Positions 1-64,000 of a stretch of DNA of 64,000 nucleotides are shown here, piece by piece (the first letter of the stretch is position 1; each line of letters starts with the position of its first letter). The notes under the pieces are model-generated. The model did no database searches. It was not told the DNA's origin and worked only from the letters and a program-made list of their open reading frames with translations. Origin of the DNA: a virus; IMG/VR virus record IMGVR_UViG_3300047546_001733, positions 1 to 64,000 of that record; one strand, written 5' to 3'. The position numbers and the translations under genes were made by a program.

Positions 1-134
1 AGGCTTTGAAGTATTGTAGTGCGGTCTACGACTTTGTAACGCAGTAAACGCTTTCCCTCTGCTTCCCCTTGAAAAAGTGGGAGGTAGGGGGTAGGGGGTC
101 CCCCTCCCCGCTCCGTAAGAAAACCCCCACGCCA

Positions 135-371
135 TTACTGGCTGGGGGCTTCTTTGTAGTGTAAAGGGTAGCGATTACGAAACCACTCCATATACGCAAG
201 AGCCATATGAAACATCATGTAGTCGTAGGCTTCATCGCCAATGAACGAAGTTGAATCTACATCCTTATCCGTGTTGAAGTAGATTTCGCTGTTGTGCTCG
301 TGAACCATACGGTGGAGAGTGTTGAAACATTCCCCACCGTAGATTTCTGGCATCTGAATCTTATTCATCAC
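135..371 (-). CDS. hypothetical phage protein
   Basis: ORF overlapping the stop of 368..637; ends just before a repeat copy. Confidence 0.7.
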   Translation of the reverse strand: MMNKIQMPEIYGGECFNTLHRMVHEHNSEIYFNTDKDVDSTSFIGDEAYDYMMFHMALAYMEWFRNRYPLHYKEAPSQ

Positions 372-637
372 GCCAACACCTTTGACAACAACGACACAGG
401 AGTCATGTCCGAGAACAAACCATGGAAGTGAGCAAACTTACCAAACGAACCATACTCACCACGGAAGCGTTCGGCAACCAAGTGCATCAACGTCTGGTCA
501 ATCTTTTTCTCGTACCAGTGACCCGAGTTCTTGAAACGAACCACAATCGTGTTCTGGTCGGGAATCAACGCAACACGGTCAACAGCCGACGAACGGTCAT
601 TCGAAACATTCACAATTACAGTCTTCATAAAAGTCAT
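368..637 (-). CDS. KTSC-domain-like protein
   Basis: SSAVDRV...IVVRFKNSGHWY...GSFGKF resembles the KTSC pattern SS-I..V-F..G..Y...S-G-YF; AAGGAG RBS and own promoter. Confidence 0.55.
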   Translation of the reverse strand: MTFMKTVIVNVSNDRSSAVDRVALIPDQNTIVVRFKNSGHWYEKKIDQTLMHLVAERFRGEYGSFGKFAHFHGLFSDMTPVSLLSKVLA

Positions 638-663
638 TCTCCTTAATTAAGATTACTCTGTAA

Positions 664-692
664 GTATACCACACAATCAAACTCTTGTCAAG
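664..692 (-). promoter_or_regulatory. sigma70-type promoter
   Basis: Minus strand TTGACA-17 bp (ending TGTGG)-TATACT. Confidence 0.85.
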
Positions 693-695
693 CCC

Positions 696-923
696 CTAAT
701 AATCTTCGCCGTCATCTTCAGCAACATACTCAATCTTCATCGTCACAAACTTGTCGTACAACATCACAAGTGTGCGAGCCTGTCTGACCAAGTGTGGCAA
801 AGCCATAGCCTCGTACCCACTCCAGTCCACAGTACGTGTGTCAACTGCGTCCATCAACTTCTCAACACAAATCTCAAGGTCATGGCTAGTGTTCTCAAAC
901 GCGCAATACGATAATGTAGGCAA
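696..923 (-). CDS. hypothetical protein, acidic C-terminus
   Basis: GAGGAGG RBS, TTG start, TGnTATAAT upstream at ~955. Confidence 0.75.
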   Translation of the reverse strand: MPTLSYCAFENTSHDLEICVEKLMDAVDTRTVDWSGYEAMALPHLVRQARTLVMLYDKFVTMKIEYVAEDDGEDY

Positions 924-1036
924 CTCAACACCTCCTCTTCATTACTACTCTTAGATTATAGCACAGAATAACAGAGCGTGCATTAAAATAAGATGAGAGA
1001 TTAGGGGGTAGGGGGTGCCCCTCCCCCGCCCATACG

Positions 1037-1072
1037 AAAACCCCCACCGAGGATGGTGGGGGCTTCTTTTTT
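1037..1072. terminator. bidirectional intrinsic terminator
   Basis: AAAA-CCCCCACC-loop-GGTGGGGG-CTTCTTTTTT. Confidence 0.65.
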
Positions 1073-1074
1073 AT

Positions 1075-1296
1075 TTATCGAATGATTGTTGCTTTAATAT
1101 TATGCTTTAACAGGAAGTCAATGATACCAAAGTAGTTTTCGTTTTCAAGAAGTTCGGTGAACTCGTCGTCGTATTCAGTGGGTATCGTTTCCATGTCGAA
1201 CACCACGATACTGTCATAGATAGGTCCGCAGTTACCATCAGAAGCCACGTAGAAAGAAAACTCGCCGTTAATCTCAATGGTCTGTATGTTACTCAT
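1075..1296 (-). CDS. hypothetical protein
   Basis: GGAGA RBS; 4-nt overlap with upstream gene. Confidence 0.75.
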   Translation of the reverse strand: MSNIQTIEINGEFSFYVASDGNCGPIYDSIVVFDMETIPTEYDDEFTELLENENYFGIIDFLLKHNIKATIIR

Positions 1297-1565
1297 ATTC
1301 TCTCCAAATATAAATTACCGCCGACAACTACCAAGTGTAACTGATACGGCTGTAATAACTCATTAATCTCATCCAGCATATCATCAACCACATAGACTAT
1401 AGCACCGAGCTGGGTTTCGTCGTCTAATTTAAACTCTGGTTTTACAAACTTACTATAGAACGAATATTGTTTCCAGTACCACTGGTAACTGCCAAGATTA
1501 TCTCCCAGCAGTACCAGTGTCGGGTTAGTACGGAACGAACGAACCAAATCAGTTATTGTCTTCAA
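1293..1565 (-). CDS. hypothetical protein
   Basis: Middle gene of a three-gene overlapping cassette. Confidence 0.65.
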   Translation of the reverse strand: MKTITDLVRSFRTNPTLVLLGDNLGSYQWYWKQYSFYSKFVKPEFKLDDETQLGAIVYVVDDMLDEINELLQPYQLHLVVVGGNLYLERI

Positions 1566-1998
1566 CGGATTCCTCTGGCGTGTCTAGCATAGTGAGAAAC
1601 TTGCTAATCTTGTAAACTGATTCATACGAACCATCACGCATCAAGTAGCAAAGACACATCCAAAACGACTCAAATCGCACACTCAACTCACGCAATTCTT
1701 CGATGTAATCATCCTTGTATATTGCCTCCGTAATGAGACTGGTCATTGACCAAAACAGAATATTCTCTTTCTTTGGTGTTTCCGGCTTGTCTTCAGTCTC
1801 GTTTACTTCCTCGATGATAGTTTCGATGTCGTCGCCGAGAGAATCAACATCACGCTCCCACTGACGAATGTTAGAAAGTACATCATTGATGTAGTCTACA
1901 GCAGACTCAAGGTCACTGTAATCAAAACTCTGATACAACTCACGAGCCTTGCCCTTGACAACTTCCAAGTCACCAGCAAACTTCTTAATGTCGCTCAT
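1549..1998 (-). CDS. hypothetical acidic coiled-coil protein
   Basis: GAGGAG RBS before ATG at 1998 (MSDIKK); TTGACA..TGTGGTATACT promoter at ~2031-2059. Confidence 0.75.
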   Translation of the reverse strand: MSDIKKFAGDLEVVKGKARELYQSFDYSDLESAVDYINDVLSNIRQWERDVDSLGDDIETIIEEVNETEDKPETPKKENILFWSMTSLITEAIYKDDYIEELRELSVRFESFWMCLCYLMRDGSYESVYKISKFLTMLDTPEESVEDNN

Positions 1999-2048
1999 AA
2001 CGCTCCTCATATAATCATTACTACTCTGTTAGTATACCACAGGTCGGA

Positions 2049-2300
2049 CTACTTGTCAAGCAACGGTGCTTTGAATACCTTCATCTGTTTCTCATGCAAC
2101 TTCTCGTAATGCTTCTGGTTATCCATATCCATTACCGAGATGTCGTGAGCGTAGACGCTTCCAGCCTCTTCAGCCCAACCGAACACGAAACACAAAGGGG
2201 TAGCCGTGTTGACTTGTCCGATAATCTTCGCATACCAACCACCGTACCAAACCCAGTCGCCCTTTTTGAATCCCAGTGCCTTCGCAGTTTTGTTACTCAC
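2049..2300 (-). CDS. hypothetical protein (SH3/KOW-like FKKGDWV start)
   Basis: AAGGA RBS, GTG start, TGCTATAAT upstream. Confidence 0.7.
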   Translation of the reverse strand: MSNKTAKALGFKKGDWVWYGGWYAKIIGQVNTATPLCFVFGWAEEAGSVYAHDISVMDMDNQKHYEKLHEKQMKVFKAPLLDK

Positions 2301-2433
2301 GTTCGTTTCCTTTCTTCTTGACTACCTTTGTATTATAGCACGGAATTGCAGGTAATACATTAAAGCCAGATGAGAATTTAGGGGGTAGGGGGTGCCCCAG
2401 CCCCGAGGGCTTCGAAAAGCCCCCGGGATATAC

Positions 2434-2820
2434 CTAGGGTTGCACACGCTCAAGACATAACAACAACTGATAACCACGTCGTATGAAGTAATAATTGATA
2501 CCATACGTACCTGTATTTGGTCGCCATTCCATAAGGTACTTATACGCCTCGGCTTCCACAATCGCATACTTCACATGGTCTGCCTGTGACGCAAAAGACA
2601 CATCATTTAAAATCTCAAACATAATGGGCTGTGGTAGCATACGCAACAGAGAAACCCACGCAATAGCATACCAGTCGTGATGCGGGAGGACATGGTCTTC
2701 GTGTAACCCAAACTCTCGAATAACAACACCCGTGTGTCCATTGTCAAATACTTCAACATTGTTACCTGTATACAAATCATGTGCATACGCAAACAACTCA
2801 CAGTTAGTCCAAATACTCAT
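2434..2820 (-). CDS. hypothetical protein
   Basis: AAGGAG RBS, TGGTATACT upstream. Confidence 0.75.
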   Translation of the reverse strand: MSIWTNCELFAYAHDLYTGNNVEVFDNGHTGVVIREFGLHEDHVLPHHDWYAIAWVSLLRMLPQPIMFEILNDVSFASQADHVKYAIVEAEAYKYLMEWRPNTGTYGINYYFIRRGYQLLLCLERVQP

Positions 2821-3013
2821 AATAACTCCTTACTTACTAATCCTTACTTAGTATACCACATTTGAATTGTAAAATCAAGTTTTAAATTTTGAATTTTGAA
2901 TTTTAGTTTATGGAGTTTTTTTTTGATAGTTTTTTTTTCTCATCTACTTTTAATGTTATTCTGGTAGTTTCTGTGGTATACTAAGAATGTAGTCGAAGAG
3001 AGGAGATTTTTAC

Positions 3014-3508
3014 ATGAGCACTTTTGATTTGAAGACGTGGCAAGACCGACAGAAGTTTATCTATCAGGTGGGGCTTAATCATCGCATTGTACTGGGTAAT
3101 GAGTTTGAGCGGAAGTTTCGTGAAGTAGTCGCAGTCGTAACTACCGCAGACTCTGGTGAACCGAATACGTATGACCACATCTGGAGTTACGGTCAGTTTT
3201 CTGATTATCCTATGTGGAATGCTCGGGCTGTGATTCGCTCTGTACTTGAGAGTAATTCGTTGAGATACTTCATTGTGTACCAGACAAGCATAACAGAGCC
3301 GACACAGAACGAAGTAGACTGGTTGCGCCGTATTGCACGAATAGGCTGGGGTTTGGGTCTTCATATGCAGGACGTGGTACGCTTGACTTACGACAATCAC
3401 CTACCAATGTTCAGCCCCAATTATGAACCCAACATGGAATCACAGTTATGGAATGACACACCACTTTGGAAAGCAATCAATACTAAATTAACGGCGGTGG
3501 CAGAATGA
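3014..3508 (+). CDS. hypothetical protein (inverted cassette)
   Basis: GAGGAGA RBS; TGTGGTATACT at 2972-2982 on plus strand. Confidence 0.8.
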   Translation: MSTFDLKTWQDRQKFIYQVGLNHRIVLGNEFERKFREVVAVVTTADSGEPNTYDHIWSYGQFSDYPMWNARAVIRSVLESNSLRYFIVYQTSITEPTQNEVDWLRRIARIGWGLGLHMQDVVRLTYDNHLPMFSPNYEPNMESQLWNDTPLWKAINTKLTAVAE

Positions 3509-3714
3509 AAGATTCATTTGTATTTAACGTGCTTGTGTTCGCAGACAAGGAATGGTATATCTACACACAGTGTGATAGTGCACGGTATGCGGAAAAGTGT
3601 TTGGCTCGATTTATTGAGGAAACTCCCCGCAATCAATATCACTCAACGCTGATTACCTTCCTACCACGAAGTGACCGATTACATTCATGGGACTTCTATC
3701 GCCACTGGGAGTAG
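3505..3714 (+). CDS. hypothetical protein (inverted cassette)
   Basis: ATGA overlap with 3014..3508. Confidence 0.7.
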   Translation: MKDSFVFNVLVFADKEWYIYTQCDSARYAEKCLARFIEETPRNQYHSTLITFLPRSDRLHSWDFYRHWE

Positions 3715-3826
3715 TCCCGCATCTCAAAAAAAAAATTAATACGGAGCACCCCATATACCTAAGTGCGGGGTGTTCTGTATTAATTAGGGGCAGGGGGTCC
3801 CCCTACCCCCAAAAAAAGCCTTGACC

Positions 3827-4114
3827 CTATGGATTATCCATAGAGTCAAAGGTTTTGCTCATCGCTTTTTGCATCAGTTCGGAATACAGGGCAACACGTT
3901 TGTCAAGGTTGGCTTGCCACATATCTTCCGTTTCTTGGGCACGAATACGCACCGCACGCCACAACTCAACGAATTGCTGATATTGATGCAAGTCTTGAAA
4001 CTGTGAATCTGGGTCTTGCAACTTCTGCGCTTGCTCCATGAAGTGAATCATCATAGATTCAAGCATACGTTGTGCGTTCTTAACCAACATCTGAAAGTCT
4101 TGTTCATTATTCAT
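3827..4114 (-). CDS. hypothetical helical protein
   Basis: GGGAGA RBS; overlaps upstream gene. Confidence 0.7.
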   Translation of the reverse strand: MNNEQDFQMLVKNAQRMLESMMIHFMEQAQKLQDPDSQFQDLHQYQQFVELWRAVRIRAQETEDMWQANLDKRVALYSELMQKAMSKTFDSMDNP

Positions 4115-4385
4115 CGTTGAAGCTTCTCCCTAATTGAAAAAGAATGTCAATGTACTGCGTGAACTCGTTAATTTCTTCTCGTGTCTGGTATGGCTCGCTT
4201 GGCTTCAAGTCTGGGCACTCACGCAAGAAGTTTGGACCATCACAGTCTTCCTCAAGGTATACATAATCACTATCGTGAACACTGAACACGGAAGGAATGA
4301 AGTATACCGTGTTGAATACTGACCACGGAACACGTAAGAATCCATGACCGTCTGTACTTAACCACATCGCATTGTACTCTTGCAT
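4107..4385 (-). CDS. conserved-looking phage protein (DGHGFLRV...YLEEDCD)
   Basis: GAGGAG RBS, TGGTATAAT promoter; D.GHG(W/F)L.V and YLEEDCD motifs recur in phage hypotheticals. Confidence 0.75.
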   Translation of the reverse strand: MQEYNAMWLSTDGHGFLRVPWSVFNTVYFIPSVFSVHDSDYVYLEEDCDGPNFLRECPDLKPSEPYQTREEINEFTQYIDILFQLGRSFNDE

Positions 4386-4578
4386 CGCACTCTCCTCTTC
4401 TTGACTACATATGTATTATACCACGGAATCTATTATCTGTACATTAGTAACTAATGAGAATCAGGTGGGGGTAGGGGGACCCCCTACCCCCTAAACCCAA
4501 AAACCGATTATGATTTTTGGATTTTTAATTTTTTCCATTTTTCAATTTTTTGATTTTTGGATTTAGGGGTGGTGTATT

Positions 4579-5301
4579 TTAGTGGTAATTGAAACCGATA
4601 ACCCGAGGAGTTTCGAGACTTGGTAATGATGCAGGTGAACACAGCATACATTCAGCGCATTTAACTCGCCCCTTCGTAATCTGATTTGGACACGTTACAA
4701 GTTTAACAGCACCGAGTTGTTCGCTTGTCGGCTTGTTCTTTACATTAATAACCAATGTTGTCATCCAGCCTAACCAGCGGGCATGATGCACTTCGTCGAC
4801 AGTGTCACAGGAAGCCATAAACCACTTTTTGAGTGGTTGCACTGCATCGTAACGCCACCCATGAGTGTACCCGATACTCTTTACACCGACAGCGTCAAGT
4901 TGCTCACACGCCCACACTTGTGCGTTGATGTATTCAACACTTGGGGCGTCATTGTCAAATACATCACCTGATACGTGCCAACGTATGGTATCAATACGCT
5001 TTGCTTGTGTAACGCCTTTACCTTTCTCAAGAGCACGCAGGTCAAGAAACTTTTTGACAGCAACACGTAACTTTAGACCATCAACAATACCGGCTTTTTC
5101 TTGGTGAATGTTTGTGCGCCCCTTTTTGGTGTAGCACGTTGACACACGCCCAAACTTTGTACGCTTTTCGAGTGCATACTCATTAGGATTAGGATGCAAC
5201 ATACAAGAGCGGGGGCATGATACACCTGTTTCATTGTACGTAACAGCAACGTTCTTACCTGTGGTCAATTTGCGGTCACCGCTTTGCATTACAAACTTCA
5301 T
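4579..5301 (-). CDS. Cys-rich GP88-like / radical-SAM-related protein
   Basis: CPRSC...CY, IRWHVSGD, GYTH, C-terminal CPNQ..CAECMLC; GGAGG RBS before ATG 5301. Confidence 0.55.
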   Translation of the reverse strand: MKFVMQSGDRKLTTGKNVAVTYNETGVSCPRSCMLHPNPNEYALEKRTKFGRVSTCYTKKGRTNIHQEKAGIVDGLKLRVAVKKFLDLRALEKGKGVTQAKRIDTIRWHVSGDVFDNDAPSVEYINAQVWACEQLDAVGVKSIGYTHGWRYDAVQPLKKWFMASCDTVDEVHHARWLGWMTTLVINVKNKPTSEQLGAVKLVTCPNQITKGRVKCAECMLCSPASLPSLETPRVIGFNYH

Positions 5302-5488
5302 AACATCCTCCATCACTTGATTACATCTTATTATAGCACAGATTATCATTAAGTAGTATGAGAATTAGATTAGAGCACGGTAGTCTATAATAGTATATAC
5401 GAAAATTGCATATTTGCAAATACCTAAGTGCTAAGTAATTGAGCAGTAGGGGGTAGGGGGTCCCCCTGCCCCTGATAACCCGCCCACT

Positions 5489-5866
5489 CTATACATCATC
5501 GTATAGAGTAGGTAGATTACGGAGGATTTCAAAGCCGTTCGCCAACTTAGTTAAGGCACGCCCGATTTGGTCGGCTCGAACGTATTGGTCTTTTCCTAAA
5601 TCTTTCATGTCAGTTAACAAACTAGATTCAGCCTGTTGTACAGCACGGAGTAGATTGTTACCGACTCCCTTGAGATTCTCCTCAAAGTATACCCAATAGG
5701 AAGTAGGCTCACCAGCAAACTCGTATTGTGTTGCACAGATGCGAATCTCATCACGCTCAAATACTTCAATCATCTGTAACTCGCCACGCATTACAATCCA
5801 AAGGGAACGGCGTTCCTCGGCTGTCAGTTGTGGTATCAATTCCCGAATCTGTGTACTTGCGTTCAT
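5489..5866 (-). CDS. hypothetical protein
   Basis: Likely start MNASTQ at 5866 (GAGGA RBS), 1 nt after stop of 5868..6029. Confidence 0.7.
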   Translation of the reverse strand: MNASTQIRELIPQLTAEERRSLWIVMRGELQMIEVFERDEIRICATQYEFAGEPTSYWVYFEENLKGVGNNLLRAVQQAESSLLTDMKDLGKDQYVRADQIGRALTKLANGFEILRNLPTLYDDV

Positions 5867-5867
5867 A

Positions 5868-6029
5868 CTAGTCCTCACTTTCATAAGGTCTGCGTAATCC
5901 GTTCTCGTCAAACAACCTATCGTAACACGAACCACACACGTTAATGTCCCGCTGTGCATAGATTACTAAAATAATTTCTTCAGACCACTGTTCAATACCA
6001 CACTCTTCACAAAACTGCGTTTCTTCCAT
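5868..6029 (-). CDS. 53-aa CxxC...CxxC zinc-ribbon microprotein
   Basis: Hand translation MEETQFCEECG...VCGSCYD...; GAGGAG RBS just downstream of the mini-tmRNA. Confidence 0.7.
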   Translation of the reverse strand: MEETQFCEECGIEQWSEEIILVIYAQRDINVCGSCYDRLFDENGLRRPYESED

Positions 6030-6051
6030 CTTGCTCTCCTCTTATTAATAA

Positions 6052-6184
6052 TGGTGGAGATGGGCGGAATTGAACCGCCGTCCAAAACTCGGTGCGTCAC
6101 TTAAGACGACGGACTTTCACGTCTTTCCATGGGCAGTTATCGCTACTCGTCCATGCCGAACCTTGTCGATACCATGTCATCCCC
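6052..6184 (-). ncRNA. ssrA: mini-tmRNA (133 nt; intact tRNA-like domain, greatly reduced mRNA-like domain)
   Basis: 5' GGGGAUG pairs with CAUCUCC-ACCA with G3.U70; stemless D-loop ACAUGGUAUCGAC; 9-bp H2 helix; GGAC-GGCGG-UUCAAUU-CCGCC T-arm; own TGnTATAAT promoter at 6195-6203. Confidence 0.9.
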
Positions 6185-6281
6185 TTACTCTCTTATTATA
6201 ACACAGACCACACCAAAGTAAAATGAGAATCAGATGAGAGGTTTAGGGGGTAGGGGGTCCCCCTGCCCCGCTGTAAACCAT

Positions 6282-6611
6282 TTACAGCAGGGACTTAATT
6301 GCATCTCGTGCAATTTTTAATTGGTTAGGGTCTATTGTTAATTGCCCGCTGAAGTCGTGTATAAAAACCCGCACAGTGTAATTAGCATACAGTTGATTAT
6401 ATATACAGTAAGTAACATCTTTAGCATATGACTTACCGTGGCAAATTTCAGCAACGACACCAGAGATACGCAATATTCTAATATCCTTGCCAACATAACT
6501 AATAATAGCGTGTTCGATTGCTTCTAACTCTGTCGGTCGTGATGCACTCGGAATTATTTCAGAGTAAACACCATTTTTGTTTGTATAAATTGAAGCACTA
6601 AAATATGACAT
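6282..6611 (-). CDS. hypothetical protein
   Basis: Second gene of cassette; stop lies in the TGTAAA palindrome. Confidence 0.7.
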   Translation of the reverse strand: MSYFSASIYTNKNGVYSEIIPSASRPTELEAIEHAIISYVGKDIRILRISGVVAEICHGKSYAKDVTYCIYNQLYANYTVRVFIHDFSGQLTIDPNQLKIARDAIKSLL

Positions 6612-6614
6612 ACT

Positions 6615-6911
6615 CTATTCCTCTTCTGTTACTGTGATAAGATGGTCGGGGTATACTGTGCATTGTAAACAATCGCAACCGCAACAATCAGAGGTATCTA
6701 CCTCGATGCTCTTACCACGGCGATACCCATACATGAAGATAACGCACTCACGAGCCGAGCCGGTGAAATAGCCGTAATCAGAAAAGTAATCGTGCTCGTC
6801 GTTCTTTTTCATGATACGGTAGCGCACTTTTCCATCACCTGGGCTATACGTCTTGACCATCAATGTCGGATGTCCGTTCATCATCATCATCAATTCACGC
6901 TTGGCGTTCAT
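6615..6911 (-). CDS. hypothetical protein with Cys-rich tail
   Basis: GAGGA RBS, TGGTATAAT promoter; TYSPGDGKVRYR motif and CCGCDCLQC. Confidence 0.75.
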   Translation of the reverse strand: MNAKRELMMMMNGHPTLMVKTYSPGDGKVRYRIMKKNDEHDYFSDYGYFTGSARECVIFMYGYRRGKSIEVDTSDCCGCDCLQCTVYPDHLITVTEEE

Positions 6912-7018
6912 CGTGTTCCTCTTTCTCTCGATTACATATGTATTATACCATGGATTTTTGAATTTTAAAATGAGAATTAGATGAGAGGTTTAGGGGGTAG
7001 GGGGTCCCCCTGCCCCGC

Positions 7019-7258
7019 CTACTCCCACTCTAATGTGTTAGTGGCAGGGTTGAAGTACCGAATTGTTTCGCCCCACTCCATACGTGAAATAGGACGTTTC
7101 AACGGGCAAGAAATGCGATACCGACCATCTTGCATCTTACGGACACTAAAGTCACGCAAGCGTTGACCAAAGAATTTCATTGTTTTGCGGTCAAAGAAGT
7201 ACGGTTCATTCTCTGCTACAAGGTACTTAATGCGGTAGATTGTCATGCGTTGTGCCAT
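7019..7258 (-). CDS. conserved phage protein (YFFDRKTMKFFG motif)
   Basis: AAGGAG RBS before ATG 7258; motif typical of phage early hypotheticals. Confidence 0.8.
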   Translation of the reverse strand: MAQRMTIYRIKYLVAENEPYFFDRKTMKFFGQRLRDFSVRKMQDGRYRISCPLKRPISRMEWGETIRYFNPATNTLEWE

Positions 7259-7456
7259 GTTGTTCTCCTTCACTTGATTACAATTTATTATAGCATAGAT
7301 TTTTGAATTTTAAAATGAGAATTAGGTGAGAGATTTAGGGGGTAGGGGGTCCCCCTGCCCCCACTGTAAAACTACAGCAGGGTCACGACTAGTACGACCA
7401 AAAGATAACGACAAGCAATACAGTAAAGATAATAAATCCGCCCATGCTATTCTCCT

Positions 7457-7651
7457 CTAGAATGGTAATTCACCATCAGAATACGGCTCAAAGTCACCAC
7501 TCACATCCTCATCAAACTCTTCTCGTAGCCAATCCATCAATTCACCAGAAGACTGCTCAAACTCATCCGCTTGCTGTTCCATCAGGAAGTCATGCAATTC
7601 CTCGTCAGAGTATGATGCACGGAGCAGATGAAGATTAGCCAAGTTAGTCAT
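7457..7651 (-). CDS. very acidic 64-aa protein (possible nucleic-acid mimic)
   Basis: AAGGAG RBS; D/E-rich, ends ELPF. Confidence 0.75.
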   Translation of the reverse strand: MTNLANLHLLRASYSDEELHDFLMEQQADEFEQSSGELMDWLREEFDEDVSGDFEPYSDGELPF

Positions 7652-7765
7652 AACATTCTCCTTCTCTTGATTACATCTTATTATATCACGGATTCTTTAA
7701 TTTTAAAATGAGAATTAGATAAGAGGCTTAGGGGGTAGGGGGGTCCCCCTGCCCCCAGAAAAAGT

Positions 7766-7960
7766 CTATGCTGTTCGTGGTACAGCACGCTTCTCTGGAA
7801 TTTCAATTTCAATTTCTGGATTGTTTTTCACGGTTTTCAAAATTTGTTTTACGATACGCCGTGCGGAACGCGTCTCGTGTGTAATAATATCCTCGCCGTG
7901 TTTTTTCTGTCGGTTGAGTCGATACCGACATTGAATACAGAAACACGTTACAATTTTCAT
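7766..7960 (-). CDS. basic CxCxxC microprotein
   Basis: AGGAG RBS. Confidence 0.7.
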   Translation of the reverse strand: MKIVTCFCIQCRYRLNRQKKHGEDIITHETRSARRIVKQILKTVKNNPEIEIEIPEKRAVPRTA

Positions 7961-7969
7961 TTTTAACTC

Positions 7970-8137
7970 CTACCGTTTCACCAAGGGGCGAACACTGACA
8001 ATAGTAGCCCCCTGAGTAAGTAACCGTTTGAGGATGATGTTTGCGTTGTTATGGTCAAGTGCACGGTCGGGTGTTGGGTTTGTCGTTACCACATGATTCA
8101 GACCTAACCAAATAAACTTAATACGTGTCTTGTGCAT
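7970..8137 (-). CDS. 55-aa hypothetical protein
   Basis: Hand translation MHKTRIKFIWLG...PLVKR; AAGGAG RBS; promoter at ~8170; weak similarity to 9809..10015. Confidence 0.7.
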   Translation of the reverse strand: MHKTRIKFIWLGLNHVVTTNPTPDRALDHNNANIILKRLLTQGATIVSVRPLVKR

Positions 8138-8292
8138 ATCGTGCGCTCCTTCTCTTGATTACACTTTATTATAACATTGATTTTTCAATTTTAGTATTAA
8201 AATTAGATAAGAAATCTGCATTTTTGCAAATATATAAGTGCTAGTAAATTGAACGAGGGGGCAGGGGGACCCCCTACCCCCTACCGTAGCGA

Positions 8293-8568
8293 TTACACAG
8301 CGCATCCGGTACAGAGTCGTTCTCCAAAACGTGCATATGCTTCAGGTGACAAGTCAGTGAGTTCACCACAACGGACACACTCACCATACAGTACCATTGT
8401 CGCACGCAGTTTCTGGTACTCCTCGCTCGCTTTTTTCTCCGCTTCCGCAGAGATTAATGGAGCGTGTAATCCTACACCACTGCGATAAGCATTTGCATCA
8501 AACCCATGAGGATTGCGAAAAATCCGCCGAGTAATTGACCGATTCATTCGCCATGTACGTTTACCCAT
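8293..8568 (-). CDS. basic protein with C-terminal CxxC...CxxC
   Basis: Likely start MGKR at 8568; CVRC/CTGC. Confidence 0.7.
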   Translation of the reverse strand: MGKRTWRMNRSITRRIFRNPHGFDANAYRSGVGLHAPLISAEAEKKASEEYQKLRATMVLYGECVRCGELTDLSPEAYARFGERLCTGCAV

Positions 8569-8673
8569 AACACATCCTTTCCTACATATGTAGTATACCA
8601 CAGATTACCTCTTTTTTACATTAAAGTAACATGAGAGTTGTAGGGGGTAGGGGGTGACCCACGCATGAAGACA

Positions 8674-8862
8674 CTACTGAGTAAAGTCTTCTGGGCTTGG
8701 CTCGTGCACACTAAGAAAAGAAAAAGCCTCGTCCATATCATCAAAAAATTCTTCTAGTTCTAATCCACATGAAGCGCAACAATCCCACGCACTACCATCA
8801 CCAAATGTAATACCGCAGTGCAAACAAGTAAAATTAACGCCCGGTATTTCTACAGTGGTCAT
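8674..8862 (-). CDS. CxxC...CxxC acidic microprotein
   Basis: GGGAGA RBS; CLHC/CASC. Confidence 0.7.
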   Translation of the reverse strand: MTTVEIPGVNFTCLHCGITFGDGSAWDCCASCGLELEEFFDDMDEAFSFLSVHEPSPEDFTQ

Positions 8863-8872
8863 ACTTCTCTCC

Positions 8873-8956
8873 CTACTTCCACATCAAATAAATAAAAATG
8901 ACAAATAACGGTTTAATCAGCAGTAGCAACACAATCGCAGTTGAAAGTAGTAGCAC
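8873..8956 (-). CDS. 27-aa single-TM peptide (paralog of 13409..13492)
   Basis: MLLLSTAIVLLLLIKPLFVIFIYLMWK; AAGGAG RBS; conserved paralog. Confidence 0.75.
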   Translation of the reverse strand: MLLLSTAIVLLLLIKPLFVIFIYLMWK

Positions 8957-9121
8957 AGTGACTCCTTTACTTGATTACAATTTATTATAACACAGGTTTA
9001 CTGGGGATTATATGAGAAATAGATAAGAGGCAACTCGCAATAACGCAAATAACTAAGTGCGGGGTTTTTGGTCGATAAGGGGGTAGGGGGTCCCCCTACC
9101 CCCTAGTGTAAAGACTTTACA

Positions 9122-9313
9122 CTAGGCTTGCCGGAGGAGCTTGTGAAGTTCGTGTTCACAGCGGTGGATAGCGTCGATAGTCGGACCCGTTTCCCCACAG
9201 CACGGACACAGGAAAGGAAGGAGAAGGTCAAGCTTGCGGATTTCACGCTTTAGGGCGATGATGAGTAGGCGACGCTTCAGTGCCTTTTGTTGCTTGACGG
9301 TCTTCTTGTGCAT
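9122..9313 (-). CDS. basic CPCC microprotein (paralog of 12443..12622)
   Basis: Own TTGACA-17-TACAAT promoter; shared KK..KQ..AL..RL..I.LKR.I...CPCC. Confidence 0.8.
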   Translation of the reverse strand: MHKKTVKQQKALKRRLLIIALKREIRKLDLLLPFLCPCCGETGPTIDAIHRCEHELHKLLRQA

Positions 9314-9476
9314 AGTAAACCCCCTTCATCTAACTTGATAATTTATTGTATCACGAACGGAGCAGTTTGTCAATAGGCAATTTATTGTTTACAGCCCACC
9401 TAAAAGGTGTAAAGTGTTTCGCGGGGGAGGGGGACCCCCTACCCCCTACTGTAAAGTGTTTACAGCAGGGTTGTGC

Positions 9477-9644
9477 CTACAGATTGGGGATATGCTTGAT
9501 GTTGTCAACACAGCCCAACAACACGCCGATGATGAAGCGGAAAACCGCAAAGACACCACGCACAGCCACAAAACACAGTTTTAACGTGAGCATGATAGGG
9601 AACATGAGAACGTCGGCTACGGCACGGGTTGCGTTACTCTGCAT
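9477..9644 (-). CDS. 55-aa hydrophobic protein (paralog of 13067..13237)
   Basis: MQSNATRAVADVLMFP...KHIPNL; AAGGAG RBS. Confidence 0.8.
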   Translation of the reverse strand: MQSNATRAVADVLMFPIMLTLKLCFVAVRGVFAVFRFIIGVLLGCVDNIKHIPNL

Positions 9645-9808
9645 TTGAGCACTCCTTGATTAACTTGATTACATCCTATTTTAGCACGGTTATAAAGGAA
9701 TTGCAATAGACTTTTATGAAAATTAGATGAGAGAAAATATTTAACACGGTGTAAACAGTTTAGGGGGTAGGGGGTGCCCCACTGTAAACACTTTACAGTG
9801 GGAGTCGA

Positions 9809-10015
9809 TTACGGGTTGAAGCGGATGCGCTTGTAGCCCGTGATGGTGAAGCCCTTCGACAACAAATCCCGCAACAGGAATTGCCCACGAGCGTCTGCCT
9901 CTTCCCGAGTCTTGAATGCGGCAGTCGTGATGCTGGTGCGCTCGCCGTTGAAAACAAACGACACTTTCACACCAAACATACCTACACCGTGAACACGATT
10001 CGCATATACCATCAT
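9809..10015 (-). CDS. hypothetical protein
   Basis: AAGGAG RBS; TGGTATAAT promoter. Confidence 0.75.
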   Translation of the reverse strand: MMVYANRVHGVGMFGVKVSFVFNGERTSITTAAFKTREEADARGQFLLRDLLSKGFTITGYKRIRFNP

Positions 10016-10160
10016 AAAAACTCTCCTTAACTTCTCTTACATACGTATTATACCACGGATAAGGGAAAACTTTTATGAGAACTAGATGAGAAATAATGCT
10101 TTACACCGTGTAAACAATTTAGGGGGGAGGGGGGACCCCATACCCCCTAGTGTAAAGTGT

Positions 10161-10313
10161 TTACTCCATCTTGGTAGCACAGTCAGGACAGAACAAGTAG
10201 GTTGCCTCACCTTGATGCTCGGGGTCATCTGGCAACAAATCAACCGCTACTAACTCATCAAGGTCGAAGAGTTTCTCACAGTAATGGCAAGGAGTCAAAG
10301 AATCAGCAGTCAT
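10161..10313 (-). CDS. 50-aa CxxC...CxxC microprotein
   Basis: MTADSLTPCHYC...FCPDCATKME; TTGACA-17-TACAAT promoter. Confidence 0.75.
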   Translation of the reverse strand: MTADSLTPCHYCEKLFDLDELVAVDLLPDDPEHQGEATYLFCPDCATKME

Positions 10314-10453
10314 TGGAAAATCCTTCTATCTAACTTGATAATTCATTGTATCATGAATTGGTACTGTTGTCAAGGGGTTTTTATGAGAATTACCTGATAT
10401 TTATCTGATAAATAATTATTTACAATCCACCTAAAAGGTGTAAAGTGTTTACA

Positions 10454-10648
10454 CTAGCGGAGTTTCATGCGGGAAGCGGACTCCATGCACAGCGCACAAC
10501 CGCACAAAATTTTGCTGACCAGCTTATGACGGCGAGCCTTGCGTTGTAACGCCACAAACTCCTCCCGAGTCATTTGCTCAAAGCCGTGCATGGTCAAAAA
10601 CACCTTAAAGATGGTGTCACGCACAAGACGCATTTTTAATTCTTCCAC
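10454..10648 (-). CDS. basic CxCxxC microprotein
   Basis: AAGGAG RBS, GTG start; TTGACA-17-TAAAAT promoter. Confidence 0.75.
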   Translation of the reverse strand: MEELKMRLVRDTIFKVFLTMHGFEQMTREEFVALQRKARRHKLVSKILCGCALCMESASRMKLR

Positions 10649-10919
10649 AAAAAACTCCTTACCACCAAAAATTCAATTACATCCTATTTTAGCACGTAAT
10701 CGGTGACTTGTCAATAGACTTTTATGAGAATTAGATGAGAAAAAATATTTGACAAGGTGTAAACAATTTAGGGGGTAGGGGGACCCCCTACCCCCTACTG
10801 TAAAGACTTTACAGCGGGGTGAGGATTAGTCACGCCATAGTAAGCAGATTACAAGCACAGCAAGCGGTTTTGAGATGATTACTAAGACCAAAAGCAGTTC
10901 GAGGCTCATTCGGAACTCC

Positions 10920-11150
10920 TTACAGCTCAACGAACTTGAATCCGCCCTCGTCAATCATTACCGCTTGCGAGTGAGTTGTGCCCCCGTCGGTTTCGAACTT
11001 GATGTCGAACACGCTACAGGTGGGGTCAGCGTGAAAAGAACCCCGCAATTCGTATTCAAGGTCTTCACGAAAACCGCCCACGTCGTCAATCTCACCTTGC
11101 AGGATGAACTCGAACTTTCCCTCACGGGTCACGGTTGCCTTCATGTACAT
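10920..11150 (-). CDS. acidic protein (paralog of 11309..11557)
   Basis: MKATVTREGKF...DIKFE vs MRAVVTKGGKF...DVRFE. Confidence 0.8.
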   Translation of the reverse strand: MYMKATVTREGKFEFILQGEIDDVGGFREDLEYELRGSFHADPTCSVFDIKFETDGGTTHSQAVMIDEGGFKFVEL

Positions 11151-11308
11151 AATGCGCCCTTTCTCTCGGCTACACAGTAATTATACCACAGATTTTTCAA
11201 TTTTAAAATGAGAATTACATGAGAAATAATTCTTTACAAGGTGTAAACAATTTAGGGGGTAGGGGGTCCCCCTACCCCCTAGTGTAAAGGGTTTACACTA
11301 GGAGACGG

Positions 11309-11557
11309 TTAGCGATGGAGAAACTCGACGTCGCCCCTACCTGCACCATGTACCACCGCTTTAAACTCGCTGACAAACGTACCAGTGGCGTCGGTGAACT
11401 CGAAGCGGACATCGACCAGACCGACCTCGCCACCTGTGGCAAAGGAAATCTCGTCCGCCAACGTTTGGGAGAACTCGGCGACATCTCCCTTAAACTCCTC
11501 GCAACGAACTTCAACGACAAATTTCCCGCCCTTGGTGACTACCGCACGCATACGCAT
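11309..11557 (-). CDS. acidic protein (paralog of 10920..11150)
   Basis: AAGGAG RBS; paralog similarity. Confidence 0.8.
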   Translation of the reverse strand: MRMRAVVTKGGKFVVEVRCEEFKGDVAEFSQTLADEISFATGGEVGLVDVRFEFTDATGTFVSEFKAVVHGAGRGDVEFLHR

Positions 11558-11570
11558 AATCTGGACTCCT

Positions 11571-11822
11571 TTATTTGATGTTTGCTTTTACGGAAAACTT
11601 CATTGAATCCATAGTTACTGAGATGACATGGTTTACATTTTTAATCACCAAATCAGTGTCGTTCACGTCATAGGCTGGTAACGCCATACCACCCAAGTAA
11701 ATCGGCTCGTCGGTCATACGCACTAAGAACAGCGTCGTATACGTAGTATTTTCTTTTGTTTCTAGCGTTACTCGCAAATCGTGAAAACTTGCCGAAAATG
11801 GAAATTGATACTGTACTCGCAT
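11571..11822 (-). CDS. hypothetical protein
   Basis: GGGAG RBS; TGGTATAAT promoter. Confidence 0.75.
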   Translation of the reverse strand: MRVQYQFPFSASFHDLRVTLETKENTTYTTLFLVRMTDEPIYLGGMALPAYDVNDTDLVIKNVNHVISVTMDSMKFSVKANIK

Positions 11823-11991
11823 AACACTCCCTTTCTGTCGGTTACATCTTATTATACCATGCTTTTTCGATTTTGAATATGAGAATTAGATAAGAGATAA
11901 TTCTTTACACAGTGTAAAGAGTTTTGCGGGGCGGGGGCACCCCCTACCCCCTAGTGTAAAGGGTTTACACCAGAAGATGAAACTCCTTACA

Positions 11992-12303
11992 CTATTCGCA
12001 CTCTGGTGTTGATTCCTCGATTGGCTCGAATTGCTCGATGGCTCTCATCATAGCACGCACCTGCTTGCGAATGATGCGCTTTGCGTGTTTCATAGCCTTT
12101 GAATGGTCGTGAATGTCGAACGGACGAACACGCTCACCAGCAAAGAAAATTGAAGAATCCTCCTCGATGATACCGTCCTTCTGGACGATGTCCACACGAA
12201 CCATGACCTTCTTTTCTTCGGGAATCTCGATGGCGACAACAATCGCCTCTTTCCAGCCACCAGCGAAGACCACAACGTGAGCGACGTGTTGCTCTTTTGG
12301 CAT
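11992..12303 (-). CDS. hypothetical protein
   Basis: AAGGAGG RBS; TGGTATAAT promoter. Confidence 0.8.
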   Translation of the reverse strand: MPKEQHVAHVVVFAGGWKEAIVVAIEIPEEKKVMVRVDIVQKDGIIEEDSSIFFAGERVRPFDIHDHSKAMKHAKRIIRKQVRAMMRAIEQFEPIEESTPECE

Positions 12304-12442
12304 ACCAGCCTCCTTACTAACCTTACACTAGAATTATACCACACTTTAGATTAAAATAGTATGAAAATTAGATGAGAAATAATTGTTTACACAGTGTAAA
12401 GCGTGGGGGTAGGGGGACCCCCTACCCCCTACTGTAAACCAT

Positions 12443-12622
12443 TTACAGTGAGAAGAAAAACTCACGACGCAGTTCCATCAAAAATTGATGCGCCTCGTCT
12501 GCTTCACAGCATGGGCAAGCCATCGAGAGCATAAACTCCGCCCGCTTAATTGCACGCTTTAACTGAATCAAGCGTAAACGCTTCCGCAGTGCGAGCATTT
12601 GCTTTTGTGACTTTTTCCGCAT
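12443..12622 (-). CDS. 59-aa basic CPCC microprotein (paralog of 9122..9313)
   Basis: Hand translation MRKKSQKQMLALRKRLRLIQLKRAIKR...ACPCCE; GGAGG RBS. Confidence 0.8.
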   Translation of the reverse strand: MRKKSQKQMLALRKRLRLIQLKRAIKRAEFMLSMACPCCEADEAHQFLMELRREFFFSL

Positions 12623-12651
12623 TTTAGCCTCCGTTAAATAATGGACACGTT

Positions 12652-12903
12652 TTACACCTGCACAATGTGCGCTTTAGATGTAACCGTATCACGAACAGCC
12701 ACGGAATGAACAGTACCGCCATGAGTAGACGTAACGAACACGTCCAAAGAATCCACCAACGGGAACATCGAGAACAGGAAGGAAGCCTCATCACGGACTA
12801 CTTCCATCAAGAAAACAAACTCGCCGAACGTGCACACATCTTGACCAAACTCGGCAAATGTCTTCTCACCACCAGCAAGGCGAACGGTCACAAAATCAGT
12901 CAT
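12652..12903 (-). CDS. hypothetical protein
   Basis: Likely start MTDF at 12903, downstream of the promoter at ~12936. Confidence 0.7.
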   Translation of the reverse strand: MTDFVTVRLAGGEKTFAEFGQDVCTFGEFVFLMEVVRDEASFLFSMFPLVDSLDVFVTSTHGGTVHSVAVRDTVTSKAHIVQV

Positions 12904-13066
12904 GGCAAGCCCTTTCTCTTGTCTTACAGGTAAATTATACCACAAATGAGCAACGTTGAACATGAGAATTAGATGAGAAACAATGTTTTACACGGTGTAA
13001 AGAATTTAGGGGGTAGGGGGTGCCCCACGCCCCCAGTGTAAAGACTTTACACTAGGGGTTTTGCGG

Positions 13067-13237
13067 TTACATCGACGGAATCACCTTGAGCAATTCCAAA
13101 CAGCTCAACACGACACCGACCAAGAAACGCAAGAGCGCACCGACCAAACGGACACACACGACCAAAACCTTACACACAAGCAAGAACGGAAACATGAGAA
13201 CGGCGGCGACCATGCGAGTTGCGTCAGACTTGTACAT
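13067..13237 (-). CDS. 56-aa hydrophobic protein (paralog of 9477..9644)
   Basis: MYKSDATRMVAAVLMFP...KVIPSM; GAGGAG RBS. Confidence 0.8.
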   Translation of the reverse strand: MYKSDATRMVAAVLMFPFLLVCKVLVVCVRLVGALLRFLVGVVLSCLELLKVIPSM

Positions 13238-13408
13238 GAAGTTATCTCTCCTCTTCTCGGTTACAGTTAATTATACCACGCTTTTTCGATTTTGAATATT
13301 AGAATTAGATGAGAGGTAATTATTTACACAGTGTAAAGAGTTCGGCGGGGCACCCCCTACCCCCTACTGTAAAGTGTTTACAGTAGATGAGCGTGAATTA
13401 CGCCCGCC

Positions 13409-13492
13409 TTACTTCCACATCAAATACACAATAACAGCAATAATGGGCTTGATGAGCAACAGCAGAACAATGCCAAAGGTTAGACCGAGCAT
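13409..13492 (-). CDS. 27-aa single-TM peptide (paralog of 8873..8956)
   Basis: MLGLTFGIVLLLLIKPIIAVIVYLMWK; GAGGT RBS. Confidence 0.75.
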   Translation of the reverse strand: MLGLTFGIVLLLLIKPIIAVIVYLMWK

Positions 13493-13640
13493 ACGCACCT
13501 CTTCTATTCGGTTACAGTTAATTATACCACGGCTTTTGAATTTTGAATATTAGAGAAAGATGATAGGTATCTGTTGAGCAATTCTTTACACGGTGTAAAG
13601 CGTTTAGGGGGTAGGGGGTCCCCCTGCCCCAAGTGTAAAT

Positions 13641-13667
13641 AATAAAACCCGCCGATTACTCGGCGAG
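13641..13667 (-). terminator. intrinsic terminator of RNA operon 1
   Basis: CTCGCCGA-GTAA-TCGGCGGG followed by TTTTATTATTT. Confidence 0.8.
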
Positions 13668-13678
13668 TGTAAATAGTT

Positions 13679-13779
13679 TGGGTCCCTACTCTGGATTCGA
13701 ACCAGCGTTCGCTCCGAGTGAGTATCTAGAATCAATCGGATTTACCGCACCCACGGAATTTATTAAGCGATGTTAGGGC
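13679..13779 (-). ncRNA. tRNA-like RNA copy D
   Basis: T-arm CUGG-UUCGAAU-CCAG, imperfect terminal stem, UCGCU/AGCGA helix, CCGUGGGUGCGG hairpin, UCCGA/UCGGA stem with UUCUAGA loop. Confidence 0.8.
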
Positions 13780-13785
13780 AAGTGT

Positions 13786-13885
13786 TGGTAAGAGGTGGAT
13801 TCGAACCACCATGACACTCTAATGAAGGGTCTAGAATCCATTAGATTTACCGCACCTACGGAATGGATTAAGTGTCGTTCAAACC
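13786..13885 (-). ncRNA. tRNA-like RNA copy C
   Basis: T-arm GGUGG-UUCGAAU-CCACC, GGUUUGA/UCUUACC-A acceptor-like stem, GACACU/AGUGUC helix, UCUAAUG/CAUUAGA stem with UUCUAGA loop. Confidence 0.85.
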
Positions 13886-13934
13886 GTAATTTAGGTTAGT
13901 TTTGGGAAAGACCATCACTCAACCTTATGTACTA

Positions 13935-13963
13935 AGTATACCACTGGCTAGATTTCTTGTCAA
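13935..13963 (-). promoter_or_regulatory. sigma70-type promoter of RNA operon 1
   Basis: TTGACA-17 bp-TATACT with TGG extension. Confidence 0.85.
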
Positions 13964-14222
13964 GGGGCAATTTGAATTTCAAAATGAGAATTAGATGAGA
14001 ATTGTTTTTTTCGTATCTGCATCTTTGCGGGCAGATGTGGTAGGGGGTAGGGGGTGCCCCTACCTGTACTGTATTTATTTTGATGTAATTTTTGTTTTTA
14101 AATTGAAATTTCAATTTTATTTTTTTTTCTTTTATATTTAAAACAAAGTTTGCACTCAGATAAAAACTGAGAATAAAAGTATTGTGGTCTCTCTGAAGTT
14201 AACCCCCCTCAGAGACTCAGGG

Positions 14223-14321
14223 ACCAAGTTAAGAGAGTGACTCTTCTGAGAGGGGTATTTCACCCTCACGTCGGTACGAAGTAGTGAGTCCGTGGACTAC
14301 TTACCGCTCTCTTAACTTGAT
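14223..14321 (-). ncRNA. putative ~99-nt structured RNA
   Basis: TTGACA-17-TACAAT promoter (14327-14355); 15-bp terminal helix AUCAAGUUAAGAGAG/CUCUCUUAACUUGGU enclosing two stem-loops; no RBS or ORF. Confidence 0.6.
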
Positions 14322-14480
14322 AATTCATTGTATCATGAATGAACAACCTTGTCAAGAGAGTTTTATGAGAATTAGATGAGTTTCTCTCATATGTTGGTGG
14401 GGCGGCGTGAGAATGACTCTATAACCGAGTGTAAAGAGTTTTAGGGGCGGGGGGACCCCCTACCCCCACACCAGTGTAAA

Positions 14481-14508
14481 TAATAAACCCGCCGGATTTA
14501 CCGACGGG
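14481..14508 (-). terminator. intrinsic terminator of RNA operon 2
   Basis: CCCGTCGG-TAAAT-CCGGCGGG followed by TTTATTATTT. Confidence 0.8.
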
Positions 14509-14519
14509 TGTAAATAGTT

Positions 14520-14625
14520 TGGTCTCTCCCAACAGGATTCGAACCTGCTTGCTGGTCTTACAGAGTATCTAGAATCCATAAGATTTACCGTACCCACGGA
14601 TTTGGTTTAACCAGCATTAGGAGGA
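14520..14625 (-). ncRNA. tRNA-like RNA copy B
   Basis: T-arm GCAGG-UUCGAAU-CCUGU, CUCCUA/UGGGAG stem, ends ACCA, UGCUGGU/ACCAGCA helix, UCUUAU/GUAAGA stem with UUCUAGA loop. Confidence 0.85.
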
Positions 14626-14630
14626 TGGTC

Positions 14631-14729
14631 TGGTCTGAGGTGGAATCGAACCACCGTTCCGGTCTTGTCAGAGTCTAGAATCCACAAGAGGTACCGCACC
14701 TACGGTATGTTTTAACCGGAGTTCAGTCC
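14631..14729 (-). ncRNA. tRNA-like RNA copy A
   Basis: T-arm GGUGG-UUCGAUU-CCACC, GGACUGA/UCAGACC-A stem, UCCGGU/ACCGGA helix, UCUUGU/ACAAGA stem with UUCUAGA loop. Confidence 0.85.
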
Positions 14730-14778
14730 ACAAATTAGGCAGTTAGCGGGGAAACCGTTCACTTAACCTTATGTACTA

Positions 14779-14807
14779 AGTATACCACGGTTAATGTGCT
14801 GTGTCAA
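14779..14807 (-). promoter_or_regulatory. sigma70-type promoter of RNA operon 2
   Basis: TTGACA-17 bp-TATACT; -10 and start region GTGGTATACTTAGTACATAAGGTT identical to operon 1. Confidence 0.85.
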
Positions 14808-15072
14808 GTGACTATTATGAGAATTACATGAGAATGGCGCGCGTTACATACAGTAATTATCCGCCCGCCACATACCTAAGTGCATTACCATAGGGGGTAG
14901 GGGGTACCCTCTTTATTCTTCTACCGCTTCCAGATGCTGTATATTGGCAAATATATATTAAGCCATTGTAATAAGTGCCTTTTTTTAGGGGGTAGGGGGT
15001 GTCCGCTGGTTGCGAACCGCGCTTCGTTATGTCGAGTGGGGTTTATGGCTTCCTAATGCGGTAAAATGCTTA

Positions 15073-15101
15073 TTGACATGTTCGATATAACACGTTATAC
15101 T
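15073..15101 (+). promoter_or_regulatory. sigma70-type promoter
   Basis: TTGACA-17 bp-TATACT. Confidence 0.8.
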
Positions 15102-15135
15102 GCATACATCGCACATAGAGAGGAGGTGAGCACGA

Positions 15136-15278
15136 TGGTTTGCGACATATGCGGGGAAAAAGTCACAGCAAACGAGATTGATGACAGGGTATCAACACCA
15201 TTTTTTACATGCTGTGATTTTTGCTCAAATTCTTGCGTAATGGTAGAACAAGATGACGACATGGGTGATGATGAGTAG
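15136..15278 (+). CDS. CxxC...CxxC acidic microprotein
   Basis: GAGGAGGTG RBS before ATG 15136 (MVCDICG...CCDFC). Confidence 0.75.
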
Positions 15279-15302
15279 TAGTAATGCAGAGGAGTGTGTA
15301 TC

Positions 15303-16022
15303 ATGGGTATTCTTGAATTCGTGGTAGTTTTGGCATTATCGTTGTTTGTGGCATTGAATGCCACGGCAAACACGCCAAAAGAGTACAAACCGGCATTGTT
15401 CACAGTGGTTTTCTTGTTGTGTATGTGTGTGTCGTCTTTCGTGGTGGTCATCATGTTAGAAAGTGAGTATATGATGGGTGGCATTCCGATTACCGGTGTG
15501 ATATTGCGTAACATGTGGCATGCATGTGTCTATGCTAGTGTAAGCGACGCCAATGGTGGTCTGTCGCATACAAGTGTAATGACCCGTCTCCTAATGAAAA
15601 ATGACATGTCCGAACTGCATACGCCATATGGCGTCCTTTGCGGTAAAGATGCGTTTAGGGGTGTAGAAAGCATTTTCGGTAAAAAGGATACTACGTCCAT
15701 AAAACGACTGTTATATGGGACAGAGATGGTAGAATGCAGTATCCACGGTTTACAACGGGGTGACTTTGGGCACGTCTTTCCACGTAGTTTAGGCGGTGTT
15801 ATGAGACTTGAGCATAAAAGTATGAATGGCTATTGGTTTGAATTGCAACAAGTGATGCCCCATAACAATGCCGACAATCTACGATTAGTCAATACTGTTC
15901 TTGAATGCTCTATCTGTAATCGCATAAAACGTGAACAAGTCTCACATGATGCGCAACTTTACCTATCTAATCTACCAATCGTCATCAACGGTAAGATATA
16001 CGAAGGTTTTAAGGTGTCATAG
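15303..16022 (+). CDS. HNH endonuclease-like protein with two N-terminal TM segments
   Basis: GHVFPRSLGG ... N ... LECSICNRIK HNH signature; GGAG RBS; hydrophobic N-terminus. Confidence 0.55.
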   Translation: MGILEFVVVLALSLFVALNATANTPKEYKPALFTVVFLLCMCVSSFVVVIMLESEYMMGGIPITGVILRNMWHACVYASVSDANGGLSHTSVMTRLLMKNDMSELHTPYGVLCGKDAFRGVESIFGKKDTTSIKRLLYGTEMVECSIHGLQRGDFGHVFPRSLGGVMRLEHKSMNGYWFELQQVMPHNNADNLRLVNTVLECSICNRIKREQVSHDAQLYLSNLPIVINGKIYEGFKVS

Positions 16023-16150
16023 ACGCAACACACACAAAACACGGTTTGCCCCCATGCGCAAGCATGGGGGCATAAAAATGCTCAAAAAGTATCTGTTGGC
16101 GACCATGCACAGACCCTTACAAATTTTTAAAAGGTACCCTTTGGTTTTAG

Positions 16151-16196
16151 CACTCACAACCCCTCACAACCCCTCACAATCCCTTACAATCCCTTA
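16151..16196. repeat. 10-bp tandem repeat (~4.5 x CCCTYACAAY)
   Basis: cactcacaac ccctcacaac ccctcacaat cccttacaat ccctta. Confidence 0.85.
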
Positions 16197-16417
16197 CGGA
16201 TACTCACGAGGAGCAAGGGAGTACGGAATGACCAGCGATAGCAAAAGTGTACCAGTGAAATAGGAAAAAAAGAGTGCACACGCTTCCATTGGTACAAAAC
16301 TTGTCGTATCAAAGTATGCAAGAAGAATACCGGCTACCACCGTATACCGAGTAAATAAAAACGGTACTTGAAGTAAAAAAAGAGGGTCACTCTGGTAGTC
16401 TGGTAGCCAGTCATACA

Positions 16418-16990
16418 CTAGCGCATAGTAAACCGAGAACCCTGTAAGAAGAAGGGATGCGACGAGGATGCTATAAGTTGATATTCCCCCACCGTAGACA
16501 AAAGCGAGAAGGTGATTGCTGTATCGCTCGTATTGCGTAGTAATAAATCTTGTAATTGCCCACGCATTCCAGTTTCGTTCCATATCGAGACGTTGTCCTG
16601 CCTTTCTACCCGTAATAACGGGGTACTGTGAATTACAAAGGTACGCTCAAGTCCAAGTTTTCGTGCTAACTCCGCATATCGAGATGCGACATCACACCAC
16701 CCACCCCCATACACGCCGTATACAGTCACCAGTTGATACCGGTCTGGGTGACCTACCGCTTCGTTAAACGACCATTCCTCACCCGGCTGTATGGTAAATT
16801 GAGACAGGGCGGGCAGGATAGCCTCAATGTTATGGTCAATCCCCGACCCTTTCGGAATAGGGGTTGCCGTTACTGAATGCGTATGTGGGAGAATACTCAC
16901 CACAAATAAACTAAGGAAACAGAAGGCGAAGAATATCAACCGTGGGCGTAAAGTGAATGTCTGAGCATCCATACGTCTTAGAAAATTCAC
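16418..16990 (-). CDS. VanW-family protein, membrane-anchored or secreted
   Basis: IQPGEEWSFNEAVG, YGGGWCDVAS, HS, DLLLRN match the VanW domain pattern; N-terminal hydrophobic segment. Confidence 0.75.
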   Translation of the reverse strand: MNFLRRMDAQTFTLRPRLIFFAFCFLSLFVVSILPHTHSVTATPIPKGSGIDHNIEAILPALSQFTIQPGEEWSFNEAVGHPDRYQLVTVYGVYGGGWCDVASRYAELARKLGLERTFVIHSTPLLRVERQDNVSIWNETGMRGQLQDLLLRNTSDTAITFSLLSTVGEYQLIASSSHPFFLQGSRFTMR

Positions 16991-17216
16991 GCCAATACTC
17001 CAAATCTAGCGGAATATCTATGTATACGGTAAACATAAGCGACGTATCGCTAAGGCGACTCTCTACCGGTTTACTTGACCTCCGCTGTAAATCAAGTGTT
17101 ATCTTGCGAACGTCCCTTTGGTCGTCCACGCTTTTTAGGGGAATGCGAATTGTCAGGACTCCATTCTGGCTTTTCTTCAAAATATCCCAAGTAAATTGCT
17201 CGTGTTCCGTCTGCAT
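16911..17216 (-). CDS. hypothetical protein
   Basis: AAGGAG RBS; overlaps neighbours. Confidence 0.5.
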   Translation of the reverse strand: MQTEHEQFTWDILKKSQNGVLTIRIPLKSVDDQRDVRKITLDLQRRSSKPVESRLSDTSLMFTVYIDIPLDLEYWREFSKTYGCSDIHFTPTVDILRLLFP

Positions 17217-17301
17217 TTTTCACTGCTCCTTTTCCACATAATCCAACAAGTTGTTTATTTCCCCACTTATCAATCGCTTCGTAGTAGTGCACTGATTACT
17301 C

Positions 17302-17685
17302 CTAATGCCCGAGGATTTCTTTAATGATAACTCGGTTAATGCGGGTATATTTATAGCCACCAAAGGCGGATAATCGCTCTCGAATTCGTTCTGCGAGATA
17401 ATTATAGACCTCTTTTGTTGACACCATATTCTTTGTGACTGCGGTGTGCACCGTAGCACAGTCTCCGTATACTTTTAAATAAACCTTACTCATGTCTTCG
17501 ACGTTGATGTGTAACCAGCGGAGCGCACGTAATAACACGGTAAACTCCGCTTGGTTACTATCACCAATCCCATCCATCTCATACGTTTGATGATGTCTCA
17601 GACATTCTTCCTTTACACTGTCAATGTAGACCTTAAAGCTCCCATGGACAGTTCCCCCATCAAAATAGAGATGAATCGTTTTCAT
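17302..17685 (-). CDS. RNase HI-like protein
   Basis: LYFDGG, SNQAEF, VYGDC acidic catalytic pattern. Confidence 0.8.
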   Translation of the reverse strand: MKTIHLYFDGGTVHGSFKVYIDSVKEECLRHHQTYEMDGIGDSNQAEFTVLLRALRWLHINVEDMSKVYLKVYGDCATVHTAVTKNMVSTKEVYNYLAERIRERLSAFGGYKYTRINRVIIKEILGH

Positions 17686-17687
17686 CC

Positions 17688-18842
17688 TTACTGACCGTCA
17701 ATGCCCTTCAACAACTGTGTCTGATACCATACGGTCTTCGTGTCACCAGTTGCACCTGCGGGAATAAATGTACTTCCATCCTTGTACATCAACGGACCAG
17801 TCCACAAATTCAAGCCGTCCTTAAGTGCGGTAAGGAACATTCCAAGTGACTTTGTTTGTGTTAGACCAGCACCCATCATAAATCCAATACCGCTCGTGTC
17901 ATGATTGTTCAAGTCAGCGAAGTTTGGACCAAACAAGACAAAACCGGGCTTCCATGTTCCTGCGATGTGTGCTTGTACCATCTTCTTGTATTCGGGGTAC
18001 CAGTTAAAGTATGGTACGCCAATACACGGGGCGGGACCCTTATCACACGCTCCCTTAAAGTCATAGGGAATACTCTTGACTGCCTTACCGCTTGCGTGTG
18101 CCTTTGCAACTTCTGTGACAACTTCGGGTGTGTCAATACCTGACATAATCACATCATACCCTTGCGTAATGTAATCGTTAATCACCAACGTTGGGTCAAG
18201 AGTTACACCCGGGATGTTGAACCAGAATCCAATCCACTTGACCGAGAACCGAAGTAGTGCTGGGTCTTGTGCTTTGTAGGATGTCCAACAGTATTGTGCA
18301 CCCAAATAAGCGGCATTTACCAAACGCCGAGTTTCGTCGTTAATCAGGGGACCAACATAAGCAATCTTCCCTGTGTTCGACTCCAGAGCCGCCGCACACC
18401 CGGCAATCATCTTCCCATACTCCATTTGCCCCATCATGTTACCAAGATTTGCCGGTGCCTTACCGGTCATTACGTCGTCACCTGATGCGTGCAAGAAAGA
18501 TACGTTGGGGTAATTAACTGCCGCCTCTCGAATGCTGTCTTTAAAGTCATCCGAATTAGCGATAATCATGGTCGCCCCTTGGGAAATAAGTTCGCTGGCT
18601 ACCTTTTCTGCGCTGACGTTGGGTCGGTCGGCTGGATTCACCTTGTCAACGTAAATAAATGTTACGTTCTCTTCCGCTTCGACTTGCTTCATCGCCTCAT
18701 AATGGGCTTGGCTCCAGCCACCGTCGTTCTTTGGACCAACCAGAATCATACCAATTGTAGGTTTCTGCGCTTCTACTGGCGCACCACATGATGCAAGCAT
18801 AAGCACTGCAAATGCAAGCAACGCAAATTTCCAAACTGACAT
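17688..18842 (-). CDS. BMP/PnrA-family ABC-transporter substrate-binding lipoprotein
   Basis: Lipobox LASC; GPKNDGGWSQAHYEA, TGKIAYVG, GYDVI motifs of BMP nucleoside-binding proteins. Confidence 0.85.
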   Translation of the reverse strand: MSVWKFALLAFAVLMLASCGAPVEAQKPTIGMILVGPKNDGGWSQAHYEAMKQVEAEENVTFIYVDKVNPADRPNVSAEKVASELISQGATMIIANSDDFKDSIREAAVNYPNVSFLHASGDDVMTGKAPANLGNMMGQMEYGKMIAGCAAALESNTGKIAYVGPLINDETRRLVNAAYLGAQYCWTSYKAQDPALLRFSVKWIGFWFNIPGVTLDPTLVINDYITQGYDVIMSGIDTPEVVTEVAKAHASGKAVKSIPYDFKGACDKGPAPCIGVPYFNWYPEYKKMVQAHIAGTWKPGFVLFGPNFADLNNHDTSGIGFMMGAGLTQTKSLGMFLTALKDGLNLWTGPLMYKDGSTFIPAGATGDTKTVWYQTQLLKGIDGQ

Positions 18843-18899
18843 AGCATCTCCTCGAGTGATGTTAGCACTTGTTTGTGCTACTTAGGTAGTATACCATAA

Positions 18900-20006
18900 T
18901 TATTTTTGTCTGTCAAGCCAGTACTTAATACGAGCCTCTGCAATTTCATTGTACTCAGCACTAAGGTCAACACCTATATAAGAAAATCCTGCATTAACAG
19001 CCGCACAACCCGTTGTACCACTTCCAGAAAACGGGTCAAGTACTGTACCAGACGGTGGAGTAATCATGCGAATAAGGTACTCCATAAGGGTAACTGGCTT
19101 CACTGTTGGGTGCTTGTTGCTTTGTGCTTCTTCAAGACCAGCCGATTTTTCTGTAGGTGACGGCTTAGCTACATAGAAAAAACGTGAGGCTGTATTACTT
19201 TGCTCATCAAGTATTTTTGCAGATTCCTCATCAAATATCACATTGGCAGTCCATCTCCCAAGTGGAGACGCTGGATTTGAAAAAGTGTATTCGTCGCTTT
19301 TTATACCAACGTAACCCCTAGTTCTTGGGGTAAGTCCCTTTCTACCGTAGTCTTCGTCGGTTGCAATTCGTGTTCCATCAATGTTAAGAGCACCAACACC
19401 CCACTCAAGTAAATTACTTGCTACCGTACCTAAAAATGGTTTACGAGCGAGCACTGCGGGTTCATTGGCGGGCTTCAACGCCGTGCCCCAGCCGTGCCAC
19501 TGCTGAGCTTCGGGCGTGACGGGAATATTACTGTCGTGTTCGTGATAGCCCTGTTGTCGTGCTTTGGTTAACCATGGTCTTGCGTCTAATTCATTAGAAC
19601 TGCCCTTACCTGCTGTAGAATGTGGTGTAATTGGCGTTTTTACTTTCTCCCGCATCGCCCCCGCTTGCCTATCCAATGCCTTGCTGACATCAAGCGATTT
19701 CGGAAACCCCGAGCCATAAATCCATTGAATGCAGTCCCGTATTTCAAATCCTGCGTCTTCAATAGCGCAGGTCATGCGATGGTACGTTCGTGCTCCACCG
19801 AAAGAAATTAAATGACCCCCCGGCTTTAATACACGAAGTACCTCTTTCCAGAGGTCGGTATTGTTTGCAATACCTGATTTATCCCACCCCTTATTCATAA
19901 ATCCTATTTCATACGGAGGGTCAGTAACTACACTGTCGATAGAATTGTCTGGTAGTGTTCTTAAAACATTTATTGAATTACCCGTGTATAGTTCGTATTT
20001 TACCAT
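18900..20006 (-). CDS. DNA amino-methyltransferase (N6A/N4C, beta class)
   Basis: DPPY motif IV near N-terminus, HPTVKP, VLDPFSGSGTTG motif I. Confidence 0.92.
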   Translation of the reverse strand: MVKYELYTGNSINVLRTLPDNSIDSVVTDPPYEIGFMNKGWDKSGIANNTDLWKEVLRVLKPGGHLISFGGARTYHRMTCAIEDAGFEIRDCIQWIYGSGFPKSLDVSKALDRQAGAMREKVKTPITPHSTAGKGSSNELDARPWLTKARQQGYHEHDSNIPVTPEAQQWHGWGTALKPANEPAVLARKPFLGTVASNLLEWGVGALNIDGTRIATDEDYGRKGLTPRTRGYVGIKSDEYTFSNPASPLGRWTANVIFDEESAKILDEQSNTASRFFYVAKPSPTEKSAGLEEAQSNKHPTVKPVTLMEYLIRMITPPSGTVLDPFSGSGTTGCAAVNAGFSYIGVDLSAEYNEIAEARIKYWLDRQK

Positions 20007-20161
20007 AGTCTTTTCCTTATATTTTTTTTTACTGTTGATTACTCAAAACTTTCAAGTACGTAGAGTTCTTTTAGTAGGTCTACAATATCTAAAAAATAAT
20101 CGGCAACCACAAGAATAGCCGTGATGAATACTATTTTTTCATACCATTTCATAAATCCTCC

Positions 20162-20195
20162 AAAAAAAGTCTAGCCCCCCTTACGGAGGGCTAGA
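20162..20195 (-). terminator. intrinsic terminator ending the packaging/lysis operon
   Basis: TCTAGCCCTCC-GTAA-GGGGGGCTAGA-CTTTTTTT on minus strand. Confidence 0.8.
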
Positions 20196-20201
20196 AATAC
20201 A

Positions 20202-20624
20202 TTAACCGTCAGCTTTTGTAATATCTACACTGATACTGAGTTGTTCCGGCTTTCGCTCATCAATAATTTGCTGAGCCAGTACGGGGTCAACCATAGCCTC
20301 AATACTCGATGCGACCGAATCCTTTGATTTGTTCACAAGCGCATCTTGTGGGAATAGCCCAGCGTGTAGGTTCAGTGTGCGGAAAAATGTGTGATATACT
20401 GTCTGCGAGATAGTGAGAATAGTGGTAAAATTGGTTAGGGTTGCCTGAGGCGTTACCTCGTTATCAATTACCGCCATAAGAGTCGCCACAATAATCGAAA
20501 GAGCGGCGGCAAGACCGAATTTGTAATACGGCTTCCACGACACTCGCTGTAGGTACAGCACCGCAAAGGGAATAATTGTACCCGTAACAAACTGTAAAAT
20601 AACAGTCAATGAATCATTTTCCAT
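20202..20624 (-). CDS. putative holin
   Basis: 2-3 TM segments, adjacent to amidase. Confidence 0.6.
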   Translation of the reverse strand: MENDSLTVILQFVTGTIIPFAVLYLQRVSWKPYYKFGLAAALSIIVATLMAVIDNEVTPQATLTNFTTILTISQTVYHTFFRTLNLHAGLFPQDALVNKSKDSVASSIEAMVDPVLAQQIIDERKPEQLSISVDITKADG

Positions 20625-20997
20625 GAGATTCTCCTCCTAGTTTACGTAATAGTTCTGCCATACGTCGTTCAAGTATGTCCATATCAGTAAGTCGTTGCTC
20701 CAAATACGCAAGGCGATTTTTTGTGCTATCTCGTTCTTTTTGTAATTCGCTTATGTCAAGAATAAGTTTATCTCGTTCTTTTCGCAGTTCTTGGTTTTCT
20801 GCGTGTAGTGTTTTATTTTCCTGCTCAAGAGCAGAAATACGTGCTGAATGATGTTGTACAAGTTGAAGTAAGTCGGTGCGTAAATCACTCTCTGCATCTT
20901 GATTTTTACTTCGTAAGGCGACAATAGAGCCGATAATACCAGCAACAGCACCGGCAATTGCAGAAATAATACTCGTGGAATCTACTTGATTTGACAT
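20614..20997 (-). CDS. single-TM coiled-coil lysis-cassette protein
   Basis: N-terminal TM and long heptad coil, between endolysin and holin. Confidence 0.6.
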   Translation of the reverse strand: MSNQVDSTSIISAIAGAVAGIIGSIVALRSKNQDAESDLRTDLLQLVQHHSARISALEQENKTLHAENQELRKERDKLILDISELQKERDSTKNRLAYLEQRLTDMDILERRMAELLRKLGGESHGK

Positions 20998-21701
20998 TAC
21001 GACCTCGCTTTAAGAAGTGGTTCAAAAATATATCCTAGACCAACAGCGTAACGCCAGCGACTCACTCCATTAATTGTCTCCCCAAAAAATATGTCGGCAT
21101 CAAAAGACATTACAGGAGTACCTGCCTCGAGGGTAGTAACTACGGCGGAGTCTCTTGTGACTGATTTACGAATATTTGCACGAGTCGTTGTCGTGTATAT
21201 CTTATAGGGCGTTAAACGCATCTTCTTCCAGTGGGCAAACCCAGCGTCAGTAACGCCACTTGGGTCTATTTTTCTCCCCGCTGGGGCGGCAATACTTCGG
21301 TGCATCTGTGGATTTAATCCCGGGTAGGTGCGTGCGAGTCTCGTTATTTCTTCCCACATTAACCCATTCCAAAATCCCTCTAAAGGAGAGAAATGGACTT
21401 CAACACCAATTGCAGACGGGTTTGCTGTATCTGGAGTAAATGTTTTCCCAGTGTGCCATGCTACGTATTCCGCAGGATTCAGTAATTGAAACGTGTCACC
21501 CGTTTTTGATACAAGGTAGTGAGCACTTACATCTTTTGACATAATCAGAAAGTTTCGTTCTGCCCCGATGCTACTATTAGCTCTTCCATTTGTTGTATGA
21601 ATAACAAGTGTCTTGTATTCAATATTTTTGTTTCGAAGTGAGTACCCCTCATTCGCTCTGAGGTAATTGTTCTTCTGGTACTCCTCCTTGATTATTATCA
21701 T
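20997..21701 (-). CDS. endolysin, N-acetylmuramoyl-L-alanine amidase with SH3-like tail
   Basis: VIHTT, SAHYLV, AWHTG, IGVE, HRSIA..RKIDP. Confidence 0.9.
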   Translation of the reverse strand: MIIIKEEYQKNNYLRANEGYSLRNKNIEYKTLVIHTTNGRANSSIGAERNFLIMSKDVSAHYLVSKTGDTFQLLNPAEYVAWHTGKTFTPDTANPSAIGVEVHFSPLEGFWNGLMWEEITRLARTYPGLNPQMHRSIAAPAGRKIDPSGVTDAGFAHWKKMRLTPYKIYTTTTRANIRKSVTRDSAVVTTLEAGTPVMSFDADIFFGETINGVSRWRYAVGLGYIFEPLLKARS

Positions 21702-23064
21702 TCGTCAGTTCCTCCAGTGTGTTACTCTCTGTGTCGATTTTTTCCTGCTCGTCTTCATAGGTAGTACCATAGAGTGAGGCAATTGTGTCCTTAGAAATGG
21801 CTCCAATTTGTTGTGCTTGAATAGCGAGTTGTGTCAGTGCAGTAATATCTTGAAGTGCAATTGGGCTGAAAGAGGGCTTCGGGTGCCACGGAAAATCATT
21901 CTTTACCGCAATTTCTTTGTAGAAACCTTCAACCCAGAGAAGTATTGCCTCTCTTAGTTCATTTAACGTGGACACCGGACCAAGACTCGCTGTTTTATTA
22001 TCTGACGCATTACTTCGTAATGTTTCACCTACAGCAAGAATTCTCGGAAATCCGAGTGCAAGAAAAATATCTGCATTCGGCTCAACATATTTTGCTTCAT
22101 TGAGTAGTGCCTCGAGTGGTGGTGTAATCCACGAAACTTCAATTGTATGGTTCGTGAAGAAGTTGAAGACTCGGTCGCCTGTGACAGCGGCTGTTGCCAA
22201 CACTGTTTCTGTTGACTTAATATCGTCATCAGTTGCAGGGAACTTATCCGAACCAATTCGCACATGACGTAAAAGTTCACTTGCTCTAGCGGCGATACTT
22301 CTATCCATAATTTTCAAGTAGTATTTATGCTGTAGAGCAAATAGTGCATTTTGTAAATATGGCTTTGGGTAATCTTCGTAAGAACGTAGTCTCCGGTATA
22401 TTGGGCGTGCGTTTGGTAGAGGGAATATTGTGACACCCTTCTGTATTGCTTTTACATAACTAGGAAACTCACGAACTAACTCATTGTACGCCTCGGTGTC
22501 TACTGCACCATCGGTACGATTTCCCTTGTTCATAATGAAGTCAATATCTTCTTTCGGGACTTTAACAAATACACTCCGCTCCATACCTATCAATTTTTTA
22601 CGTAAAATAATATTTTCTGGATTTCTTACCCAGAAGGAGTTTGGGAAAAAGACACGCTTTCTCCCAAGAGTTGGGTCAACCCGATTTCCCATAATAACTC
22701 CATAAGTTACTTCTGGTACTGCCATACCGTGGAGAATGTAATCGAGTGCGACTACTTTAAGATACGGTTGAATGTAGTCTGCCACCGCATCGTAAAATTC
22801 TACGTATGCCTCTGGATTATCTTTATCCTTGCGATTCCGTAGTTTTGTAATTGCCATGTCAACCATACGGTCAACAACTGTACCTGCGATTGTGTCCTGT
22901 TCATAAAAATATCGGCAGAACTTTATAATCTCATGATACGTGTATTTTTTCGAATTGTCAAATGGTAGCATGGTTGGGTCATAATAACCGGCTACAAATT
23001 GATTATTCACAAGAAACGGCGACGGCATATATGCTGATGTCGCTTTTGCTAATGGTTTATCCAT
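21649..23064 (-). CDS. portal protein
   Basis: 471 aa, directly downstream of TerL, portal-like helical composition. Confidence 0.75.
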   Translation of the reverse strand: MDKPLAKATSAYMPSPFLVNNQFVAGYYDPTMLPFDNSKKYTYHEIIKFCRYFYEQDTIAGTVVDRMVDMAITKLRNRKDKDNPEAYVEFYDAVADYIQPYLKVVALDYILHGMAVPEVTYGVIMGNRVDPTLGRKRVFFPNSFWVRNPENIILRKKLIGMERSVFVKVPKEDIDFIMNKGNRTDGAVDTEAYNELVREFPSYVKAIQKGVTIFPLPNARPIYRRLRSYEDYPKPYLQNALFALQHKYYLKIMDRSIAARASELLRHVRIGSDKFPATDDDIKSTETVLATAAVTGDRVFNFFTNHTIEVSWITPPLEALLNEAKYVEPNADIFLALGFPRILAVGETLRSNASDNKTASLGPVSTLNELREAILLWVEGFYKEIAVKNDFPWHPKPSFSPIALQDITALTQLAIQAQQIGAISKDTIASLYGTTYEDEQEKIDTESNTLEELTNDNNQGGVPEEQLPQSE

Positions 23065-23066
23065 TT

Positions 23067-25670
23067 TTACCTCACTGTTGTATTACTTACTGGTTTTGCG
23101 AGAATGGGTAACACTGACTGAGAAACTGCTGTTTTACCTCGTAGCGCATAAATAAAACACAAGTAACTTGCAAAGATATGGTCATCGTCAGAGGCACCAA
23201 CACCCCGTTCATTCATGATGTAGTAGTGGTCATTTCCGGTGATACGTTTCTGACGAGTAAGTCGCTCTAACTGACTTACACCCTCAGTGTCTATCTCAGA
23301 AAATAAGAGCGTACCCTCTGAGACCATTCGTGCGATTTCCTTCGAACCCCAACTGCGAAATACCTCAGTAAGTTCAGTATCGTCGTCTGTTCTACCAACT
23401 GACACACGCTCATTAAAAAGCACAGGAATAATTCTTTCAGCATATTTGTAAACAGTATATTCCTCCCGACTACAAAGTGATTGGTAGATACCCGCACCAC
23501 CACCACCTGCGCCTACGTCAATTGCAATCTTTGTGGGATTATAAAACTGAGTAAGGTAATGGATAATTGACTCTTGTTCAGGATAATCAATCTTAGTAAT
23601 TCGGTATCGTACAAGTGTAATATATTTATTATTCTTCGCCGCAACCACCTGTATAACGGTTGGGTCTGAAAATCCAGTGTCTATAGAAAAAATAACATAA
23701 TCATAACCAGTAACTTTATGTAACTTTAGTACGTCCTTAAATGACTTCCCCTTTAGTTTATCATTGTTAGAAAAACGATAACTAAAAAAATCAACCTGCT
23801 CAAGGGTAAATGCGTCTCTAGGAATTACTTGAAAACTTGCTGACCCATGACGACCAAGTACAAGTTGTTGAAAAATGTCTTCCTCGATACCTCCGTACTT
23901 GCGGAGTGCGTCATTCCAGTCATCTAGTGTAAAGTATGGATTGTTTGGTGACGGGATGCGATACTTTTTATACTTTGGGCGACGGATGTCTAGGTCGTAA
24001 AGCGCACTGTTTCGTAATCCGTTAGGTACACCACAGTAAATTTCCTGTATCTTTGGTTCCCACGTATTTAGTGTAGGCTGGAGTTGATTAAAAGCGGTCA
24101 TGGGAAACAACTGCATCTCATCGCCAGCAATACGTGGAATATGTAAACCTACTAAGTTATTACTTTCTTTTGTACCCGCAATACGGGCATTAAACCGGTG
24201 ATTTCGCGAGCCAAACTTGAAATCTAGCGTACCTTTCGAGCGATTAATGTTATTACCCAGAAAGTCTTTTAGTAACGGGCTTGTAGTAAATTTAAGTACA
24301 AGTCTGTCAAGTAACGGTGTTAACTGATTTGAGTTTGGGGTTACAAGAAGTTGTTCAGACGTTTTTGGGAATTCAATGTCATTGTTAACAATCTGGTAAG
24401 TCAGTAAGTCTTCAATAATCACCGAATTATGCACAACAATATAGTTAGAAATATACGTCTCGTCAGTATAAACGTGTACTGCATAAGTGGGCATATTGTA
24501 GGAACGACTTTTCCTGTGCTCAATCGCCTCCCAACGTATATTATCTGGTGGTTCTACGTTACTAAGGTCTAGGTTGACTTTAATACCAGGTACAGTGAAT
24601 GTAGACCAGAAGCGTAGTGCATTTTCTTTATCTAGCGTGGTTATTTCCCAGATAGAAAAGTCGCCGGTATATCCGTGGGTTTTTTGTACAACATCACCAG
24701 TCTTTTTTCTGGTTGTGCTTATACCAAAGTATAACAAAATTTCTTGAAACTCTTTTGTAAAATTTTCGTTTGGTACTCTCAGAGATACTTCGGTACTTGA
24801 GAAAGCACCATACTGAGCAAAAACTGCCTCTAGAAAAACTTTAATATTCTCGAGACGTTGAGTTTTTAAAAAGTCTAAATTTTGTTTCTTGCGTCCGTTG
24901 CTTTTTGTGTTAATACCACACTCACGCCACAATTGACGAATGTAGTGCCGTGTCTGCCCAGTTTTAATGCGGTCGAGATAATACTTACCATCCTCAATTC
25001 GTAAATTAAGAAACATATTCTTAGCAATAAATTCGAGTTCTTCTGCAACTTGTTTAAACCGTGGTTTGATTCCCATATATCCAATGACCTTTAGGTCGTT
25101 GAGAATATCATAACCCATCGCACGTAATTCAAACCATGAGAATGTATTTAATACGCAGTGGTCAGTTGGTAAAATGTTTGTGACTGCAACTAAGTCGCCC
25201 ACAACCAAGTCACCTGCAAGTACAAAGCCACGAGGCGTAAGTATCGGATGGTTATACGTACATTCAATTTCTTGAGTAGCTGTTTTAAATTTATGTAACT
25301 TTGCCCATTTATCCTTTGTAATAGTAGCCCGCCGCTGTTTAAATTTACCGTCGGTGGAATACGCATAAGTAACAAAAGAGTCTTTACGCAATAATTCACC
25401 GATAGTTTTAAAGCCCTCAGTGGTATATACCGTGGACGATGTTGGCTGACATTTACCAATTGAGCGACCGCCGGTGATAACAATATGTTTATTTTGGTCT
25501 GTAAGAATTTCGCGTTGGTATGGGCGGTGCTTAAATTCATCTGATGACCAGTTATTTTTATTCATGTCCCCGTTATTTGTTGAGCGAAGGAATTCACTAA
25601 ACCACACAGGGTCTTCTATAATCTCGAGTAAGGCTAACTCCGATTCATCAATTTTCTTCTGTAGAGCCAT
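23067..25670 (-). CDS. terL: terminase large subunit containing an intein
   Basis: RPYQ Q-motif, Walker A GRSIGK/S split by intein, Walker B IAGDE, nuclease IDTGFSDP...DDH; GGAGG favours start at 25670. Confidence 0.9.
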   Translation of the reverse strand: MALQKKIDESELALLEIIEDPVWFSEFLRSTNNGDMNKNNWSSDEFKHRPYQREILTDQNKHIVITGGRSIGKCQPTSSTVYTTEGFKTIGELLRKDSFVTYAYSTDGKFKQRRATITKDKWAKLHKFKTATQEIECTYNHPILTPRGFVLAGDLVVGDLVAVTNILPTDHCVLNTFSWFELRAMGYDILNDLKVIGYMGIKPRFKQVAEELEFIAKNMFLNLRIEDGKYYLDRIKTGQTRHYIRQLWRECGINTKSNGRKKQNLDFLKTQRLENIKVFLEAVFAQYGAFSSTEVSLRVPNENFTKEFQEILLYFGISTTRKKTGDVVQKTHGYTGDFSIWEITTLDKENALRFWSTFTVPGIKVNLDLSNVEPPDNIRWEAIEHRKSRSYNMPTYAVHVYTDETYISNYIVVHNSVIIEDLLTYQIVNNDIEFPKTSEQLLVTPNSNQLTPLLDRLVLKFTTSPLLKDFLGNNINRSKGTLDFKFGSRNHRFNARIAGTKESNNLVGLHIPRIAGDEMQLFPMTAFNQLQPTLNTWEPKIQEIYCGVPNGLRNSALYDLDIRRPKYKKYRIPSPNNPYFTLDDWNDALRKYGGIEEDIFQQLVLGRHGSASFQVIPRDAFTLEQVDFFSYRFSNNDKLKGKSFKDVLKLHKVTGYDYVIFSIDTGFSDPTVIQVVAAKNNKYITLVRYRITKIDYPEQESIIHYLTQFYNPTKIAIDVGAGGGGAGIYQSLCSREEYTVYKYAERIIPVLFNERVSVGRTDDDTELTEVFRSWGSKEIARMVSEGTLLFSEIDTEGVSQLERLTRQKRITGNDHYYIMNERGVGASDDDHIFASYLCFIYALRGKTAVSQSVLPILAKPVSNTTVR
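24426..25451 (-). mobile_element. intein (342 aa) with degenerate LAGLIDADG-type region
   Basis: Starts CQPTSSTV, block B ECTYNHPILT, ends IVVHN followed by Ser+1. Confidence 0.92.
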
Positions 25671-26298
25671 CCTCATCCTCCATTATTACAACATCTTCAT
25701 CACTTTCGATTTCTGGTACATCGCTGGATTTTGCGGGTTGTATAACCTCGTAAAGATATTGTTTTCTCCACTTGTAATCTTTAATATCAAAAAATATACC
25801 CTCACTAGCACTCTTTCTGGTCATCGTAACTCTTCGATTACACTGACTGCATTGTGTTTCGAAGTGAAATGCAGTGTGCTCCATTACAGGTGAAAACCGT
25901 GCCAGTAGTATTTTACAGTCAGGGCAATATACTTTTACTAATCGTTTTTCTATAAAATTTTGAGCAGTTACTTTTAATGTTGTTAAATAACTTGAGATAC
26001 TATCAGAATTCTCAGACTTTCTGGTCTTTCGGTCAAGGGCAAGTGCCCGCTCTACCTGTAGATTTCTTTCAATAAGGTCACGGATAGAATTACCGACACG
26101 CTGTATTGACTCAATATTTTCCATGATAGAAGACGACTCAGTAAGGAGTAGCATCTCTTGTTGTAATCTTTCAATAAGTACTTGATTTTGTATTAAAATC
26201 TCGAGATTAGCCCTGTCATTCGGAGAGTTAAGTGTCTCCAAGTCGTATTTATCACTATAATCCTTTAAAATCTCTTGAAACCTTGATTTTTTCGTCAT
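25648..26298 (-). CDS. putative terminase small subunit with zinc ribbon
   Basis: Immediately upstream of TerL; coiled coil plus CPDC...CSQC. Confidence 0.55.
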   Translation of the reverse strand: MTKKSRFQEILKDYSDKYDLETLNSPNDRANLEILIQNQVLIERLQQEMLLLTESSSIMENIESIQRVGNSIRDLIERNLQVERALALDRKTRKSENSDSISSYLTTLKVTAQNFIEKRLVKVYCPDCKILLARFSPVMEHTAFHFETQCSQCNRRVTMTRKSASEGIFFDIKDYKWRKQYLYEVIQPAKSSDVPEIESDEDVVIMEDEDGSTEEN

Positions 26299-26379
26299 AA
26301 ATCTCCCTTAACACAATAAAAGCGGGGTAGTATACCGTGTCTAACCAGAGTCAAACTTGTGGTAAACTACCCCTCTACT

Positions 26380-26401
26380 ATTATACCCTATTTTTGTGTC
26401 A
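26380..26401 (-). promoter_or_regulatory. putative late promoter
   Basis: TGACACAAAAATAG-GG-TATAAT; 14-mer identical to 30178-30191. Confidence 0.65.
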
Positions 26402-28543
26402 GCGTACTGGGCAAGCCCCACCAACACAATCAGGGTCAAACTCATCTTCATCTGTAGCCGTTGATTCACGGGCATACAAAGCTTTCACAATATCCTGCCA
26501 TGTGATGTGAGCAACATTGAGGTGATGCCATGCCCACTGGGCTTCATCAATTTCCTCGTATGGCATAAGCGGGTACGCACCACTGTATTTTGGTAGGAAT
26601 GATACCCCGATGTAATCATCCCAGTTTGACATAATTAGGTCAATAATATCATTCACCTCATCGTTATTAAACGTGATGGTAATTGACGTATTGTGGTCAG
26701 TCCAATACTTTTGGAGCGTGAAATACCGTTTTAGTTGTTCAACAGCGGATTCCTCATTTGCAGAGCGGGTTGCGCTTGTGCGAATAGGAAATTCAATCAC
26801 CCACGTCTGTGCTTTATCCAATACCAACATTTTTTCGTAGTCGCCGAGAAGTTTAAATTCCTCTGGCATCATGACTGATGCTTCTGGGTATGTTGGATAA
26901 CCGACGGCAAGCATCGCCTTCGCAAGCGGGTCAAAACTAGAAATACGAACACGACGAATGTAATATGGCGCATACGATGCGTGAGCACCACTTGACACAG
27001 TCGGTAGTTGTGCAATAGTACCACTTGGTTTTTGTGTAGTAACCAGCAGGGGAACGGGAATACGAAGTTCACTTGCATACTCCTGAGCCGCTTTATTTGC
27101 AATTTTATTCAACTCACCCAAGAACATCGCCAACGGGTACTGCATAAGACTGCCGTCGCTATTTAAGATGGGAACGAGTGCAGTTTCATCAGTAGAGTCC
27201 ACACCACAGGCGTCCATAGCCTCAACATACCCCGTGAAAGATACCCCAGTCAAACGGTCACGCTTCTGTACTTCATCCCAATGGGGAAGTTCTAGTGTAA
27301 CCGTAGTCATACGCAGTCCAATACGTGTGGCAAGAATAACTGCGTTTGCAAGCGCATTATAGTCAATCTTACCATTTTTCACATACCCAGCCATGTTGAT
27401 TTCTGACAAATTACATACACCATTGTCCGCAAGTAATATTTCGGCACATGGATTTGTACCAGCATAATTTGGGCGACGTTTTGAAGCCGCCTCGGCATTG
27501 ATAAAGCCCGGCTCACCATTATCCGCAATACGGGAAAAAATATCCTTGAGTTGCTCTCTGGTTGGCTTCTTTTGAAAATAAACCGAGTTGTTACTCATTG
27601 AGCGATACCGAAATTCTGCCTTGTTTGGGTCACTCCAAAGATTTGACTTTGCGTCAAGTACATCTTTGTCGGTAATATCAAACAACGTAATTTCACTAGA
27701 ACGACGTACCCCACCAACGACAACACACGAGCCGATAATATTCATAATATCCATCGCCTGTACGGTGGTTAGTTTATTATTACCACGACACATAACACGG
27801 TGAATCTGTTTGAACATATCACGCAGTGCGGTATGACCAGATGCACGTCCACCAAAAGTTTTGAGTACTTCACCCTGTTGACGCACATTATCGTAGTTAA
27901 TCATAATGGACTCAACATACTTCTCTGAGCGCATAGTCTCAAAGTACGCATTCAAAGCAGAAACCCAACCCTCTTTCGAATCACCAACAATAATATAAAC
28001 ACCACCAGAATCTTCATAAACCTGTGTTTCATCAATACGTTGTTCAGCCTTCTTTGGGTGATACGGCTTATGAGCAACAACTACGTTGGTTTTAATTTCT
28101 GCAAGTTGGCTCACATCACTTGGAAGAACACGAAATCCAACACCAGTACCCAACATCATCAAGTAAAAAGCATCCACAAATGCAGTGAATGAGTCCACTA
28201 CAGTAAAAGAACAATTAAAATTAGCCAGAGGAAACTTGCGAGCGGCTTCAGTTCCACCAATCCACATAGTACGCCCTGCGGTGAACAAACGTAAGTTAAA
28301 CATCTCATCAAAGAAATGCTCCGCTTCTTGACGAAGTAGAGCAGTATCTGTAGGATTGGAATGTAAACTCATAGAATACTCAACAACACGGTGACACGTT
28401 TCTTTCCAGTGTTCTCTCCGACCTAACTCGGGAATAAACCTCGAGTAAGTACGCAAATAAACAAATTGCCCAAGAATAGAATTCCACTCAGGATTGTCAG
28501 CATACTTGCTAAGAAAAGAATCGCTCAAATAACTAGTTTTCAT
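26399..28543 (-). CDS. nrdJ: class II (AdoCbl-dependent) ribonucleoside-triphosphate reductase
   Basis: RTYSR, FNCSF, TNPCAEI, KPSGT, PYEEI, C-terminal CVGGACPVR. Confidence 0.93.
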   Translation of the reverse strand: MKTSYLSDSFLSKYADNPEWNSILGQFVYLRTYSRFIPELGRREHWKETCHRVVEYSMSLHSNPTDTALLRQEAEHFFDEMFNLRLFTAGRTMWIGGTEAARKFPLANFNCSFTVVDSFTAFVDAFYLMMLGTGVGFRVLPSDVSQLAEIKTNVVVAHKPYHPKKAEQRIDETQVYEDSGGVYIIVGDSKEGWVSALNAYFETMRSEKYVESIMINYDNVRQQGEVLKTFGGRASGHTALRDMFKQIHRVMCRGNNKLTTVQAMDIMNIIGSCVVVGGVRRSSEITLFDITDKDVLDAKSNLWSDPNKAEFRYRSMSNNSVYFQKKPTREQLKDIFSRIADNGEPGFINAEAASKRRPNYAGTNPCAEILLADNGVCNLSEINMAGYVKNGKIDYNALANAVILATRIGLRMTTVTLELPHWDEVQKRDRLTGVSFTGYVEAMDACGVDSTDETALVPILNSDGSLMQYPLAMFLGELNKIANKAAQEYASELRIPVPLLVTTQKPSGTIAQLPTVSSGAHASYAPYYIRRVRISSFDPLAKAMLAVGYPTYPEASVMMPEEFKLLGDYEKMLVLDKAQTWVIEFPIRTSATRSANEESAVEQLKRYFTLQKYWTDHNTSITITFNNDEVNDIIDLIMSNWDDYIGVSFLPKYSGAYPLMPYEEIDEAQWAWHHLNVAHITWQDIVKALYARESTATDEDEFDPDCVGGACPVR

Positions 28544-28564
28544 TCTGTATATTCTCCATTGTTT

Positions 28565-28870
28565 TTATTCTCCGACTACACTGATGATTGCATTAAAATC
28601 CAGATTTTGCGTAAATCTATAATTCTTCAATGCTTCCGCAGTTTGTTGTGTTAACCATTCATTACGAAAGTTAGTCATAATCTCAGTCTGCATAATCTCC
28701 ATAAACTGACTCACCGAGTTAACCCATTTAGTACTTTGGGTTACAATTCCCGTATGGAAAAACTCTGAGTCACTGTGCGTCACTGAGTAGTTAATAGTAA
28801 AAAACCCGCTCTCGTTTACTGTAAACGCAATAATAGCAAAAGTAAAATTACCTGAACTTGGTATATTCAT
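28565..28870 (-). CDS. hypothetical protein
   Basis: TAATG coupling with MazG gene. Confidence 0.7.
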   Translation of the reverse strand: MNIPSSGNFTFAIIAFTVNESGFFTINYSVTHSDSEFFHTGIVTQSTKWVNSVSQFMEIMQTEIMTNFRNEWLTQQTAEALKNYRFTQNLDFNAIISVVGE

Positions 28871-29244
28871 TAGCGGTTGTCTCCATTTCCCTTAATAACC
28901 CCTCGTTGGGCACGGCTCTTAATTTTTACGAAGTTCTCATAAAATACATCACTAATAGAAACACCAAGGTCATCTGCAACAGCAGTAACATACCAAAGCA
29001 CATCGCCAAGCTCGGAAACAATATCATCAAATCTCTCCTGTGTTAATTGACCATCATCATCACGCATAAGTTTCTTTACCTTACCCGCAACTTCCCCGGC
29101 TTCATTGACGAGACCCAATACTGGGTAGATTAGATGGTGTTCTTCTGCATACACCTTTGTACTCCGCACAAACAACTGATAGTTATGTAAACTCTCTACA
29201 TTCTCAGTTTCTGACTCTTTACCTTGAATAGATTCATCACTCAT
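28870..29244 (-). CDS. MazG-like nucleotide pyrophosphohydrolase
   Basis: LGLVNEAGEVAGKVKK...ELGDVLWYV...N..KIKSR. Confidence 0.9.
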   Translation of the reverse strand: MSDESIQGKESETENVESLHNYQLFVRSTKVYAEEHHLIYPVLGLVNEAGEVAGKVKKLMRDDDGQLTQERFDDIVSELGDVLWYVTAVADDLGVSISDVFYENFVKIKSRAQRGVIKGNGDNR

Positions 29245-29247
29245 TTG

Positions 29248-29607
29248 TTATTTACCCCACTTACCTTTCATTAAGATTAATGCTATAATAGCATAGTTTG
29301 CCAAATCTGTCAAATTGTCTTCAATTGACTCGTTCTTGGGGGATTTCTTTCCAGAAAAAGTGCCTGTAGAAATATCAAATCCGTAAAGATTCATTAGGCG
29401 TGCTGTTTTGTCCCAGATACGTACAATTGCGCCAAATTCTCCTGTCCCTAACATATTGTGCGGTGAATAATCCTGCATCTTTTCAGCGTGTACTCTGTAG
29501 AGTGTTTCTGTAATCTCTTTGAACATAGCGTATTGTTCAGGATATTTCTCCCTGTCAATAATGTTTTCGGGATATGCTGTTTTTTTACTTAACATAATCT
29601 TCCTCAT
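29248..29607 (-). CDS. DUF1599-like (nucleotide-modification-associated) protein
   Basis: K..DY, VRIWDK..RL, ESIEDNLTDLANYAII. Confidence 0.75.
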   Translation of the reverse strand: MRKIMLSKKTAYPENIIDREKYPEQYAMFKEITETLYRVHAEKMQDYSPHNMLGTGEFGAIVRIWDKTARLMNLYGFDISTGTFSGKKSPKNESIEDNLTDLANYAIIALILMKGKWGK

Positions 29608-29694
29608 TACTATATATATAATTATAATAACTAAATACTTTTATTATATTCTATTTATATATAGTATAATATATTCCCCTCGGGGGGTAATTTG

Positions 29695-29775
29695 ATTATA
29701 CCACACCGTGAAAAGTTTGTCAAGTCCCCCTTAATTTGCGGTTGTATTGACAATTCACTCCGCCCATGGTATAAT
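29695..29775. promoter_or_regulatory. back-to-back consensus sigma70 promoters
   Basis: Minus: TTGACA (29723-29718)-17-TATAAT (29700-29695). Plus: TTGACA (29747-29752)-17-TATAAT (29770-29775). Both have the TGG extension. Confidence 0.9.
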
Positions 29776-29819
29776 TTTATTGGGTATATGTATACCCTAT
29801 TTATTTGTCAGAGGTACCT

Positions 29820-30191
29820 ATGAGTCAATTATGTTGTGTGTGTGATAATTACGCCAAAAGAAACAGTAGATTTTGTGTAAGTTGTAAGGCAATCTACTCT
29901 GTTGTTAACAAAGAACCCTGGTTTGAAGAATTATGTAATCTTATGAAACGTCAAAGACGCATTGATGATATTGAAAAATATTCTATCTACGATAGTAACA
30001 CAAAGTCACTTCAAAGTAAAGTACGAAGAGGTAGAGGGAGACCTGTTACGTCAAAAGTAGTTCGTGAACTTGTACTTAGTTTAAAGGACACATCGCCAAA
30101 TTCCTCTATAAGAGAGATTGAAACATTGTGCGCTTCTGCGGGTGTAAATGTTTCGCGAGAAACAATTCGTAGAATTTTGACACAAAAATAG
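29820..30191 (+). CDS. zinc-finger + HTH DNA-binding protein (candidate late regulator)
   Basis: CxxC...CxxC, RGRGRP, SIREI...VSRETIRRIL HTH; GAGGT RBS. Confidence 0.65.
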   Translation: MSQLCCVCDNYAKRNSRFCVSCKAIYSVVNKEPWFEELCNLMKRQRRIDDIEKYSIYDSNTKSLQSKVRRGRGRPVTSKVVRELVLSLKDTSPNSSIREIETLCASAGVNVSRETIRRILTQK

Positions 30192-30199
30192 TATATACT
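30178..30199 (+). promoter_or_regulatory. putative late promoter
   Basis: TGACACAAAAATAG-TA-TATACT ahead of the structural operon. Confidence 0.65.
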
Positions 30200-30232
30200 A
30201 ATAGAGAGTATTTTTTTTTTCTAGGAGGTTTT

Positions 30233-31021
30233 ATGGGAATACCCGTACCGAGTTCAACCGTAATCACCTTGGCGGCGCAAACAATTAGCAGTGAATACTA
30301 CCAAGAGTTTATGCTCAGTGATGAGAATGGTAACATACTTGGTGGAATTAATCCCGCCTCGGTTTCAGTAGCAGTAACAGGTTATAATTCAACCGCTACT
30401 TCTTATCAAGGGACAAGTTTCCCTATTGGCGGTGTTCATATATCAGATTTAACTGGTACAGATTTCACGGAGATGGTAGATGGTGAAACTGCAACAGTTC
30501 GTTTAAATAATCGCCGGGCTATAATGACCGCTACTGATGGTCAAGTAACGACACTCGTAGAATCATTACCTAATAACTATCACGACACTGTTGTGTGTAG
30601 TGGTGCAGTATTTACCACAGCCCTGACTAATGCGTATGCGTCTTTCTTTGACTACAATGCACAAAGTAACGTGCGCTACATCTACGTACCATTAAGTAAA
30701 AGCGGTTGGAGACGTGCGACAGTTTACATTCGTCATAACTTGATTAATGTATCTGATTCACAACCAACAGTTCTACCCATAACTTTATCCGCAGATTTTG
30801 GTCAACTTGATGATGATTTCACTATCAAGTCAGACACAATTAGCGGTGTTGTCTCTGCATACGCATCCAAAGCGTACACTTGTTATTCTTTCAGTGGTAC
30901 GTCAAATGCCAAGGAGTACATTCCAGAATTAGATTCACCCCTTGCTGGAATTATTGTTACTGTTGCACCAAATCAATCAGTAACTGGTAACTATGAAATT
31001 TACATTAGCAAGGGGGCTTAA
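30233..31021 (+). CDS. putative virion-associated beta-rich protein
   Basis: AGGAGG RBS; S/T-rich; first gene of structural operon. Confidence 0.6.
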   Translation: MGIPVPSSTVITLAAQTISSEYYQEFMLSDENGNILGGINPASVSVAVTGYNSTATSYQGTSFPIGGVHISDLTGTDFTEMVDGETATVRLNNRRAIMTATDGQVTTLVESLPNNYHDTVVCSGAVFTTALTNAYASFFDYNAQSNVRYIYVPLSKSGWRRATVYIRHNLINVSDSQPTVLPITLSADFGQLDDDFTIKSDTISGVVSAYASKAYTCYSFSGTSNAKEYIPELDSPLAGIIVTVAPNQSVTGNYEIYISKGA

Positions 31022-31569
31022 TGAAAAAAGGTCAATTTGTTGAGTGGGATTCTTCAGGTGGTACTGCCCGTGGTAAGATTGTAGCAATTGTGCGTAACGG
31101 AGACGTTCCGAATATTGATGCAAAAGTCACGGGAAGTCCAGAAGAACCCGCCGCTCGAATTCAAGTATACCGAAAAGATGGTGATGACAACTACGAAGCA
31201 ACTGATACTTTTGTAGGACACAAACTAACGGAACTACGCAGTATTAAATCACTTGCATCTTTAGAAGAACTATCGCCCCGACAGCAATACTTAGTAGAGT
31301 CATATCTAAATACAGTCGAGATGTTCGGTATGTTTAGTAGAGATACTACGTCCGAAGGTGCTCATTATATTGATGCGAGTCAGAATGTATTCGCCTCAGA
31401 GGGACTAGCTTGTAAAAATTGTGCATTTTACGCTGAAGACAGTGGCTCCTGCTCAATTGTTTCAGGTCCCGTTGAGGAAAACGCAGTTTGTAAACTTTGG
31501 ATAATTGAAAACGAGTATTTAGGCGAATCTCCTGAAACTACTGACGATGAAGAGGTCATGGATGAATAA
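31021..31569 (+). CDS. Tudor-like (DUF2945-type) + HiPIP-like 4-Cys domain protein
   Basis: KKGQFVEWDSSGGTARGKI N-terminus; CKNCAFY...CSIVSGPV...CKLW. Confidence 0.6.
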   Translation: MKKGQFVEWDSSGGTARGKIVAIVRNGDVPNIDAKVTGSPEEPAARIQVYRKDGDDNYEATDTFVGHKLTELRSIKSLASLEELSPRQQYLVESYLNTVEMFGMFSRDTTSEGAHYIDASQNVFASEGLACKNCAFYAEDSGSCSIVSGPVEENAVCKLWIIENEYLGESPETTDDEEVMDE

Positions 31570-33139
31570 AAATTTTTCAGAAGGTCAGTGGAAAGTAAGT
31601 GGTTCAAGCCGACTTCCTGTTGCTAACGATGAGCAGTGGGATGGTGATAGTGCTCAGAATCAGATATTTTCATTGGCTGGTTTCGACACAGACAATCCTA
31701 AAATAGAGATTGCTAAGCGAGGTTTTCTTGTATATGATGCAAGTAATCCTACGCTTAAAGGTTCATACAAGTTGCCATTCGCAATTGTGCGTGACGGAGA
31801 ATTATACGCATCAACTGCCGGATTGCGAGCCGCATCTCAAAGACTACCACAAACTGATATTCCTACCTCCGTTATGGAAAGTGCCCAACGTGTTCTTGAT
31901 ATGTACAAAAGTAAGGCAGATTCTGCCGCTAAGTACGCAAACATAAACTTTTCACCACCTGATGGAGTTGCATCGGCCGCTAAAAGAGGGCTAGAACTTC
32001 ACGAAAAGGGGTTGAGCGGTTCTGGGTTGGAGTCAGCTACCGTCCTATGGGCAAGAAAGTATGTGAATGGTGAGTCTGTTAGTCCAGCACGGGCGAGAAT
32101 GGGTAACCGATTTTTCGGTAGAAATGCCCGTTTTGCTAACGCCCCTAAAGACTCTCCCGCATGGGTTTCATGGCTTCTTTGGGGTGGTAGTGCTGGTAAG
32201 TCGTGGTTTTCAAAACTTGTGGCACAAATGGATGCCGCAGATAAAAAAACATCTGCCACTATTCATGGTTTTATAAAAGTTGCCGAATTAAATATACAAA
32301 ATCCATTTTTAAAAGAAGTAGAATTAATACTTACCGACTTCGAGCCAAACTCTAATCGTGAGGGTATTCGTCGTAGTGAGGCACAAAATATTATAAAAAC
32401 CGCCCTCTACACCCCAATTAAAATTGCAATTTCAGATACTGATTATGCTGGTCATAAAGATGCGGTTCCCATTGGACCAATTACCAGTGTGTACGAAGAT
32501 ACGCACGACGGTAAACCAGTAATTAAAGCAAAAGCCGTTATATGGACTGACGAGTATAATGACGTTTATGAAATCCTAAAAGCCCAGTCTAGCGAACGAG
32601 AGTATATCGGAACTTCGTGGGAAATTTACTACGAATCCGCCACAGCAGAAAACGGCGTTAACTGGCTTAATAATGTTATATTTGCAGGAACTTGTATTGT
32701 CGATGTCCCTGCATACGGTGACAGAACTAAACTTCTTAGTAAGGTAGCAGAAAAACAAATGAATGAACTAAATGAACAACTCGAGCAGTTGCAGAAGCAA
32801 CTAGCCGAAAGGGAGACTGAACTCGATGAGCTACGGAAAGAAATCAATGCCTACAAAGCAGAAGCCGATGCCAAAGCCCAAGCCGAAAAGCGGCAAAATG
32901 TAGTTGTAAAACTACTTAAGGCTGGATTTACGCAAGCTGAGGTTGACGAAAAAATTGAATTTTATACAAGTCTTGAAGATTCTCTTTTTGATAAGATTAT
33001 TGTAGATTTTGTGCGTAATCGCACCGAAGCCTCACAAAGTTCAAATCAAGTCCCGGTAATTCCTGAGGTAGGTGGTTCACATACACCCCTTTCACCGAAG
33101 CAAATTGCCCAAGAGTTTAAGAAACTCAAAGCTAAGTAA
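31547..33139 (+). CDS. multidomain prohead protease/scaffold
   Basis: SYKLPFA and WLLWGG modules, H..PIG / GTSWE / PAY protease-like core, coiled-coil C-terminus; upstream of capsid genes. Confidence 0.7.
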   Translation: MKRSWMNKNFSEGQWKVSGSSRLPVANDEQWDGDSAQNQIFSLAGFDTDNPKIEIAKRGFLVYDASNPTLKGSYKLPFAIVRDGELYASTAGLRAASQRLPQTDIPTSVMESAQRVLDMYKSKADSAAKYANINFSPPDGVASAAKRGLELHEKGLSGSGLESATVLWARKYVNGESVSPARARMGNRFFGRNARFANAPKDSPAWVSWLLWGGSAGKSWFSKLVAQMDAADKKTSATIHGFIKVAELNIQNPFLKEVELILTDFEPNSNREGIRRSEAQNIIKTALYTPIKIAISDTDYAGHKDAVPIGPITSVYEDTHDGKPVIKAKAVIWTDEYNDVYEILKAQSSEREYIGTSWEIYYESATAENGVNWLNNVIFAGTCIVDVPAYGDRTKLLSKVAEKQMNELNEQLEQLQKQLAERETELDELRKEINAYKAEADAKAQAEKRQNVVVKLLKAGFTQAEVDEKIEFYTSLEDSLFDKIIVDFVRNRTEASQSSNQVPVIPEVGGSHTPLSPKQIAQEFKKLKAK

Positions 33140-33166
33140 TTATAATAAACGAGGTATAACAAAAAA

Positions 33167-33697
33167 ATGGCTGTACTAGTAACTACTCTACGTTCTCGCC
33201 AAGCCGTGGCTAACTCGACTCTTATTGAGGGTCGTGCCGTCGTGGTTGGTACAAGTGGCGTTCGAGAAGACCTTCCAATTGCTTCATATGCAAGTGCAAA
33301 TACAACTCAGGGAGTTTACGTGGCATTTTTCCCGCCCGATAATTTCCCCCGTCCTACATATGCAAGTATGTACACTGCTCCATATAAGCAGACCTACAAT
33401 CTAAACAACAACGCTCTTTACGGTAGCCCCACATTCAACGAGTTGCAATATCTTGTTCCTCGCAGTCAGTGGAAAGAGCCTTCAATTTACTCAGGCGAAC
33501 TAGTTGCCTTACACTGGGGTAGAGTTGGCATAACATCTAGTTGTTTCACAAACGAGGCAGACATTCGCGTGCCCGGTAACAAAGTGAAGGTCGGTACAAG
33601 CGGACTATTCATTCACGCAAACAACGGTACAAATGCCTGTGGTGAAGTTGAGCGATACGACGCTGATAACGGCGTGCTTTACATAATTCTTTACTAA
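33167..33697 (+). CDS. capsid decoration/cement protein
   Basis: Position between scaffold and major capsid protein; size. Confidence 0.55.
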   Translation: MAVLVTTLRSRQAVANSTLIEGRAVVVGTSGVREDLPIASYASANTTQGVYVAFFPPDNFPRPTYASMYTAPYKQTYNLNNNALYGSPTFNELQYLVPRSQWKEPSIYSGELVALHWGRVGITSSCFTNEADIRVPGNKVKVGTSGLFIHANNGTNACGEVERYDADNGVLYIILY

Positions 33698-33723
33698 CTA
33701 AACTTGGAGAAAACATAAAATAA

Positions 33724-34671
33724 ATGGATAACAAAGAACTACAAAAGGCGATTGCTGAAACAGCAAAGACCGCTGGTCAGAGTGCCACTAAGCGTTCAGC
33801 TTACGCTGAGTTGATGATTGAGCTTGTGGAGCCTAATCACCTAACCTTAGAACTCTTCCGAACATTCATGCCAGCACGCCAAGCAAATCTAGGTGATGTA
33901 CCTGTAAAGCGTGTGCGTCGTGGGCGATACCCAGTGCAGAGTATGGTGCCCAACACTGCTCACTTGGTTGCTAACCCACCGGATGTGCAGGATTACCACA
34001 CGTTCATCTTTGACCGCTTGATTACTGGTGTGCGTGAGTCAACGTGGAATCTTGAAAACAACCCAATTACGACAACAGAGAATATCCGTAACGGTATGCG
34101 GGCTGACCTCAGCGATGCAGTAATCGCTAAGATTTTCTCACTACTTTCGACAACATGGAATGCTACCGACACACCTTCAAATTATTCGACCACTTCGGCA
34201 CTTACATACACTCAACTGGACACCATGATTGAGAACGTTATGTATACCGCAGGTGATGTGAAGGCTATTATCGGTACAAGACGTGCCGTGCGTGACATCT
34301 ACGAATTCGCAGGTTTCCGTGAGTACGCCTATGCCGCAGGTGGGCAGAATAACATCGCTTACCCAGTGAATCCTTTCCTACTTGAATACCTAAACACAAA
34401 CAGAGTATCAGTCTATAAGGGCGTGCCCATTATCGAACTTCCTCAGGTGTTTAGAAACAGACTACCCAATCTACGTGAGGCACTTATCCCTGAGGATAAG
34501 ATTCTAGTGATTGGCGCAGATGCTGGTGAAATTTTGATGTACGGTGACATTACGTACCAAGATTATACTGATATGACTGTTCAACCTGCTGACTACGTTC
34601 TTCATGGATGGATGCAGTATGGTTTGGTTGTGGATATGCCCGAAAACATTGGTGTAATTAAACTTACTTAA
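33724..34671 (+). CDS. major capsid protein
   Basis: 315 aa, HK97-like end (YKGVPIIELP...YGLVV..PENIGVI), followed by terminator. Confidence 0.8.
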   Translation: MDNKELQKAIAETAKTAGQSATKRSAYAELMIELVEPNHLTLELFRTFMPARQANLGDVPVKRVRRGRYPVQSMVPNTAHLVANPPDVQDYHTFIFDRLITGVRESTWNLENNPITTTENIRNGMRADLSDAVIAKIFSLLSTTWNATDTPSNYSTTSALTYTQLDTMIENVMYTAGDVKAIIGTRRAVRDIYEFAGFREYAYAAGGQNNIAYPVNPFLLEYLNTNRVSVYKGVPIIELPQVFRNRLPNLREALIPEDKILVIGADAGEILMYGDITYQDYTDMTVQPADYVLHGWMQYGLVVDMPENIGVIKLT

Positions 34672-34686
34672 CCATAATGAAAGGAT

Positions 34687-34711
34687 GAGGGGGTTTTACC
34701 ACCCCCTCTTT
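34687..34711 (+). terminator. hairpin terminator after the capsid gene
   Basis: GAGGGGG-loop-CCCCCTC-TTT. Confidence 0.6.
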
Positions 34712-34721
34712 AAGGAAGAAT

Positions 34722-35225
34722 ATGTCTACTAACAATATTTATGTGGGTATTGACAACACTATTCATACAAAGTACGCAAAAGTACCTTTGCATATGGTAG
34801 GTGGTGTTCGTTTAAATCCCAACGACCTTACTCAAAAAGTTCCTTGGATTTTACAGACAAGTCCACTGAATTATGACCCAGTAACAAAAAAAGTTAATTT
34901 TGTGTATGAAGACGAGGTTATTGAGTTGTACTCAAAAAAAGAGCATGATGCGTTTCTCCGTCTTAATCAAAAATTACTTGAACAAGGACTGCTTAAAGTT
35001 TTTGAGGAAAGTCAAGAATCTGTGAATGTGGAAAACACTATTCCAGACAGCGAACTAGAAAAGATTGCGAGCCTTCGCTCCACATTCAACGACACAGTCG
35101 ATAAACTTACTAGTGTAGTAACACTAGAGCGTTTGAAAAAAATCGCTATAAATTCCGGTAAGTCAATTAAAAAAATCCAGTATATTGACTCCCGAATTGA
35201 GGCACTAACAGATGGGGATAGTTAA
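34722..35225 (+). CDS. hypothetical head-associated protein
   Basis: Synteny. Confidence 0.5.
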   Translation: MSTNNIYVGIDNTIHTKYAKVPLHMVGGVRLNPNDLTQKVPWILQTSPLNYDPVTKKVNFVYEDEVIELYSKKEHDAFLRLNQKLLEQGLLKVFEESQESVNVENTIPDSELEKIASLRSTFNDTVDKLTSVVTLERLKKIAINSGKSIKKIQYIDSRIEALTDGDS

Positions 35226-35592
35226 TCCAAACGACATACTTTTAATACGCCAGAAAGCAGAAGATTTTCTTCTTAGTACTGCTTCCTTAGTGAAATTTAC
35301 AGGAGTTTCTTCAGTAGATGGCGCAATTGTAAATACCTATTCTGCTCCTGAGTCAATAGCTTGTAGAATTTTAAACCGTTCAGGTGACGTTACCTCATCG
35401 GTATCTGCTCAGTTTCGAGCATTACAGCAAAGTACATCAAGGCAGTTATATAGATTGCAGATTCCATACGCAACTACCGTTACCACAAAAGATAAAATTA
35501 TCTATAATAATAAAACGTATTTAATTAAATACGTACCAATTAAACACGAAATGATGGGTGCCCAGATTGTCTTCATCGAGGAACTTGACTAA
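35212..35592 (+). CDS. head-closure protein
   Basis: 126 aa, DKIIYNNKTYLI pattern, synteny. Confidence 0.65.
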   Translation: MGIVNPNDILLIRQKAEDFLLSTASLVKFTGVSSVDGAIVNTYSAPESIACRILNRSGDVTSSVSAQFRALQQSTSRQLYRLQIPYATTVTTKDKIIYNNKTYLIKYVPIKHEMMGAQIVFIEELD

Positions 35593-36593
35593 TGGCTAAA
35601 CTTTCTGTTGACATAAGAGCAAGGTCAGCTAACATGGACAATGCAAGAATAATTGTTCAAAATTTAGTACAAATAATTCCGGTAATAATAAACACATACA
35701 AAAGCACTGCTTTTTACTCAGCTAAGGCTATTGCACCGCAAGGACCAGAGCAACGAGAGGGGTATGAAGCACTTTTAAATTATACAATACGGAAACCAAA
35801 AAATAGGTCTACATCTTTGGTAAATAGTATATTTTTACGAAGTGCTCCCGATAATTTATCATTTTCTATAGGTGCAGAAAATAATGCGCCGGACGGTGTT
35901 AAAGTTATTATGCAGGAATACGGGTACCCGTATGATACGACTGACGATAGTAGTGAAGACGACGATGACACCGACTCCGAGAAAACTGGATTAAGAAGAG
36001 GTTTTAAACCATACCCACCAAATCCTAAAAATTCAAAAAAATACAGAAAATTAGAAAACGCTGATATTCGTGGCGTAGGTTATCTTCGCGCCGGTCTTGT
36101 TTCTGCCTCAAAAGCCCTTGCATTTGGTAATGCCGGCTCTGCTAACAGAAGTGACTCTCTCAGAGTACCCTATGTTAGTAAAGCTGACGTAGTAAACTAT
36201 CAAAACATTGTTAAAGATAATATTGCACTGGCTATTCAGAAATTTGTAATAGATTACGCAAAAGGAAGGGTTAACTTTAGCGGAGTTGGACTTGGTACAA
36301 TAAAAGAACCTACGACATCAAGCACCGGTGCCTCTAAAGTACCATTTTCGCAAGGTCTAATTGACGACGCAAAAACCAGATTAGGTTATTTTGTGGGTCC
36401 CTATAATAAACTGAACCTTCAAGAGTTTACACCTATATCTAAGTACACAAGTAAATTCGGTACAGTTATAATAGACTTTGATGGATTACTCGATATAGCA
36501 AGTAACTTTGGCGCATTTAATACTCGAACTCTTAGTCGTAGAACTAGTTTTACGGGTAGAGAAAAAGCACCCCGAAGAGATTTTTTAATTTAG
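35592..36593 (+). CDS. neck/tail-completion protein (HK97 gp10-like, extended)
   Basis: AP...L.NSI...QEYG motifs; synteny. Confidence 0.5.
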   Translation: MAKLSVDIRARSANMDNARIIVQNLVQIIPVIINTYKSTAFYSAKAIAPQGPEQREGYEALLNYTIRKPKNRSTSLVNSIFLRSAPDNLSFSIGAENNAPDGVKVIMQEYGYPYDTTDDSSEDDDDTDSEKTGLRRGFKPYPPNPKNSKKYRKLENADIRGVGYLRAGLVSASKALAFGNAGSANRSDSLRVPYVSKADVVNYQNIVKDNIALAIQKFVIDYAKGRVNFSGVGLGTIKEPTTSSTGASKVPFSQGLIDDAKTRLGYFVGPYNKLNLQEFTPISKYTSKFGTVIIDFDGLLDIASNFGAFNTRTLSRRTSFTGREKAPRRDFLI

Positions 36594-36603
36594 GAAAATA
36601 TAA

Positions 36604-37035
36604 ATGTTCGACCCAAAATTATACGCAAATATATGGCAGTTTATTGGGCGTTCGTTGAGCGGTGTTTACCCAGTGTATAGCGGTCGAGTATACTATCAAG
36701 CCGCCCCGATTAATACAGAATTTCCAATTCTAGTGTATCAACCGCTTGTCAATCAATCCTACGCAAACCTTATGCTTAATGATAGTTACTGGGAGGGAAT
36801 GATAACCTTTCGTTCTATCGGGACAAGTTTTCAAGAAGCTCAACAAAAACTCACGCAAGTGGTAAACGCACTTTCCACCGTACAAACAATAACTGTTAGC
36901 GGAGTAGATGTTCCACACACAGTTAAATACTGTGTTTCTGAAGTACCAAGTTTTCCAGTAGAGCGGCTAAGTGAAGGATATGTTTACACAGCGGCTGTTA
37001 CGATGGAATCTTACATATTCCCAAATGATTACTAG
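36604..37035 (+). CDS. tail terminator
   Basis: RVYYQAAP...FPILVY pattern, before tail tube. Confidence 0.65.
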   Translation: MFDPKLYANIWQFIGRSLSGVYPVYSGRVYYQAAPINTEFPILVYQPLVNQSYANLMLNDSYWEGMITFRSIGTSFQEAQQKLTQVVNALSTVQTITVSGVDVPHTVKYCVSEVPSFPVERLSEGYVYTAAVTMESYIFPNDY

Positions 37036-37049
37036 GAGAATCACAAACA

Positions 37050-37493
37050 ATGACAATTATCAAAGGTCTAGACGGTTGGCTTAAAATTAAGACGAGCGCA
37101 ACTGGTTACGAAAATGCTCGATTTGTTTCTCAGTGGCAAGCAACTCTTAATGCCACGTCGGTAGACGCTGGACCATTTCTTAACGATGACGGTAAGATTT
37201 ACTCTTTCACCACGTCAAAGAGAATCACAGGTTCATTTGATGTTACACTACCAACAAACCGCACAGAAGTTCACACAGCACTAATTAATGCGGCAAACAG
37301 TGGTATTGAGGTAGGTCTGAGACTTATTTCAAAAGGTGGTTACACTTGGGATGTTCCGAGTGGTATTCTAGGCAGTTACAATATTACAAATGCTGCCGGG
37401 GGAGCCGTTACAATGTCATTTAATTTCACTGATAACGGTGGTTTTACGGTGTATAACTCAACAACAACCAACTCTAATACAGAGAACCCGTAA
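37050..37493 (+). CDS. tail tube (major tail) protein
   Basis: 147 aa beta-rich, MSFNFTDNG end, followed by terminator and chaperones. Confidence 0.75.
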   Translation: MTIIKGLDGWLKIKTSATGYENARFVSQWQATLNATSVDAGPFLNDDGKIYSFTTSKRITGSFDVTLPTNRTEVHTALINAANSGIEVGLRLISKGGYTWDVPSGILGSYNITNAAGGAVTMSFNFTDNGGFTVYNSTTTNSNTENP

Positions 37494-37503
37494 CTCATAT
37501 TAT

Positions 37504-37531
37504 AAAACCCCCCAATATTTTTGGGGGGTTA
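37504..37531. terminator. hairpin terminator
   Basis: AACCCCCCAA-loop-TTGGGGGTT. Confidence 0.55.
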
Positions 37532-37552
37532 AAATTTTTTTAAGGAGAGCTT

Positions 37553-37957
37553 ATGATTGACTTTGCAGTCGGTTCAGGTGATTACTATGATGACGTAGGG
37601 GAGTTTTTGCGAGATGACCCCACAATTGAGACTGACATTACTATTATCGGTATGAGTAAAAGATTGAGAATTCGTGCCCTATCTTTTGCACAGATGGAAA
37701 GAGTGAATAAACTCGCCACTAATTCAGAGGGCACTATTGATAATACTGAATTTGTTTTACATACAATTGTAGAAGGAGTCGTGCGCCCTAAGATGAACTA
37801 CGCCCAAGTTCAATCACTTGTAAATGCACACGGAGAAACGGTGAAAACACTTGCAGAAAACATTTGGCAAATTGGAAAAATTTCAAAAGGAACTTTCCAG
37901 CAATATATCCAGTCAGTACAAGAGCTTAAAACCGTATCGGATGCTGAAAAACAATAA
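37553..37957 (+). CDS. tail assembly chaperone (G-like)
   Basis: Between tail tube and tape measure; LRIRALSFAQ. Confidence 0.75.
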   Translation: MIDFAVGSGDYYDDVGEFLRDDPTIETDITIIGMSKRLRIRALSFAQMERVNKLATNSEGTIDNTEFVLHTIVEGVVRPKMNYAQVQSLVNAHGETVKTLAENIWQIGKISKGTFQQYIQSVQELKTVSDAEKQ

Positions 37958-38228
37958 TGGTATTCATTTAACGGTTTCATACGCAAAATACGTTTTTGAT
38001 GAAGTCTGCTCTTGGATAGCTTTTTTTACTGAAGACGATAAAGTAAATACTCTTCACGCAAAAAGAATTGGTAAACTAAACACACTTGATATAGACGTAT
38101 TACTATCGGTTACAACCCGAGTAAATCAATATAACACAAATCGTAAAAAACGAGAACTTGAACAGCAAGAGCAGAAGGAAATACAGGAAGAGGAGATGCT
38201 GGTTCAGTCATTGTTAACGGAGAAATAA
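37942..38228 (+). CDS. second tail chaperone / frameshift extension (T-like)
   Basis: Overlapping ORF in the +1 frame filling the gap to the tape measure gene; no clear RBS. Confidence 0.55.
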
Positions 38229-38229
38229 A

Positions 38230-41200
38230 ATGGCTGGTATAAATATACCCATATCATTTACTACTGCTGGTGCAGAGGATGTTTTAAGAGCAATTTCTTC
38301 AATAGAAACGAAGTTAAAATCATTGTCTGTACCCTCCTCATCAAAATTATTTGGTGGCGGTATTGACAAGGCATTTCCTGCGGCAACAACAATTACCGGT
38401 GGTATACTTGATGCAAGCGGACAAACGGGTGAAAAAAGAAAACAACTCTTTGATATACTTAGTGCGTCCAGTACAAGAACACTGAGCACTGGTGAACTCT
38501 CTCAAGTTGAAACCCTATTAAAAACGCTCTCTGGAAAACTTAGTGCTACCCAGAAAAAATTCCTTGAAGAGGTTATACAAAATCAAAAGAGCACTATAAA
38601 TTCTTTTGTAAGAGCCGCAGAAGCCGGTGGTTTTTCAGTTTTAGAAGGAAAAGATGGTAAGCGTAAACTAAACTTTGAAAATTTAAAAAAGGCTATTTTA
38701 GCAAATATACAAAGTTTACGTGAGGCGTATGTATTAAGTGAAAAAGACATCGCTGAAATAGACGCACTCATCTCAAAAAATGACACCGCCGGTATTATAG
38801 GATTACTCGAGAAAGTACGAAGTTCTGACCGTATAACTGAACGACTTAAAAATGACCCAAAGTCAGGTCAAGACCCTCAGTTTAATCAAGACATAGCCAA
38901 TTTCAAAGCAAAACTTACCCCTCAATCACGTAAGGCTTTTCAAAAGGCACTTGACGAGATAATAGACGCTTTTCTTGCAGAGGCTATTAAAGCAGCTAAA
39001 GAAACAAAAGCAGACCCAGCTACTAAACCTAAAAGAAGCGAACGCAAGAAAGTAGCAAAAGAAGTACCGGTAGCTGAAGAAGAAACGCCGGTAGTAACAC
39101 CACCAGAACCCAAACGCCGTCCAAAAAGAATAGACTCTTCTACTTCTGGAGTAAGATACGGTAGGTTTGATACTTCAGGAATGGGTGGTGGTGGTAGTGG
39201 TGGTGGTATTGTTCCACCCACAGGTGGTGGTGGTTACAATTTTGACGGCGGCGAGATTGAAGATTATTTTGACCGTGTTCGAAGACGCTTCGGAAGAATC
39301 ACAGCCAGTTTTCAAGCCGCTAATGCAGTAGCAAGAGATAGCCTTCGCACAATTACACCCGAATCAGTTGAGGAGTTCTTAACTGTTTTTCGAAAAAACC
39401 TTGTACAATTTCGTCAGGGAACTGAGCAAATTCTTGTTGAGGAAGGACCACTTCGGGACTTAGACCCCGAAGTAAGTCGTCGTTTATCCGAAAGAATTGT
39501 GGGTGTGGCAACCTCAGCAGAGTTTGGTAATCTTAGTCAAGAACAACAGGCTCAAAGAGCAAGAGTACTGGGAAGAGAGTCACTTGACGAATTCTTTCCT
39601 GATTTGGACTCTGAAACTGCTGAACGTGCACTTAGGGTCTTTAGTCAACAAGTTCTAGCAACGACAAAAGAGTTTAAGGTTGTTACAGAAACTATTGACA
39701 ATATTAATGCTGAACTTTCAAGAACTGCAAGGATTGAGGCGGAGGAGTTAATTCAACAAGGTCGTGCTACAGGAGACCAACGATATTTTGAAGAAGCCCG
39801 CCGCCGTAACCGTCAGAGAAGAGTTCTTTTTGTTGGTAAAGACTTAGAAGTACAATCTAAAGCCGAAGAAGACTTAACAGATGAGGAACGCGCTTCTCTA
39901 CCATCTAAAGTAAACTACGATATTGAGTCAAATAAAAGAACAGTAAATCGTGGTATTCTACAAGCGATGGGCAGACCAAGGGGTATTTTTGAACAGGTAG
40001 CTACGTTAGGTGGGCGAGTTGCGGCTATTTTCTCGTTAGTACAGTTTACAATTGGTAACGCAGTGATGCAGTTACAGCAGTTCACTGAACAAGCAAATCA
40101 ACTCGAACGTGTTTCAGCAACAGTTGGAGCTTTAGCAGGAAATTTTGAAAGTTTTTCTGGTGCATTGGACTTAGCGGCTACACAGCAACGTAAGTTTGGT
40201 GGTACTCTAGAAGAAAACCTACAAGGTCTTACGTCGCTTATACCTGTGTCAAAGCGGTACAACGCAGACTTAGAACAGTTAGATAATATTGCACGCAGAC
40301 TCGCTATTGTTGACCCATTACAGGGATTTAGCGGGGCGGCAATTGCTCTTAAAGAATTCTTTTCAGGTGACATTACATCCCTATCCCGTAGATTTGAAAT
40401 TGACCGTGCCACACTTAATAGCATTAAAGAAGCCGGCGATAAAACAGCGCAGTTACAGAAACTAGACGAAGTTCTTAATAAACTTGGTATTTCCAATGAA
40501 GTGCTAAATGCAAGAACACAAACAACTGCCGCAGTTTTTGATAGATTAGGTGGAACAACATCTAACCTAAGTGCATCTTTTGGCTTCTTAATTCAAGAGG
40601 CAATTGCCCCGAGTGCAGGAGCACTAGACCGCTGGCTTGGTCAATGGTCATACTTGACTGCTCAGATAGTAGAAGACAAAGCACTTCTTTTAGAAGTTTC
40701 TAAGGGATTTGCTGAAATAAACAAAATAGTCCGTGAGTACCTAAATCTCCCCGTTGGTGACCGCACTGTAAAGCAACTAGAGGAAATTCAAATTGCTCAG
40801 AATGAAGTTATACGAAAGTATAACGAGGCAAGAGATACCCAAGTTAAGTTTATTAAAGATGCAGAAACCGCCCTCCAGCTAGCACGAATAGCCGCCGAAG
40901 GTGGACCAAACAACATTTTAGCAGACTTAGCAAATGTTTATAGCGAGGATGAAGTCTTTGGATTAGTTGGGATGGATGACCGCCAGTTCCGCACAATGGT
41001 TTTACAAGCCGAGGCTTTGACATCCTTAAGAGATGAACTGATTGGCTGGTTAAATACTCCTTGGGGTTTACAAGGGGCTATTATTAATGAAAATTTTAGT
41101 CCGGAACAAAGTGCCTTACTTGTAGAAATACTTGACCAGCTGGTAACCAAAAGAAATGACCTGAGTGAGGCTGACCGTGAAACATTATTTGCAGACGTTA

Positions 41201-43173
41201 CTCAAGCTACTGAAGACTTAGTTAATCTGAATCTAACCGCAAAAGAGTATCTAGACGTTTTAATAAAAATTAGAGATACAAACTACGAGATAGAACAGAA
41301 TAAGCCCCGAGCGGACCCTGAATACATTGGTGGTGGTGGTGGTAATTCAGACGATGCTGGGTACGGAAAAAGTGCTACTTTACGAAGTAGAATTGGTTCC
41401 GAAATTAAGGCAGTTAACGATGCAATAAGAGAACAACGCAGGTTACTAGAAGACTTAGAAGACGACGGTGGCGAAATGTCACCAGAACTCAAAGCGTTGA
41501 TGGACAATCTTGATGCTCTTAATGTAAAAGTTGGAGATTACACAAGTAGCCTTGAACTAGCAAAAAAGACTGTTGAAGGAATTAACGAATTAACAGCAAA
41601 ACAAACTCAAGCGCAATTAGAGCAGTTTGCAATAGCTCAGGGTTTAGGTTCTGAGTACTCCGCACAGGCTACCGCTAAGATGGACGAATTTAAACAAACC
41701 TCAGAATATTTAAAGTCTGAAGAATTTGAAAGATTTGCCCTTCTTGCTCGTGTGAGAGAAGCACTCAAACTACAGCAAGGTCTTGCATTTGAGCAGAATA
41801 AGTCTGTAAGTGCTATTACACTGATGAAAAATAATATGCTTGGGTATAATATTACTTTTAAAGAAGCCGTAGAGTTAGCAAAAGACTTTCAAAATTCCCT
41901 CAGAAGTCTTGCTACAGGAACTTTATTAAGTAAATTATCCCTAGAAGACCAATTAACCTACCAAACAAATCGCTTATCCCTAACAGGTCCAAATGCACCA
42001 CAGAATCAAGGTGACCTTTTTGACGCACTAAATAGTTCTTTAAACTTGTATTTCCAAAAAACAAATGAAGGACAGAAAAACACCGGAAATAGACTCGTTG
42101 ATATTGCTAAGGACGATGCTGCTCGTCGTCAAGAAATTACCGAGCAGTACAATGAAGATTTGCTTGATATGCAGGAAGACTATGAGAAGAGAAAACTAGA
42201 GTTACTTAAAAATAGTGAGATAGAAAAGCGTCAAGGTAAAGTAGACTTTTATGATACCTTGTTTAATGCAGATAGTTTAACTCCACAACAGATGCAAGAA
42301 GCATCAGCAAAGTACGAACAACTCTTCACAGAAGTCAGTGACTTACGCAATAAAGGTGAGTTTGAAAAAGCAACTGCCCTACTAGAGGCTGGTACATCCC
42401 AGATTGTTAACGAAATTAACTATCAACAGGAAGTAGCAGAAAACCAAAACAAAATAAAAGAAGCTGACGCAGATATTGCAGAACTTCGAAGAGAATACAA
42501 CGAGGCAGATTCCTCAGAAGAACGCCGCTCAATACTACAAAAAATTGAGAAAATAACAAAAGATAAAGAAATTGCAGAAAATCGCATAAAGCAGATTAAT
42601 GAAATTCGCACCCTTCAGATTGATGCAGACAATGAGCGGGTTACGCAAGCACGGAAAAATGAAGATACAATTACAAGTGACTACCTGAAATCTGTAGATG
42701 AGAGAAAACAAGCGTATCTTGATGCACTTGCAGAACAGGACGCCGCCTATAAAAAATCTGTTGATGAGGCAAAATCTCAATTTGACGACATAGGTAGAAA
42801 ATCACTTGTCACACTCACGTTTATTCAAGGTATTTTAAAGTATGCGGACGAAATTCCAAAACTTTTTGAGGCGGCTACTAATGGTACAGCGATGGGTCAG
42901 GATTACTTACTAAAGACTATCGACTATCGTAAGCAAGTACTACTAGACCAAACCCCTGTTGAACTAAGACCATTTCTTGATAAATTTTTTACAAGTGTTG
43001 AGCGATTAGAGCCGGGCTTTGGTCAACAATTAGGTGTTTTGGGGAAGACACTAGAATTGGACAAAACACTACTAGACACTAATCTTAAGCTGTCACTGTT
43101 AAATCAGACACTTACAAGGACAAATGAGATATTCTCCACAATGCCCCTATTTCTACAGAGAGGTAACACGTAA
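38230..43173 (+). CDS. tape measure protein
   Basis: 1647 aa, helical, follows chaperones. Confidence 0.88.
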   Translation: MAGINIPISFTTAGAEDVLRAISSIETKLKSLSVPSSSKLFGGGIDKAFPAATTITGGILDASGQTGEKRKQLFDILSASSTRTLSTGELSQVETLLKTLSGKLSATQKKFLEEVIQNQKSTINSFVRAAEAGGFSVLEGKDGKRKLNFENLKKAILANIQSLREAYVLSEKDIAEIDALISKNDTAGIIGLLEKVRSSDRITERLKNDPKSGQDPQFNQDIANFKAKLTPQSRKAFQKALDEIIDAFLAEAIKAAKETKADPATKPKRSERKKVAKEVPVAEEETPVVTPPEPKRRPKRIDSSTSGVRYGRFDTSGMGGGGSGGGIVPPTGGGGYNFDGGEIEDYFDRVRRRFGRITASFQAANAVARDSLRTITPESVEEFLTVFRKNLVQFRQGTEQILVEEGPLRDLDPEVSRRLSERIVGVATSAEFGNLSQEQQAQRARVLGRESLDEFFPDLDSETAERALRVFSQQVLATTKEFKVVTETIDNINAELSRTARIEAEELIQQGRATGDQRYFEEARRRNRQRRVLFVGKDLEVQSKAEEDLTDEERASLPSKVNYDIESNKRTVNRGILQAMGRPRGIFEQVATLGGRVAAIFSLVQFTIGNAVMQLQQFTEQANQLERVSATVGALAGNFESFSGALDLAATQQRKFGGTLEENLQGLTSLIPVSKRYNADLEQLDNIARRLAIVDPLQGFSGAAIALKEFFSGDITSLSRRFEIDRATLNSIKEAGDKTAQLQKLDEVLNKLGISNEVLNARTQTTAAVFDRLGGTTSNLSASFGFLIQEAIAPSAGALDRWLGQWSYLTAQIVEDKALLLEVSKGFAEINKIVREYLNLPVGDRTVKQLEEIQIAQNEVIRKYNEARDTQVKFIKDAETALQLARIAAEGGPNNILADLANVYSEDEVFGLVGMDDRQFRTMVLQAEALTSLRDELIGWLNTPWGLQGAIINENFSPEQSALLVEILDQLVTKRNDLSEADRETLFADVTQATEDLVNLNLTAKEYLDVLIKIRDTNYEIEQNKPRADPEYIGGGGGNSDDAGYGKSATLRSRIGSEIKAVNDAIREQRRLLEDLEDDGGEMSPELKALMDNLDALNVKVGDYTSSLELAKKTVEGINELTAKQTQAQLEQFAIAQGLGSEYSAQATAKMDEFKQTSEYLKSEEFERFALLARVREALKLQQGLAFEQNKSVSAITLMKNNMLGYNITFKEAVELAKDFQNSLRSLATGTLLSKLSLEDQLTYQTNRLSLTGPNAPQNQGDLFDALNSSLNLYFQKTNEGQKNTGNRLVDIAKDDAARRQEITEQYNEDLLDMQEDYEKRKLELLKNSEIEKRQGKVDFYDTLFNADSLTPQQMQEASAKYEQLFTEVSDLRNKGEFEKATALLEAGTSQIVNEINYQQEVAENQNKIKEADADIAELRREYNEADSSEERRSILQKIEKITKDKEIAENRIKQINEIRTLQIDADNERVTQARKNEDTITSDYLKSVDERKQAYLDALAEQDAAYKKSVDEAKSQFDDIGRKSLVTLTFIQGILKYADEIPKLFEAATNGTAMGQDYLLKTIDYRKQVLLDQTPVELRPFLDKFFTSVERLEPGFGQQLGVLGKTLELDKTLLDTNLKLSLLNQTLTRTNEIFSTMPLFLQRGNT

Positions 43174-43569
43174 ATGGCAGTAATTCAAATTAGCGGTTAT
43201 CTACCAGATAATACAACAGCGTTTAGTTACGAAATACGCCCGAATGAAATTCAGGAAAGTATAAGAAATTATACTGAAGACATTCAGGCTTTGGACGGTA
43301 CCTTTCATAGATTTCATCGTAATTACAAGCGTCAGTTTAAACTTGTGTTTAACAATGTTCAGTCTGGTACAGCAAATACTCTTCGCACGATATTTATGAC
43401 ACCAATTCAGATGAGTTTTCAAAACATAGACGGGGTAAAATTTACCGTATTTACAGAGGCTGGTTCTTTCTCAGCTAACTTAAACGGCGGTTCTGTTGCC
43501 CTAAAAAAAGACACGAATAATGAGAGGATTAAACTCTACAATGTGGGATTAAATTTGGTGGAAAAATGA
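43174..43569 (+). CDS. distal tail protein
   Basis: 131 aa after TMP; ALDGT motif. Confidence 0.6.
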   Translation: MAVIQISGYLPDNTTAFSYEIRPNEIQESIRNYTEDIQALDGTFHRFHRNYKRQFKLVFNNVQSGTANTLRTIFMTPIQMSFQNIDGVKFTVFTEAGSFSANLNGGSVALKKDTNNERIKLYNVGLNLVEK

Positions 43570-45260
43570 GTACAATACAACAAAAACTTTATATTATTAA
43601 TAATGGTACTCAGATTGAGATACCAGACTCCTACATTATCTCATTAGATGGTGGCTACAATACTAGTTTTGAAGACACTAATCAGTTTACTCTTGGATTA
43701 GCCGCACCCACAACATCCAGAGTGAAACTAGTAAAACCAACGTCAGGGCAGTTTCCTGCCCTGACACAAATACTAGAAAGAGATTATAACTGGCGTATGT
43801 TACGGATTAAAATAACGTCGTCTATAGATGGTGGGGTGTTTACTACTACATTTGATGGACTTTTTTTTGAGAGGAGTGAGGACACTGCTACGGTATCATT
43901 TATCTGTCGTGGTCCTCTAGACCTCATAAACATCATTAAAATACAGACGCCATTACTGAGAAATCGGAAAGTAGCCACGTCGATTACAGACGTACCGAAT
44001 GGGGCTACTAATCCGCAGATAGATAACTTACTAAATCAACAAAACCCAACAATTGCAAGTGGTTCATCTGTGGGTATAATAAATAGTATTCTCTGGTTAG
44101 CCGGTGGTAGACCACACAAATACGCCTCGCTATATACAGAACAATATACTACAGTGTCAAGTCAATTCCCTAAGTTTTACTTTGATTGTGAAAATTCAAT
44201 AGTAAATCCCGAATGGATTTGGTTTAACTACGAGAATCTTTACAGCGACCTTTCTCAATTATGTAAATCTTCAGGTGGTGTATTAAAACAAGACACCGAC
44301 GGGGTAGTTCGCTACTCAAATGTGTACTCCTTCCGAAAAGCATGGAGTGGTTTTACACTTACTGATAGTAATGCCACCAGTTTTACTTTAGGCGAGTCTG
44401 GTACTGAACCGTACTCGAAAGTAATTGTAACATTTACTCCCCGCTTTCTTTCCGGAAGTAAAGAAATCTATAAACAGAATTTTTCTGAATTTATACAGGC
44501 AGGTCAGTCAGTTGAGAGAGAAATTCAGTTTAGTCAACCTGTTTTTTCTTTGTTAAACAAAACAGTTTCTGGGCAACTTTCAGACAGCATAGTCAATAAC
44601 TCCTTTAATTCGGTAAAAGACTTTATTTCTGCGCTAGATGTTAAAGGTACAAAAAGGGTAGTTTACGCACGGGTACAACCGTATAGTGGACTATATATTG
44701 ATAAGTATATAGCGACAAGCGGTATCGGTAACTTTGTAAAAGCACAAAATACAAATGCGGTACCAAGTCAATCTATTAATTTGTATGTGGTAAACTCGGG
44801 ATTAGCAGACTCTCCCACACTCTTTGTCGCCGATGTAACTTTATTTGGGAGAACGTTAGAGGCTTCAAAAACAGAAAACTATATTGACACGATAAATCAG
44901 TACCCGTCAATATCTGGATTTAAGCAGTTAACAATTCCGGACAATCCGTACATCCAGACAAAAAACGATGCAAAGCGTGTAGTGGATTTAACAAAGTATC
45001 TTTTAGAAAATCCAAGGCAAAAAATAACGGCTAACGACGTACCATACACAAGTGGAGTTTCTTTAGGTGACACCATATATGTAGACAGTGTCTCAACCAC
45101 CGTGTCTGGTTATTTTAAGGTAACTAGTCTAAACTACACTCGTAATGGAGCCGCTATGAATTTAGGACTAGTTTCTGTTTCAGGATTGTATCAATCTTCA
45201 GATTTTTTCACTATTGGTACAGCCTATAATGATAGTGACACAAAACGCTTGTCATTTTAA
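43566..45260 (+). CDS. tail tip / baseplate hub protein
   Basis: DTDGVVRY, DNPYIQT, LGDTIYV motifs; synteny. Confidence 0.65.
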   Translation: MSTIQQKLYIINNGTQIEIPDSYIISLDGGYNTSFEDTNQFTLGLAAPTTSRVKLVKPTSGQFPALTQILERDYNWRMLRIKITSSIDGGVFTTTFDGLFFERSEDTATVSFICRGPLDLINIIKIQTPLLRNRKVATSITDVPNGATNPQIDNLLNQQNPTIASGSSVGIINSILWLAGGRPHKYASLYTEQYTTVSSQFPKFYFDCENSIVNPEWIWFNYENLYSDLSQLCKSSGGVLKQDTDGVVRYSNVYSFRKAWSGFTLTDSNATSFTLGESGTEPYSKVIVTFTPRFLSGSKEIYKQNFSEFIQAGQSVEREIQFSQPVFSLLNKTVSGQLSDSIVNNSFNSVKDFISALDVKGTKRVVYARVQPYSGLYIDKYIATSGIGNFVKAQNTNAVPSQSINLYVVNSGLADSPTLFVADVTLFGRTLEASKTENYIDTINQYPSISGFKQLTIPDNPYIQTKNDAKRVVDLTKYLLENPRQKITANDVPYTSGVSLGDTIYVDSVSTTVSGYFKVTSLNYTRNGAAMNLGLVSVSGLYQSSDFFTIGTAYNDSDTKRLSF

Positions 45261-45269
45261 GAGGTTTAG

Positions 45270-47648
45270 ATGCAATTTACGTTTGATTATCCCTCAAGAT
45301 TCGAGGATGGACAGGCACTATCTGCCTACGATATTAATAAGTACAGACAAAACAACGCACTTATCCGCAAGTTACTGTATAGTCCGCAACAACTTCCTAT
45401 GGATTCTAATATATACTCACCTAAGTCAGTTCCTTTGCGTAGCTTATCTCTAGTTAAATCGCAGGAAACTCTTTGGATTGGTTCTTTCATGTATCGTACC
45501 GGTATGAAAAAAGCATACCTCGGTATGAGTATTTCTTTAGAAAACGCAATCACAATTAACTCAGATATAAGTGTTAGTGCGAACACGGAATTATTCAACA
45601 CAATGGGTCTAGGAATAATACTAAAGTACACTAATCTTACATATAAGCAAATACTTGCTAAAGGTGCTTCTCACTTCGGCTACTTCGATGCAGTTAATAT
45701 ACGCACGGCAATCGATACAGGAACTCCAATCTCAAACGGAAAAGGTATCGACTTTTTTGTAAAGAACGGGAGGGCATCTGCAAATGTAACCCCTAGTGGA
45801 ACAGCGTGGCAAACGTTAGACCCCTCAAAAAGAATTACAACTATTGAGGTTGACCTCGAGGGCTATTCACGCGTTTTTCAAGACGGTGAGATTGTTCCTG
45901 TAAGTATTTTATTACTTGCCAGCACTAGTAATACTGATGCGGTGTTTTCTCAATCAACCCCCGCAAATTTTCCAGATAGTGTATTAGTATATCCTTATGT
46001 TAAGCATACTATGTTTTATGCGGAGACTGATGGAGACCTGTCGTACAGTAAAAACTGGAGTGAAATACCCGCAGTAGTTACTTCTGGAACCTCAGTACTT
46101 TCGAAAAACAATCTAAATGCACTAAGTGATAAACAAACATACATAATTGAGCGTCTAAGTAATCGTCCCGGAATACTAACAGGCTCTGTAATGTATTATG
46201 GTACCTATGCAGGTACAATGGCACAGCGGTACATAAGCTATGACTTTGATAATCTGGATGAGTATTTTACGAAGAGTACCAATGTAGCTGAGGCTGGTAC
46301 ATCTCAGTCACAGGTAGCAAGAGCAACAACAACAAACGCAGAAACTACTCTGGCAACTTTTGCGTGGAATCCATATTTAGATTATTACAATCAAATACTA
46401 GTTGACTACAAATTCTACGGTAATACCGACACAAAGCAGTTCATGATAGTTGAAATACCCAGTGCCCCGGTCGCCCAACCCCATTTACGTCAAACTGACG
46501 GCGATAATGGTTCTGGCGGTAAAATACTGGCTGGTAATCTATTTGGCGGTGCTAAATATGTCAAAAGTCCCGAAGCCGCAACCCTTGCAGATGTTTCTTG
46601 GTCTTACCCAGCGACCGCCGTAAAAAATATATACGACGCTATCTACACAACTAGTTCTATCAGCAATCCTCTTTACAAAATATATCCATTTCAAGTAAGA
46701 ATACCAAGCCCTTCTACGCCGGTGTTTAAACTTGAAGACGATGAGTATAAATATGATTCCTATTTTCGTAAGGGATTCTATCAGGACACTACCGCAATTA
46801 CATTCACTTCTGGAGAGACTTCAGGCTCCTACCGAAAGTGGAAACTTCCAAAGGCGTTTGATGAAACAACCTCAGGTACATTTACTTCTCAAATAGGGTT
46901 TATTGCAGAAATTTCTGGTAATCTACTTCCATTTCCTCTTTCAGAATCGTATGAATACCAGAGAGTTGCGAACTACAATAACTCTGAATGGTCTTGGGTC
47001 GCACCCGTAAGTGGTACTGCTGGCTACCGCCCAATATACATAAATCTGTACGACCATAGTTTTAATAAAATTGCTAAGAAGGCAAATTACATTTCTTTTA
47101 TGCACCTAATCAGTGCCTCTGCATTTAATTCGGTTAATCTTGTCTATTCAGTTGACTCGGAGTTAGATGGTAATTCACTTACAACATACTCAGGTCTAAG
47201 AACAACTATATCCGGAATTAATAGTGACTTAGACACATTTTATACAAATTTATTCCAGAGTAATCCACATTTTTCTCGATATCAGATGTTCTGGGGAGCA
47301 CCTCAAAGTTTTGTGAATAGTCAAAATATTATTCAGGAATACACTAAGAAATTTTTTATGTTTACTCAATCAAGAAAAGGTGACATACTTATTGTACGTG
47401 GGAGAAATGTTAATTTAAATTACGGCTCATTGAATCAAATAACTCGTTCTGGTGACCCAGCAGGTTCATTTATCTCTCCCAATGACGTTGATGTTTCTTT
47501 TGAGAAAACACAAAATTTAATTAGTAGCGATACAGAACAAACAATTATCTATAACTTAAGTAACGCCGATGGACTTGCTTACGGACAGCAATATTATCTT
47601 ACAGGTGACATTATTTATGCCGCCGAGTTTTTTGAGGAGCCATCATGA
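45270..47648 (+). CDS. minor tail protein
   Basis: 792 aa, S/T/N/Y-rich, in tail module. Confidence 0.55.
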   Translation: MQFTFDYPSRFEDGQALSAYDINKYRQNNALIRKLLYSPQQLPMDSNIYSPKSVPLRSLSLVKSQETLWIGSFMYRTGMKKAYLGMSISLENAITINSDISVSANTELFNTMGLGIILKYTNLTYKQILAKGASHFGYFDAVNIRTAIDTGTPISNGKGIDFFVKNGRASANVTPSGTAWQTLDPSKRITTIEVDLEGYSRVFQDGEIVPVSILLLASTSNTDAVFSQSTPANFPDSVLVYPYVKHTMFYAETDGDLSYSKNWSEIPAVVTSGTSVLSKNNLNALSDKQTYIIERLSNRPGILTGSVMYYGTYAGTMAQRYISYDFDNLDEYFTKSTNVAEAGTSQSQVARATTTNAETTLATFAWNPYLDYYNQILVDYKFYGNTDTKQFMIVEIPSAPVAQPHLRQTDGDNGSGGKILAGNLFGGAKYVKSPEAATLADVSWSYPATAVKNIYDAIYTTSSISNPLYKIYPFQVRIPSPSTPVFKLEDDEYKYDSYFRKGFYQDTTAITFTSGETSGSYRKWKLPKAFDETTSGTFTSQIGFIAEISGNLLPFPLSESYEYQRVANYNNSEWSWVAPVSGTAGYRPIYINLYDHSFNKIAKKANYISFMHLISASAFNSVNLVYSVDSELDGNSLTTYSGLRTTISGINSDLDTFYTNLFQSNPHFSRYQMFWGAPQSFVNSQNIIQEYTKKFFMFTQSRKGDILIVRGRNVNLNYGSLNQITRSGDPAGSFISPNDVDVSFEKTQNLISSDTEQTIIYNLSNADGLAYGQQYYLTGDIIYAAEFFEEPS

Positions 47649-49513
47649 CCGACATAAAAAATAAACCACTTTCAGTGATAGATGCCGCTCTTGATAAAGA
47701 GGCTTCATACCCACCAACTAATAAATCTATTTTTAATCCGTACACTGGTGGTATAATTAAAATAGACTCTGTTGACTCTATAGCCTCCTCATTCAGTATT
47801 TTTACGGGGAAAACATTTACCCCATCAACAGTACTACTTAAAGATAATGTTACACTGCGTTTAGGCATCCCTACTTTTATCGTGCGCTTAAAGAAAGTAA
47901 ATACTCTTTACTATAAATTTCGAATTTTTTTCAGTTTGTCGCCTACTGACTTTTATGGTACTCTCGGTAACTCTAGTAAAGAAACATACTGCGATGTGAA
48001 TTTGTTTACTGACATCACTGGTACTAACGTACTCCCTTCACTAGGTTATGTAGCCCAGACAGAAGTAAGCAACGCAAAAGTATTAACGAGTTTACTTAGT
48101 CTGTATACTATTGACGAAATTATTAGTAAAATCGACACCATAAAAAATAATACGTACACAACACTTAATGATAAGGTAGCGGCTATATATGCAAACTTAG
48201 ATTTTCTTCAAATATATGCACAAATATCGCCTTTAACAATTAATCCAAATCCAGCGGGAGTTGATGCTGATTACCATAACTCTTACCGAGAGCCTACATT
48301 ATTAGCCGCCCAGTTTACTCTTATTGAGTCTGGTTTATCCATGCCATCATTACCAACATTGTCCGCAAATAAACTTAAGTTTTCTTTAAAGACAAAAAAC
48401 ATAAAGTCAGTGAAACTTAAGATAAGCCTAGGAAATTCCACAGGAACATCCGCAACATTTTTAGACTCGGTAACGAGAGTAATTAAACTTGACTTAAATA
48501 GTCCATATGTTACATTGACTACAAGTAATGACGGTTTTAATTTAGCATCGGTAGTATACCCACTTGAGAACCTAAGCACTGCCGAACTCGACGGCGGTAT
48601 TCTTTTTGATGTAAATAAACTCACCACAGCGTTTAACTACCAACTTGATGGGTTACCAGTAGATTCTTTTAATACTAATCTACTTCAACTCAAAAATGTA
48701 ATTGTAGAATTTGAGAGTGCTGACTCTGCAAATGGTGTTGTGCTAACAAATTTAGCCCCGTACTTCAGTGGCGTGGTAAAGTACGTATTGTCTATGTCGG
48801 CGTTAAATGCGGTAAACTCTATAGGAAAACCAGCAATTATTGCTCAGCGAAAGTCTAATTTTATTTATGTTTCAAATAGTAGTGTAACCCAATCTACACG
48901 AGGTGCGGCTTCGTTAAAAATAAACGTAAACAGTAGCACGCAACTAAAAGATTTTCTCGGTTTTTTAGTCGTGTTAAAAAACGCCGCAGGTACTTTAGTA
49001 TACTCTAAGATATTTACCGTAAGTGAGATGGTGTCAACAAACAAAACTCAGACAAATTTTTCATTGTCTATGCCAATAGACACGGCAGTAAACTATGTAG
49101 GTAATGTTTCCATCTACTCACTGGGTACTATATTTTCAACATCCACCGAATACTTTGCTGGTCTGCCGAAGATAACACTTAGTACACTCATTACAAAAGG
49201 AAATATTGTTTACAATACCAAAAAAAACTTCCTTAGTTTTAAAGGTCTCGCAACAGCACTTCCATTTGAAGGATTAGTTCGTATGCGGGTAACATACCCA
49301 CCACGAGAAAAATCAACTATTAAAACACCGGTAGAGCGTGATTTTAGTATTCTACCGTCGTTAGCATTTCAGTACCCAACTGGACTAGAAGGAACTACTT
49401 GGAGTAATGTACTTGTTTACCCAACAGTAACGTTTGCATTTACAATACCCTCGGTAAATTACTCGAGTTCATTTATCAACACAAACAATTTAGGGAGTAT
49501 AACATGGACATAG
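47645..49513 (+). CDS. minor tail protein
   Basis: 622 aa beta-rich, in tail module. Confidence 0.55.
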   Translation: MTDIKNKPLSVIDAALDKEASYPPTNKSIFNPYTGGIIKIDSVDSIASSFSIFTGKTFTPSTVLLKDNVTLRLGIPTFIVRLKKVNTLYYKFRIFFSLSPTDFYGTLGNSSKETYCDVNLFTDITGTNVLPSLGYVAQTEVSNAKVLTSLLSLYTIDEIISKIDTIKNNTYTTLNDKVAAIYANLDFLQIYAQISPLTINPNPAGVDADYHNSYREPTLLAAQFTLIESGLSMPSLPTLSANKLKFSLKTKNIKSVKLKISLGNSTGTSATFLDSVTRVIKLDLNSPYVTLTTSNDGFNLASVVYPLENLSTAELDGGILFDVNKLTTAFNYQLDGLPVDSFNTNLLQLKNVIVEFESADSANGVVLTNLAPYFSGVVKYVLSMSALNAVNSIGKPAIIAQRKSNFIYVSNSSVTQSTRGAASLKINVNSSTQLKDFLGFLVVLKNAAGTLVYSKIFTVSEMVSTNKTQTNFSLSMPIDTAVNYVGNVSIYSLGTIFSTSTEYFAGLPKITLSTLITKGNIVYNTKKNFLSFKGLATALPFEGLVRMRVTYPPREKSTIKTPVERDFSILPSLAFQYPTGLEGTTWSNVLVYPTVTFAFTIPSVNYSSSFINTNNLGSITWT

Positions 49514-51372
49514 ACCCAGATATTTATGTACCGAGTGAATCGCCTGAGAGAGAGTTTATTTATAACAACGAGACTCAGGAACTTATTTATCAAGTTCCGC
49601 TTGCCTTCACTCGGTACAATATAAAAAGAAACGCCGATGAACTCTACAACGATGACTCATCACAGTATTTTACATATAGTGGTAGTTGGAATGTTACTAC
49701 TGTTTCGAGAGAAAAAGATAATAGATATAAGAATATTAGCTTAAAAGCGTACTCTGGTGATTCTTTTAAGTTTTATTTAAACGTAGGCGCAGTAATTACT
49801 GAGTCTGGATTCTACCTAAGCGGTCCAGTAACTACTTCAGGAGTTTATAAAACTTTCACAGCGTATTCTGGAGAAAATGATGCAGTTACTAATGCAGTTA
49901 CATTTACTGCCCCGACAGATAACACAAGTGTGTACACAATGCCGTCGGTTGAAAACCTACGCTATATGCGCTTGTATCACTCCCCAATAACTGCGAGTGG
50001 TACATACCGTATCTATCAGTTTCTTCCACGCACGCTTATCCAAGTAGATGATTTAGAGGCGGACGTAATTGACACAGTTACACTACGAGTATCTGATAGC
50101 ATTGTTATCGGACCAAATCTTATTGAAGATAAGTCTATCCTTGGTCGTAAGATTGCTGACGGTACCGTATCAGGTGTGTTAATTACAGATGGTACAGTAA
50201 CCGGAAGTAAGATTGTTGCAAACACAATCTCGGGCGCACTCATTACTGCGGGTACAATTACAGGAGATAAAATAACCGCCTCAACTATATCCGGCAGTCT
50301 TATAGCGGCGAACACAATTACCGCCAATAAACTGTCAGTAAGTCAATTAGATGCCGTTGCAGGTAATATGGGTACTCTTGTAGTTAACAGCGGGATAACT
50401 GTCTCCGCAAGCGGATATATATCTGCCGGTAAAACAACAATTAATGCAAGCGGTATTACTATCGGCAATCTCTCTTCTACAAATGACGTTGTAGACTCAT
50501 TAAAAATTATTGGTTCAGGTACTGTTGGGGACATAGTAGGTATTGCATTCTTCAACGGTGCTCAAAGCCCTACGATACCAGTAGCATCCTTGCGGTTAGA
50601 CGGTGTAAACACTCTTGAAATTGCAAACGAAGTTTCGAGTAATAACGCCTCGATTCACATGAATTTCAATGAAAACTACACCGGTGCGTTTCGTGTAATT
50701 AACGGAGACATTGACATATCAAGGACACCGAGCAGTCCTTCCGACATCGCTCCGGGTGCAGTACGTGGTTACGATTCAGATGGCACTAACCTGTACGAAC
50801 TGAGTGCCGATGGGATATATTTAATGTCTACGGCTGGTGCATCTGTATTTAGTGTCGCTACAAGCACTGGGGCGGTCACGGTTACGGGGGACGTAGCCGT
50901 TAACACAAACAAAGTAAGTATCACAGCGTCAAATGGAAATACCAATATTCGTGGTAATGTAACAGTAAGTGGGAGTATCTCGCATAGGGACGCAGGAATT
51001 TTATCAAGGTCTGCGGGGCAGACTGTCAATGCTGGTACTTCTGCAAGAGTGCAACTAAACGTTGCTGGTACCGGCAATATTTTAGGGAACGCAACAACAT
51101 ACGAAGTTACTGTTACTAATGCCGGTCTTTACATTGTAAACGCCGCCGTGACTTCTACTACCACTAACTTACCATGGAATGTGCGCCAAAACGCCACCAG
51201 CTTTACAACGGGTACGCAAATGTTACCCGGTCTTACATTTAGCGACGGGCGGTCACTTAATACAACTATATTTTATTTAAGTGCTAATGATACTGTAGGG
51301 CTTTTTGTAAATAATACTGGCGGTAGTTCTGCTAGCGTAACTGGTGCCTTAAGAGTAGTGAGGTTAACATGA
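49504..51372 (+). CDS. tail fiber / receptor-binding protein
   Basis: Tandem IxxxTITxxK-type repeats, C1q-like C-terminus (AGLYIVNA...LSANDTV). Confidence 0.75.
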   Translation: MDIDPDIYVPSESPEREFIYNNETQELIYQVPLAFTRYNIKRNADELYNDDSSQYFTYSGSWNVTTVSREKDNRYKNISLKAYSGDSFKFYLNVGAVITESGFYLSGPVTTSGVYKTFTAYSGENDAVTNAVTFTAPTDNTSVYTMPSVENLRYMRLYHSPITASGTYRIYQFLPRTLIQVDDLEADVIDTVTLRVSDSIVIGPNLIEDKSILGRKIADGTVSGVLITDGTVTGSKIVANTISGALITAGTITGDKITASTISGSLIAANTITANKLSVSQLDAVAGNMGTLVVNSGITVSASGYISAGKTTINASGITIGNLSSTNDVVDSLKIIGSGTVGDIVGIAFFNGAQSPTIPVASLRLDGVNTLEIANEVSSNNASIHMNFNENYTGAFRVINGDIDISRTPSSPSDIAPGAVRGYDSDGTNLYELSADGIYLMSTAGASVFSVATSTGAVTVTGDVAVNTNKVSITASNGNTNIRGNVTVSGSISHRDAGILSRSAGQTVNAGTSARVQLNVAGTGNILGNATTYEVTVTNAGLYIVNAAVTSTTTNLPWNVRQNATSFTTGTQMLPGLTFSDGRSLNTTIFYLSANDTVGLFVNNTGGSSASVTGALRVVRLT

Positions 51373-51641
51373 GAGTTATTGAAATTTTCCCTGTGGTACG
51401 CTGGATTGAGATTGATTCTACGGGAGTAGAGCGTATTGAACCCCATGAACAGTGGGCTTTGGACGTAATTAGAAAAGAGCGGAACCGACTTCTTAGTGAG
51501 TCAGACTGGAGAGTTCTACCAGACTCCCCAATAACTAATAAAAATGAATGGTATGCGTATCGACAAGCCCTTCGTGATTTTCCTGAATTAGTTCTACAGA
51601 ACAAATTTAATGAAGTCCAGTGGGCAACACCACCGAGTTGA
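51369..51641 (+). CDS. tail fiber assembly chaperone
   Basis: RNRLLSESDW..LPDSP...W..YRQALRD.P signature. Confidence 0.85.
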   Translation: MRVIEIFPVVRWIEIDSTGVERIEPHEQWALDVIRKERNRLLSESDWRVLPDSPITNKNEWYAYRQALRDFPELVLQNKFNEVQWATPPS

Positions 51642-51666
51642 CAAAAACAAAAAACAGAGGTATAAT
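51638..51666 (+). promoter_or_regulatory. sigma70-type promoter
   Basis: TTGACA-17 bp-TATAAT, 8 nt before ATG 51675. Confidence 0.8.
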
Positions 51667-51674
51667 ACAGTATA

Positions 51675-52250
51675 ATGATAACAACAGCTACTAACATGGA
51701 CTACTTTATTGATTCGGTTCGCCTGAGGCTTGGTGACTTTGATGGCACAGCGTACTCAGACGCATTAATACGCACCGCAATTATCAGCGCAGTAAAGTTT
51801 CTCCAAAAACAGTGGAGAAGTAAATATCAGGTTGTCGCATCCGGAACATACGTAGTTAATCATGATGCACCGCCCGGATTTACTTATGCCTCAACAGTGA
51901 ATGGATTTGCTTTTATTCCATCGGGGTTAAACGTCAACGATGTTTTCCGTAACCCTTATATTGAATTTACGCAACCCGAGCCACCGCTTATCGAGCAAAA
52001 TGATGAAGACGCAATTGTTCTTGCCACGGCGTACATTGTACATCTTGCAAAACTAACAAACTCGTCTTCGGCGTTTGTTTCGTGGAGCACAGAGGATATT
52101 CGTTTTACGAACACCACAGCGGCTAACACTATGAAATCAGTGCTGGACACATTCCAAAAAGAATTGGACACAATGTTTAAGACAAGAATTGCCATGCCTA
52201 TTGTAAGTCGCCAGCCACTAAATATTATTACGGGTACAAAAGTGTACTAA
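51675..52250 (+). CDS. putative head-tail adaptor
   Basis: VRLRLGD....YSDALI N-terminus resembles adaptor proteins. Confidence 0.5.
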   Translation: MITTATNMDYFIDSVRLRLGDFDGTAYSDALIRTAIISAVKFLQKQWRSKYQVVASGTYVVNHDAPPGFTYASTVNGFAFIPSGLNVNDVFRNPYIEFTQPEPPLIEQNDEDAIVLATAYIVHLAKLTNSSSAFVSWSTEDIRFTNTTAANTMKSVLDTFQKELDTMFKTRIAMPIVSRQPLNIITGTKVY

Positions 52251-52261
52251 AAGGAGAATGT

Positions 52262-53446
52262 ATGTCAAGGAAAGTACAAAAAATGTTGTATGTGGGGGAT
52301 TTTCCAGTTCCAACTGGGTTCGGGGTAGTTTCTAAAAATCTGGTTTCTCATTTTAAAAAGCATTATGATATGCACATTATTGGAATCAACTATTACGGAG
52401 ACTACGACCCAGAAATTGAAGGTCTAAAAGTATATCCCGCATCGGCTGGTAACGGTGATGTCTTTGGTGTAGACAAGTTTTTTCAAATTCTTCAGCAGGT
52501 TCGTCCAGATGTTTGTTTTATTCTAAACGACGTGTGGATTGGTATGGAGTATGGTGCTAAAATCAAAGAATTCAAAACCGATAATCCAGAAGCAAAAACA
52601 ATGTTTGTACTCTATACACCTATTGATGCAGAGAATATTAAACCAATGTTTGTTGAGGGCATTTCCCCGTATGATAAAGTTATAACATACACAAACTTTG
52701 GTAAAACTCAGTTAGAATTAGGTGGGTACAAAGGTAAAATTGATGTAGTTCCGCATGGTGTAGACACCAGTGTTTTTAAACCAATGGATAAAAAAGAAGT
52801 TCGCAAAGCGATGAACATTGGTGTTGACGATTATATCGTGCTTAATGTAAGTAGAAATCAGCCCCGAAAAAAACTAGACTTGTTCTTTTTTATTTTCTCT
52901 GAGTGGGTGAAACGGTATAATCTACCTCCTAATGTACGTTGTTATTATCACGGCGCACTTCGGGACGTAGGTATTGATATTATGCAGTGGGTTGAGTATC
53001 TTGGAATTCAAGATAGATTGGTAATTTCAAACCCAAATCTCACAGCAAATCGAGGTCTTTCTGAACAAAGCATGAACATGGTATACAACAGTGCCGATGT
53101 ATTTTTTACAACAACAGCGGCTGAGGGTTGGGGGTTACCAATTGCGGAGGCTATGTCTACTGGAGTTCCCGCAATTCTACCGAATCACTCTGCTCTTCCG
53201 GAGTGGACAGCGGGTAAAGCTCAGTTTGTCCCAGTGTACCCATTTCCTAGTTTAGCTGACAGGGGTCTTAATACTATTCATCACATTATTAACGTGGACG
53301 AAGCGGTTAAGTCACTTCAGTTTATGTACGCAAACGAGGAAGCAAGAAAAAATCTAGGTCGTGATTCCTACAAACACATGACTCGTGGAGAGTTTAATTG
53401 GAAAAATATAGCGGCTAGGTTTATGGAGATTTTCAAGAATGGTTGA
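52262..53446 (+). CDS. GT-B (family 4-like) glycosyltransferase
   Basis: TGFG, PHGVD, RNQPRK, EGWGLPIAEAM. Confidence 0.9.
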   Translation: MSRKVQKMLYVGDFPVPTGFGVVSKNLVSHFKKHYDMHIIGINYYGDYDPEIEGLKVYPASAGNGDVFGVDKFFQILQQVRPDVCFILNDVWIGMEYGAKIKEFKTDNPEAKTMFVLYTPIDAENIKPMFVEGISPYDKVITYTNFGKTQLELGGYKGKIDVVPHGVDTSVFKPMDKKEVRKAMNIGVDDYIVLNVSRNQPRKKLDLFFFIFSEWVKRYNLPPNVRCYYHGALRDVGIDIMQWVEYLGIQDRLVISNPNLTANRGLSEQSMNMVYNSADVFFTTTAAEGWGLPIAEAMSTGVPAILPNHSALPEWTAGKAQFVPVYPFPSLADRGLNTIHHIINVDEAVKSLQFMYANEEARKNLGRDSYKHMTRGEFNWKNIAARFMEIFKNG

Positions 53447-53594
53447 TTACGAAGGTATAACTAAGAAGTATGCAAGACGGCTCTTGACAAAGTTGGAAGA
53501 ACTTGGTATACTTAATAGTGTTGTACGGAAATATATTCTGGATGAGTTAAATAACCTTGCCCGTGAATTATCCGCAAACAATAAATCTAATTAA
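53439..53594 (+). CDS. 51-aa hypothetical protein
   Basis: Hand translation MVDYEGITKKYARRLL...; GGAGA RBS; fills the gap. Confidence 0.6.
   Translation: MVDYEGITKKYARRLLTKLEELGILNSVVRKYILDELNNLARELSANNKSN
53484..53512 (+). promoter_or_regulatory. sigma70-type promoter
   Basis: TTGACA-17 bp-TATACT. Confidence 0.75.
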
Positions 53595-53619
53595 TTAATG
53601 TAGAGGAGTATGTAATCGT

Positions 53620-54450
53620 ATGGGATTTGGTAAAATGTTGAACAATGCTGTAAGTGGAGCATCTTCAGGTGGCTCAAGCAATCGTATGCCAAATGCGTTT
53701 TTGGATGTTCGTGAGGGTAAGCGAACTTTCCGATTTATCCCTGACCCAAGTAATCCGCAGGAACCCCTGCAAGGTGAGATTGTGCTCAGTCTCTGGATGC
53801 CAGTAAAGCGGGCAGAAGTCATGCAGGAACGGCGTGTATTCATTGATGACTCGATGCGTAAAATTATCCCTGATGGTTTGAAGGAAAAGATTAAGCGTCG
53901 TTTCTTCCTTAATGTTTACGACCGGACTCGGGTGGTCAAGTTGGATGATGGAACTATTGTGTACCCTAATTTGCAAAATGCGTACTTTCATAAAGATAGC
54001 GCAACCCAGCAAATGAAGCAACTTACTGGCGCACAACCAAAACCAAATAACACAGTAATGGTACTCGAGGGTAGTGTGAGTCTTCGGACGACTTCTTCCC
54101 GTGGTGGTTTGTTGAATGAGATTGACGACCTTAGTCGTACTATCTATAACGAGGATGGTACATCGCTTATTCCTATTACCAGTGTTGACATCGAGATGGT
54201 TACCCGTGGTACAGGATTGGCTACATCTCGTTCAGTACACCCCGGTATGAATCGAGAACCGTTTCCGGTAGACTCGGCTACTTTGCAGGTGTACGATTTG
54301 GCAAACTACACACGTCCCTACCCAGTAGATGCAATTAATGCACTACTCAGTGGTGTTGACTACAACGAAGTTATGAAGTCCTACAATATACCGATGATGC
54401 CTCAGTTAATTTCGGCGGGGACATCTGAATCTGACGATTCAATCTTTTGA
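53620..54450 (+). CDS. single-stranded DNA-binding protein (gp32-like)
   Basis: EGKRTFRFIP, RFFLNVYDR, acidic C-terminus ending DDSIF; heads replication module. Confidence 0.65.
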   Translation: MGFGKMLNNAVSGASSGGSSNRMPNAFLDVREGKRTFRFIPDPSNPQEPLQGEIVLSLWMPVKRAEVMQERRVFIDDSMRKIIPDGLKEKIKRRFFLNVYDRTRVVKLDDGTIVYPNLQNAYFHKDSATQQMKQLTGAQPKPNNTVMVLEGSVSLRTTSSRGGLLNEIDDLSRTIYNEDGTSLIPITSVDIEMVTRGTGLATSRSVHPGMNREPFPVDSATLQVYDLANYTRPYPVDAINALLSGVDYNEVMKSYNIPMMPQLISAGTSESDDSIF

Positions 54451-54469
54451 TTAGTGTGTTACAATTTAG

Positions 54470-54499
54470 TGGGGTGCCGAAAGGCACCCCATCTATTTT
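54470..54499 (+). terminator. intrinsic terminator
   Basis: TGGGGTGCC-GAAA-GGCACCCCA-TCTATTTT. Confidence 0.75.
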
Positions 54500-54510
54500 A
54501 GTTAGAAGGA

Positions 54511-55398
54511 GTGTTTGTGAGTTATAAGACTACTTGTCCTAAATGTGGTGGTAATGATTTCTACGTTACCCCAAACAATGGTCTCTCATACTGCTTTCAC
54601 TGTGCATACTCAGAGAAAGATGGTAATAAGTCAAACGACGACCGCAAACTGGTTAATTCTATTGAGACTCTTCAAACATTTTACACAAGCATAACAGATT
54701 ACTATCATTCTTGTGTGACAAGTAAGGTTCGTGTGTACTTAAATAGTCGTGGTTACGATGATAACATGATTAGTCACTTTAAACTAGGCTATATTCCAAA
54801 TGAGGCAATTACACACATCAACCAAGACTTGCTTCGGGATAGTGGTTTGTACATTTATGACAGAGCAGTGCTTGGGGATAGAATAGCCTTTCCATACATT
54901 GTAGACGGTAAGGTAACCGATATCCGCGGGAGAACAATGGATAAAAACGACCCCACACGATACAAGTCGCCGTTAGGTTCAGCAACAAATCGTGGTGCAA
55001 TATACCCATATAACTTCTCGGACTCGACAGAAGAACACATTGTGACCGAGGGCGAGATTAAAGCGGGTATTGCAAGTCAATTTGGATTTAAATGTGTCGC
55101 ACTACCCGGTATTGCATCGTGGAGAATGATGACATCAACTTCTACCTTTAAGCAAACAATTGTGTTTGACTCTGCACGAGGTAAAGCGGGGCGTGAGCAT
55201 ACCTTACGAGCAATTGACAATATTTCTAAAAAATTGTATAATCCGTATGTAGCGATGCTCCCACTTGGGAAAGAAGATAAGATGGATATAGACACATTCA
55301 TTATGACAAAAGGCACAGCCGAGTTTCGCACAATTATTAATAATGCCCTTCCGTATAGTGAGTGGGCAAAAATACAGAGGAGAGTAAATGTATACTGA
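54511..55398 (+). CDS. dnaG: DNA primase (Zn finger + TOPRIM)
   Basis: CPKC...CFHC, YLNSRG, RIAFP, VTEGEIKA, VFDS, DID. Confidence 0.88.
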   Translation: MFVSYKTTCPKCGGNDFYVTPNNGLSYCFHCAYSEKDGNKSNDDRKLVNSIETLQTFYTSITDYYHSCVTSKVRVYLNSRGYDDNMISHFKLGYIPNEAITHINQDLLRDSGLYIYDRAVLGDRIAFPYIVDGKVTDIRGRTMDKNDPTRYKSPLGSATNRGAIYPYNFSDSTEEHIVTEGEIKAGIASQFGFKCVALPGIASWRMMTSTSTFKQTIVFDSARGKAGREHTLRAIDNISKKLYNPYVAMLPLGKEDKMDIDTFIMTKGTAEFRTIINNALPYSEWAKIQRRVNVY

Positions 55399-56581
55399 CA
55401 CGATTGCAGAGTGGCGACTTCTTTCTAGTTTTATTGATAGCCCAGACTTTATTCACAGAGTCACTGAAGAAATTTTTACTGACGAGCGAAAAGACATTCT
55501 TAATGCTATGAAGCAAACGTACATTAAGTACGGTGAACTTACTTACGAGGGATTGCGGATTGCGTTAAACGGTGACATCCCACCACAGCTTACGAGTGGT
55601 GTGGTAGTTAATCAACAGGCAGTGGTAGATGAACTAGTGCTTATTGCTCGCCGTAGGCAGTTGAAGTCCGCTTCACTGGTACTTGATGAGCAGAGTAAGA
55701 AGTTTGCGCCTAGTGAAGTTGAAGTACAGCAAGCACTTACTTTCGAACCGCTCGCACCTACATCAGATACTACAATTATTCCGGGTGCCCAAAAGATGTT
55801 GGGAGACTTGTTTCAAAAGGTGCACGGTAAGTATCAGTTTGTTCACACCGGTATTAAATTTCTTGATACAATGATGGGCGGTGAATGGATGCCAAAAACA
55901 CTTACTGTTATTATGGCAAAACCGGGGACTGGTAAAACAGCCCTTGTTGGTCAGTCAATGTATGAAATGGCTAGTAAGCACGGGATTCAGTCGTTACTCA
56001 TTTCACTTGAAATGGCTAAAGAACAACTGGTACTACGCTGGGTTTCTTATATGTTAGAGATTGATTCTAGTAATCTACTAGTGGGTAGAATTACTCAGGA
56101 GCAGGGAAGAAAGGTAGAGGATGCTGTAGTTAGACTGCAACAACTTCCCTTGCGAGTCATTGATAACCCATCACTTCGTCTTGACCAGATTAAAAAGGAA
56201 ATCAAAGATTTTGCTTATTCGGGTGGTAAGGTTGTTTTTCTGGACTATCTACAAATAGTGAACCACGTAAACACGGGTATTCGCAACTACGACCTCGGTG
56301 AAGTTGCACAGGCACTAAAAGAAAGCGCAAAAGAAAACGATATTGCTGTTGTAGCATTGTCACAAATGAACAAAGGTGGCGATGGGTTGGACTCAATCCG
56401 TGACTCAGGAGAAATTGCCCAGATTGCAGATTCTGTTCTTGAACTTTGCCCGATTGATGAATTTGTTGACGACACAGGAATGCGTGGTATATCCATTAAG
56501 TTCCATAAAAATCGTAATGGGAGGCTTGGGACGGCATCGGTTGCCTTTAATGGTGCGTTTCAAAAGTTTATTAGTTCATGA
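55388..56581 (+). CDS. dnaB: DnaB-like replicative helicase
   Basis: AKPGTGKT, SLEM, FLDYLQ, LSQ, KNRNG. Confidence 0.92.
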   Translation: MYTDTIAEWRLLSSFIDSPDFIHRVTEEIFTDERKDILNAMKQTYIKYGELTYEGLRIALNGDIPPQLTSGVVVNQQAVVDELVLIARRRQLKSASLVLDEQSKKFAPSEVEVQQALTFEPLAPTSDTTIIPGAQKMLGDLFQKVHGKYQFVHTGIKFLDTMMGGEWMPKTLTVIMAKPGTGKTALVGQSMYEMASKHGIQSLLISLEMAKEQLVLRWVSYMLEIDSSNLLVGRITQEQGRKVEDAVVRLQQLPLRVIDNPSLRLDQIKKEIKDFAYSGGKVVFLDYLQIVNHVNTGIRNYDLGEVAQALKESAKENDIAVVALSQMNKGGDGLDSIRDSGEIAQIADSVLELCPIDEFVDDTGMRGISIKFHKNRNGRLGTASVAFNGAFQKFISS

Positions 56582-57186
56582 AAAAAGTAGTTCACACTCC
56601 AGTCCCAATTACAAGCCCTGCGAAGTTTAAGCAGATTGACAACCGAAGAAAAGAAATAAACAGACTGAATCGTCAGCGGGCAAAAGCCATGGAAAAGCGA
56701 GTAGCCCGCTATTTGGATGGTACACAAACACCGCAATCGGGGGCTGGCTCTGCAAAAGGAGACATCCTCATTGACTTCACAAACCGCCCCGGAAAATACA
56801 TGATTGAGTGTAAATTAAGTTCAGTTCGTGTCAAGGGCGTGCCGATGATGCAGTTGTTAAAAAAATGGATTCCAAAAATGAACCGAGACGCAACGTCGAT
56901 GAGGGCACAATTCCCAATCTTGGTTTTTCATTTTCACGATGTGTCTGGTGATTGGGTTGTCGTTGAGACCAGTAATTTACATAAGATTGGAGTATTTCCA
57001 GCGGTTATAGACCCCACTGAACCGAAAGTCGCCCACTATGATACTGTCGCTAAATCAGCAAAGGTATATTTGACACAAGCAAAATATGCAGAAGACCGCC
57101 CTTACTACGCTTTACTTTCTGTTGATTCTGTGTTATACTATTTCATGACGTTAGAATACTTCAAAGACATTATGAAGGAGATTTAA
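56578..57186 (+). CDS. PD-(D/E)XK nuclease, putative Holliday junction resolvase
   Basis: E..VA, SGAG..KGD, IECK. Confidence 0.75.
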   Translation: MKKVVHTPVPITSPAKFKQIDNRRKEINRLNRQRAKAMEKRVARYLDGTQTPQSGAGSAKGDILIDFTNRPGKYMIECKLSSVRVKGVPMMQLLKKWIPKMNRDATSMRAQFPILVFHFHDVSGDWVVVETSNLHKIGVFPAVIDPTEPKVAHYDTVAKSAKVYLTQAKYAEDRPYYALLSVDSVLYYFMTLEYFKDIMKEI

Positions 57187-57187
57187 G

Positions 57188-57529
57188 GTGAGTAAGATTC
57201 CTGAGTCTGAAATGAGTTTATTGGTGTCTATGTTCGAGACCTGTATTGGATGTCCCGTGGTAGTTACTATATCAGATACTGAACGGGGTGACGTGGCGAA
57301 GTTTGAGGGAATCACACTTACTGCTGTCGTACCTCAGAAATCAACTGGTATGAAAAATGCACCTGACAAGAGAATTAAGGACGGTAAGGCATACACACCG
57401 CCAATGTTTGCACTTGTATTCGGAAACGACCGTCTAGTTTTCGTTAATGAAGACACGACCACCTGCGTTATCTACAACGGGGTGAGGCTTGTACTTGACA
57501 AAACTATAGTGAGTGTGGTAAAATTATAG
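57188..57529 (+). CDS. hypothetical protein
   Basis: AAGGAG RBS, GTG start. Confidence 0.7.
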   Translation: MSKIPESEMSLLVSMFETCIGCPVVVTISDTERGDVAKFEGITLTAVVPQKSTGMKNAPDKRIKDGKAYTPPMFALVFGNDRLVFVNEDTTTCVIYNGVRLVLDKTIVSVVKL

Positions 57530-57530
57530 T

Positions 57531-59465
57531 ATGAACTATGAATTAATCACAACTACAGACCAATTACGCTTAGCGGTTTCAAGACTGCTATCATCCGAGA
57601 TTGTCTACGTAGACACAGAAACTACCAGTCTTGACCCACATCAGGCAAAGTTACTTACAATTCAGATTCACGCAGAACCTGCTACAATCATTGTAGATTG
57701 TACAAAGTCGATTGATTTAACACCGCTAGGCAGTATCTGGGAGTCTCCAAACATCACTAAAGTTTTTCACAATGCCTCGTATGACCTTAAAATTATCTAC
57801 AAATTTTTTGGCATATTAATACGAAACGTGTACGACACAATGGTTACCGAGCGCATGATTACTGCCGGCTATAGTAAGTTGCAGGGGCAGAGTTCTTTAC
57901 AAGCGGTTGCAGAGCGACGGCTTAAGATAAAACTAGACAAAAGTATACGAGCAACCTTTACAGTAGGGGAATTTGTTGAGTTGTCACACGAGCAACTGGA
58001 GTACGCAATTAAAGACGTACTTGTGCTACCTGAAATACGTAATCAGCAGTTGCAGGATATTGCAGAGCATTCTTTGAGTGCTGTGCACAATCTAGAAATG
58101 CAGTTATGTCCTGTTGTAGCACTTATTGAGTACACAGGTATGCCGTTTGAGGCTAACCACTTACTCGAACTTGAGCCTAAGTTTGTACGTATCATTAAAG
58201 AAGCAGAGCGTGTATTTCAGGATATGTTTATTCACGCCGGGGTTTGTACGCAGATTGTATTTAGTAAAGAAGGTTACAGCGCATTTAATCCTGCGTCTAC
58301 TCAACAAATGGTTGAGATGTTTAACGCCGTAGGTATTAATATACCCAGTCTGAACGCACGCATCGTAATGCAGTGGGACTTTAAAAACAGGAAGAAGGCA
58401 AAGAACTTTGACGTTGACTTCTCTGAATTAAGTGATGATGCAGATATTAGCGACGCAATTGAGAAGTTTGGTAGTTTTGAAAACAAGTACATTCAAGCCT
58501 ATTCGTTCTTAAGTGCGGTGCGGAAGATTTATAACACGTATGTTAAGTCGTTACCAACAATGGAAAATCCAGTAACAGGGCGGATTCATTGTTCATTTAA
58601 TCAGTACGGTACCGCAACTGGTCGATTTTCAAGTTCATCACCGAACTTACAGAATATCCCATCTGACCAGAAAATGAAAAACATTGGGGTTGATTCAAGT
58701 ATTCGCCACTCCTTTAAGGTAAAAGAAGGGCGTAAACTGATTATTGCTGACTACTCAACTATCGAACTTGTCATTATTGCAGACGCTAGCGGTGACCGTG
58801 GTCTTATTGATAACATGGATGATTTACATACCTATGTTGCTCGGGAAGTTCTTGGTGTTGCAGACATTACAAATAAGAATAAAAAAGAACACCCGTACAA
58901 GATATGGCGGGATGTAGCGAAGATGGTAAACTACTCGATTGCCTATAATGTAGGCGGTGATAGTCTTGGTAAGCAGATGAGTATTTCGCTTTCTCCTTTG
59001 GGAATTAAGATAGACGCACAAAAAGCAGAGAGGATAATTGAGGACTGGAAGGGAAGGTTCCCTCAAGCCGCATCTTGGCTTAGAAATAGCGCACGCTCAG
59101 TTATTCTATACGGTTTTGTCGCTGATAGTTTTGGTAGAAAACGGTTCTGGGATAGAGACGAGTTTCATAACAAGTGGAAGCGTGCTTCCGCTGAACGAGA
59201 GGCTATGAATTTTCCCATTCAAGCATTATCAGCGACGATGGTTAAAATGGCTCTTATTAACACGTTTAACCGACTCGACCCCAAAAGGGCACGCATCGTT
59301 TCCACAGTTCACGATGAAATAATTGTGGAGAGTAGTGAACTATATGCACCAATTGCCAGTGAGATTTTAAAGGAAGAGATGGAGAAATCCGCACAGGCTG
59401 TACTACCAAACCTAGGTAACACAGTCATTGTAGAACCATCTATCTCGGATAAATACGATAAATAA
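57531..59465 (+). CDS. polA: family A DNA polymerase with 3'-5' exonuclease
   Basis: DTETT, HNASYD, TGRFSSSSPNLQNIP, DYSTIEL, R..AK..NY, VHDE. Confidence 0.95.
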   Translation: MNYELITTTDQLRLAVSRLLSSEIVYVDTETTSLDPHQAKLLTIQIHAEPATIIVDCTKSIDLTPLGSIWESPNITKVFHNASYDLKIIYKFFGILIRNVYDTMVTERMITAGYSKLQGQSSLQAVAERRLKIKLDKSIRATFTVGEFVELSHEQLEYAIKDVLVLPEIRNQQLQDIAEHSLSAVHNLEMQLCPVVALIEYTGMPFEANHLLELEPKFVRIIKEAERVFQDMFIHAGVCTQIVFSKEGYSAFNPASTQQMVEMFNAVGINIPSLNARIVMQWDFKNRKKAKNFDVDFSELSDDADISDAIEKFGSFENKYIQAYSFLSAVRKIYNTYVKSLPTMENPVTGRIHCSFNQYGTATGRFSSSSPNLQNIPSDQKMKNIGVDSSIRHSFKVKEGRKLIIADYSTIELVIIADASGDRGLIDNMDDLHTYVAREVLGVADITNKNKKEHPYKIWRDVAKMVNYSIAYNVGGDSLGKQMSISLSPLGIKIDAQKAERIIEDWKGRFPQAASWLRNSARSVILYGFVADSFGRKRFWDRDEFHNKWKRASAEREAMNFPIQALSATMVKMALINTFNRLDPKRARIVSTVHDEIIVESSELYAPIASEILKEEMEKSAQAVLPNLGNTVIVEPSISDKYDK

Positions 59466-59475
59466 GAGGAGACAC

Positions 59476-60438
59476 ATGGCTAAGAACGTTACATTTGAGG
59501 GATTGATGATGGGTACATTTAGTAAGGAACACACGTATTTCCCGTCGAGTATGCCATCAGTAAACAGAGCACTCGGGAATATGCAGGGTATTCAAGGTGG
59601 AAGTATTGTGCAATTACTTGCTGAACCGGGTCACGGTAAGACTACACTCGCCTTAGACTTTATTGCACAGGCACAAAAATCAGGAGTGCGTTCGATTACT
59701 ATCAAAATGGGTAAAGTCGAGCAAGAGATTAATGCTGTTTTCGTAGACCTAGAACGCACATTCGACCCTGAATACGCCCAGCGTATAGGAGTAGACTTGA
59801 ATAAACTCGCCGTGTATAAACCAGACTTCGCAGAAAAAGCACTACCAACTCTGGAGCACTTGCTCGAGCAAGGTTTGCAACTGATTGTATTTGATAGTGT
59901 ACCAGCGATGATTACAAAGGATGAATTCGAAAAGGATGTTGACGAACCAGCCCGTATGGCAGGTAGCGCAAATATTCTTTCTCGTTGGCTTATCCGCTTG
60001 ATTGGTCTGGTAGATAATTCGGACGCACTGTTTATTTTTATTAATCAGTACCGTGCAAATCTTAGTCCAATGGCACGGAGCGAAAAGAAACCGTTTGGTC
60101 CTAGAGCACTTCGGTACTTCTGTAAAATTATTTTGGAACTGGTTAAAATTAAAACAGAAGAAGACCGCTCGACAATTCAGTTAACGGTGAGTAAAAATAA
60201 ACAAGCACCTGAAGGTATGAAAGTAGACTATCTTATGCTTAAAGGTAAGGGGTGCTCACAAGCACATGACATTTTCTACCTCGCTGTGGAAATGGGCATT
60301 GTAACAAAGAGCGGTTCTTGGTATGAGTACAAGGGACAAAAATCACAGGGAATTGACTCTGCAATAGGCGCATTCCCAATGGACGAAATAAAAGCCAAAG
60401 TAGAGCAGGAGTTAGAAAATGAACTTAGCCCACGATAA
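59476..60438 (+). CDS. recA: RecA-like recombinase
   Basis: AEPGHGKTT, DSV, FINQYR, KNK.AP, KSGSWY. Confidence 0.9.
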   Translation: MAKNVTFEGLMMGTFSKEHTYFPSSMPSVNRALGNMQGIQGGSIVQLLAEPGHGKTTLALDFIAQAQKSGVRSITIKMGKVEQEINAVFVDLERTFDPEYAQRIGVDLNKLAVYKPDFAEKALPTLEHLLEQGLQLIVFDSVPAMITKDEFEKDVDEPARMAGSANILSRWLIRLIGLVDNSDALFIFINQYRANLSPMARSEKKPFGPRALRYFCKIILELVKIKTEEDRSTIQLTVSKNKQAPEGMKVDYLMLKGKGCSQAHDIFYLAVEMGIVTKSGSWYEYKGQKSQGIDSAIGAFPMDEIKAKVEQELENELSPR

Positions 60439-60790
60439 TACCGAAGGACATCGTGCTGATGCGTGGATTGATAATGTACCAGATTATTATGACATGACAG
60501 AAGCATACAGAAACCTTGCTAATGCTAAAGCGGCAATAATTCGCGCCAAGCGTAATATTGAGCGTATTGAAGAGCAAATAGCAGTAGACGCAGACAGACC
60601 ACGTTCCAACGAAACTCGTCAACGTCGCTTACAGGCTACACAGAAACTCAAGGACGAACTAGCTGAATTTGAGAGTGAACTCGCCTACGCCGAGTCAGCA
60701 GTAAAAATTCTTGAGTACAAAAAATCAATGTTTGCTTCAGTATCGTACACAACTAAGTTGCGGTTTGAATCAATCGGGAGAGAAATATGA
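60419..60790 (+). CDS. coiled-coil protein (UvsY-like position)
   Basis: Follows RecA; heptad pattern. Confidence 0.55.
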   Translation: MNLAHDNTEGHRADAWIDNVPDYYDMTEAYRNLANAKAAIIRAKRNIERIEEQIAVDADRPRSNETRQRRLQATQKLKDELAEFESELAYAESAVKILEYKKSMFASVSYTTKLRFESIGREI

Positions 60791-61506
60791 GTAAGAACGA
60801 GTTTAGTGCTTCCCGAATTACAACCTATAAAACCTGTCCCCGGCTATACAAGTATCAATATATCGAGCGTATCGAGGAGCCTAAACACGTTTTAACCATT
60901 ATGGGTAGCGCATTACACAAAGCAATTGAACTATACTACAAAAAGGGAATAAATGTTCAAGCGACGTTTAGTCGAGAATTTTATAATGGTGTGAGTTTTG
61001 CCGAAGGTAACTTGGGAGTTCGTGGTAAAGAGTCGCCTGTACAGGTATTTTTAATCGGTGAGGAAATTCTTAAAAATGTGGACTGGTCACTCAAGCCAAT
61101 AGAAATTGAGAAATCTTTTTCACTTCCGTTTCCCTCAAAAGAAAACCCCGTATGTATCATGCGGGGTATCATAGACATGGTAGTAGACGGTGGTATTATC
61201 ATAGACCATAAATCTACAAAGACAAAACCGACTAAGAAAAAACTATCTGAGAACTATCAGTTTGCTATTTATGCGTGGGCACACCGAGAAATTTATGGTG
61301 AATTACCTGTCAAAGTTTATTGGAATCATTTGCGAACTGGAGAATTAATTGAAGCAGATGTTCTTAAAAATTTAGACAAAACAATAAGCTTAATTGCCTC
61401 GGATATTTTGACAATTATTTCTGATACTGAATTTGAAAAAATTGAGCAAAACGGTTTTTGCAGAAATGTCTGTAATTTTTACGATAAGTGTTGGGGTGGA
61501 GGATAG
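60787..61506 (+). CDS. PD-(D/E)XK Cas4/RecB-like exonuclease
   Basis: CP, GSALH, GIID, IDHKS, Q...Y, C-terminal CxxxCxxxxxC. Confidence 0.85.
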   Translation: MSKNEFSASRITTYKTCPRLYKYQYIERIEEPKHVLTIMGSALHKAIELYYKKGINVQATFSREFYNGVSFAEGNLGVRGKESPVQVFLIGEEILKNVDWSLKPIEIEKSFSLPFPSKENPVCIMRGIIDMVVDGGIIIDHKSTKTKPTKKKLSENYQFAIYAWAHREIYGELPVKVYWNHLRTGELIEADVLKNLDKTISLIASDILTIISDTEFEKIEQNGFCRNVCNFYDKCWGGG

Positions 61507-61507
61507 T

Positions 61508-61870
61508 ATGTCAAAATTAGTTGTTAGGGAAAAACTTCGGGACTTCTATAAAAACCGACTTAGTTTTGAGGAAGAACTTGAAATCAAGGATGCTTACGAA
61601 TCTTTATATGGTATTCTGTTAGATGTGCATCCATTTGCACCTCCGATTCTCACACGATATTCAGAGGGCTACTACCTCGACGAACTTAGTGAAATGTACG
61701 GTCTTACCCAAGAAGAGGTTATTGGGATATTACATTCATGTTTTGCGCTTATTGGTGAAGTACTCCAGTTGGACGACGCAGTGATTGTACGTAGGGTGCA
61801 AAAATCTCTACAAGATTCAGCAAGGACTCTTTTCTCTAGAATGTACAAAGAATTAACGGAGATAGAATAA
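61508..61870 (+). CDS. sigma70 region-4-like HTH protein
   Basis: RYSEGYYLDELSEMYGLTQEEV; GGAGG RBS before ATG 61508. Confidence 0.5.
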   Translation: MSKLVVREKLRDFYKNRLSFEEELEIKDAYESLYGILLDVHPFAPPILTRYSEGYYLDELSEMYGLTQEEVIGILHSCFALIGEVLQLDDAVIVRRVQKSLQDSARTLFSRMYKELTEIE

Positions 61871-62853
61871 TGAGCGAGCAATTTAAAATTACGCAAGAGA
61901 TACTGGAACAGGTTAGGCAGGAGAGGTCAGAAAATCCTCGGATTACGTATCGTCAAATATCCGCAAAATTATTCGGTACAGAAGATTACGCAACTGTACT
62001 TAAAAAATCTATTATGGACTCATACAGAGAGGCTGAGGTTGCGGCACAGTCACGGGTTCGCAGGAATATTTTACCACCGCCGTATTCAGGTAAAGTCGAA
62101 CTTCCGCCTCAGTACAAATTAAAATTAGCCGATGTTACTGAGGTAGATACCAAGAGCGCAATTATTTTATCTGACTTGCATCTTCCTCATGTAGATAGAA
62201 ACCTTATTGAACATATTATGGAAGTATCTCGTGTAAAAAATATAGAAACGCTAGTACTTGCCGGAGATTTACTTGATGGTCAATTCACAGGTAGACATAA
62301 AAATCCTGAGCAATATGTTGCTTCGGCAACTGATGAACTAAGGTACTTTCAAGATTATCTCATGTTCTTTGAACAGAACTTTCAAGAGGTGGTCGTGATG
62401 CCCGGTAATCATGACGAGTGGGTAATGGACTATTTTGAATGCTCTTTCTCAGATTTAGTACGGTTTGTTGCCCCAGAAGCAAAATTAACTATTTCTGAAT
62501 ACTCGTATGTGTTTCTTAATGACAACCTTGTTGTCGGTCACTTAGAAGAATGGAATGAGGTACCCGGTTATCTAGCGTGGAAGATTGGTACTGTGCACAA
62601 CCGAAATGCTCTTGTAGGGCATGACCATATTAGAGGTGTATACACAGAAAATAAATCAAATATCTGGGGGGCTTCAATTGGCGCAAGTTTGATACCAGAC
62701 AACATCTACTATAAGAGAGCCGCTTTTAATTCTTTCCCCGCCATTCAGTGTGGGTATGCGGAACTTTTAGACCGTAGCGAAGTAACACTTTATGCTTGGG
62801 ATGGTCAACAAGCAAAACCTGAGAATATACTCACCGCAAAAGTACTTAAGTAG
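61870..62853 (+). CDS. metallophosphoesterase with N-terminal HTH
   Basis: SDLH, GDLLD, GNHD, GHDH. Confidence 0.88.
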   Translation: MSEQFKITQEILEQVRQERSENPRITYRQISAKLFGTEDYATVLKKSIMDSYREAEVAAQSRVRRNILPPPYSGKVELPPQYKLKLADVTEVDTKSAIILSDLHLPHVDRNLIEHIMEVSRVKNIETLVLAGDLLDGQFTGRHKNPEQYVASATDELRYFQDYLMFFEQNFQEVVVMPGNHDEWVMDYFECSFSDLVRFVAPEAKLTISEYSYVFLNDNLVVGHLEEWNEVPGYLAWKIGTVHNRNALVGHDHIRGVYTENKSNIWGASIGASLIPDNIYYKRAAFNSFPAIQCGYAELLDRSEVTLYAWDGQQAKPENILTAKVLK

Positions 62854-62864
62854 TCAAGTATCTC

Positions 62865-62893
62865 TTGACAACTACGTTTATCTGTGGTATACT
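62865..62893 (+). promoter_or_regulatory. sigma70-type promoter
   Basis: TTGACA-17 bp (TGTGG)-TATACT. Confidence 0.85.
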
Positions 62894-62921
62894 TCAAAGG
62901 TAATACATTTTAGGAGACGAT

Positions 62922-63353
62922 TTGATAAAACTATTACTTATTGCAAGCCTTTGGTGTTCAACCGGTTTTTGTATATCCCCCGAAGCGCAAGCGATAGCGA
63001 CGTGCGAGAGCGGTGATACCGTTACCCTTGGCACCATCAGTTACACCGCCGTCAACGTCAACCGTGATGGCACGATAGACACTGGCGCATGGCAGTTCAA
63101 TTCCTACTGGGTGTGGTCACCCGACGATAGATGGGCTATCATACCGGTTGCAAACAATATCTATAATATGTCATCAAAGGATTTTATTAATTTATACCCA
63201 GACGCAACAAAAGCACCGCCTAGCGTACAGTATGAAATGTTTAAAAGTTTATGGAACAATGGGTATGGGTGGAGACACTGGTCAGCAAGTAAACCGTGTT
63301 GGGATAAATGGATGGTTATAAAAAATAATCGGGCAATATTTGTCGGAGAATAA
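62922..63353 (+). CDS. secreted lysozyme-fold / Rpf-like transglycosylase
   Basis: Signal-like N-terminus, IATCESG, GAWQF, APPSVQ, GWRHW..C. Confidence 0.7.
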   Translation: MIKLLLIASLWCSTGFCISPEAQAIATCESGDTVTLGTISYTAVNVNRDGTIDTGAWQFNSYWVWSPDDRWAIIPVANNIYNMSSKDFINLYPDATKAPPSVQYEMFKSLWNNGYGWRHWSASKPCWDKWMVIKNNRAIFVGE

Positions 63354-63354
63354 T

Positions 63355-63621
63355 ATGTTAGAAAAAACAATGTACATGGTCACTGCATCGTGGTGTAGTT
63401 CATGTAAAATGATAAAACCAAAAGTTGAGGCGACTGCACTTCGGTATAATGTACCGTTAGTAATGCTAGATGTTGACCAAAAAGAAGTTAGGGACTTCGT
63501 TGAAGTTAACTTTATTATGGCTGTCCCTCAACTAGTTTTTATCATGGGTAACCATTTTGAAATTCGAAGTCCCCTTGAAAACGGTGCAATTGAGCAAGCG
63601 TTTAAAGACTTGACTTCATAA
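63355..63621 (+). CDS. thioredoxin-like protein
   Basis: WCSSC, LDVD, AVP. Confidence 0.85.
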   Translation: MLEKTMYMVTASWCSSCKMIKPKVEATALRYNVPLVMLDVDQKEVRDFVEVNFIMAVPQLVFIMGNHFEIRSPLENGAIEQAFKDLTS

Positions 63622-63640
63622 AAATCCCCGCAAGGGGTAC

Positions 63641-63724
63641 GCCGAGGTGGTGAAATGGCAGACACGTTAGTCTTAGAAGCTAATGACGCAAGTCATGAGG
63701 GTTCAAGTCCCTCTCTCGGCACCA
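63641..63724 (+). tRNA. trnL: tRNA-Leu(UAG)
   Basis: Full cloverleaf, anticodon loop CT-TAG-AA, long variable arm, GGTTCAAGTCC, encoded CCA. Confidence 0.95.
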
Positions 63725-63726
63725 AA

Positions 63727-63909
63727 GCCACAAGATGCGAGTTGAAAACCTATCTAGTGTTCGCCTAAAGATTTTTAGAAAATCTTTACCCAGCTGGATT
63801 TCTAGAAGTTGCATCTCTACAACTTACTAGTAGGGTATTCTTGGCTATCGCGGGTGCCGTTGCACCTGAGAGAAATCTCGTGCAGGTTCGAATCCTGTCT
63901 GTGGCACCA
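63727..63909 (+). ncRNA. 183-nt tRNA-like RNA with expanded D-domain
   Basis: GCCACA/UGUGGC-ACCA acceptor, GCAGG-UUCGAAU-CCUGU T-arm, GAGA-GAAA-UCUC variable arm, ~100-nt structured insert inside a GCGA/UCGC stem. Confidence 0.7.
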
Positions 63910-64000
63910 TTTTATTATAGAAAGAGATACTATGACGAAGTCAGTGAACGTTTTTTTTCAGCAGTACAGTGAGGGTATTGACACGTATTTTGGTAAATTT

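What the first reader, a model, noticed from the sequence alone, without database searches (positions are those of the whole stretch)
87..15005. 15-kb array of ~28 self-promoted cassettes separated by a composite palindromic repeat
Seen: in transcription direction each full spacer reads ORF stop, TGTAAA-N3-TTTACA, a 25-bp palindrome GGGGGTAGGGGG(T/A)CCCCCTACCCCC, TTTACA-N3-TGTAAA, a YTCTCAT-N4-YTCTCAT box, a TGnTATAAT promoter, a GTAATCAAG-type leader, an RBS and 1-3 small genes or ncRNAs. Spacers resemble their neighbours most: left copies lack the TGTAAA palindromes, while most copies at 9.7-13.6 kb have two. The G/C palindrome mostly has no U-tract and I saw none beyond 15 kb. Established: promoter/stem-loop (PeSL) repeats shuffle modules in some T4-type phages, and integron attC sites recombine as single-stranded hairpins. 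Inference: this is an early host-takeover or anti-defence region built as a recombinable accordion. No integrase is visible here, but RecA, a Cas4-like exonuclease and a resolvase are.
Basis: partly seen in the sequence, partly recalled or inferred. Interest (0 to 1): 0.8.

Follow-up and report, generated by a model that had tools for sequence, protein, structure and literature searches.

The report
Shuffling early-gene cassette array in phage
An uncultured freshwater phage packs about 28 tiny self-contained gene units into 15 kb, each separated by the same hairpin-plus-promoter control module, and related phages have gained, lost and reordered these units by recombining within that module, a denser variant of a design already known from T4-type phages.

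Summary
Window 80-15005 is the leftward-transcribed arm of a 72-kb phage genome. It holds 27 copies or half-copies of GGGGGTAGGGGG-W-CCCCCTACCCCC (none elsewhere apart from the overlapping contig end), 28 intergenic TGnTAnAnT promoters, 17 TCTCAT-N5-TCTCAT boxes and 18 TGTAAA/TTTACA palindromes. Chance expects about none of these.

It is a fused 3'-end/promoter cassette array of the PeSL kind (Arbiol 2010), in a phage that is not T4-like.

New points:
- The TCTCAT repeat sits 36, 46 or 57 bp from the extended -10, so on one helical face.
- The A/T hairpin shows clean covariation (GC 18, CG 11, none unpaired). The G/C palindrome shows none, yet it is letter-identical in relatives whose proteins are only 24-71% identical.
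- In three cases a canonical terminator lies directly upstream of the palindrome.

Relatives and four metagenome runs differ by whole cassettes. Three mapped crossovers lie in three different conserved blocks of the repeat, which indicates homologous rather than site-specific recombination. No integrase, serine recombinase or Y1 transposase is present.

Early timing, termination and gene functions remain inferred. This scan has reported similar modules on other phage DNA. Verdict: a real feature and a new variant of a known kind, of moderate interest.

The parts
80..15005 (-). Whole array: about 28 leftward cassettes (36 small ORFs, 4 ncRNA genes) plus one inverted cassette. Bounded on the left by convergent plus-strand genes across the contig junction, and on the right by a divergent plus-strand promoter at 15073-15101.
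80..155 (-). Left end: (TAGGGGG)2 palindrome at 80-111, then a bidirectional hairpin terminator at about 119-155. The copy at the other contig end carries three heptamers.
629..695 (-). Unit with a full sigma-70 promoter (TTGACA-17-TGGTATACT, -10 at 671) and no palindrome.
924..1074 (-). Unit: canonical terminator at 1040-1062, imperfect palindrome at 1004-1028, single TCTCAT, promoter at 963.
1999..2059 (-). Full sigma-70 promoter (-10 at 2039).
2301..2433 (-). Unit: palindrome with a degenerate distal arm at 2381-2405, single TCTCAT, promoter at 2340.
2821..3013 (.). AT-rich phased-A tract with divergent promoters: minus-strand at 2858 and plus-strand at 2974. The plus-strand promoter has a TCTCAT-like repeat at the same 36-bp spacing.
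3014..3826 (+). Inverted cassette: two plus-strand ORFs (3014-3508, 3505-3714), ended by the palindrome at 3786-3810, facing the terminator of the convergent gene at 3819-3851.
   Evidence: the homologue in G002 is also on the plus strand
4386..4578 (-). Unit: AT-rich tract, perfect palindrome at 4467-4491, promoter at 4423.
5302..5488 (-). Unit: palindrome at 5449-5473, GCACTTAGGTAT module, TCTCAT repeat at 5358-5374, promoter at 5338.
6030..6291 (-). Unit plus ncRNA: A/T hairpin at 6272-6286, palindrome at 6246-6270, repeat at 6223-6239, promoter at 6203, mini-tmRNA at 6052-6184.
6912..7018 (-). Compact unit: palindrome at 6993-7017, repeat at 6970-6986, promoter at 6950.
7259..7383 (-). Compact unit: palindrome at 7338-7362, repeat at 7315-7331, promoter at 7295.
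7652..7765 (-). Compact unit: palindrome at 7731-7756 (2-nt centre), repeat at 7708-7724, promoter at 7688.
8138..8292 (-). Unit: palindrome at 8257-8281, GCACTTA module, degenerate repeat, promoter at 8176.
8569..8673 (-). Unit: half-site only at 8643-8654, single TCTCAT, promoter at 8600.
8957..9126 (-). Unit: A/T hairpin at 9107-9121, perfect palindrome at 9079-9103, repeat at 9012-9028, promoter at 8992.
9314..9476 (-). Unit: A/T hairpin at 9450-9464, palindrome at 9422-9446, full sigma-70 promoter (-10 at 9353). End point of a ~1-kb joint in run X6.
9645..9808 (-). Unit: A/T hairpin at 9783-9797, half-site at 9763-9774, repeat at 9716-9732, promoter at 9686 (TTGCAA -35, 46-bp class).
10016..10160 (-). 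Unit: palindrome at 10122-10147, TTTACA-N3-TGTAAA at 10100-10114, repeat at 10075-10091, promoter at 10055.
10314..10453 (-). Unit without a G/C palindrome: A/T hairpin at 10439-10453, full sigma-70 promoter (-10 at 10353). Other end point of the X6 joints.
10649..10825 (-). Full unit: A/T hairpin at 10799-10813, perfect palindrome at 10771-10795, repeat at 10724-10740, TTGACA promoter (-10 at 10694, 46-bp class).
11151..11308 (-). Full unit U1: hairpin at 11283-11297, perfect palindrome at 11255-11279, 11233-11247, repeat at 11208-11224, promoter at 11188. One boundary of the 672-bp indel.
11309..11822 (-). Cassette A (ORFs 11309-11557 and 11571-11822). Present here and in run X5. Absent from G001, L026 and L027. 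No cover in X6, X8 or X9.
11823..11991 (-). Full unit U2: hairpin at 11955-11969, palindrome at 11927-11951, 11904-11918, repeat at 11879-11895, promoter at 11859.
12304..12452 (-). Full unit: hairpin at 12433-12447, perfect palindrome at 12405-12429, 12386-12400, repeat at 12361-12377, promoter at 12341. One boundary of the 601-bp indel.
12443..12903 (-). Cassette B (ORFs 12443-12622 and 12652-12903). Present here and in L026, absent from G001.
12904..13066 (-). Full unit: hairpin at 13037-13051, palindrome at 13009-13033, 12987-13001, repeat at 12962-12978, promoter at 12942.
13238..13408 (-). Full unit: hairpin at 13368-13382, palindrome with a degenerate proximal arm at 13340-13364, 13323-13337, repeat at 13298-13314, promoter at 13278.
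13493..13676 (-). Unit: canonical terminator at 13647-13668, followed by the palindrome at 13607-13631, then 13585-13599, a degenerate repeat and the promoter at 13529.
13677..14067 (-). ncRNA cassette 1: two tRNA-like modules (13677-13751, 13781-13856), TTGACA promoter (-10 at 13943, 57-bp class), repeat at 13984-14000, half-site at 14043-14054.
14150..14510 (-). ncRNA cassette 2 (about 14160-14330): TTGACA promoter (-10 at 14335), repeat at 14365-14381, palindrome at 14443-14467, preceded by a canonical terminator at 14487-14509.
14519..15005 (-). ncRNA cassette 3: two tRNA-like modules (14519-14594, about 14626-14705), first promoter of the array (-10 at 14787, 46-bp class), repeat at 14817-14833, and two half-sites (14893-14904, 14988-14999) with no gene upstream to terminate.

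Best explanation
This is the leftward-transcribed accessory arm (probably the early arm) of an uncultured ~72-kb freshwater phage. It is built from about 28 autonomous mini-operons.

The composite spacer is a fused 3'-end/5'-start control module that works like the PeSL terminator-promoter cassettes of T4-type phages.

1. In the RNA of the upstream cassette, an A/U hairpin (TGTAAA-N3-TTTACA, often containing the stop codon) stacks on a 12-bp G/C hairpin. Together they end, attenuate or 3'-stabilise that transcript and insulate the next unit.
2. A TCTCAT-N5-TCTCAT direct repeat binds a still unknown protein on one face of the helix, next to an extended -10 promoter (TGnTATAAT) read by the host sigma-70-type RNA polymerase.
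3. A short conserved leader and a strong Shine-Dalgarno sequence start the next gene.

The same 15-35-bp identical blocks recur about every 500 bp. Homologous recombination can therefore delete, insert, duplicate, reorder and (because the G/C element is a palindrome) invert whole cassettes, and each cassette keeps its own promoter and 3' end. The phage encodes UvsX/RecA-like, Cas4-like exonuclease and SbcD/Mre11-like proteins that could carry this out.

Shown here: the anatomy, its conservation, covariation of the A/T hairpin, the three spacing classes, cassette flux with crossovers inside the repeat, and the absence of site-specific recombinases.

Inferred: promoter activity and early timing, the termination or stabilising role, who reads the TCTCAT repeat and the G/C word, and what the ORFs do.
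For: Anatomy and non-randomness.

Phage context: portal, terminase, RNR, primase, DnaB, PolA, UvsX-like, Cas4-like, metallophosphoesterase.

The same palindrome, TCTCAT repeat, A/T hairpin and extended -10 occur in three IMG/VR contigs and 13 metagenome contigs. They are confined to one array in each contig. G002 array proteins are only 24-71% identical to those of the window.

TCTCAT repeat to TGn distance in 65 unique units: 36 bp in 44 (no -35), 46 bp in 11 and 57 bp in 2 (both classes with TTGAC-type -35 boxes), and 34-37 bp in 8.

A/T hairpin, 33 sequences: closing pair GC 18, CG 11, 0 unpaired; next pair AU 16, GU 9; covariation score 0.076 against 0.043 in shuffles, reached by 0 of 500 shuffles. 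Sense RNA folds into stacked hairpins of -30 to -46 kcal/mol.

Cassette flux against the 96%-identical G001: window-only 672 bp (11267-11938, palindrome to palindrome, 2 genes) and window-only 601 bp (12366-12966, TCTCAT box to TCTCAT box, 2 genes). A third haplotype, L026, lacks A but has B. In L018 the cassette order is g032-, g020-, g028-, g034-, g035-, g036-like, with a palindrome between each.

Crossovers mapped by informative sites: inside hairpin 1 and the G arm up to the centre (L012, L026); between the TCTCAT repeat and the spacer (L027); inside the TCTCAT repeat (L012, indel B).

Contigs of four runs from four studies: joints 9313>10327 and 9448>10438 between paralogous promoter/hairpin modules (X6), joint 5866>6039 (X6, X8), and cassette A covered only in X5.

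Paralogues: three 27-aa peptides, two 55-56-aa proteins, two CPCC proteins, two double tRNA-like RNAs. Neighbouring units are the most alike.

PeSL stem-loops are described as polyG-loop-polyC, and one tested stem-loop terminated about as well as rrnB T1 (PMC2839356 section 13, read).
Against: No transcript data exist, so promoters, timing and 3' ends are all predictions.

The G/C hairpin lacks a U-tract in most copies (3 of 27 pass the scan; 16 of 81 units have at least 5 T in 10 nt). None of its pairs shows a change on both sides, and its departures are mostly mismatches. Antisense RNA would fold better in 50 of 78 units, against 24 for sense.

Canonical hairpin-plus-U terminators lie directly upstream of the palindrome at 1040-1062, 13647-13668 and 14487-14509. 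Two half-sites lie upstream of the first promoter, where nothing needs terminating. Five of the 27 loci are half-sites with no hairpin. A terminator-only role therefore does not explain the element.

Letter-perfect conservation across divergent relatives points to a sequence-specific reader that I could not identify.

Two of the four gene-sized indels against G001 are not bounded by the repeat: 163 bp at 5868-6030, and 137 bp after 9310.

The constant 36-bp spacing could partly reflect common descent of the units. The phasing argument rests on only three spacing classes.
Confidence: 0.75

Rival explanations
1. The G/C palindrome, or its promoter-proximal half CCCCCTACCCCC-TA, is mainly a DNA-level site for a sequence-specific protein. 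That protein could be a repressor or roadblock like a stoperator, an insulator, or a nuclease that starts recombination. The RNA hairpin would then be secondary. This reading can coexist with the main one.
For: The 25-mer is identical in relatives with 24-71% protein identity. No compensatory changes occur in 67 unique 25-mers; the G and C runs are almost invariant and only the TA step varies. The promoter-proximal arm is perfect in 52 of 67 and the distal arm in 42 of 67. Half-sites persist without a partner arm, including two before the first promoter. Canonical terminators sit immediately upstream of three copies. One mapped crossover ends at the palindrome centre, and the centre base is flipped A/T in perfect palindromes between the window and G001.
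Against: The distance from the palindrome to the TCTCAT repeat is not quantised (4 to 74 bp), so it is not phased with the promoter. No candidate binding protein emerged. Hairpin potential is kept in 70 of 78 unique units. Gene conversion among about 27 copies could keep the sequence uniform within a genome.
Confidence: 0.3
2. The array is an integron-like or other site-specific system. The hairpins would act as attC-like single-strand recombination sites, or as REP-like sites for a Y1 (RAYT) enzyme, that excise and insert cassettes as circles.
For: Cassettes are bounded by strong palindromes. One search, table 5c, lists one backward joint in a single run (14004>2885, X8) that would fit a circle junction, a duplication or another gene order.
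Against: No Phage_integrase, Resolvase or Y1_Tnp match in the genome (controls were positive). Crossovers fall in three different blocks of the repeat. The palindrome is perfect, without the extrahelical bases that define attC (recalled). The palindrome is absent from 185,579 prokaryote species genomes.
Confidence: 0.04
3. The repeat is only a set of regulatory signals kept alike by selection. The cassette differences between relatives arise by ordinary illegitimate or gene-boundary recombination, so the repeat has no special part in plasticity.
For: Two of the four gene-sized indels against G001 are at gene borders without repeats. Repeats occupy a large share of the intergenic DNA, so some coincidence is expected.
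Against: Three of three hybrid units examined switch parent inside identical tracts of the repeat. The X6 joints link paralogous modules. The shuffled blocks in L018 each start and end at repeats. The most complete repeats (9-13.6 kb) coincide with the most variable gene content, while the left part with degenerate repeats keeps its order in G002, L017 and L019.
Confidence: 0.12

Closest known systems
PeSLs (promoter-early stem-loops) of T4-type phages RB49/phi1, T4/PST and KVP40/nt-1 (Arbiol 2010, PMC2839356: abstract and sections 13 and 16 read; Comeau 2014, PMC4122927: abstract and passages read)
   Same: Repeated intergenic modules that join a G-run/C-run stem-loop to a strong sigma-70-type promoter and a Shine-Dalgarno sequence. 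They are concentrated in front of ORFans in a plastic region. Indels between close relatives are bounded by them, leaving chimeric modules. Recombination is homology-based in a phage that carries its own recombinase.
   Different: The phage is 72 kb, with no DNA or large-terminase match to any of 50,697 deposited phage genomes. The modules form one contiguous 15-kb array rather than dispersed hyperplastic regions. The stem-loop lies 40-110 bp upstream of the -10 rather than within or next to the promoter. Most promoters lack a -35 and instead carry a phased TCTCAT direct repeat. There is an extra covarying A/T hairpin. The 25-bp palindrome is letter-identical across divergent relatives. Mini-circles were not tested.
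Stoperators of Cluster A mycobacteriophages (PMC9283540, abstract in a search listing only)
   Same: A short word repeated many times in small intergenic gaps and oriented relative to transcription. It offers a precedent for a protein that stops elongation at many sites.
   Different: Stoperators are asymmetric 13-14-bp sites spread over a whole temperate genome and bound by the immunity repressor. Here the word is a palindrome confined to one arm, and no repressor or integrase was found.
REP/BIME palindromes of enterobacteria and RNase III sites between phage T7 early genes (recalled, not looked up)
   Same: Repeated extragenic hairpins at the 3' ends of genes that stabilise upstream mRNA or mark processing sites without a U-tract.
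   Different: REPs are host elements linked to RAYT transposases, and none is present here. T7 early genes share one promoter cluster, whereas here every unit has its own.
Integron attC cassettes
   Same: Small promoter-poor or ORFan cassettes separated by hairpin-forming repeats, with a variable cassette set between relatives.
   Different: No integrase or attI. Every cassette has its own promoter. The palindromes are perfect. The crossovers do not fall at a single core.

Membership tests
PeSL (promoter-early stem-loop) cassettes | Sigma-70-like promoter repeated in intergenic spaces with an AT-rich upstream region | tested here: met
   28 intergenic TGnTAnAnT sites, 8 with TTGACA-17; AT-rich spacers and tracts. 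Activity was not measured.
PeSL (promoter-early stem-loop) cassettes | Stable stem-loop, often polyG-loop-polyC, joined to the promoter motif | tested here: met
   G5TAG5-W-C5TAC5 in 27 loci; mean sense MFE -21 kcal/mol over 78 unique units. Its position differs: 40-110 bp upstream of the -10.
PeSL (promoter-early stem-loop) cassettes | Preferentially upstream of ORFans in plastic regions | tested here: met
   37 of 39 array ORFs have no PHROG match; the motifs are confined to 15 of 72 kb.
PeSL (promoter-early stem-loop) cassettes | Indels and replacements between close relatives bounded by the motif, leaving a chimeric motif | tested here: met
   2 of 4 gene-sized indels against G001 are bounded by the repeat; 3 of 3 hybrid units examined are chimeric.
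PeSL (promoter-early stem-loop) cassettes | Stem-loop terminates or attenuates transcription; promoter is strong in vivo | not testable with these tools
   No RNA run holds the stretch. Only 3 of 27 palindromes look like intrinsic terminators.
PeSL (promoter-early stem-loop) cassettes | Mini-circles formed by recombination between neighbouring motifs | tested here: inconclusive
   Only contigs could be laid. One backward joint (14004>2885, X8) appears in table 5c and is ambiguous.
PeSL (promoter-early stem-loop) cassettes | Host phage is a T4-type myovirus | tested here: not met
   72-kb genome; no megablast match, and no tblastn match for the terminase, in 50,697 phage records. The capsid-region protein gives only weak partial hits to cyanophage and Vibrio phage proteins.
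Integron (attC cassette array) | Tyrosine integrase (IntI) next to the array | tested here: not met
   PF00589: 0 matches in the own genome; control positive in 14 of 14 genomes.
Integron (attC cassette array) | Recombination at one conserved core of an imperfect hairpin | tested here: not met
   Crossovers lie in three different blocks; the palindromes are perfect or near perfect.
REP/RAYT (REPtron) elements | Y1 HUH transposase (RAYT) associated with the palindromes | tested here: not met
   PF01797: 0 matches. The palindrome is absent from 185,579 species genomes.
Canonical intrinsic terminator | GC-rich hairpin followed at once by a U-tract | tested here: not met
   3 of 27 pass the scan. 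The tail begins TAAA in 26 of 81 units, and at least 5 T in 10 nt occurs in 16 of 81. Canonical terminators do exist in the same array.
Class II/class I activator-type site (as lambda CII or PhoB-type direct repeats; recalled) | Direct repeat at helical period, at fixed helical phase to the -10, replacing the -35 | tested here: inconclusive
   11-bp period; distances of 36, 46 and 57 bp in 57 of 65 unique units; the 36-bp class lacks a -35. No binding protein was identified.

The most novel reading that the evidence does not exclude
The three invariant words (the G5TAG5/C5TAC5 palindrome, the TGTAAA hairpin and the TCTCAT-N5-TCTCAT repeat) may form a lineage-specific control code read by dedicated, still unknown factors. 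In this reading the TCTCAT repeat takes the place of the -35 as the dock for an activator or shut-off protein. The G/C palindrome would be a sequence-specific protein site rather than a terminator. Its hairpin or cruciform could be cut at the centre, for example by the phage's SbcD/Mre11-like nuclease, to seed cassette exchange. That would account for half-palindromes at array edges, the crossover that ends at the centre, and the A/T flips of the centre base.
Probability: 0.2. Interest if true: 0.7.

Novelty: new variant of a known kind. Interest (0 to 1): 0.45.

Why it matters
It extends PeSL-type 'portable promoter-terminator' architecture well outside the T4-like phages. The example is unusually clean: 27 palindromes and 28 promoters in 15 kb, with several natural haplotypes in public freshwater data. 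Cassette gain, loss and reordering can therefore be followed crossover by crossover. The helically phased direct repeat, and a palindrome that stays letter-identical while proteins diverge to 24-71% identity, predict two unknown sequence-specific readers that reporter and pull-down assays could find. The array is also a store of about 36 ORFans and four unusual small RNAs (a mini-tmRNA and tRNA-like RNAs) that are plausible host-takeover or counter-defence factors.

Tried and rejected
- Megablast of 1-15100 against 50,697 phage records: no match. tblastn of the large terminase: no match. The capsid-region protein gives only 19-20% coverage hits to Vibrio, Nodularia and Synechococcus phages.
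- Exact palindrome in 185,579 species genomes: 0 hits, so it is not a host repeat.
- The search for related loci with the DUF7227 protein alone found only G001.
- PHROGs on 39 array ORFs and Pfam on 35: 2 ORFs with PHROG matches (both to families of unknown function). Pfam gave only DUF7227 above its cut-off, plus two sub-threshold hits.
- ESM Atlas for the basic CPCC protein at 9122-9313: no usable lead. I did not pursue a reader protein further.
- Integrase, serine recombinase and Y1 transposase profiles: none.
- RNA evidence: no RNA holder listed.
- Parts of the array without contig cover in some runs are not used as evidence, except where a contig joins across them.
- Rfam at a permissive threshold on 13400-15100 gave only a 19.5-bit tRNA match and two chance-level hits.
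- The third A/T element (TTTACA-N3-TGTAAA) shows no flanking covariation, so I do not claim it as a hairpin.
- G-quadruplex, MITE and target-site-duplication readings of the TTTACAC flanks were considered and dropped for lack of any test.
- Literature: searching the three motif strings anywhere in text found 46 papers. The 10 listed were on unrelated subjects such as mitochondria, human genes and influenza. A six-term search for repeated intergenic early-promoter/terminator hairpins in phage genomes returned 0 papers.
- Earlier notes of this scan: none on this genome or on look-alike DNA.

Full report
OBSERVATION. The window is the first 64 kb of a single 72,156-bp contig with 41% G+C. Its ends overlap by about 180 bp.
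- The pattern GGGGGTAGGGGGWCCCCCTACCCCC has 17 matches with at most 3 mismatches, all between 87 and 14467. Shuffles expect 0.
- Counting half-sites gives 27 loci between 80 and 14999. The only other copy lies in the terminal overlap. Five loci are perfect, 20 score at least 21 of 24, and five are half-sites only.
- TCTCAT-N5-TCTCAT occurs 18 times, all on the minus strand at 5358-14833, against 0.27 expected.
- TGTAAA-N3-TTTACA occurs 11 times and TTTACA-N3-TGTAAA 7 times, only at 6.3-13.6 kb, against 0 and 0.02 expected.
- There are 28 intergenic minus-strand TGnTAnAnT boxes between 671 and 14787. Eight of them have a perfect TTGACA at 17 bp.
- Neighbouring spacers are indeed the most alike: Spearman -0.38, best partner within two ranks for 15 of 28, and no permutation of 2000 as high.

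CONTEXT. The genome is a phage. It encodes a portal, large terminase, ribonucleotide reductase, DNA methyltransferase, lysis genes, primase, DnaB-type helicase, family A polymerase, a UvsX/RecA-like recombinase, a Cas4-like exonuclease and an SbcD/Mre11-like metallophosphoesterase. It has no DNA match, and no terminase match, among 50,697 deposited phage genomes.

All array genes but two run leftwards. The array starts at a divergent promoter region near 15.0-15.1 kb. It ends at a bidirectional terminator near 120-155, facing plus-strand genes that arrive across the contig junction. Of 39 array ORFs, 37 have no PHROG match, and Pfam (35 of them scanned) names only one domain of unknown function. 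Four cassettes encode RNAs rather than proteins.

ANATOMY OF A UNIT. In transcription direction, the most complete units (10.6-13.4 kb) read as follows:
- stop codon, often inside the first stem;
- (C/G)TGTAAA-N3-TTTACA(G/C);
- TAGGGGGTAGGGGG-W-CCCCCTACCCCCTA;
- AAnTnTTTACAC (sometimes completed to TTTACA-N3-TGTAAA);
- TCTCAT-N5-TCTCAT;
- a 19-nt AT-rich spacer, then TGnTATAAT;
- 5-6 nt, then a GTAATCAAG-type start, AAGGAG and ATG.

Left-hand units are compact: the palindrome lies 6 nt from the TCTCAT repeat. Some units carry only one TCTCAT, and others carry a different insert (the GCACTTAGGTAT module). One cassette (3014-3714) is inverted and has the same promoter architecture on the plus strand.

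WHAT EACH PART LOOKS LIKE.

Promoters. There are two classes. In 65 unique units pooled from the window and its relatives, the distance from the start of the TCTCAT repeat to the TG of the extended -10 is as follows:
- 36 bp in 44 units, with no -35 box;
- 46 bp in 11 units and 57 bp in 2 units, both with TTGAC-type -35 boxes;
- 34-37 bp in the remaining 8, several of which are mis-called repeats.

Steps of 10 and 11 bp keep the repeat on one face of the helix, centred near -43, -53 and -64. That is how activator or repressor sites behave. The argument is suggestive only, because the units share ancestry. The distance from the palindrome to the TCTCAT repeat is not quantised (4-74 bp).

A/T hairpin. 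In 33 distinct units the six core pairs are invariant. The closing pair is G-C in 18 and C-G in 11, with none unpaired. The next pair is A-U in 16 and G-U in 9. The covariation score is 0.076 against 0.043 in shuffles, reached by 0 of 500 shuffles, and slid controls collapse. G-U pairs favour the sense strand, which fits an RNA hairpin, but the copies are not independent. Sense RNA folds as two stacked hairpins of -30 to -46 kcal/mol.

G/C palindrome. It behaves differently.
- In 67 unique 25-mers the G and C runs are almost invariant. Variation sits at the TA step and the outermost pair, and not one change is compensated.
- The promoter-proximal arm is perfect in 52 and the distal arm in 42. 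Antisense RNA would fold better in 50 of 78 units, against 24 for sense.
- Only 3 of 27 copies pass a terminator scan, and only 16 of 81 unique units have at least 5 T in the 10 nt after the stem.
- Three canonical hairpin-plus-U terminators lie directly upstream of a palindrome: 1040-1062, 13647-13668 and 14487-14509.
- Two half-sites precede the very first promoter.

A pure intrinsic-terminator reading is therefore insufficient.

RELATIVES. The exact 25-mer occurs in three IMG/VR contigs and 13 metagenome contigs, and in none of 185,579 prokaryote species genomes. In each viral contig the half-site is confined to one stretch: G001 at 17.9-31.6 kb of 53.6 kb, G002 at 24.2-33.8 kb up to the contig end, and G003 at 0.1-1.8 kb from the contig start. 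G002 shares only 10-11 array proteins with the window, at 24-71% identity. It nevertheless has the same palindrome, TCTCAT repeat at 36 bp, TTTACA word, extended -10 and leader. A hairpin that only needed to be stable would not stay letter-identical over that divergence, so some reader of the sequence is likely. I could not identify it.

CASSETTE FLUX. G001 is 96% identical over the array but differs as follows:
- a window-only 672 bp (11267-11938, palindrome to palindrome, two genes);
- a window-only 601 bp (12366-12966, TCTCAT box to TCTCAT box, two genes);
- a window-only 163 bp that is exactly ORF 5868-6029 and is not bounded by the repeat;
- a G001-only 137 bp with a 40-aa ORF after 9310, also not bounded by the repeat;
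- patches of 55-85% identity inside otherwise 96-100% identical DNA.

Contig L026 lacks the first block but keeps the second, giving a third haplotype.

Informative sites place the crossovers as follows:
- In L012 and L026, inside the tract shared by hairpin 1 and the G arm, ending at the palindrome centre.
- In L027, which has the same gene adjacency, between the TCTCAT repeat and the spacer, so this is an independent event.
- For the second block in L012, inside the TCTCAT repeat.

Contig L018 carries homologues of six window cassettes (60-96% identical) in the order g032, g020, g028, g034, g035, g036, with a palindrome between each. In the window g032 lies between g028 and g034, and many other cassettes intervene.

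G002 keeps the left-hand genes in nearly the same order, with two local swaps. The part with the most complete repeats is thus the most fluid.

Paralogues indicate local duplication: three 27-aa hydrophobic peptides, two 55-56-aa proteins, two basic CPCC proteins and two double tRNA-like RNAs.

POPULATION DATA. The stretch 6200-14900 is held at 40-67% of sampled words by runs from 13 freshwater-type studies, besides three possible source studies. Contigs of four runs from four studies were laid on 1-15300.
- Joints 9313>10327 (with 150 other letters between) and 9448>10438 appear in X6. They link two paralogous promoter/leader and A/T-hairpin modules and remove three cassettes.
- Joint 5866>6039 appears in X6 and X8, the same loss of ORF 5868-6029 as in G001.
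- A contig covering 11269-11969 appears only in X5.
- One backward joint (14004>2885, X8) is listed only in table 5c and is left unexplained.

These are contigs, so they show variants but not frequencies or molecule ends.

MECHANISM AND RIVALS. My best reading (0.75) is a PeSL-like terminator-promoter cassette array. The hairpins act on the upstream transcript by attenuation, insulation and 3' stability. The TCTCAT repeat and extended -10 drive the next unit. The recurring identical blocks serve as portable homology for the phage's own recombination machinery. The palindrome is symmetrical, so its copies are also inverted repeats of one another, which allows inversions such as the 3014-3714 cassette.

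- A DNA-level protein site for the G/C word (0.3, not exclusive) is favoured by its sequence conservation, the half-sites, the lack of covariation and the adjacent canonical terminators.
- An integron-like or RAYT-like site-specific system (0.04) is disfavoured. No Phage_integrase, Resolvase or Y1_Tnp match was found, and the crossovers are spread over three blocks.
- 'Regulatory repeats with no role in plasticity' (0.12) is disfavoured by the chimeric units.

COMPARISON AND NOVELTY. PeSLs were defined in T4-type phages as strong sigma-70-like early promoters joined to G(n)-loop-C(n) stem-loops, lying in front of ORFans and bounding indels between close relatives. One stem-loop was shown to terminate about as well as rrnB T1, and mini-circles were shown by PCR (PMC2839356, sections 13 and 16 read; PMC4122927, abstract and passages read).

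Here four of seven defining features are met, one is untestable, one is inconclusive and one (T4-type host phage) is not met. The system therefore works like a PeSL array but is not a member of the T4 set. The differences are:
- a single dense array;
- the stem-loop well upstream of the promoter;
- promoters without a -35 that carry a phased direct repeat;
- a second, covarying hairpin;
- a palindrome conserved to the letter across divergent relatives.

This scan has already reported PeSL-like modules on other phage DNA, though none on this genome or on look-alike DNA. I rate it a new variant of a known kind, with interest 0.45.

Noticed in passing
window 6052-6184 (-): Mini-tmRNA: 133 nt matching Rfam tmRNA end to end (71.9 bits; gathering score 47), but with only 60 nt where the model has about 300. 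It therefore has a complete tRNA-like domain with encoded CCA and almost no mRNA or pseudoknot part. ARAGORN does not call it. It has its own strong promoter (-10 at 6203).
   Followed up: partly
window 6052-6085 (-); loci L031-L042: The 3' 34 nt of the mini-tmRNA occur exactly in 12 MAG contigs: 10 are Gallionellaceae, Sideroxydans, Burkholderiales or 'beta proteobacterium', and 2 are candidate-phyla bacteria. Together with a weak Rz-like spanin hit at 20614-20997, this is a weak hint of a freshwater betaproteobacterial host.
   Followed up: partly
window 13677-13856 and 14519-14705 (-): Two ncRNA cassettes under full TTGACA promoters. Each holds two tRNA-like modules: conserved GGTGCGGTA, a stem that covaries between modules (UCUAAUG/CAUUAGA, UCCGA/UCGGA, UCUUGU/ACAAGA), a loop with invariant GAUUCUAGA (self-complementary UCUAGA), and a GGTTCGAATCC T-arm. 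Rfam tRNA scores only 19.5 bits and no D-arm is present. Each RNA ends at a canonical terminator. Runs X6, X8 and X9 carry rearranged versions (joints at 13681-13874).
   Followed up: partly
window 14160-14330 (-): A third kind of ncRNA cassette with no ORF. Its 5' end (ATCAAGTTAAGAGAG) is complementary to an internal CTCTCTTAACTTGGT and resembles the leaders of the other TTGACA-class promoters. It might pair with those leaders.
   Followed up: no
L043:7390-11972 (genome 64389-68971); window 28870-29595 and 52262-53446: Probable DNA hypermodification gene set: a Mom-like modification protein, a thymidylate-synthase-like enzyme, three methyltransferase-like proteins, three glycosyl/galactosyl transferases, a MazG-like pyrophosphatase and a weak DUF1599 'nucleotide modification' hit.
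   Followed up: no
window 80-98 versus genome 72056-72081: The two overlapping contig ends differ by one TAGGGGG heptamer (two copies against three), so the G arm is a short tandem repeat that varies in copy number.
   Followed up: no
window 9091, 10783, 11267 versus L012 10237, 12139, 12623: The single centre base of perfect palindromes is A in one genome and T in the 96%-identical relative at 3 of the 4 perfect palindromes that have a counterpart there. One of these three lies at a recombinant junction. This is more than the 4% background predicts. It would fit inversion of the hairpin centre or gene conversion between copies.
   Followed up: partly
window 14004 and 2885 (run X8): Table 5c lists a contig that goes from 14004 back to 2885 with 7 other letters between. 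Both ends lie in AAATTCAAAA-type AT-rich tracts next to promoters. It could be a circle junction, a duplication or a different gene order in a relative.
   Followed up: no
window 2870-2940, 4500-4560, 14080-14140: Long AT-rich tracts with A-runs repeating at about 10 bp (AAATTCAAAA-type), upstream of some palindromes or promoters and also present in relatives. They may be intrinsically bent DNA.
   Followed up: no
window 15303-16022 (+): The first gene outside the array (239 aa) has homologues at the array border in G001 (71% identical) and near the array in G003 (28%, opposite strand). It contains a CxxCN..K stretch that I recall as HNH-like. No Pfam or PHROG match.
   Followed up: no
window 9122-9313 and 12443-12622 (-): Paralogous 59-63-aa proteins with a very basic N-terminal helix and a CPCC motif. 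One is under a TTGACA-class promoter, and a MHKK... ORF sits behind such a promoter in G003. They are possible small nucleic-acid-binding regulators. The ESM Atlas gave no lead.
   Followed up: partly

Follow-up and report, generated by a model that had tools for sequence, protein, structure and literature searches.

A conserved 133-nt reduced tmRNA with an alanine-type tRNA-like domain in an IMG/VR virus genome

Positions 6052-6184 of the viral DNA analysed here, read on the minus strand, encode a reduced tmRNA of 133 nt that is real, conserved and equipped with an intact alanine-type tRNA-like domain. The DNA, referred to below as the window, is a stretch of 64,000 nt comprising bases 1-64000 of the 72,156-bp IMG/VR virus record IMGVR_UViG_3300047546_001733 (CheckV completeness 94%). 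RNA positions are numbered from the 5' end of the molecule, so that RNA 1 is window position 6184 and RNA n is window position 6185-n. Trans-translation is the main ribosome-rescue route of bacteria, and some phages need it. A first-pass annotation of the window had described a 133-nt mini-tmRNA with a five-codon tag lacking a degron, and had offered sequestration of SmpB as an alternative to tagging; the sequence at these coordinates reads as it was described.

Detection of the mini-tmRNA and its tRNA-like domain

The Rfam tmRNA model (RF00023), which had been proposed as a check, matches 6184->6052 at 71.9 bits against a gathering threshold of 47 (E 5.1e-26), and a search of the whole record gives the same match. 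The alignment covers model positions 1-374, with high posterior probability at both model ends, and has 60 nt where the model has 300 internal positions; a short interior does stand in the place of the usual mRNA and pseudoknot region. A covariance model of our own (described under the wider set) gives the RNA 164 bits. ARAGORN, the second check that had been proposed, reports neither a tmRNA nor a tag at 6052-6184, and its sole call is a tRNA-Leu at 63641-63724. The RNA is not a tRNA-Ala as judged by ARAGORN and the Rfam tRNA model, which make no call at 6052-6184, and it has no anticodon arm or full cloverleaf. Nor does it have the permuted order of a two-piece tmRNA, in which the acceptor piece precedes the coding piece, since it fits the standard RF00023 order from end to end.

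All the parts of a tmRNA tRNA-like domain are present, both in the RF00023 alignment and in six homologues, as the first-pass annotation had held. The 5' acceptor strand (RNA 1-7, including G3) and the D-loop analogue (RNA 8-20) occupy 6165-6184 on the minus strand. The GGAC motif, the T arm (RNA 106-122, with strands 106-110/118-122), the 3' acceptor strand with the U70 equivalent at RNA 127, the discriminator A (A73) and an encoded CCA occupy 6052-6083 on the same strand. The 7-bp acceptor stem (GGGGAUG/CAUCUCC, RNA 1-7/123-129) has seven of seven pairs in all six homologues, two of them compensated in L312; G3.U70 is kept in six of six, and the T arm is 100% paired in six of six. Helix H2 is also present and is much shorter than that of the RF00023 model. 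None of the pseudoknots PK1-PK4 is found, there being at most a 3-bp linker-loop pairing (RNA 30-32/55-57), in agreement with the earlier remark that no PK1 is evident. The minimum free energy of the single sequence is no better than that of shuffled sequences (z -0.66), and the D-loop region is mispaired in that fold; folding energy is thus uninformative here, and it is the covariance model and the comparative data that support the RNA.

Homologues and distribution

Six homologues are available, counting the sequence of this RNA itself, and every one of them is 133 nt long; they represent about four independent lineages. An identical copy of the RNA lies in a 53.6-kb viral contig (L003), where identity of the 109-aa protein encoded upstream drops to 63% and the 53-aa ORF (see Genomic context) is absent. 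Five diverged 133-nt versions were obtained by pattern scans: L064, L078, L096 and L143 come from metagenomes, and L312 from a viral contig of 72.8 kb. L064, L078 and L096 carry the same palindrome-box-TATAAT cassette upstream as the present phage, which identifies them as phage relatives. L143 looks cellular, or else located on another element. Among the genes around it are those for RCC1 repeats, a GFO/IDH/MocA oxidoreductase, a Cas6e-type protein, a DHH/DHHA1 protein and a Cas_APE2256 protein. Comparison of the neighbours in this phage, L003, L078 and L312 reveals no conserved partner protein beside the RNA, the genes differing from one to the next.

Twenty public runs belonging to 15 studies contain the stretch 5400-7000, almost all of them freshwater metagenomes by label. 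Contigs from three other runs (X5, X6 and X8, of three studies) cover 5850-6271, 5938-6191 and 6054-6246 with zero letter differences. Because the mini-tmRNA is bridged unchanged in these runs, the possibility raised earlier that a full-length tmRNA had collapsed in assembly is excluded. The runs listed for 5400-7000 include no RNA runs, which is uninformative on expression either way. One RNA run (X22) contains a 523-nt contig that matches only 6052-6085, with one difference, and is therefore a different tmRNA-type RNA.

Among cultured phages, a blastn search of the RNA region against 50,697 phage records returned only a 38-nt match. These 38 nt, from the T arm and 3' acceptor strand, share 94.7% identity with a segment of the permuted tmRNA of Stenotrophomonas phage BUCTxx99. 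The freshwater runs also contain many contigs whose match is confined to 6052-6088; beyond it, the reverse complement of their sequence resembles the beginning of an RF04321-family acceptor piece. These two similarities, both confined to the tRNA-like domain, weakly suggest that the host could be a freshwater betaproteobacterium with a two-piece tmRNA.

Structure of the interior

The arrangement proposed for the interior is a three-way junction formed by H2, an arm consisting of stem, internal loop and stem with a 19-nt terminal loop, and a small hairpin, and it is backed by compensatory changes among the six homologues. The 5' strand of H2 (RNA 21-29, 6156-6164 on the minus strand) pairs with RNA 93-101 (6084-6092) over 9 bp, all of them 100% paired. 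After a linker (RNA 30-32) comes the Y-Z arm (6111-6152, minus strand), in which stem Y (RNA 33-36/71-74) is followed by an internal loop of GAGUA (RNA 37-41) and GAAA (RNA 67-70), by stem Z (RNA 42-44/64-66) and by the 19-nt loop (RNA 45-63). The internal loop may be a loop-E type module. Stem Y is 95.8% paired, with three of its four pairs changed on both sides, and stem Z is invariant across the six homologues. Hairpin V (RNA 77-80/87-90, loop UUAAGU, 6095-6108 on the minus strand) is 100% paired, with two of four pairs changed on both sides. The possible linker-loop pairing (RNA 30-32/55-57) is 83% paired over its 3 bp and includes one compensatory pair.

Over the whole structure, which was both derived from and scored on the same six sequences (about four independent lineages), 98.1% of the cells are standard pairs. 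Eleven pairs are changed on both sides (two in the acceptor stem, three in H2, three in stem Y, two in hairpin V and one in the linker-loop pairing). None of 500 shuffles reaches the observed value, and when the pairing partners are slid by 1-3 columns the paired fraction is 34-49%.

Two other pairings were considered. A stem joining RNA 60-65 with 77-82 was rejected, as its pair 64:78 is unpaired in three of five homologues. The complementarity CAUGG/CCAUG (RNA 30-34/53-57), in which the first-pass annotation had seen a stem that could engage the resume codon, is real; at 86.7% paired it is less good than stem Y, and the comparative data favour the stem 33-36/71-74 for G33 and G34 instead. 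The deciding case is L312, in which G34 has become A: position 73 has changed to U and compensates, and C53 is unchanged. With 34:73 compensated and 34:53 broken, stem Y is preferred, combined with the short pairing of linker and loop. In a wider alignment with MAFFT and RNAalifold (23 type-A sequences), structure was resolved only for the tRNA-like domain and for H2 at its base, and not for the interior. Taken on the six-sequence comparison, the interior is best described as a folded RNA domain without a conserved tag-coding frame.

The candidate tag frame

The frame GCC CAU GGA AAG ACG UGA is present at 6134->6117 on the minus strand (RNA 51-68), directly preceded by UAACU (RNA 46-50). It sits within the Y-Z arm, and its UGA overlaps the invariant stem Z and the internal loop. 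The context in which translation would resume is the best conserved part: RNA 45-53 (A-U-A-A-C-U-G-C-C) is invariant in the six homologues save for position 46, and an A stands at -4 from GCC, which agrees with the resume-type context that had been recognized in the single sequence. In Escherichia coli, according to passages of PMC2481249, the five bases UAGUC ahead of the resume codon set the frame, and A86, at -4, is the essential and most conserved of the frame-setting bases, with SmpB or S1 as its proposed ligand. The near-invariance of RNA 45-53 and its match to the E. coli frame-setting base suggest that an element for positioning the resume codon has been kept and the 'message' behind it has not; the 133-nt form would then be a longer, structured RNA that has retained the frame-setting element and dropped the tag.

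The codons that follow do not behave as a coding sequence. The six homologues encode AHGKT (two), AYKQT (two), AFTET (one) and, in L096, AYKQT with read-through, the UGA that is kept in the other five being UUA there. Within codons 2-4 (identical between L312 and L078), variation is confined to first and second codon bases, at five positions (RNA 54, 55, 57, 58 and 60). The bases at the wobble positions (56, 59 and 62) are the same in all six homologues, and each codon variant alters the amino acid. Positions 54 and 57, moreover, covary with 33 and 30. By this comparison codons 2-4 vary as an RNA structure does, and not as a peptide under selection would. No homologue peptide has a hydrophobic end, so the absence of a degron, as described in the first-pass annotation, holds throughout.

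These data bear most directly on the explanation that the RNA is a working short-tag tmRNA, which resumes on GCC, adds AHGKT, stops at UGA and releases a product without a degron, giving rescue without degradation. We consider this unlikely, even though several points fit it. UAACU|GCC is near-invariant with its A at -4, as the E. coli results excerpted from PMC2481249 would call for, and UGA stands in frame at the same place in five of six homologues. Tags of two residues are among the tmRNAs reported in parts of PMC11915505, and the E. coli pseudoknots can be replaced with activity kept, as stated in a passage of PMC2481249. On the other side are the lost stop of L096, the lack of any synonymous variation, the position of codons 1-2 and of the stop codon in or adjoining covarying or invariant stems, and the lack of a tag in the ARAGORN output. 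The closed 63-nt interior would also have to unfold fully to be threaded through the mRNA channel.

The wider set of mini-tmRNAs (described in the last section) gives no more encouragement: among the 97 matches listed that have a comparable GCN, a stop occurs in frame before the 3' end in 39, against 53.6 for shuffled tails, and in 39 and 53 for the other two frames. As in-frame stops are not enriched, a templated tag terminated by a stop is no trait of that set. The five-codon tag as a conserved function is therefore not supported, the intact resume context and the five-of-six UGA being what survives of the frame in the homologues; tagging in the 133-nt subfamily is possible. As an observation on the competitor reading taken up under Proposed role, the GCC..UGA frame that stays open, with its stop in five of six homologues and its intact resume context, counts against it.

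Genomic context

The mini-tmRNA appears to be the first element of a transcription unit on the minus strand. A GC-rich perfect palindrome (GGGGCAGGGGGACCCCCTACCCCC, 6246-6269) divides this unit from the one upstream, and another copy at 5449-5472 flanks it on the far side. Allowing up to three mismatches, the palindrome has 28 matches (about 20 sites, most of them scored on both strands) where none is expected, all confined to window 87-14467. The palindrome is followed by a conserved 25-nt box (6220-6244) that overlaps the -35 region; the box has four copies in the window, all on the minus strand (6220, 6967, 7312 and 7705), again with none expected. Palindrome, box and promoter together form a cassette repeated four times in tandem at these positions, and the box also occurs upstream of the RNA in L064, L078 and L096.

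The putative sigma-70-like promoter, TTTACT-16 nt-(TG)TATAAT (6222->6195), has 10 of 12 consensus matches and a TG extension, and is identified by this consensus match. Its putative -10 element ends 10 nt 5' of the first G of the RNA, and TATAAT lies at an equal distance from the RNA in L064, L078 and L096. Two ORFs follow downstream on the minus strand (5489-6029), apparently in the same unit, of 53 aa (6029->5868) and 125 aa (5866->5489), and no terminator-like site was found between them and the mini-tmRNA. The 53-aa ORF, with a CxxC...CxxC pattern, has a ribosome-binding site and an ATG 22 nt past the CCA of the mini-tmRNA. Neither ORF matches a PHROG family.

Elsewhere in the record, a phage ribonucleotide reductase is clearly recognizable (phrog_367, E 4e-176), and there are weak portal-like and terminase-like matches; in tblastn searches of the 50,697 phage records the portal-like and terminase-like proteins have no match. 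SmpB (PF01668), RF-1/ArfB and Pth domains were searched for in the phage record and not found, and the RNA must consequently depend on host factors.

The same features allow two further explanations to be weighed. The first is that the RNA has no function and is either what is left of a captured host tmRNA in decay or a fragment of an attachment site. Imprecise excision does leave ssrA fragments in phages (as described in part of PMC9004378). Against this explanation, the length is exactly 133 nt in six diverged homologues, compensatory changes occur in four helices, both halves of the tRNA-like domain are present, and the RNA has a promoter-like site of its own. In addition, no tyrosine integrase was found across the 72-kb record, and the RNA is identical in the contig whose neighbouring protein has diverged to 63% identity. 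We regard this explanation as extremely improbable.

The second explanation places the role of the RNA outside trans-translation, for example as a signal for RNase P/Z processing that heads the early transcript, as a dedicated alanine donor, or as a decoy for host nucleases or defence proteins that recognize t(m)RNA. In its favour are the place of the RNA at the head of a unit that has no terminator ahead of the following ORFs, the location of the cell-like L143 among CRISPR-associated genes (PF08798, PF09651 and DHH/DHHA1), and a phage anti-CRISPR that uses t(m)RNA fragments (reported in a portion of PMC11662646). A processing signal, however, needs no G3.U70, no SmpB-type D-loop and GGAC, and no invariant resume-type loop. 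These features are tmRNA-specific and conserved across the six homologues, and the lack of a conserved adjoining partner protein also speaks against such a role, which we judge quite improbable.

Comparison with known reduced tmRNAs

Reduced phage tmRNAs and tmRNAs without a coding sequence are already known from the sections consulted of PMC4131195 and PMC11915505, respectively. The closest known system is that of Mycobacterium phage DS6A, whose tmRNA is described as consisting of the tRNA-like domain only (Hudson, Lau & Williams 2014, PMC4131195; also PMC11915505, both in excerpt). In our analysis the DS6A RNA was found as an 83-nt sequence at JN698994.1 28478-28560; it scores 43.2 bits with RF00023 (below the cut-off) and is unannotated in the record. 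Both RNAs are phage-encoded, with the standard gene order, a complete alanine-type tRNA-like domain and a short H2, and neither has pseudoknots or a frame encoding a degron. As in the DS6A type, no smpB was found in the encoding genome, here a virus record with portal-like, terminase-like and ribonucleotide reductase genes. The 133-nt RNA departs from the DS6A type (about 80 nt, its H2 strands separated by a short hairpin) in its size and in what lies between those strands: 63 nt instead of about 20, folded into a three-way junction whose 19-nt loop contains UAACU|GCC and a possible five-codon frame. As DS6A-type RNAs manage with about 20 nt, the conserved 63-nt interior is not obviously needed by a pure decoy.

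With the canonical one-piece tmRNA (RF00023), the 133-nt RNA shares the tRNA-like domain with G3.U70, H2, an A-rich element (A at -4) before GCN and an encoded CCA. It differs in length (133 nt versus about 350 nt) and in lacking PK1-PK4, H5, a conserved tag and a hydrophobic C-terminus. Its T arm and 3' acceptor strand are near-identical to those of the two-piece betaproteobacterial tmRNA of BUCTxx99. That RNA, however, is permuted and in two pieces (RF04321, 100.1 bits, unannotated in its record), with a normal tag frame that ends ..ALAA as read from the sequence, whereas the 133-nt RNA is in one piece, in the standard order and without the long coding piece. The 133-nt RNA is missed by ARAGORN, and the DS6A and BUCTxx99 RNAs are unannotated in their records.

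Further likenesses are found among the tmRNAs with no coding sequence or a very short tag that appear in excerpts of PMC11915505: plastid forms of about 65 bp, an entry named '9FT-COMBO-53-11', and tags of two residues (Ala-Ala). These resemble the 133-nt RNA in being reduced or in lacking a tag frame. In the WWE3 genome RBG_19FT_COMBO_53_11, the only RF00023 match is a mini form of 133 nt; it belongs to a different sequence subfamily, and the relevant part of PMC11915505 treats it as the tmRNA of the species. In the literature searched, which took in few subscription journals, we found no description of the 133-nt architecture with its conserved A-rich/GCN module, nor of the viral abundance of reduced forms or their sporadic chromosomal coexistence with full-length tmRNA.

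Proposed role

An interior that appears folded and without a conserved tag frame suggests that the RNA competes with host rescue rather than marking proteins for destruction. The best explanation, which we put at about an even chance, is that it competes with host trans-translation, lacks a degron and relies on SmpB, acting either as a decoy or as a tag-less acceptor. In favour of this proposal are the match of the tRNA-like domain and H2 to the tmRNA model, the -10 element conserved in position, the covarying junction, the non-coding type of variation in the frame, the lack of enrichment of in-frame stops in the wider set, the near-invariant RNA 45-53 and the reliance of the phage on host factors. 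The decoy form of the proposal, offered in the first-pass annotation as the alternative to tagging, agrees with what is reported of DS6A-like RNAs. In the passages available from Hudson et al. 2014 (PMC4131195), the DS6A-like molecule strongly inhibits tmRNA, perhaps by titration of SmpB, and Mao et al. 2009 is cited for this; competition of the 133-nt RNA with host tmRNA is thereby supported indirectly.

In this proposal, a sigma-70-like promoter belonging to the mini-tmRNA itself would drive transcription of a small, early-type unit that begins with the RNA, and RNase P together with 3' processing would yield the 133-nt RNA ending in CCA. Judging from sequence features, host AlaRS would charge it by way of G3.U70, and host SmpB and EF-Tu would bind it. 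The charged RNA would then compete with host tmRNA, probably of the two-piece betaproteobacterial kind, for SmpB and stalled ribosomes, and the outcome would be that rescue is diverted from degradative tagging or that trans-translation is damped. Entry into the ribosome and a benefit to the phage are presumed in the same way.

If the RNA does compete for SmpB or stalled ribosomes, it would be a simple RNA tool by which a phage switches off degradative tagging. Such RNAs would also provide naturally occurring minimal constructs with which to study the binding partners of the upstream element.

A wider set of mini-tmRNAs

Among the matches listed, scans with exact patterns of the tRNA-like domain yielded 128 unique sequences (81-146 nt, from 174 loci), in all of which the acceptor stem is completely paired and G3.U70 is present. 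The 133-nt RNA belongs to a broader group of 115-145-nt mini-tmRNAs found in phages and, sporadically, in bacterial chromosomes. An A-rich run leading into GCN and then C or U, usually in a large hairpin loop, is found in 97 of these 128. In 23 of the 128, again among the matches listed, GUA, a 3-bp stem with a 14-24-nt loop, and GAA follow one another as in the 133-nt RNA.

Our own covariance model was built from five homologues (L312 was left out) and run on the window and 99 loci. It returns 100 matches at E <0.01, with the 133-nt subfamily at 162-164 bits and the others at 26-67 bits. In the model-fitted alignment (92 distinct rows), letters are present in the equivalents of stems Y, Z and V in about half, 40% and 30% of rows, respectively; where present they are 89-95% paired with many pair types, in an alignment that is biased to the model.

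The shorter, DS6A-size class is far commoner in IMG/VR than the 133-nt class, and reduced phage tmRNAs as a whole are common in viral contigs. A single strict pattern that includes the 3' acceptor strand finds at least 120 stretches with a spacing of 12-42 nt between the two halves, 15 at 43-73 nt, 7 at 74-104 nt (the class of the 133-nt RNA) and 0 at 105-135 nt. Among the fetched loci there are 71 unique short forms, with lengths that peak at 78-83 nt.

Mini forms also occur in cellular genomes, where their neighbours include uvrA, prephenate dehydratase and an AIR-synthase-type gene. Seven of ten metagenome-assembled genomes with a mini form also have a full-length tmRNA (104.6-203.4 bits), and three have the mini form only. 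In one such genome the mini and full-length tmRNAs share a 2.7-Mb contig, and in another the mini form and smpB share a 1.7-Mb contig. RNAs of this kind in bacterial chromosomes, beside full-length tmRNA and smpB, are harder to explain as pure inhibitors.

These occurrences suggest a tentative reading, one we hold at clearly less than even confidence. The 115-145-nt minis may form an unrecognised accessory class distinct from the DS6A type, acting as modulators of trans-translation ('anti-tmRNA' or tag-free rescue) through a second element that contacts SmpB or the ribosome, not through a coding frame. The traits that such a class would share are a tRNA-like domain, a short H2 and a module with a large A-rich loop containing GCN, which in 23 of the 128 sequences has GUA and GAA internal-loop strands on its flanks. 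Its carriers would be phages and, sporadically, chromosomes from several bacterial phyla in which a full-length tmRNA and smpB are already present.

An even sample of Patescibacteria (n=101 genomes) shows how such genes are distributed within one lineage. In 95 of the genomes there is a match at E 1e-13 or better, which in about 91 of the 95 is full-length (314-488 nt). Minis, of 137-159 nt, occur in three of the 101, and all three of these genomes have a full-length tmRNA as well. Being rare and standing beside a full-length tmRNA, the minis are a sporadic second gene in the Patescibacteria, not the replacement of the lineage's tmRNA.

Promoter context and neighbouring genes

The mini-tmRNA (133 nt, window 6052-6184, minus strand) belongs to one of four successive units that carry the same 25-nt box, placed 3' of a palindrome and 5' of TATAAT. 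The box copies lie on the minus strand at 6220-6244, 6967-6991, 7312-7336 and 7705-7729; one of the four units leads into the mini-tmRNA and the other three into single small ORFs. The boxed units look like a family of co-regulated promoters, and these promoters are probably early.

The palindrome itself, GGGG[C/T]AGGGGG[A/T]CCCCCTACCCCC, is perfect and GC-rich, and it is repeated between small genes on one genome arm only (window 87-14467). With up to three mismatches allowed, there are 28 matches at about 20 sites, versus 0 expected; examples are found at window 5449-5472, 6246-6269, 6993-7016 and 7338-7361. It is a candidate element that probably serves as a terminator, insulator or protein-binding hairpin.

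Directly after the mini-tmRNA comes a 53-aa ORF with a CxxC..CxxC pattern (window 5868-6029), which is also present in the phage relative L064 and is missing from L003, a related viral contig with an identical copy of the RNA. The whole window contains a single tRNA, a tRNA-Leu (anticodon tag) at 63641-63724.

Related RNAs in viruses

An 11-mer, GUGAAAGUCCG (window 6114-6124), is common to the phage mini-tmRNA and to two loci, L028 and L059, of a 117-nt viral mini-tmRNA subfamily; apart from this 11-mer, they are unlike the phage RNA. Still shorter forms are found in at least 120 IMG/VR viral stretches (e.g. L193-L272), where the tmRNA-like RNA extends hardly beyond the tRNA-like domain. Among the matches listed, these RNAs are 62-89 nt long with a length peak at 78-83 nt, and 28 of the 42 unique sequences of 78-89 nt have an interior A-rich run followed by GCC or ACC, the same arrangement as in the 83-nt RNA of Mycobacterium phage DS6A.

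Mini-tmRNAs in bacteria

Mini-tmRNAs occur together with full-length tmRNA in the chromosomes of metagenome-assembled genomes from Chloroflexota, Planctomycetota, Myxococcota and Patescibacteria (G001, G003, G004, G006, G008-G010, G025 and G049), and housekeeping genes adjoin them in bacterial genomes of this kind. In a Patescibacteria-type mini subfamily (loci L037, L047, L053, L066, L075, L087, L107, L162 and L164), the loop is 19-20 nt long, with the sequence AAAAGCAACCUAGCAAACU or a variant of it. Of the eight sequences read by eye, seven carry UAG or UGA as their third triplet, and on this reading the subfamily may contain a candidate 2-residue frame. In the cell-like locus L143 (6113-10394), a homologue of the phage mini-tmRNA sits between Cas6e-type, DHH/DHHA1 and Cas_APE2256 (CARF-type) genes; this setting could be due to chance or to a defence island that happens to adjoin a tmRNA-like gene, or the genes could be functionally linked.

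Other tmRNA-type RNAs

Stenotrophomonas phage BUCTxx99 (OR529408.1, approximately 98615-98817; L175 1475-1677) encodes a permuted tmRNA of betaproteobacterial type, which scores 100.1 bits with the Rfam model RF04321 and 81.3 bits with RF01850; record OR529408.1 has no annotated feature at this site. A 135-nt RNA on a 100-kb metagenome contig (L084 6088-6222) belongs to a family other than the mini-tmRNAs. Its ends appear to resemble those of a gammaproteobacterial tmRNA such as E. coli ssrA, with a long internal stretch apparently missing.
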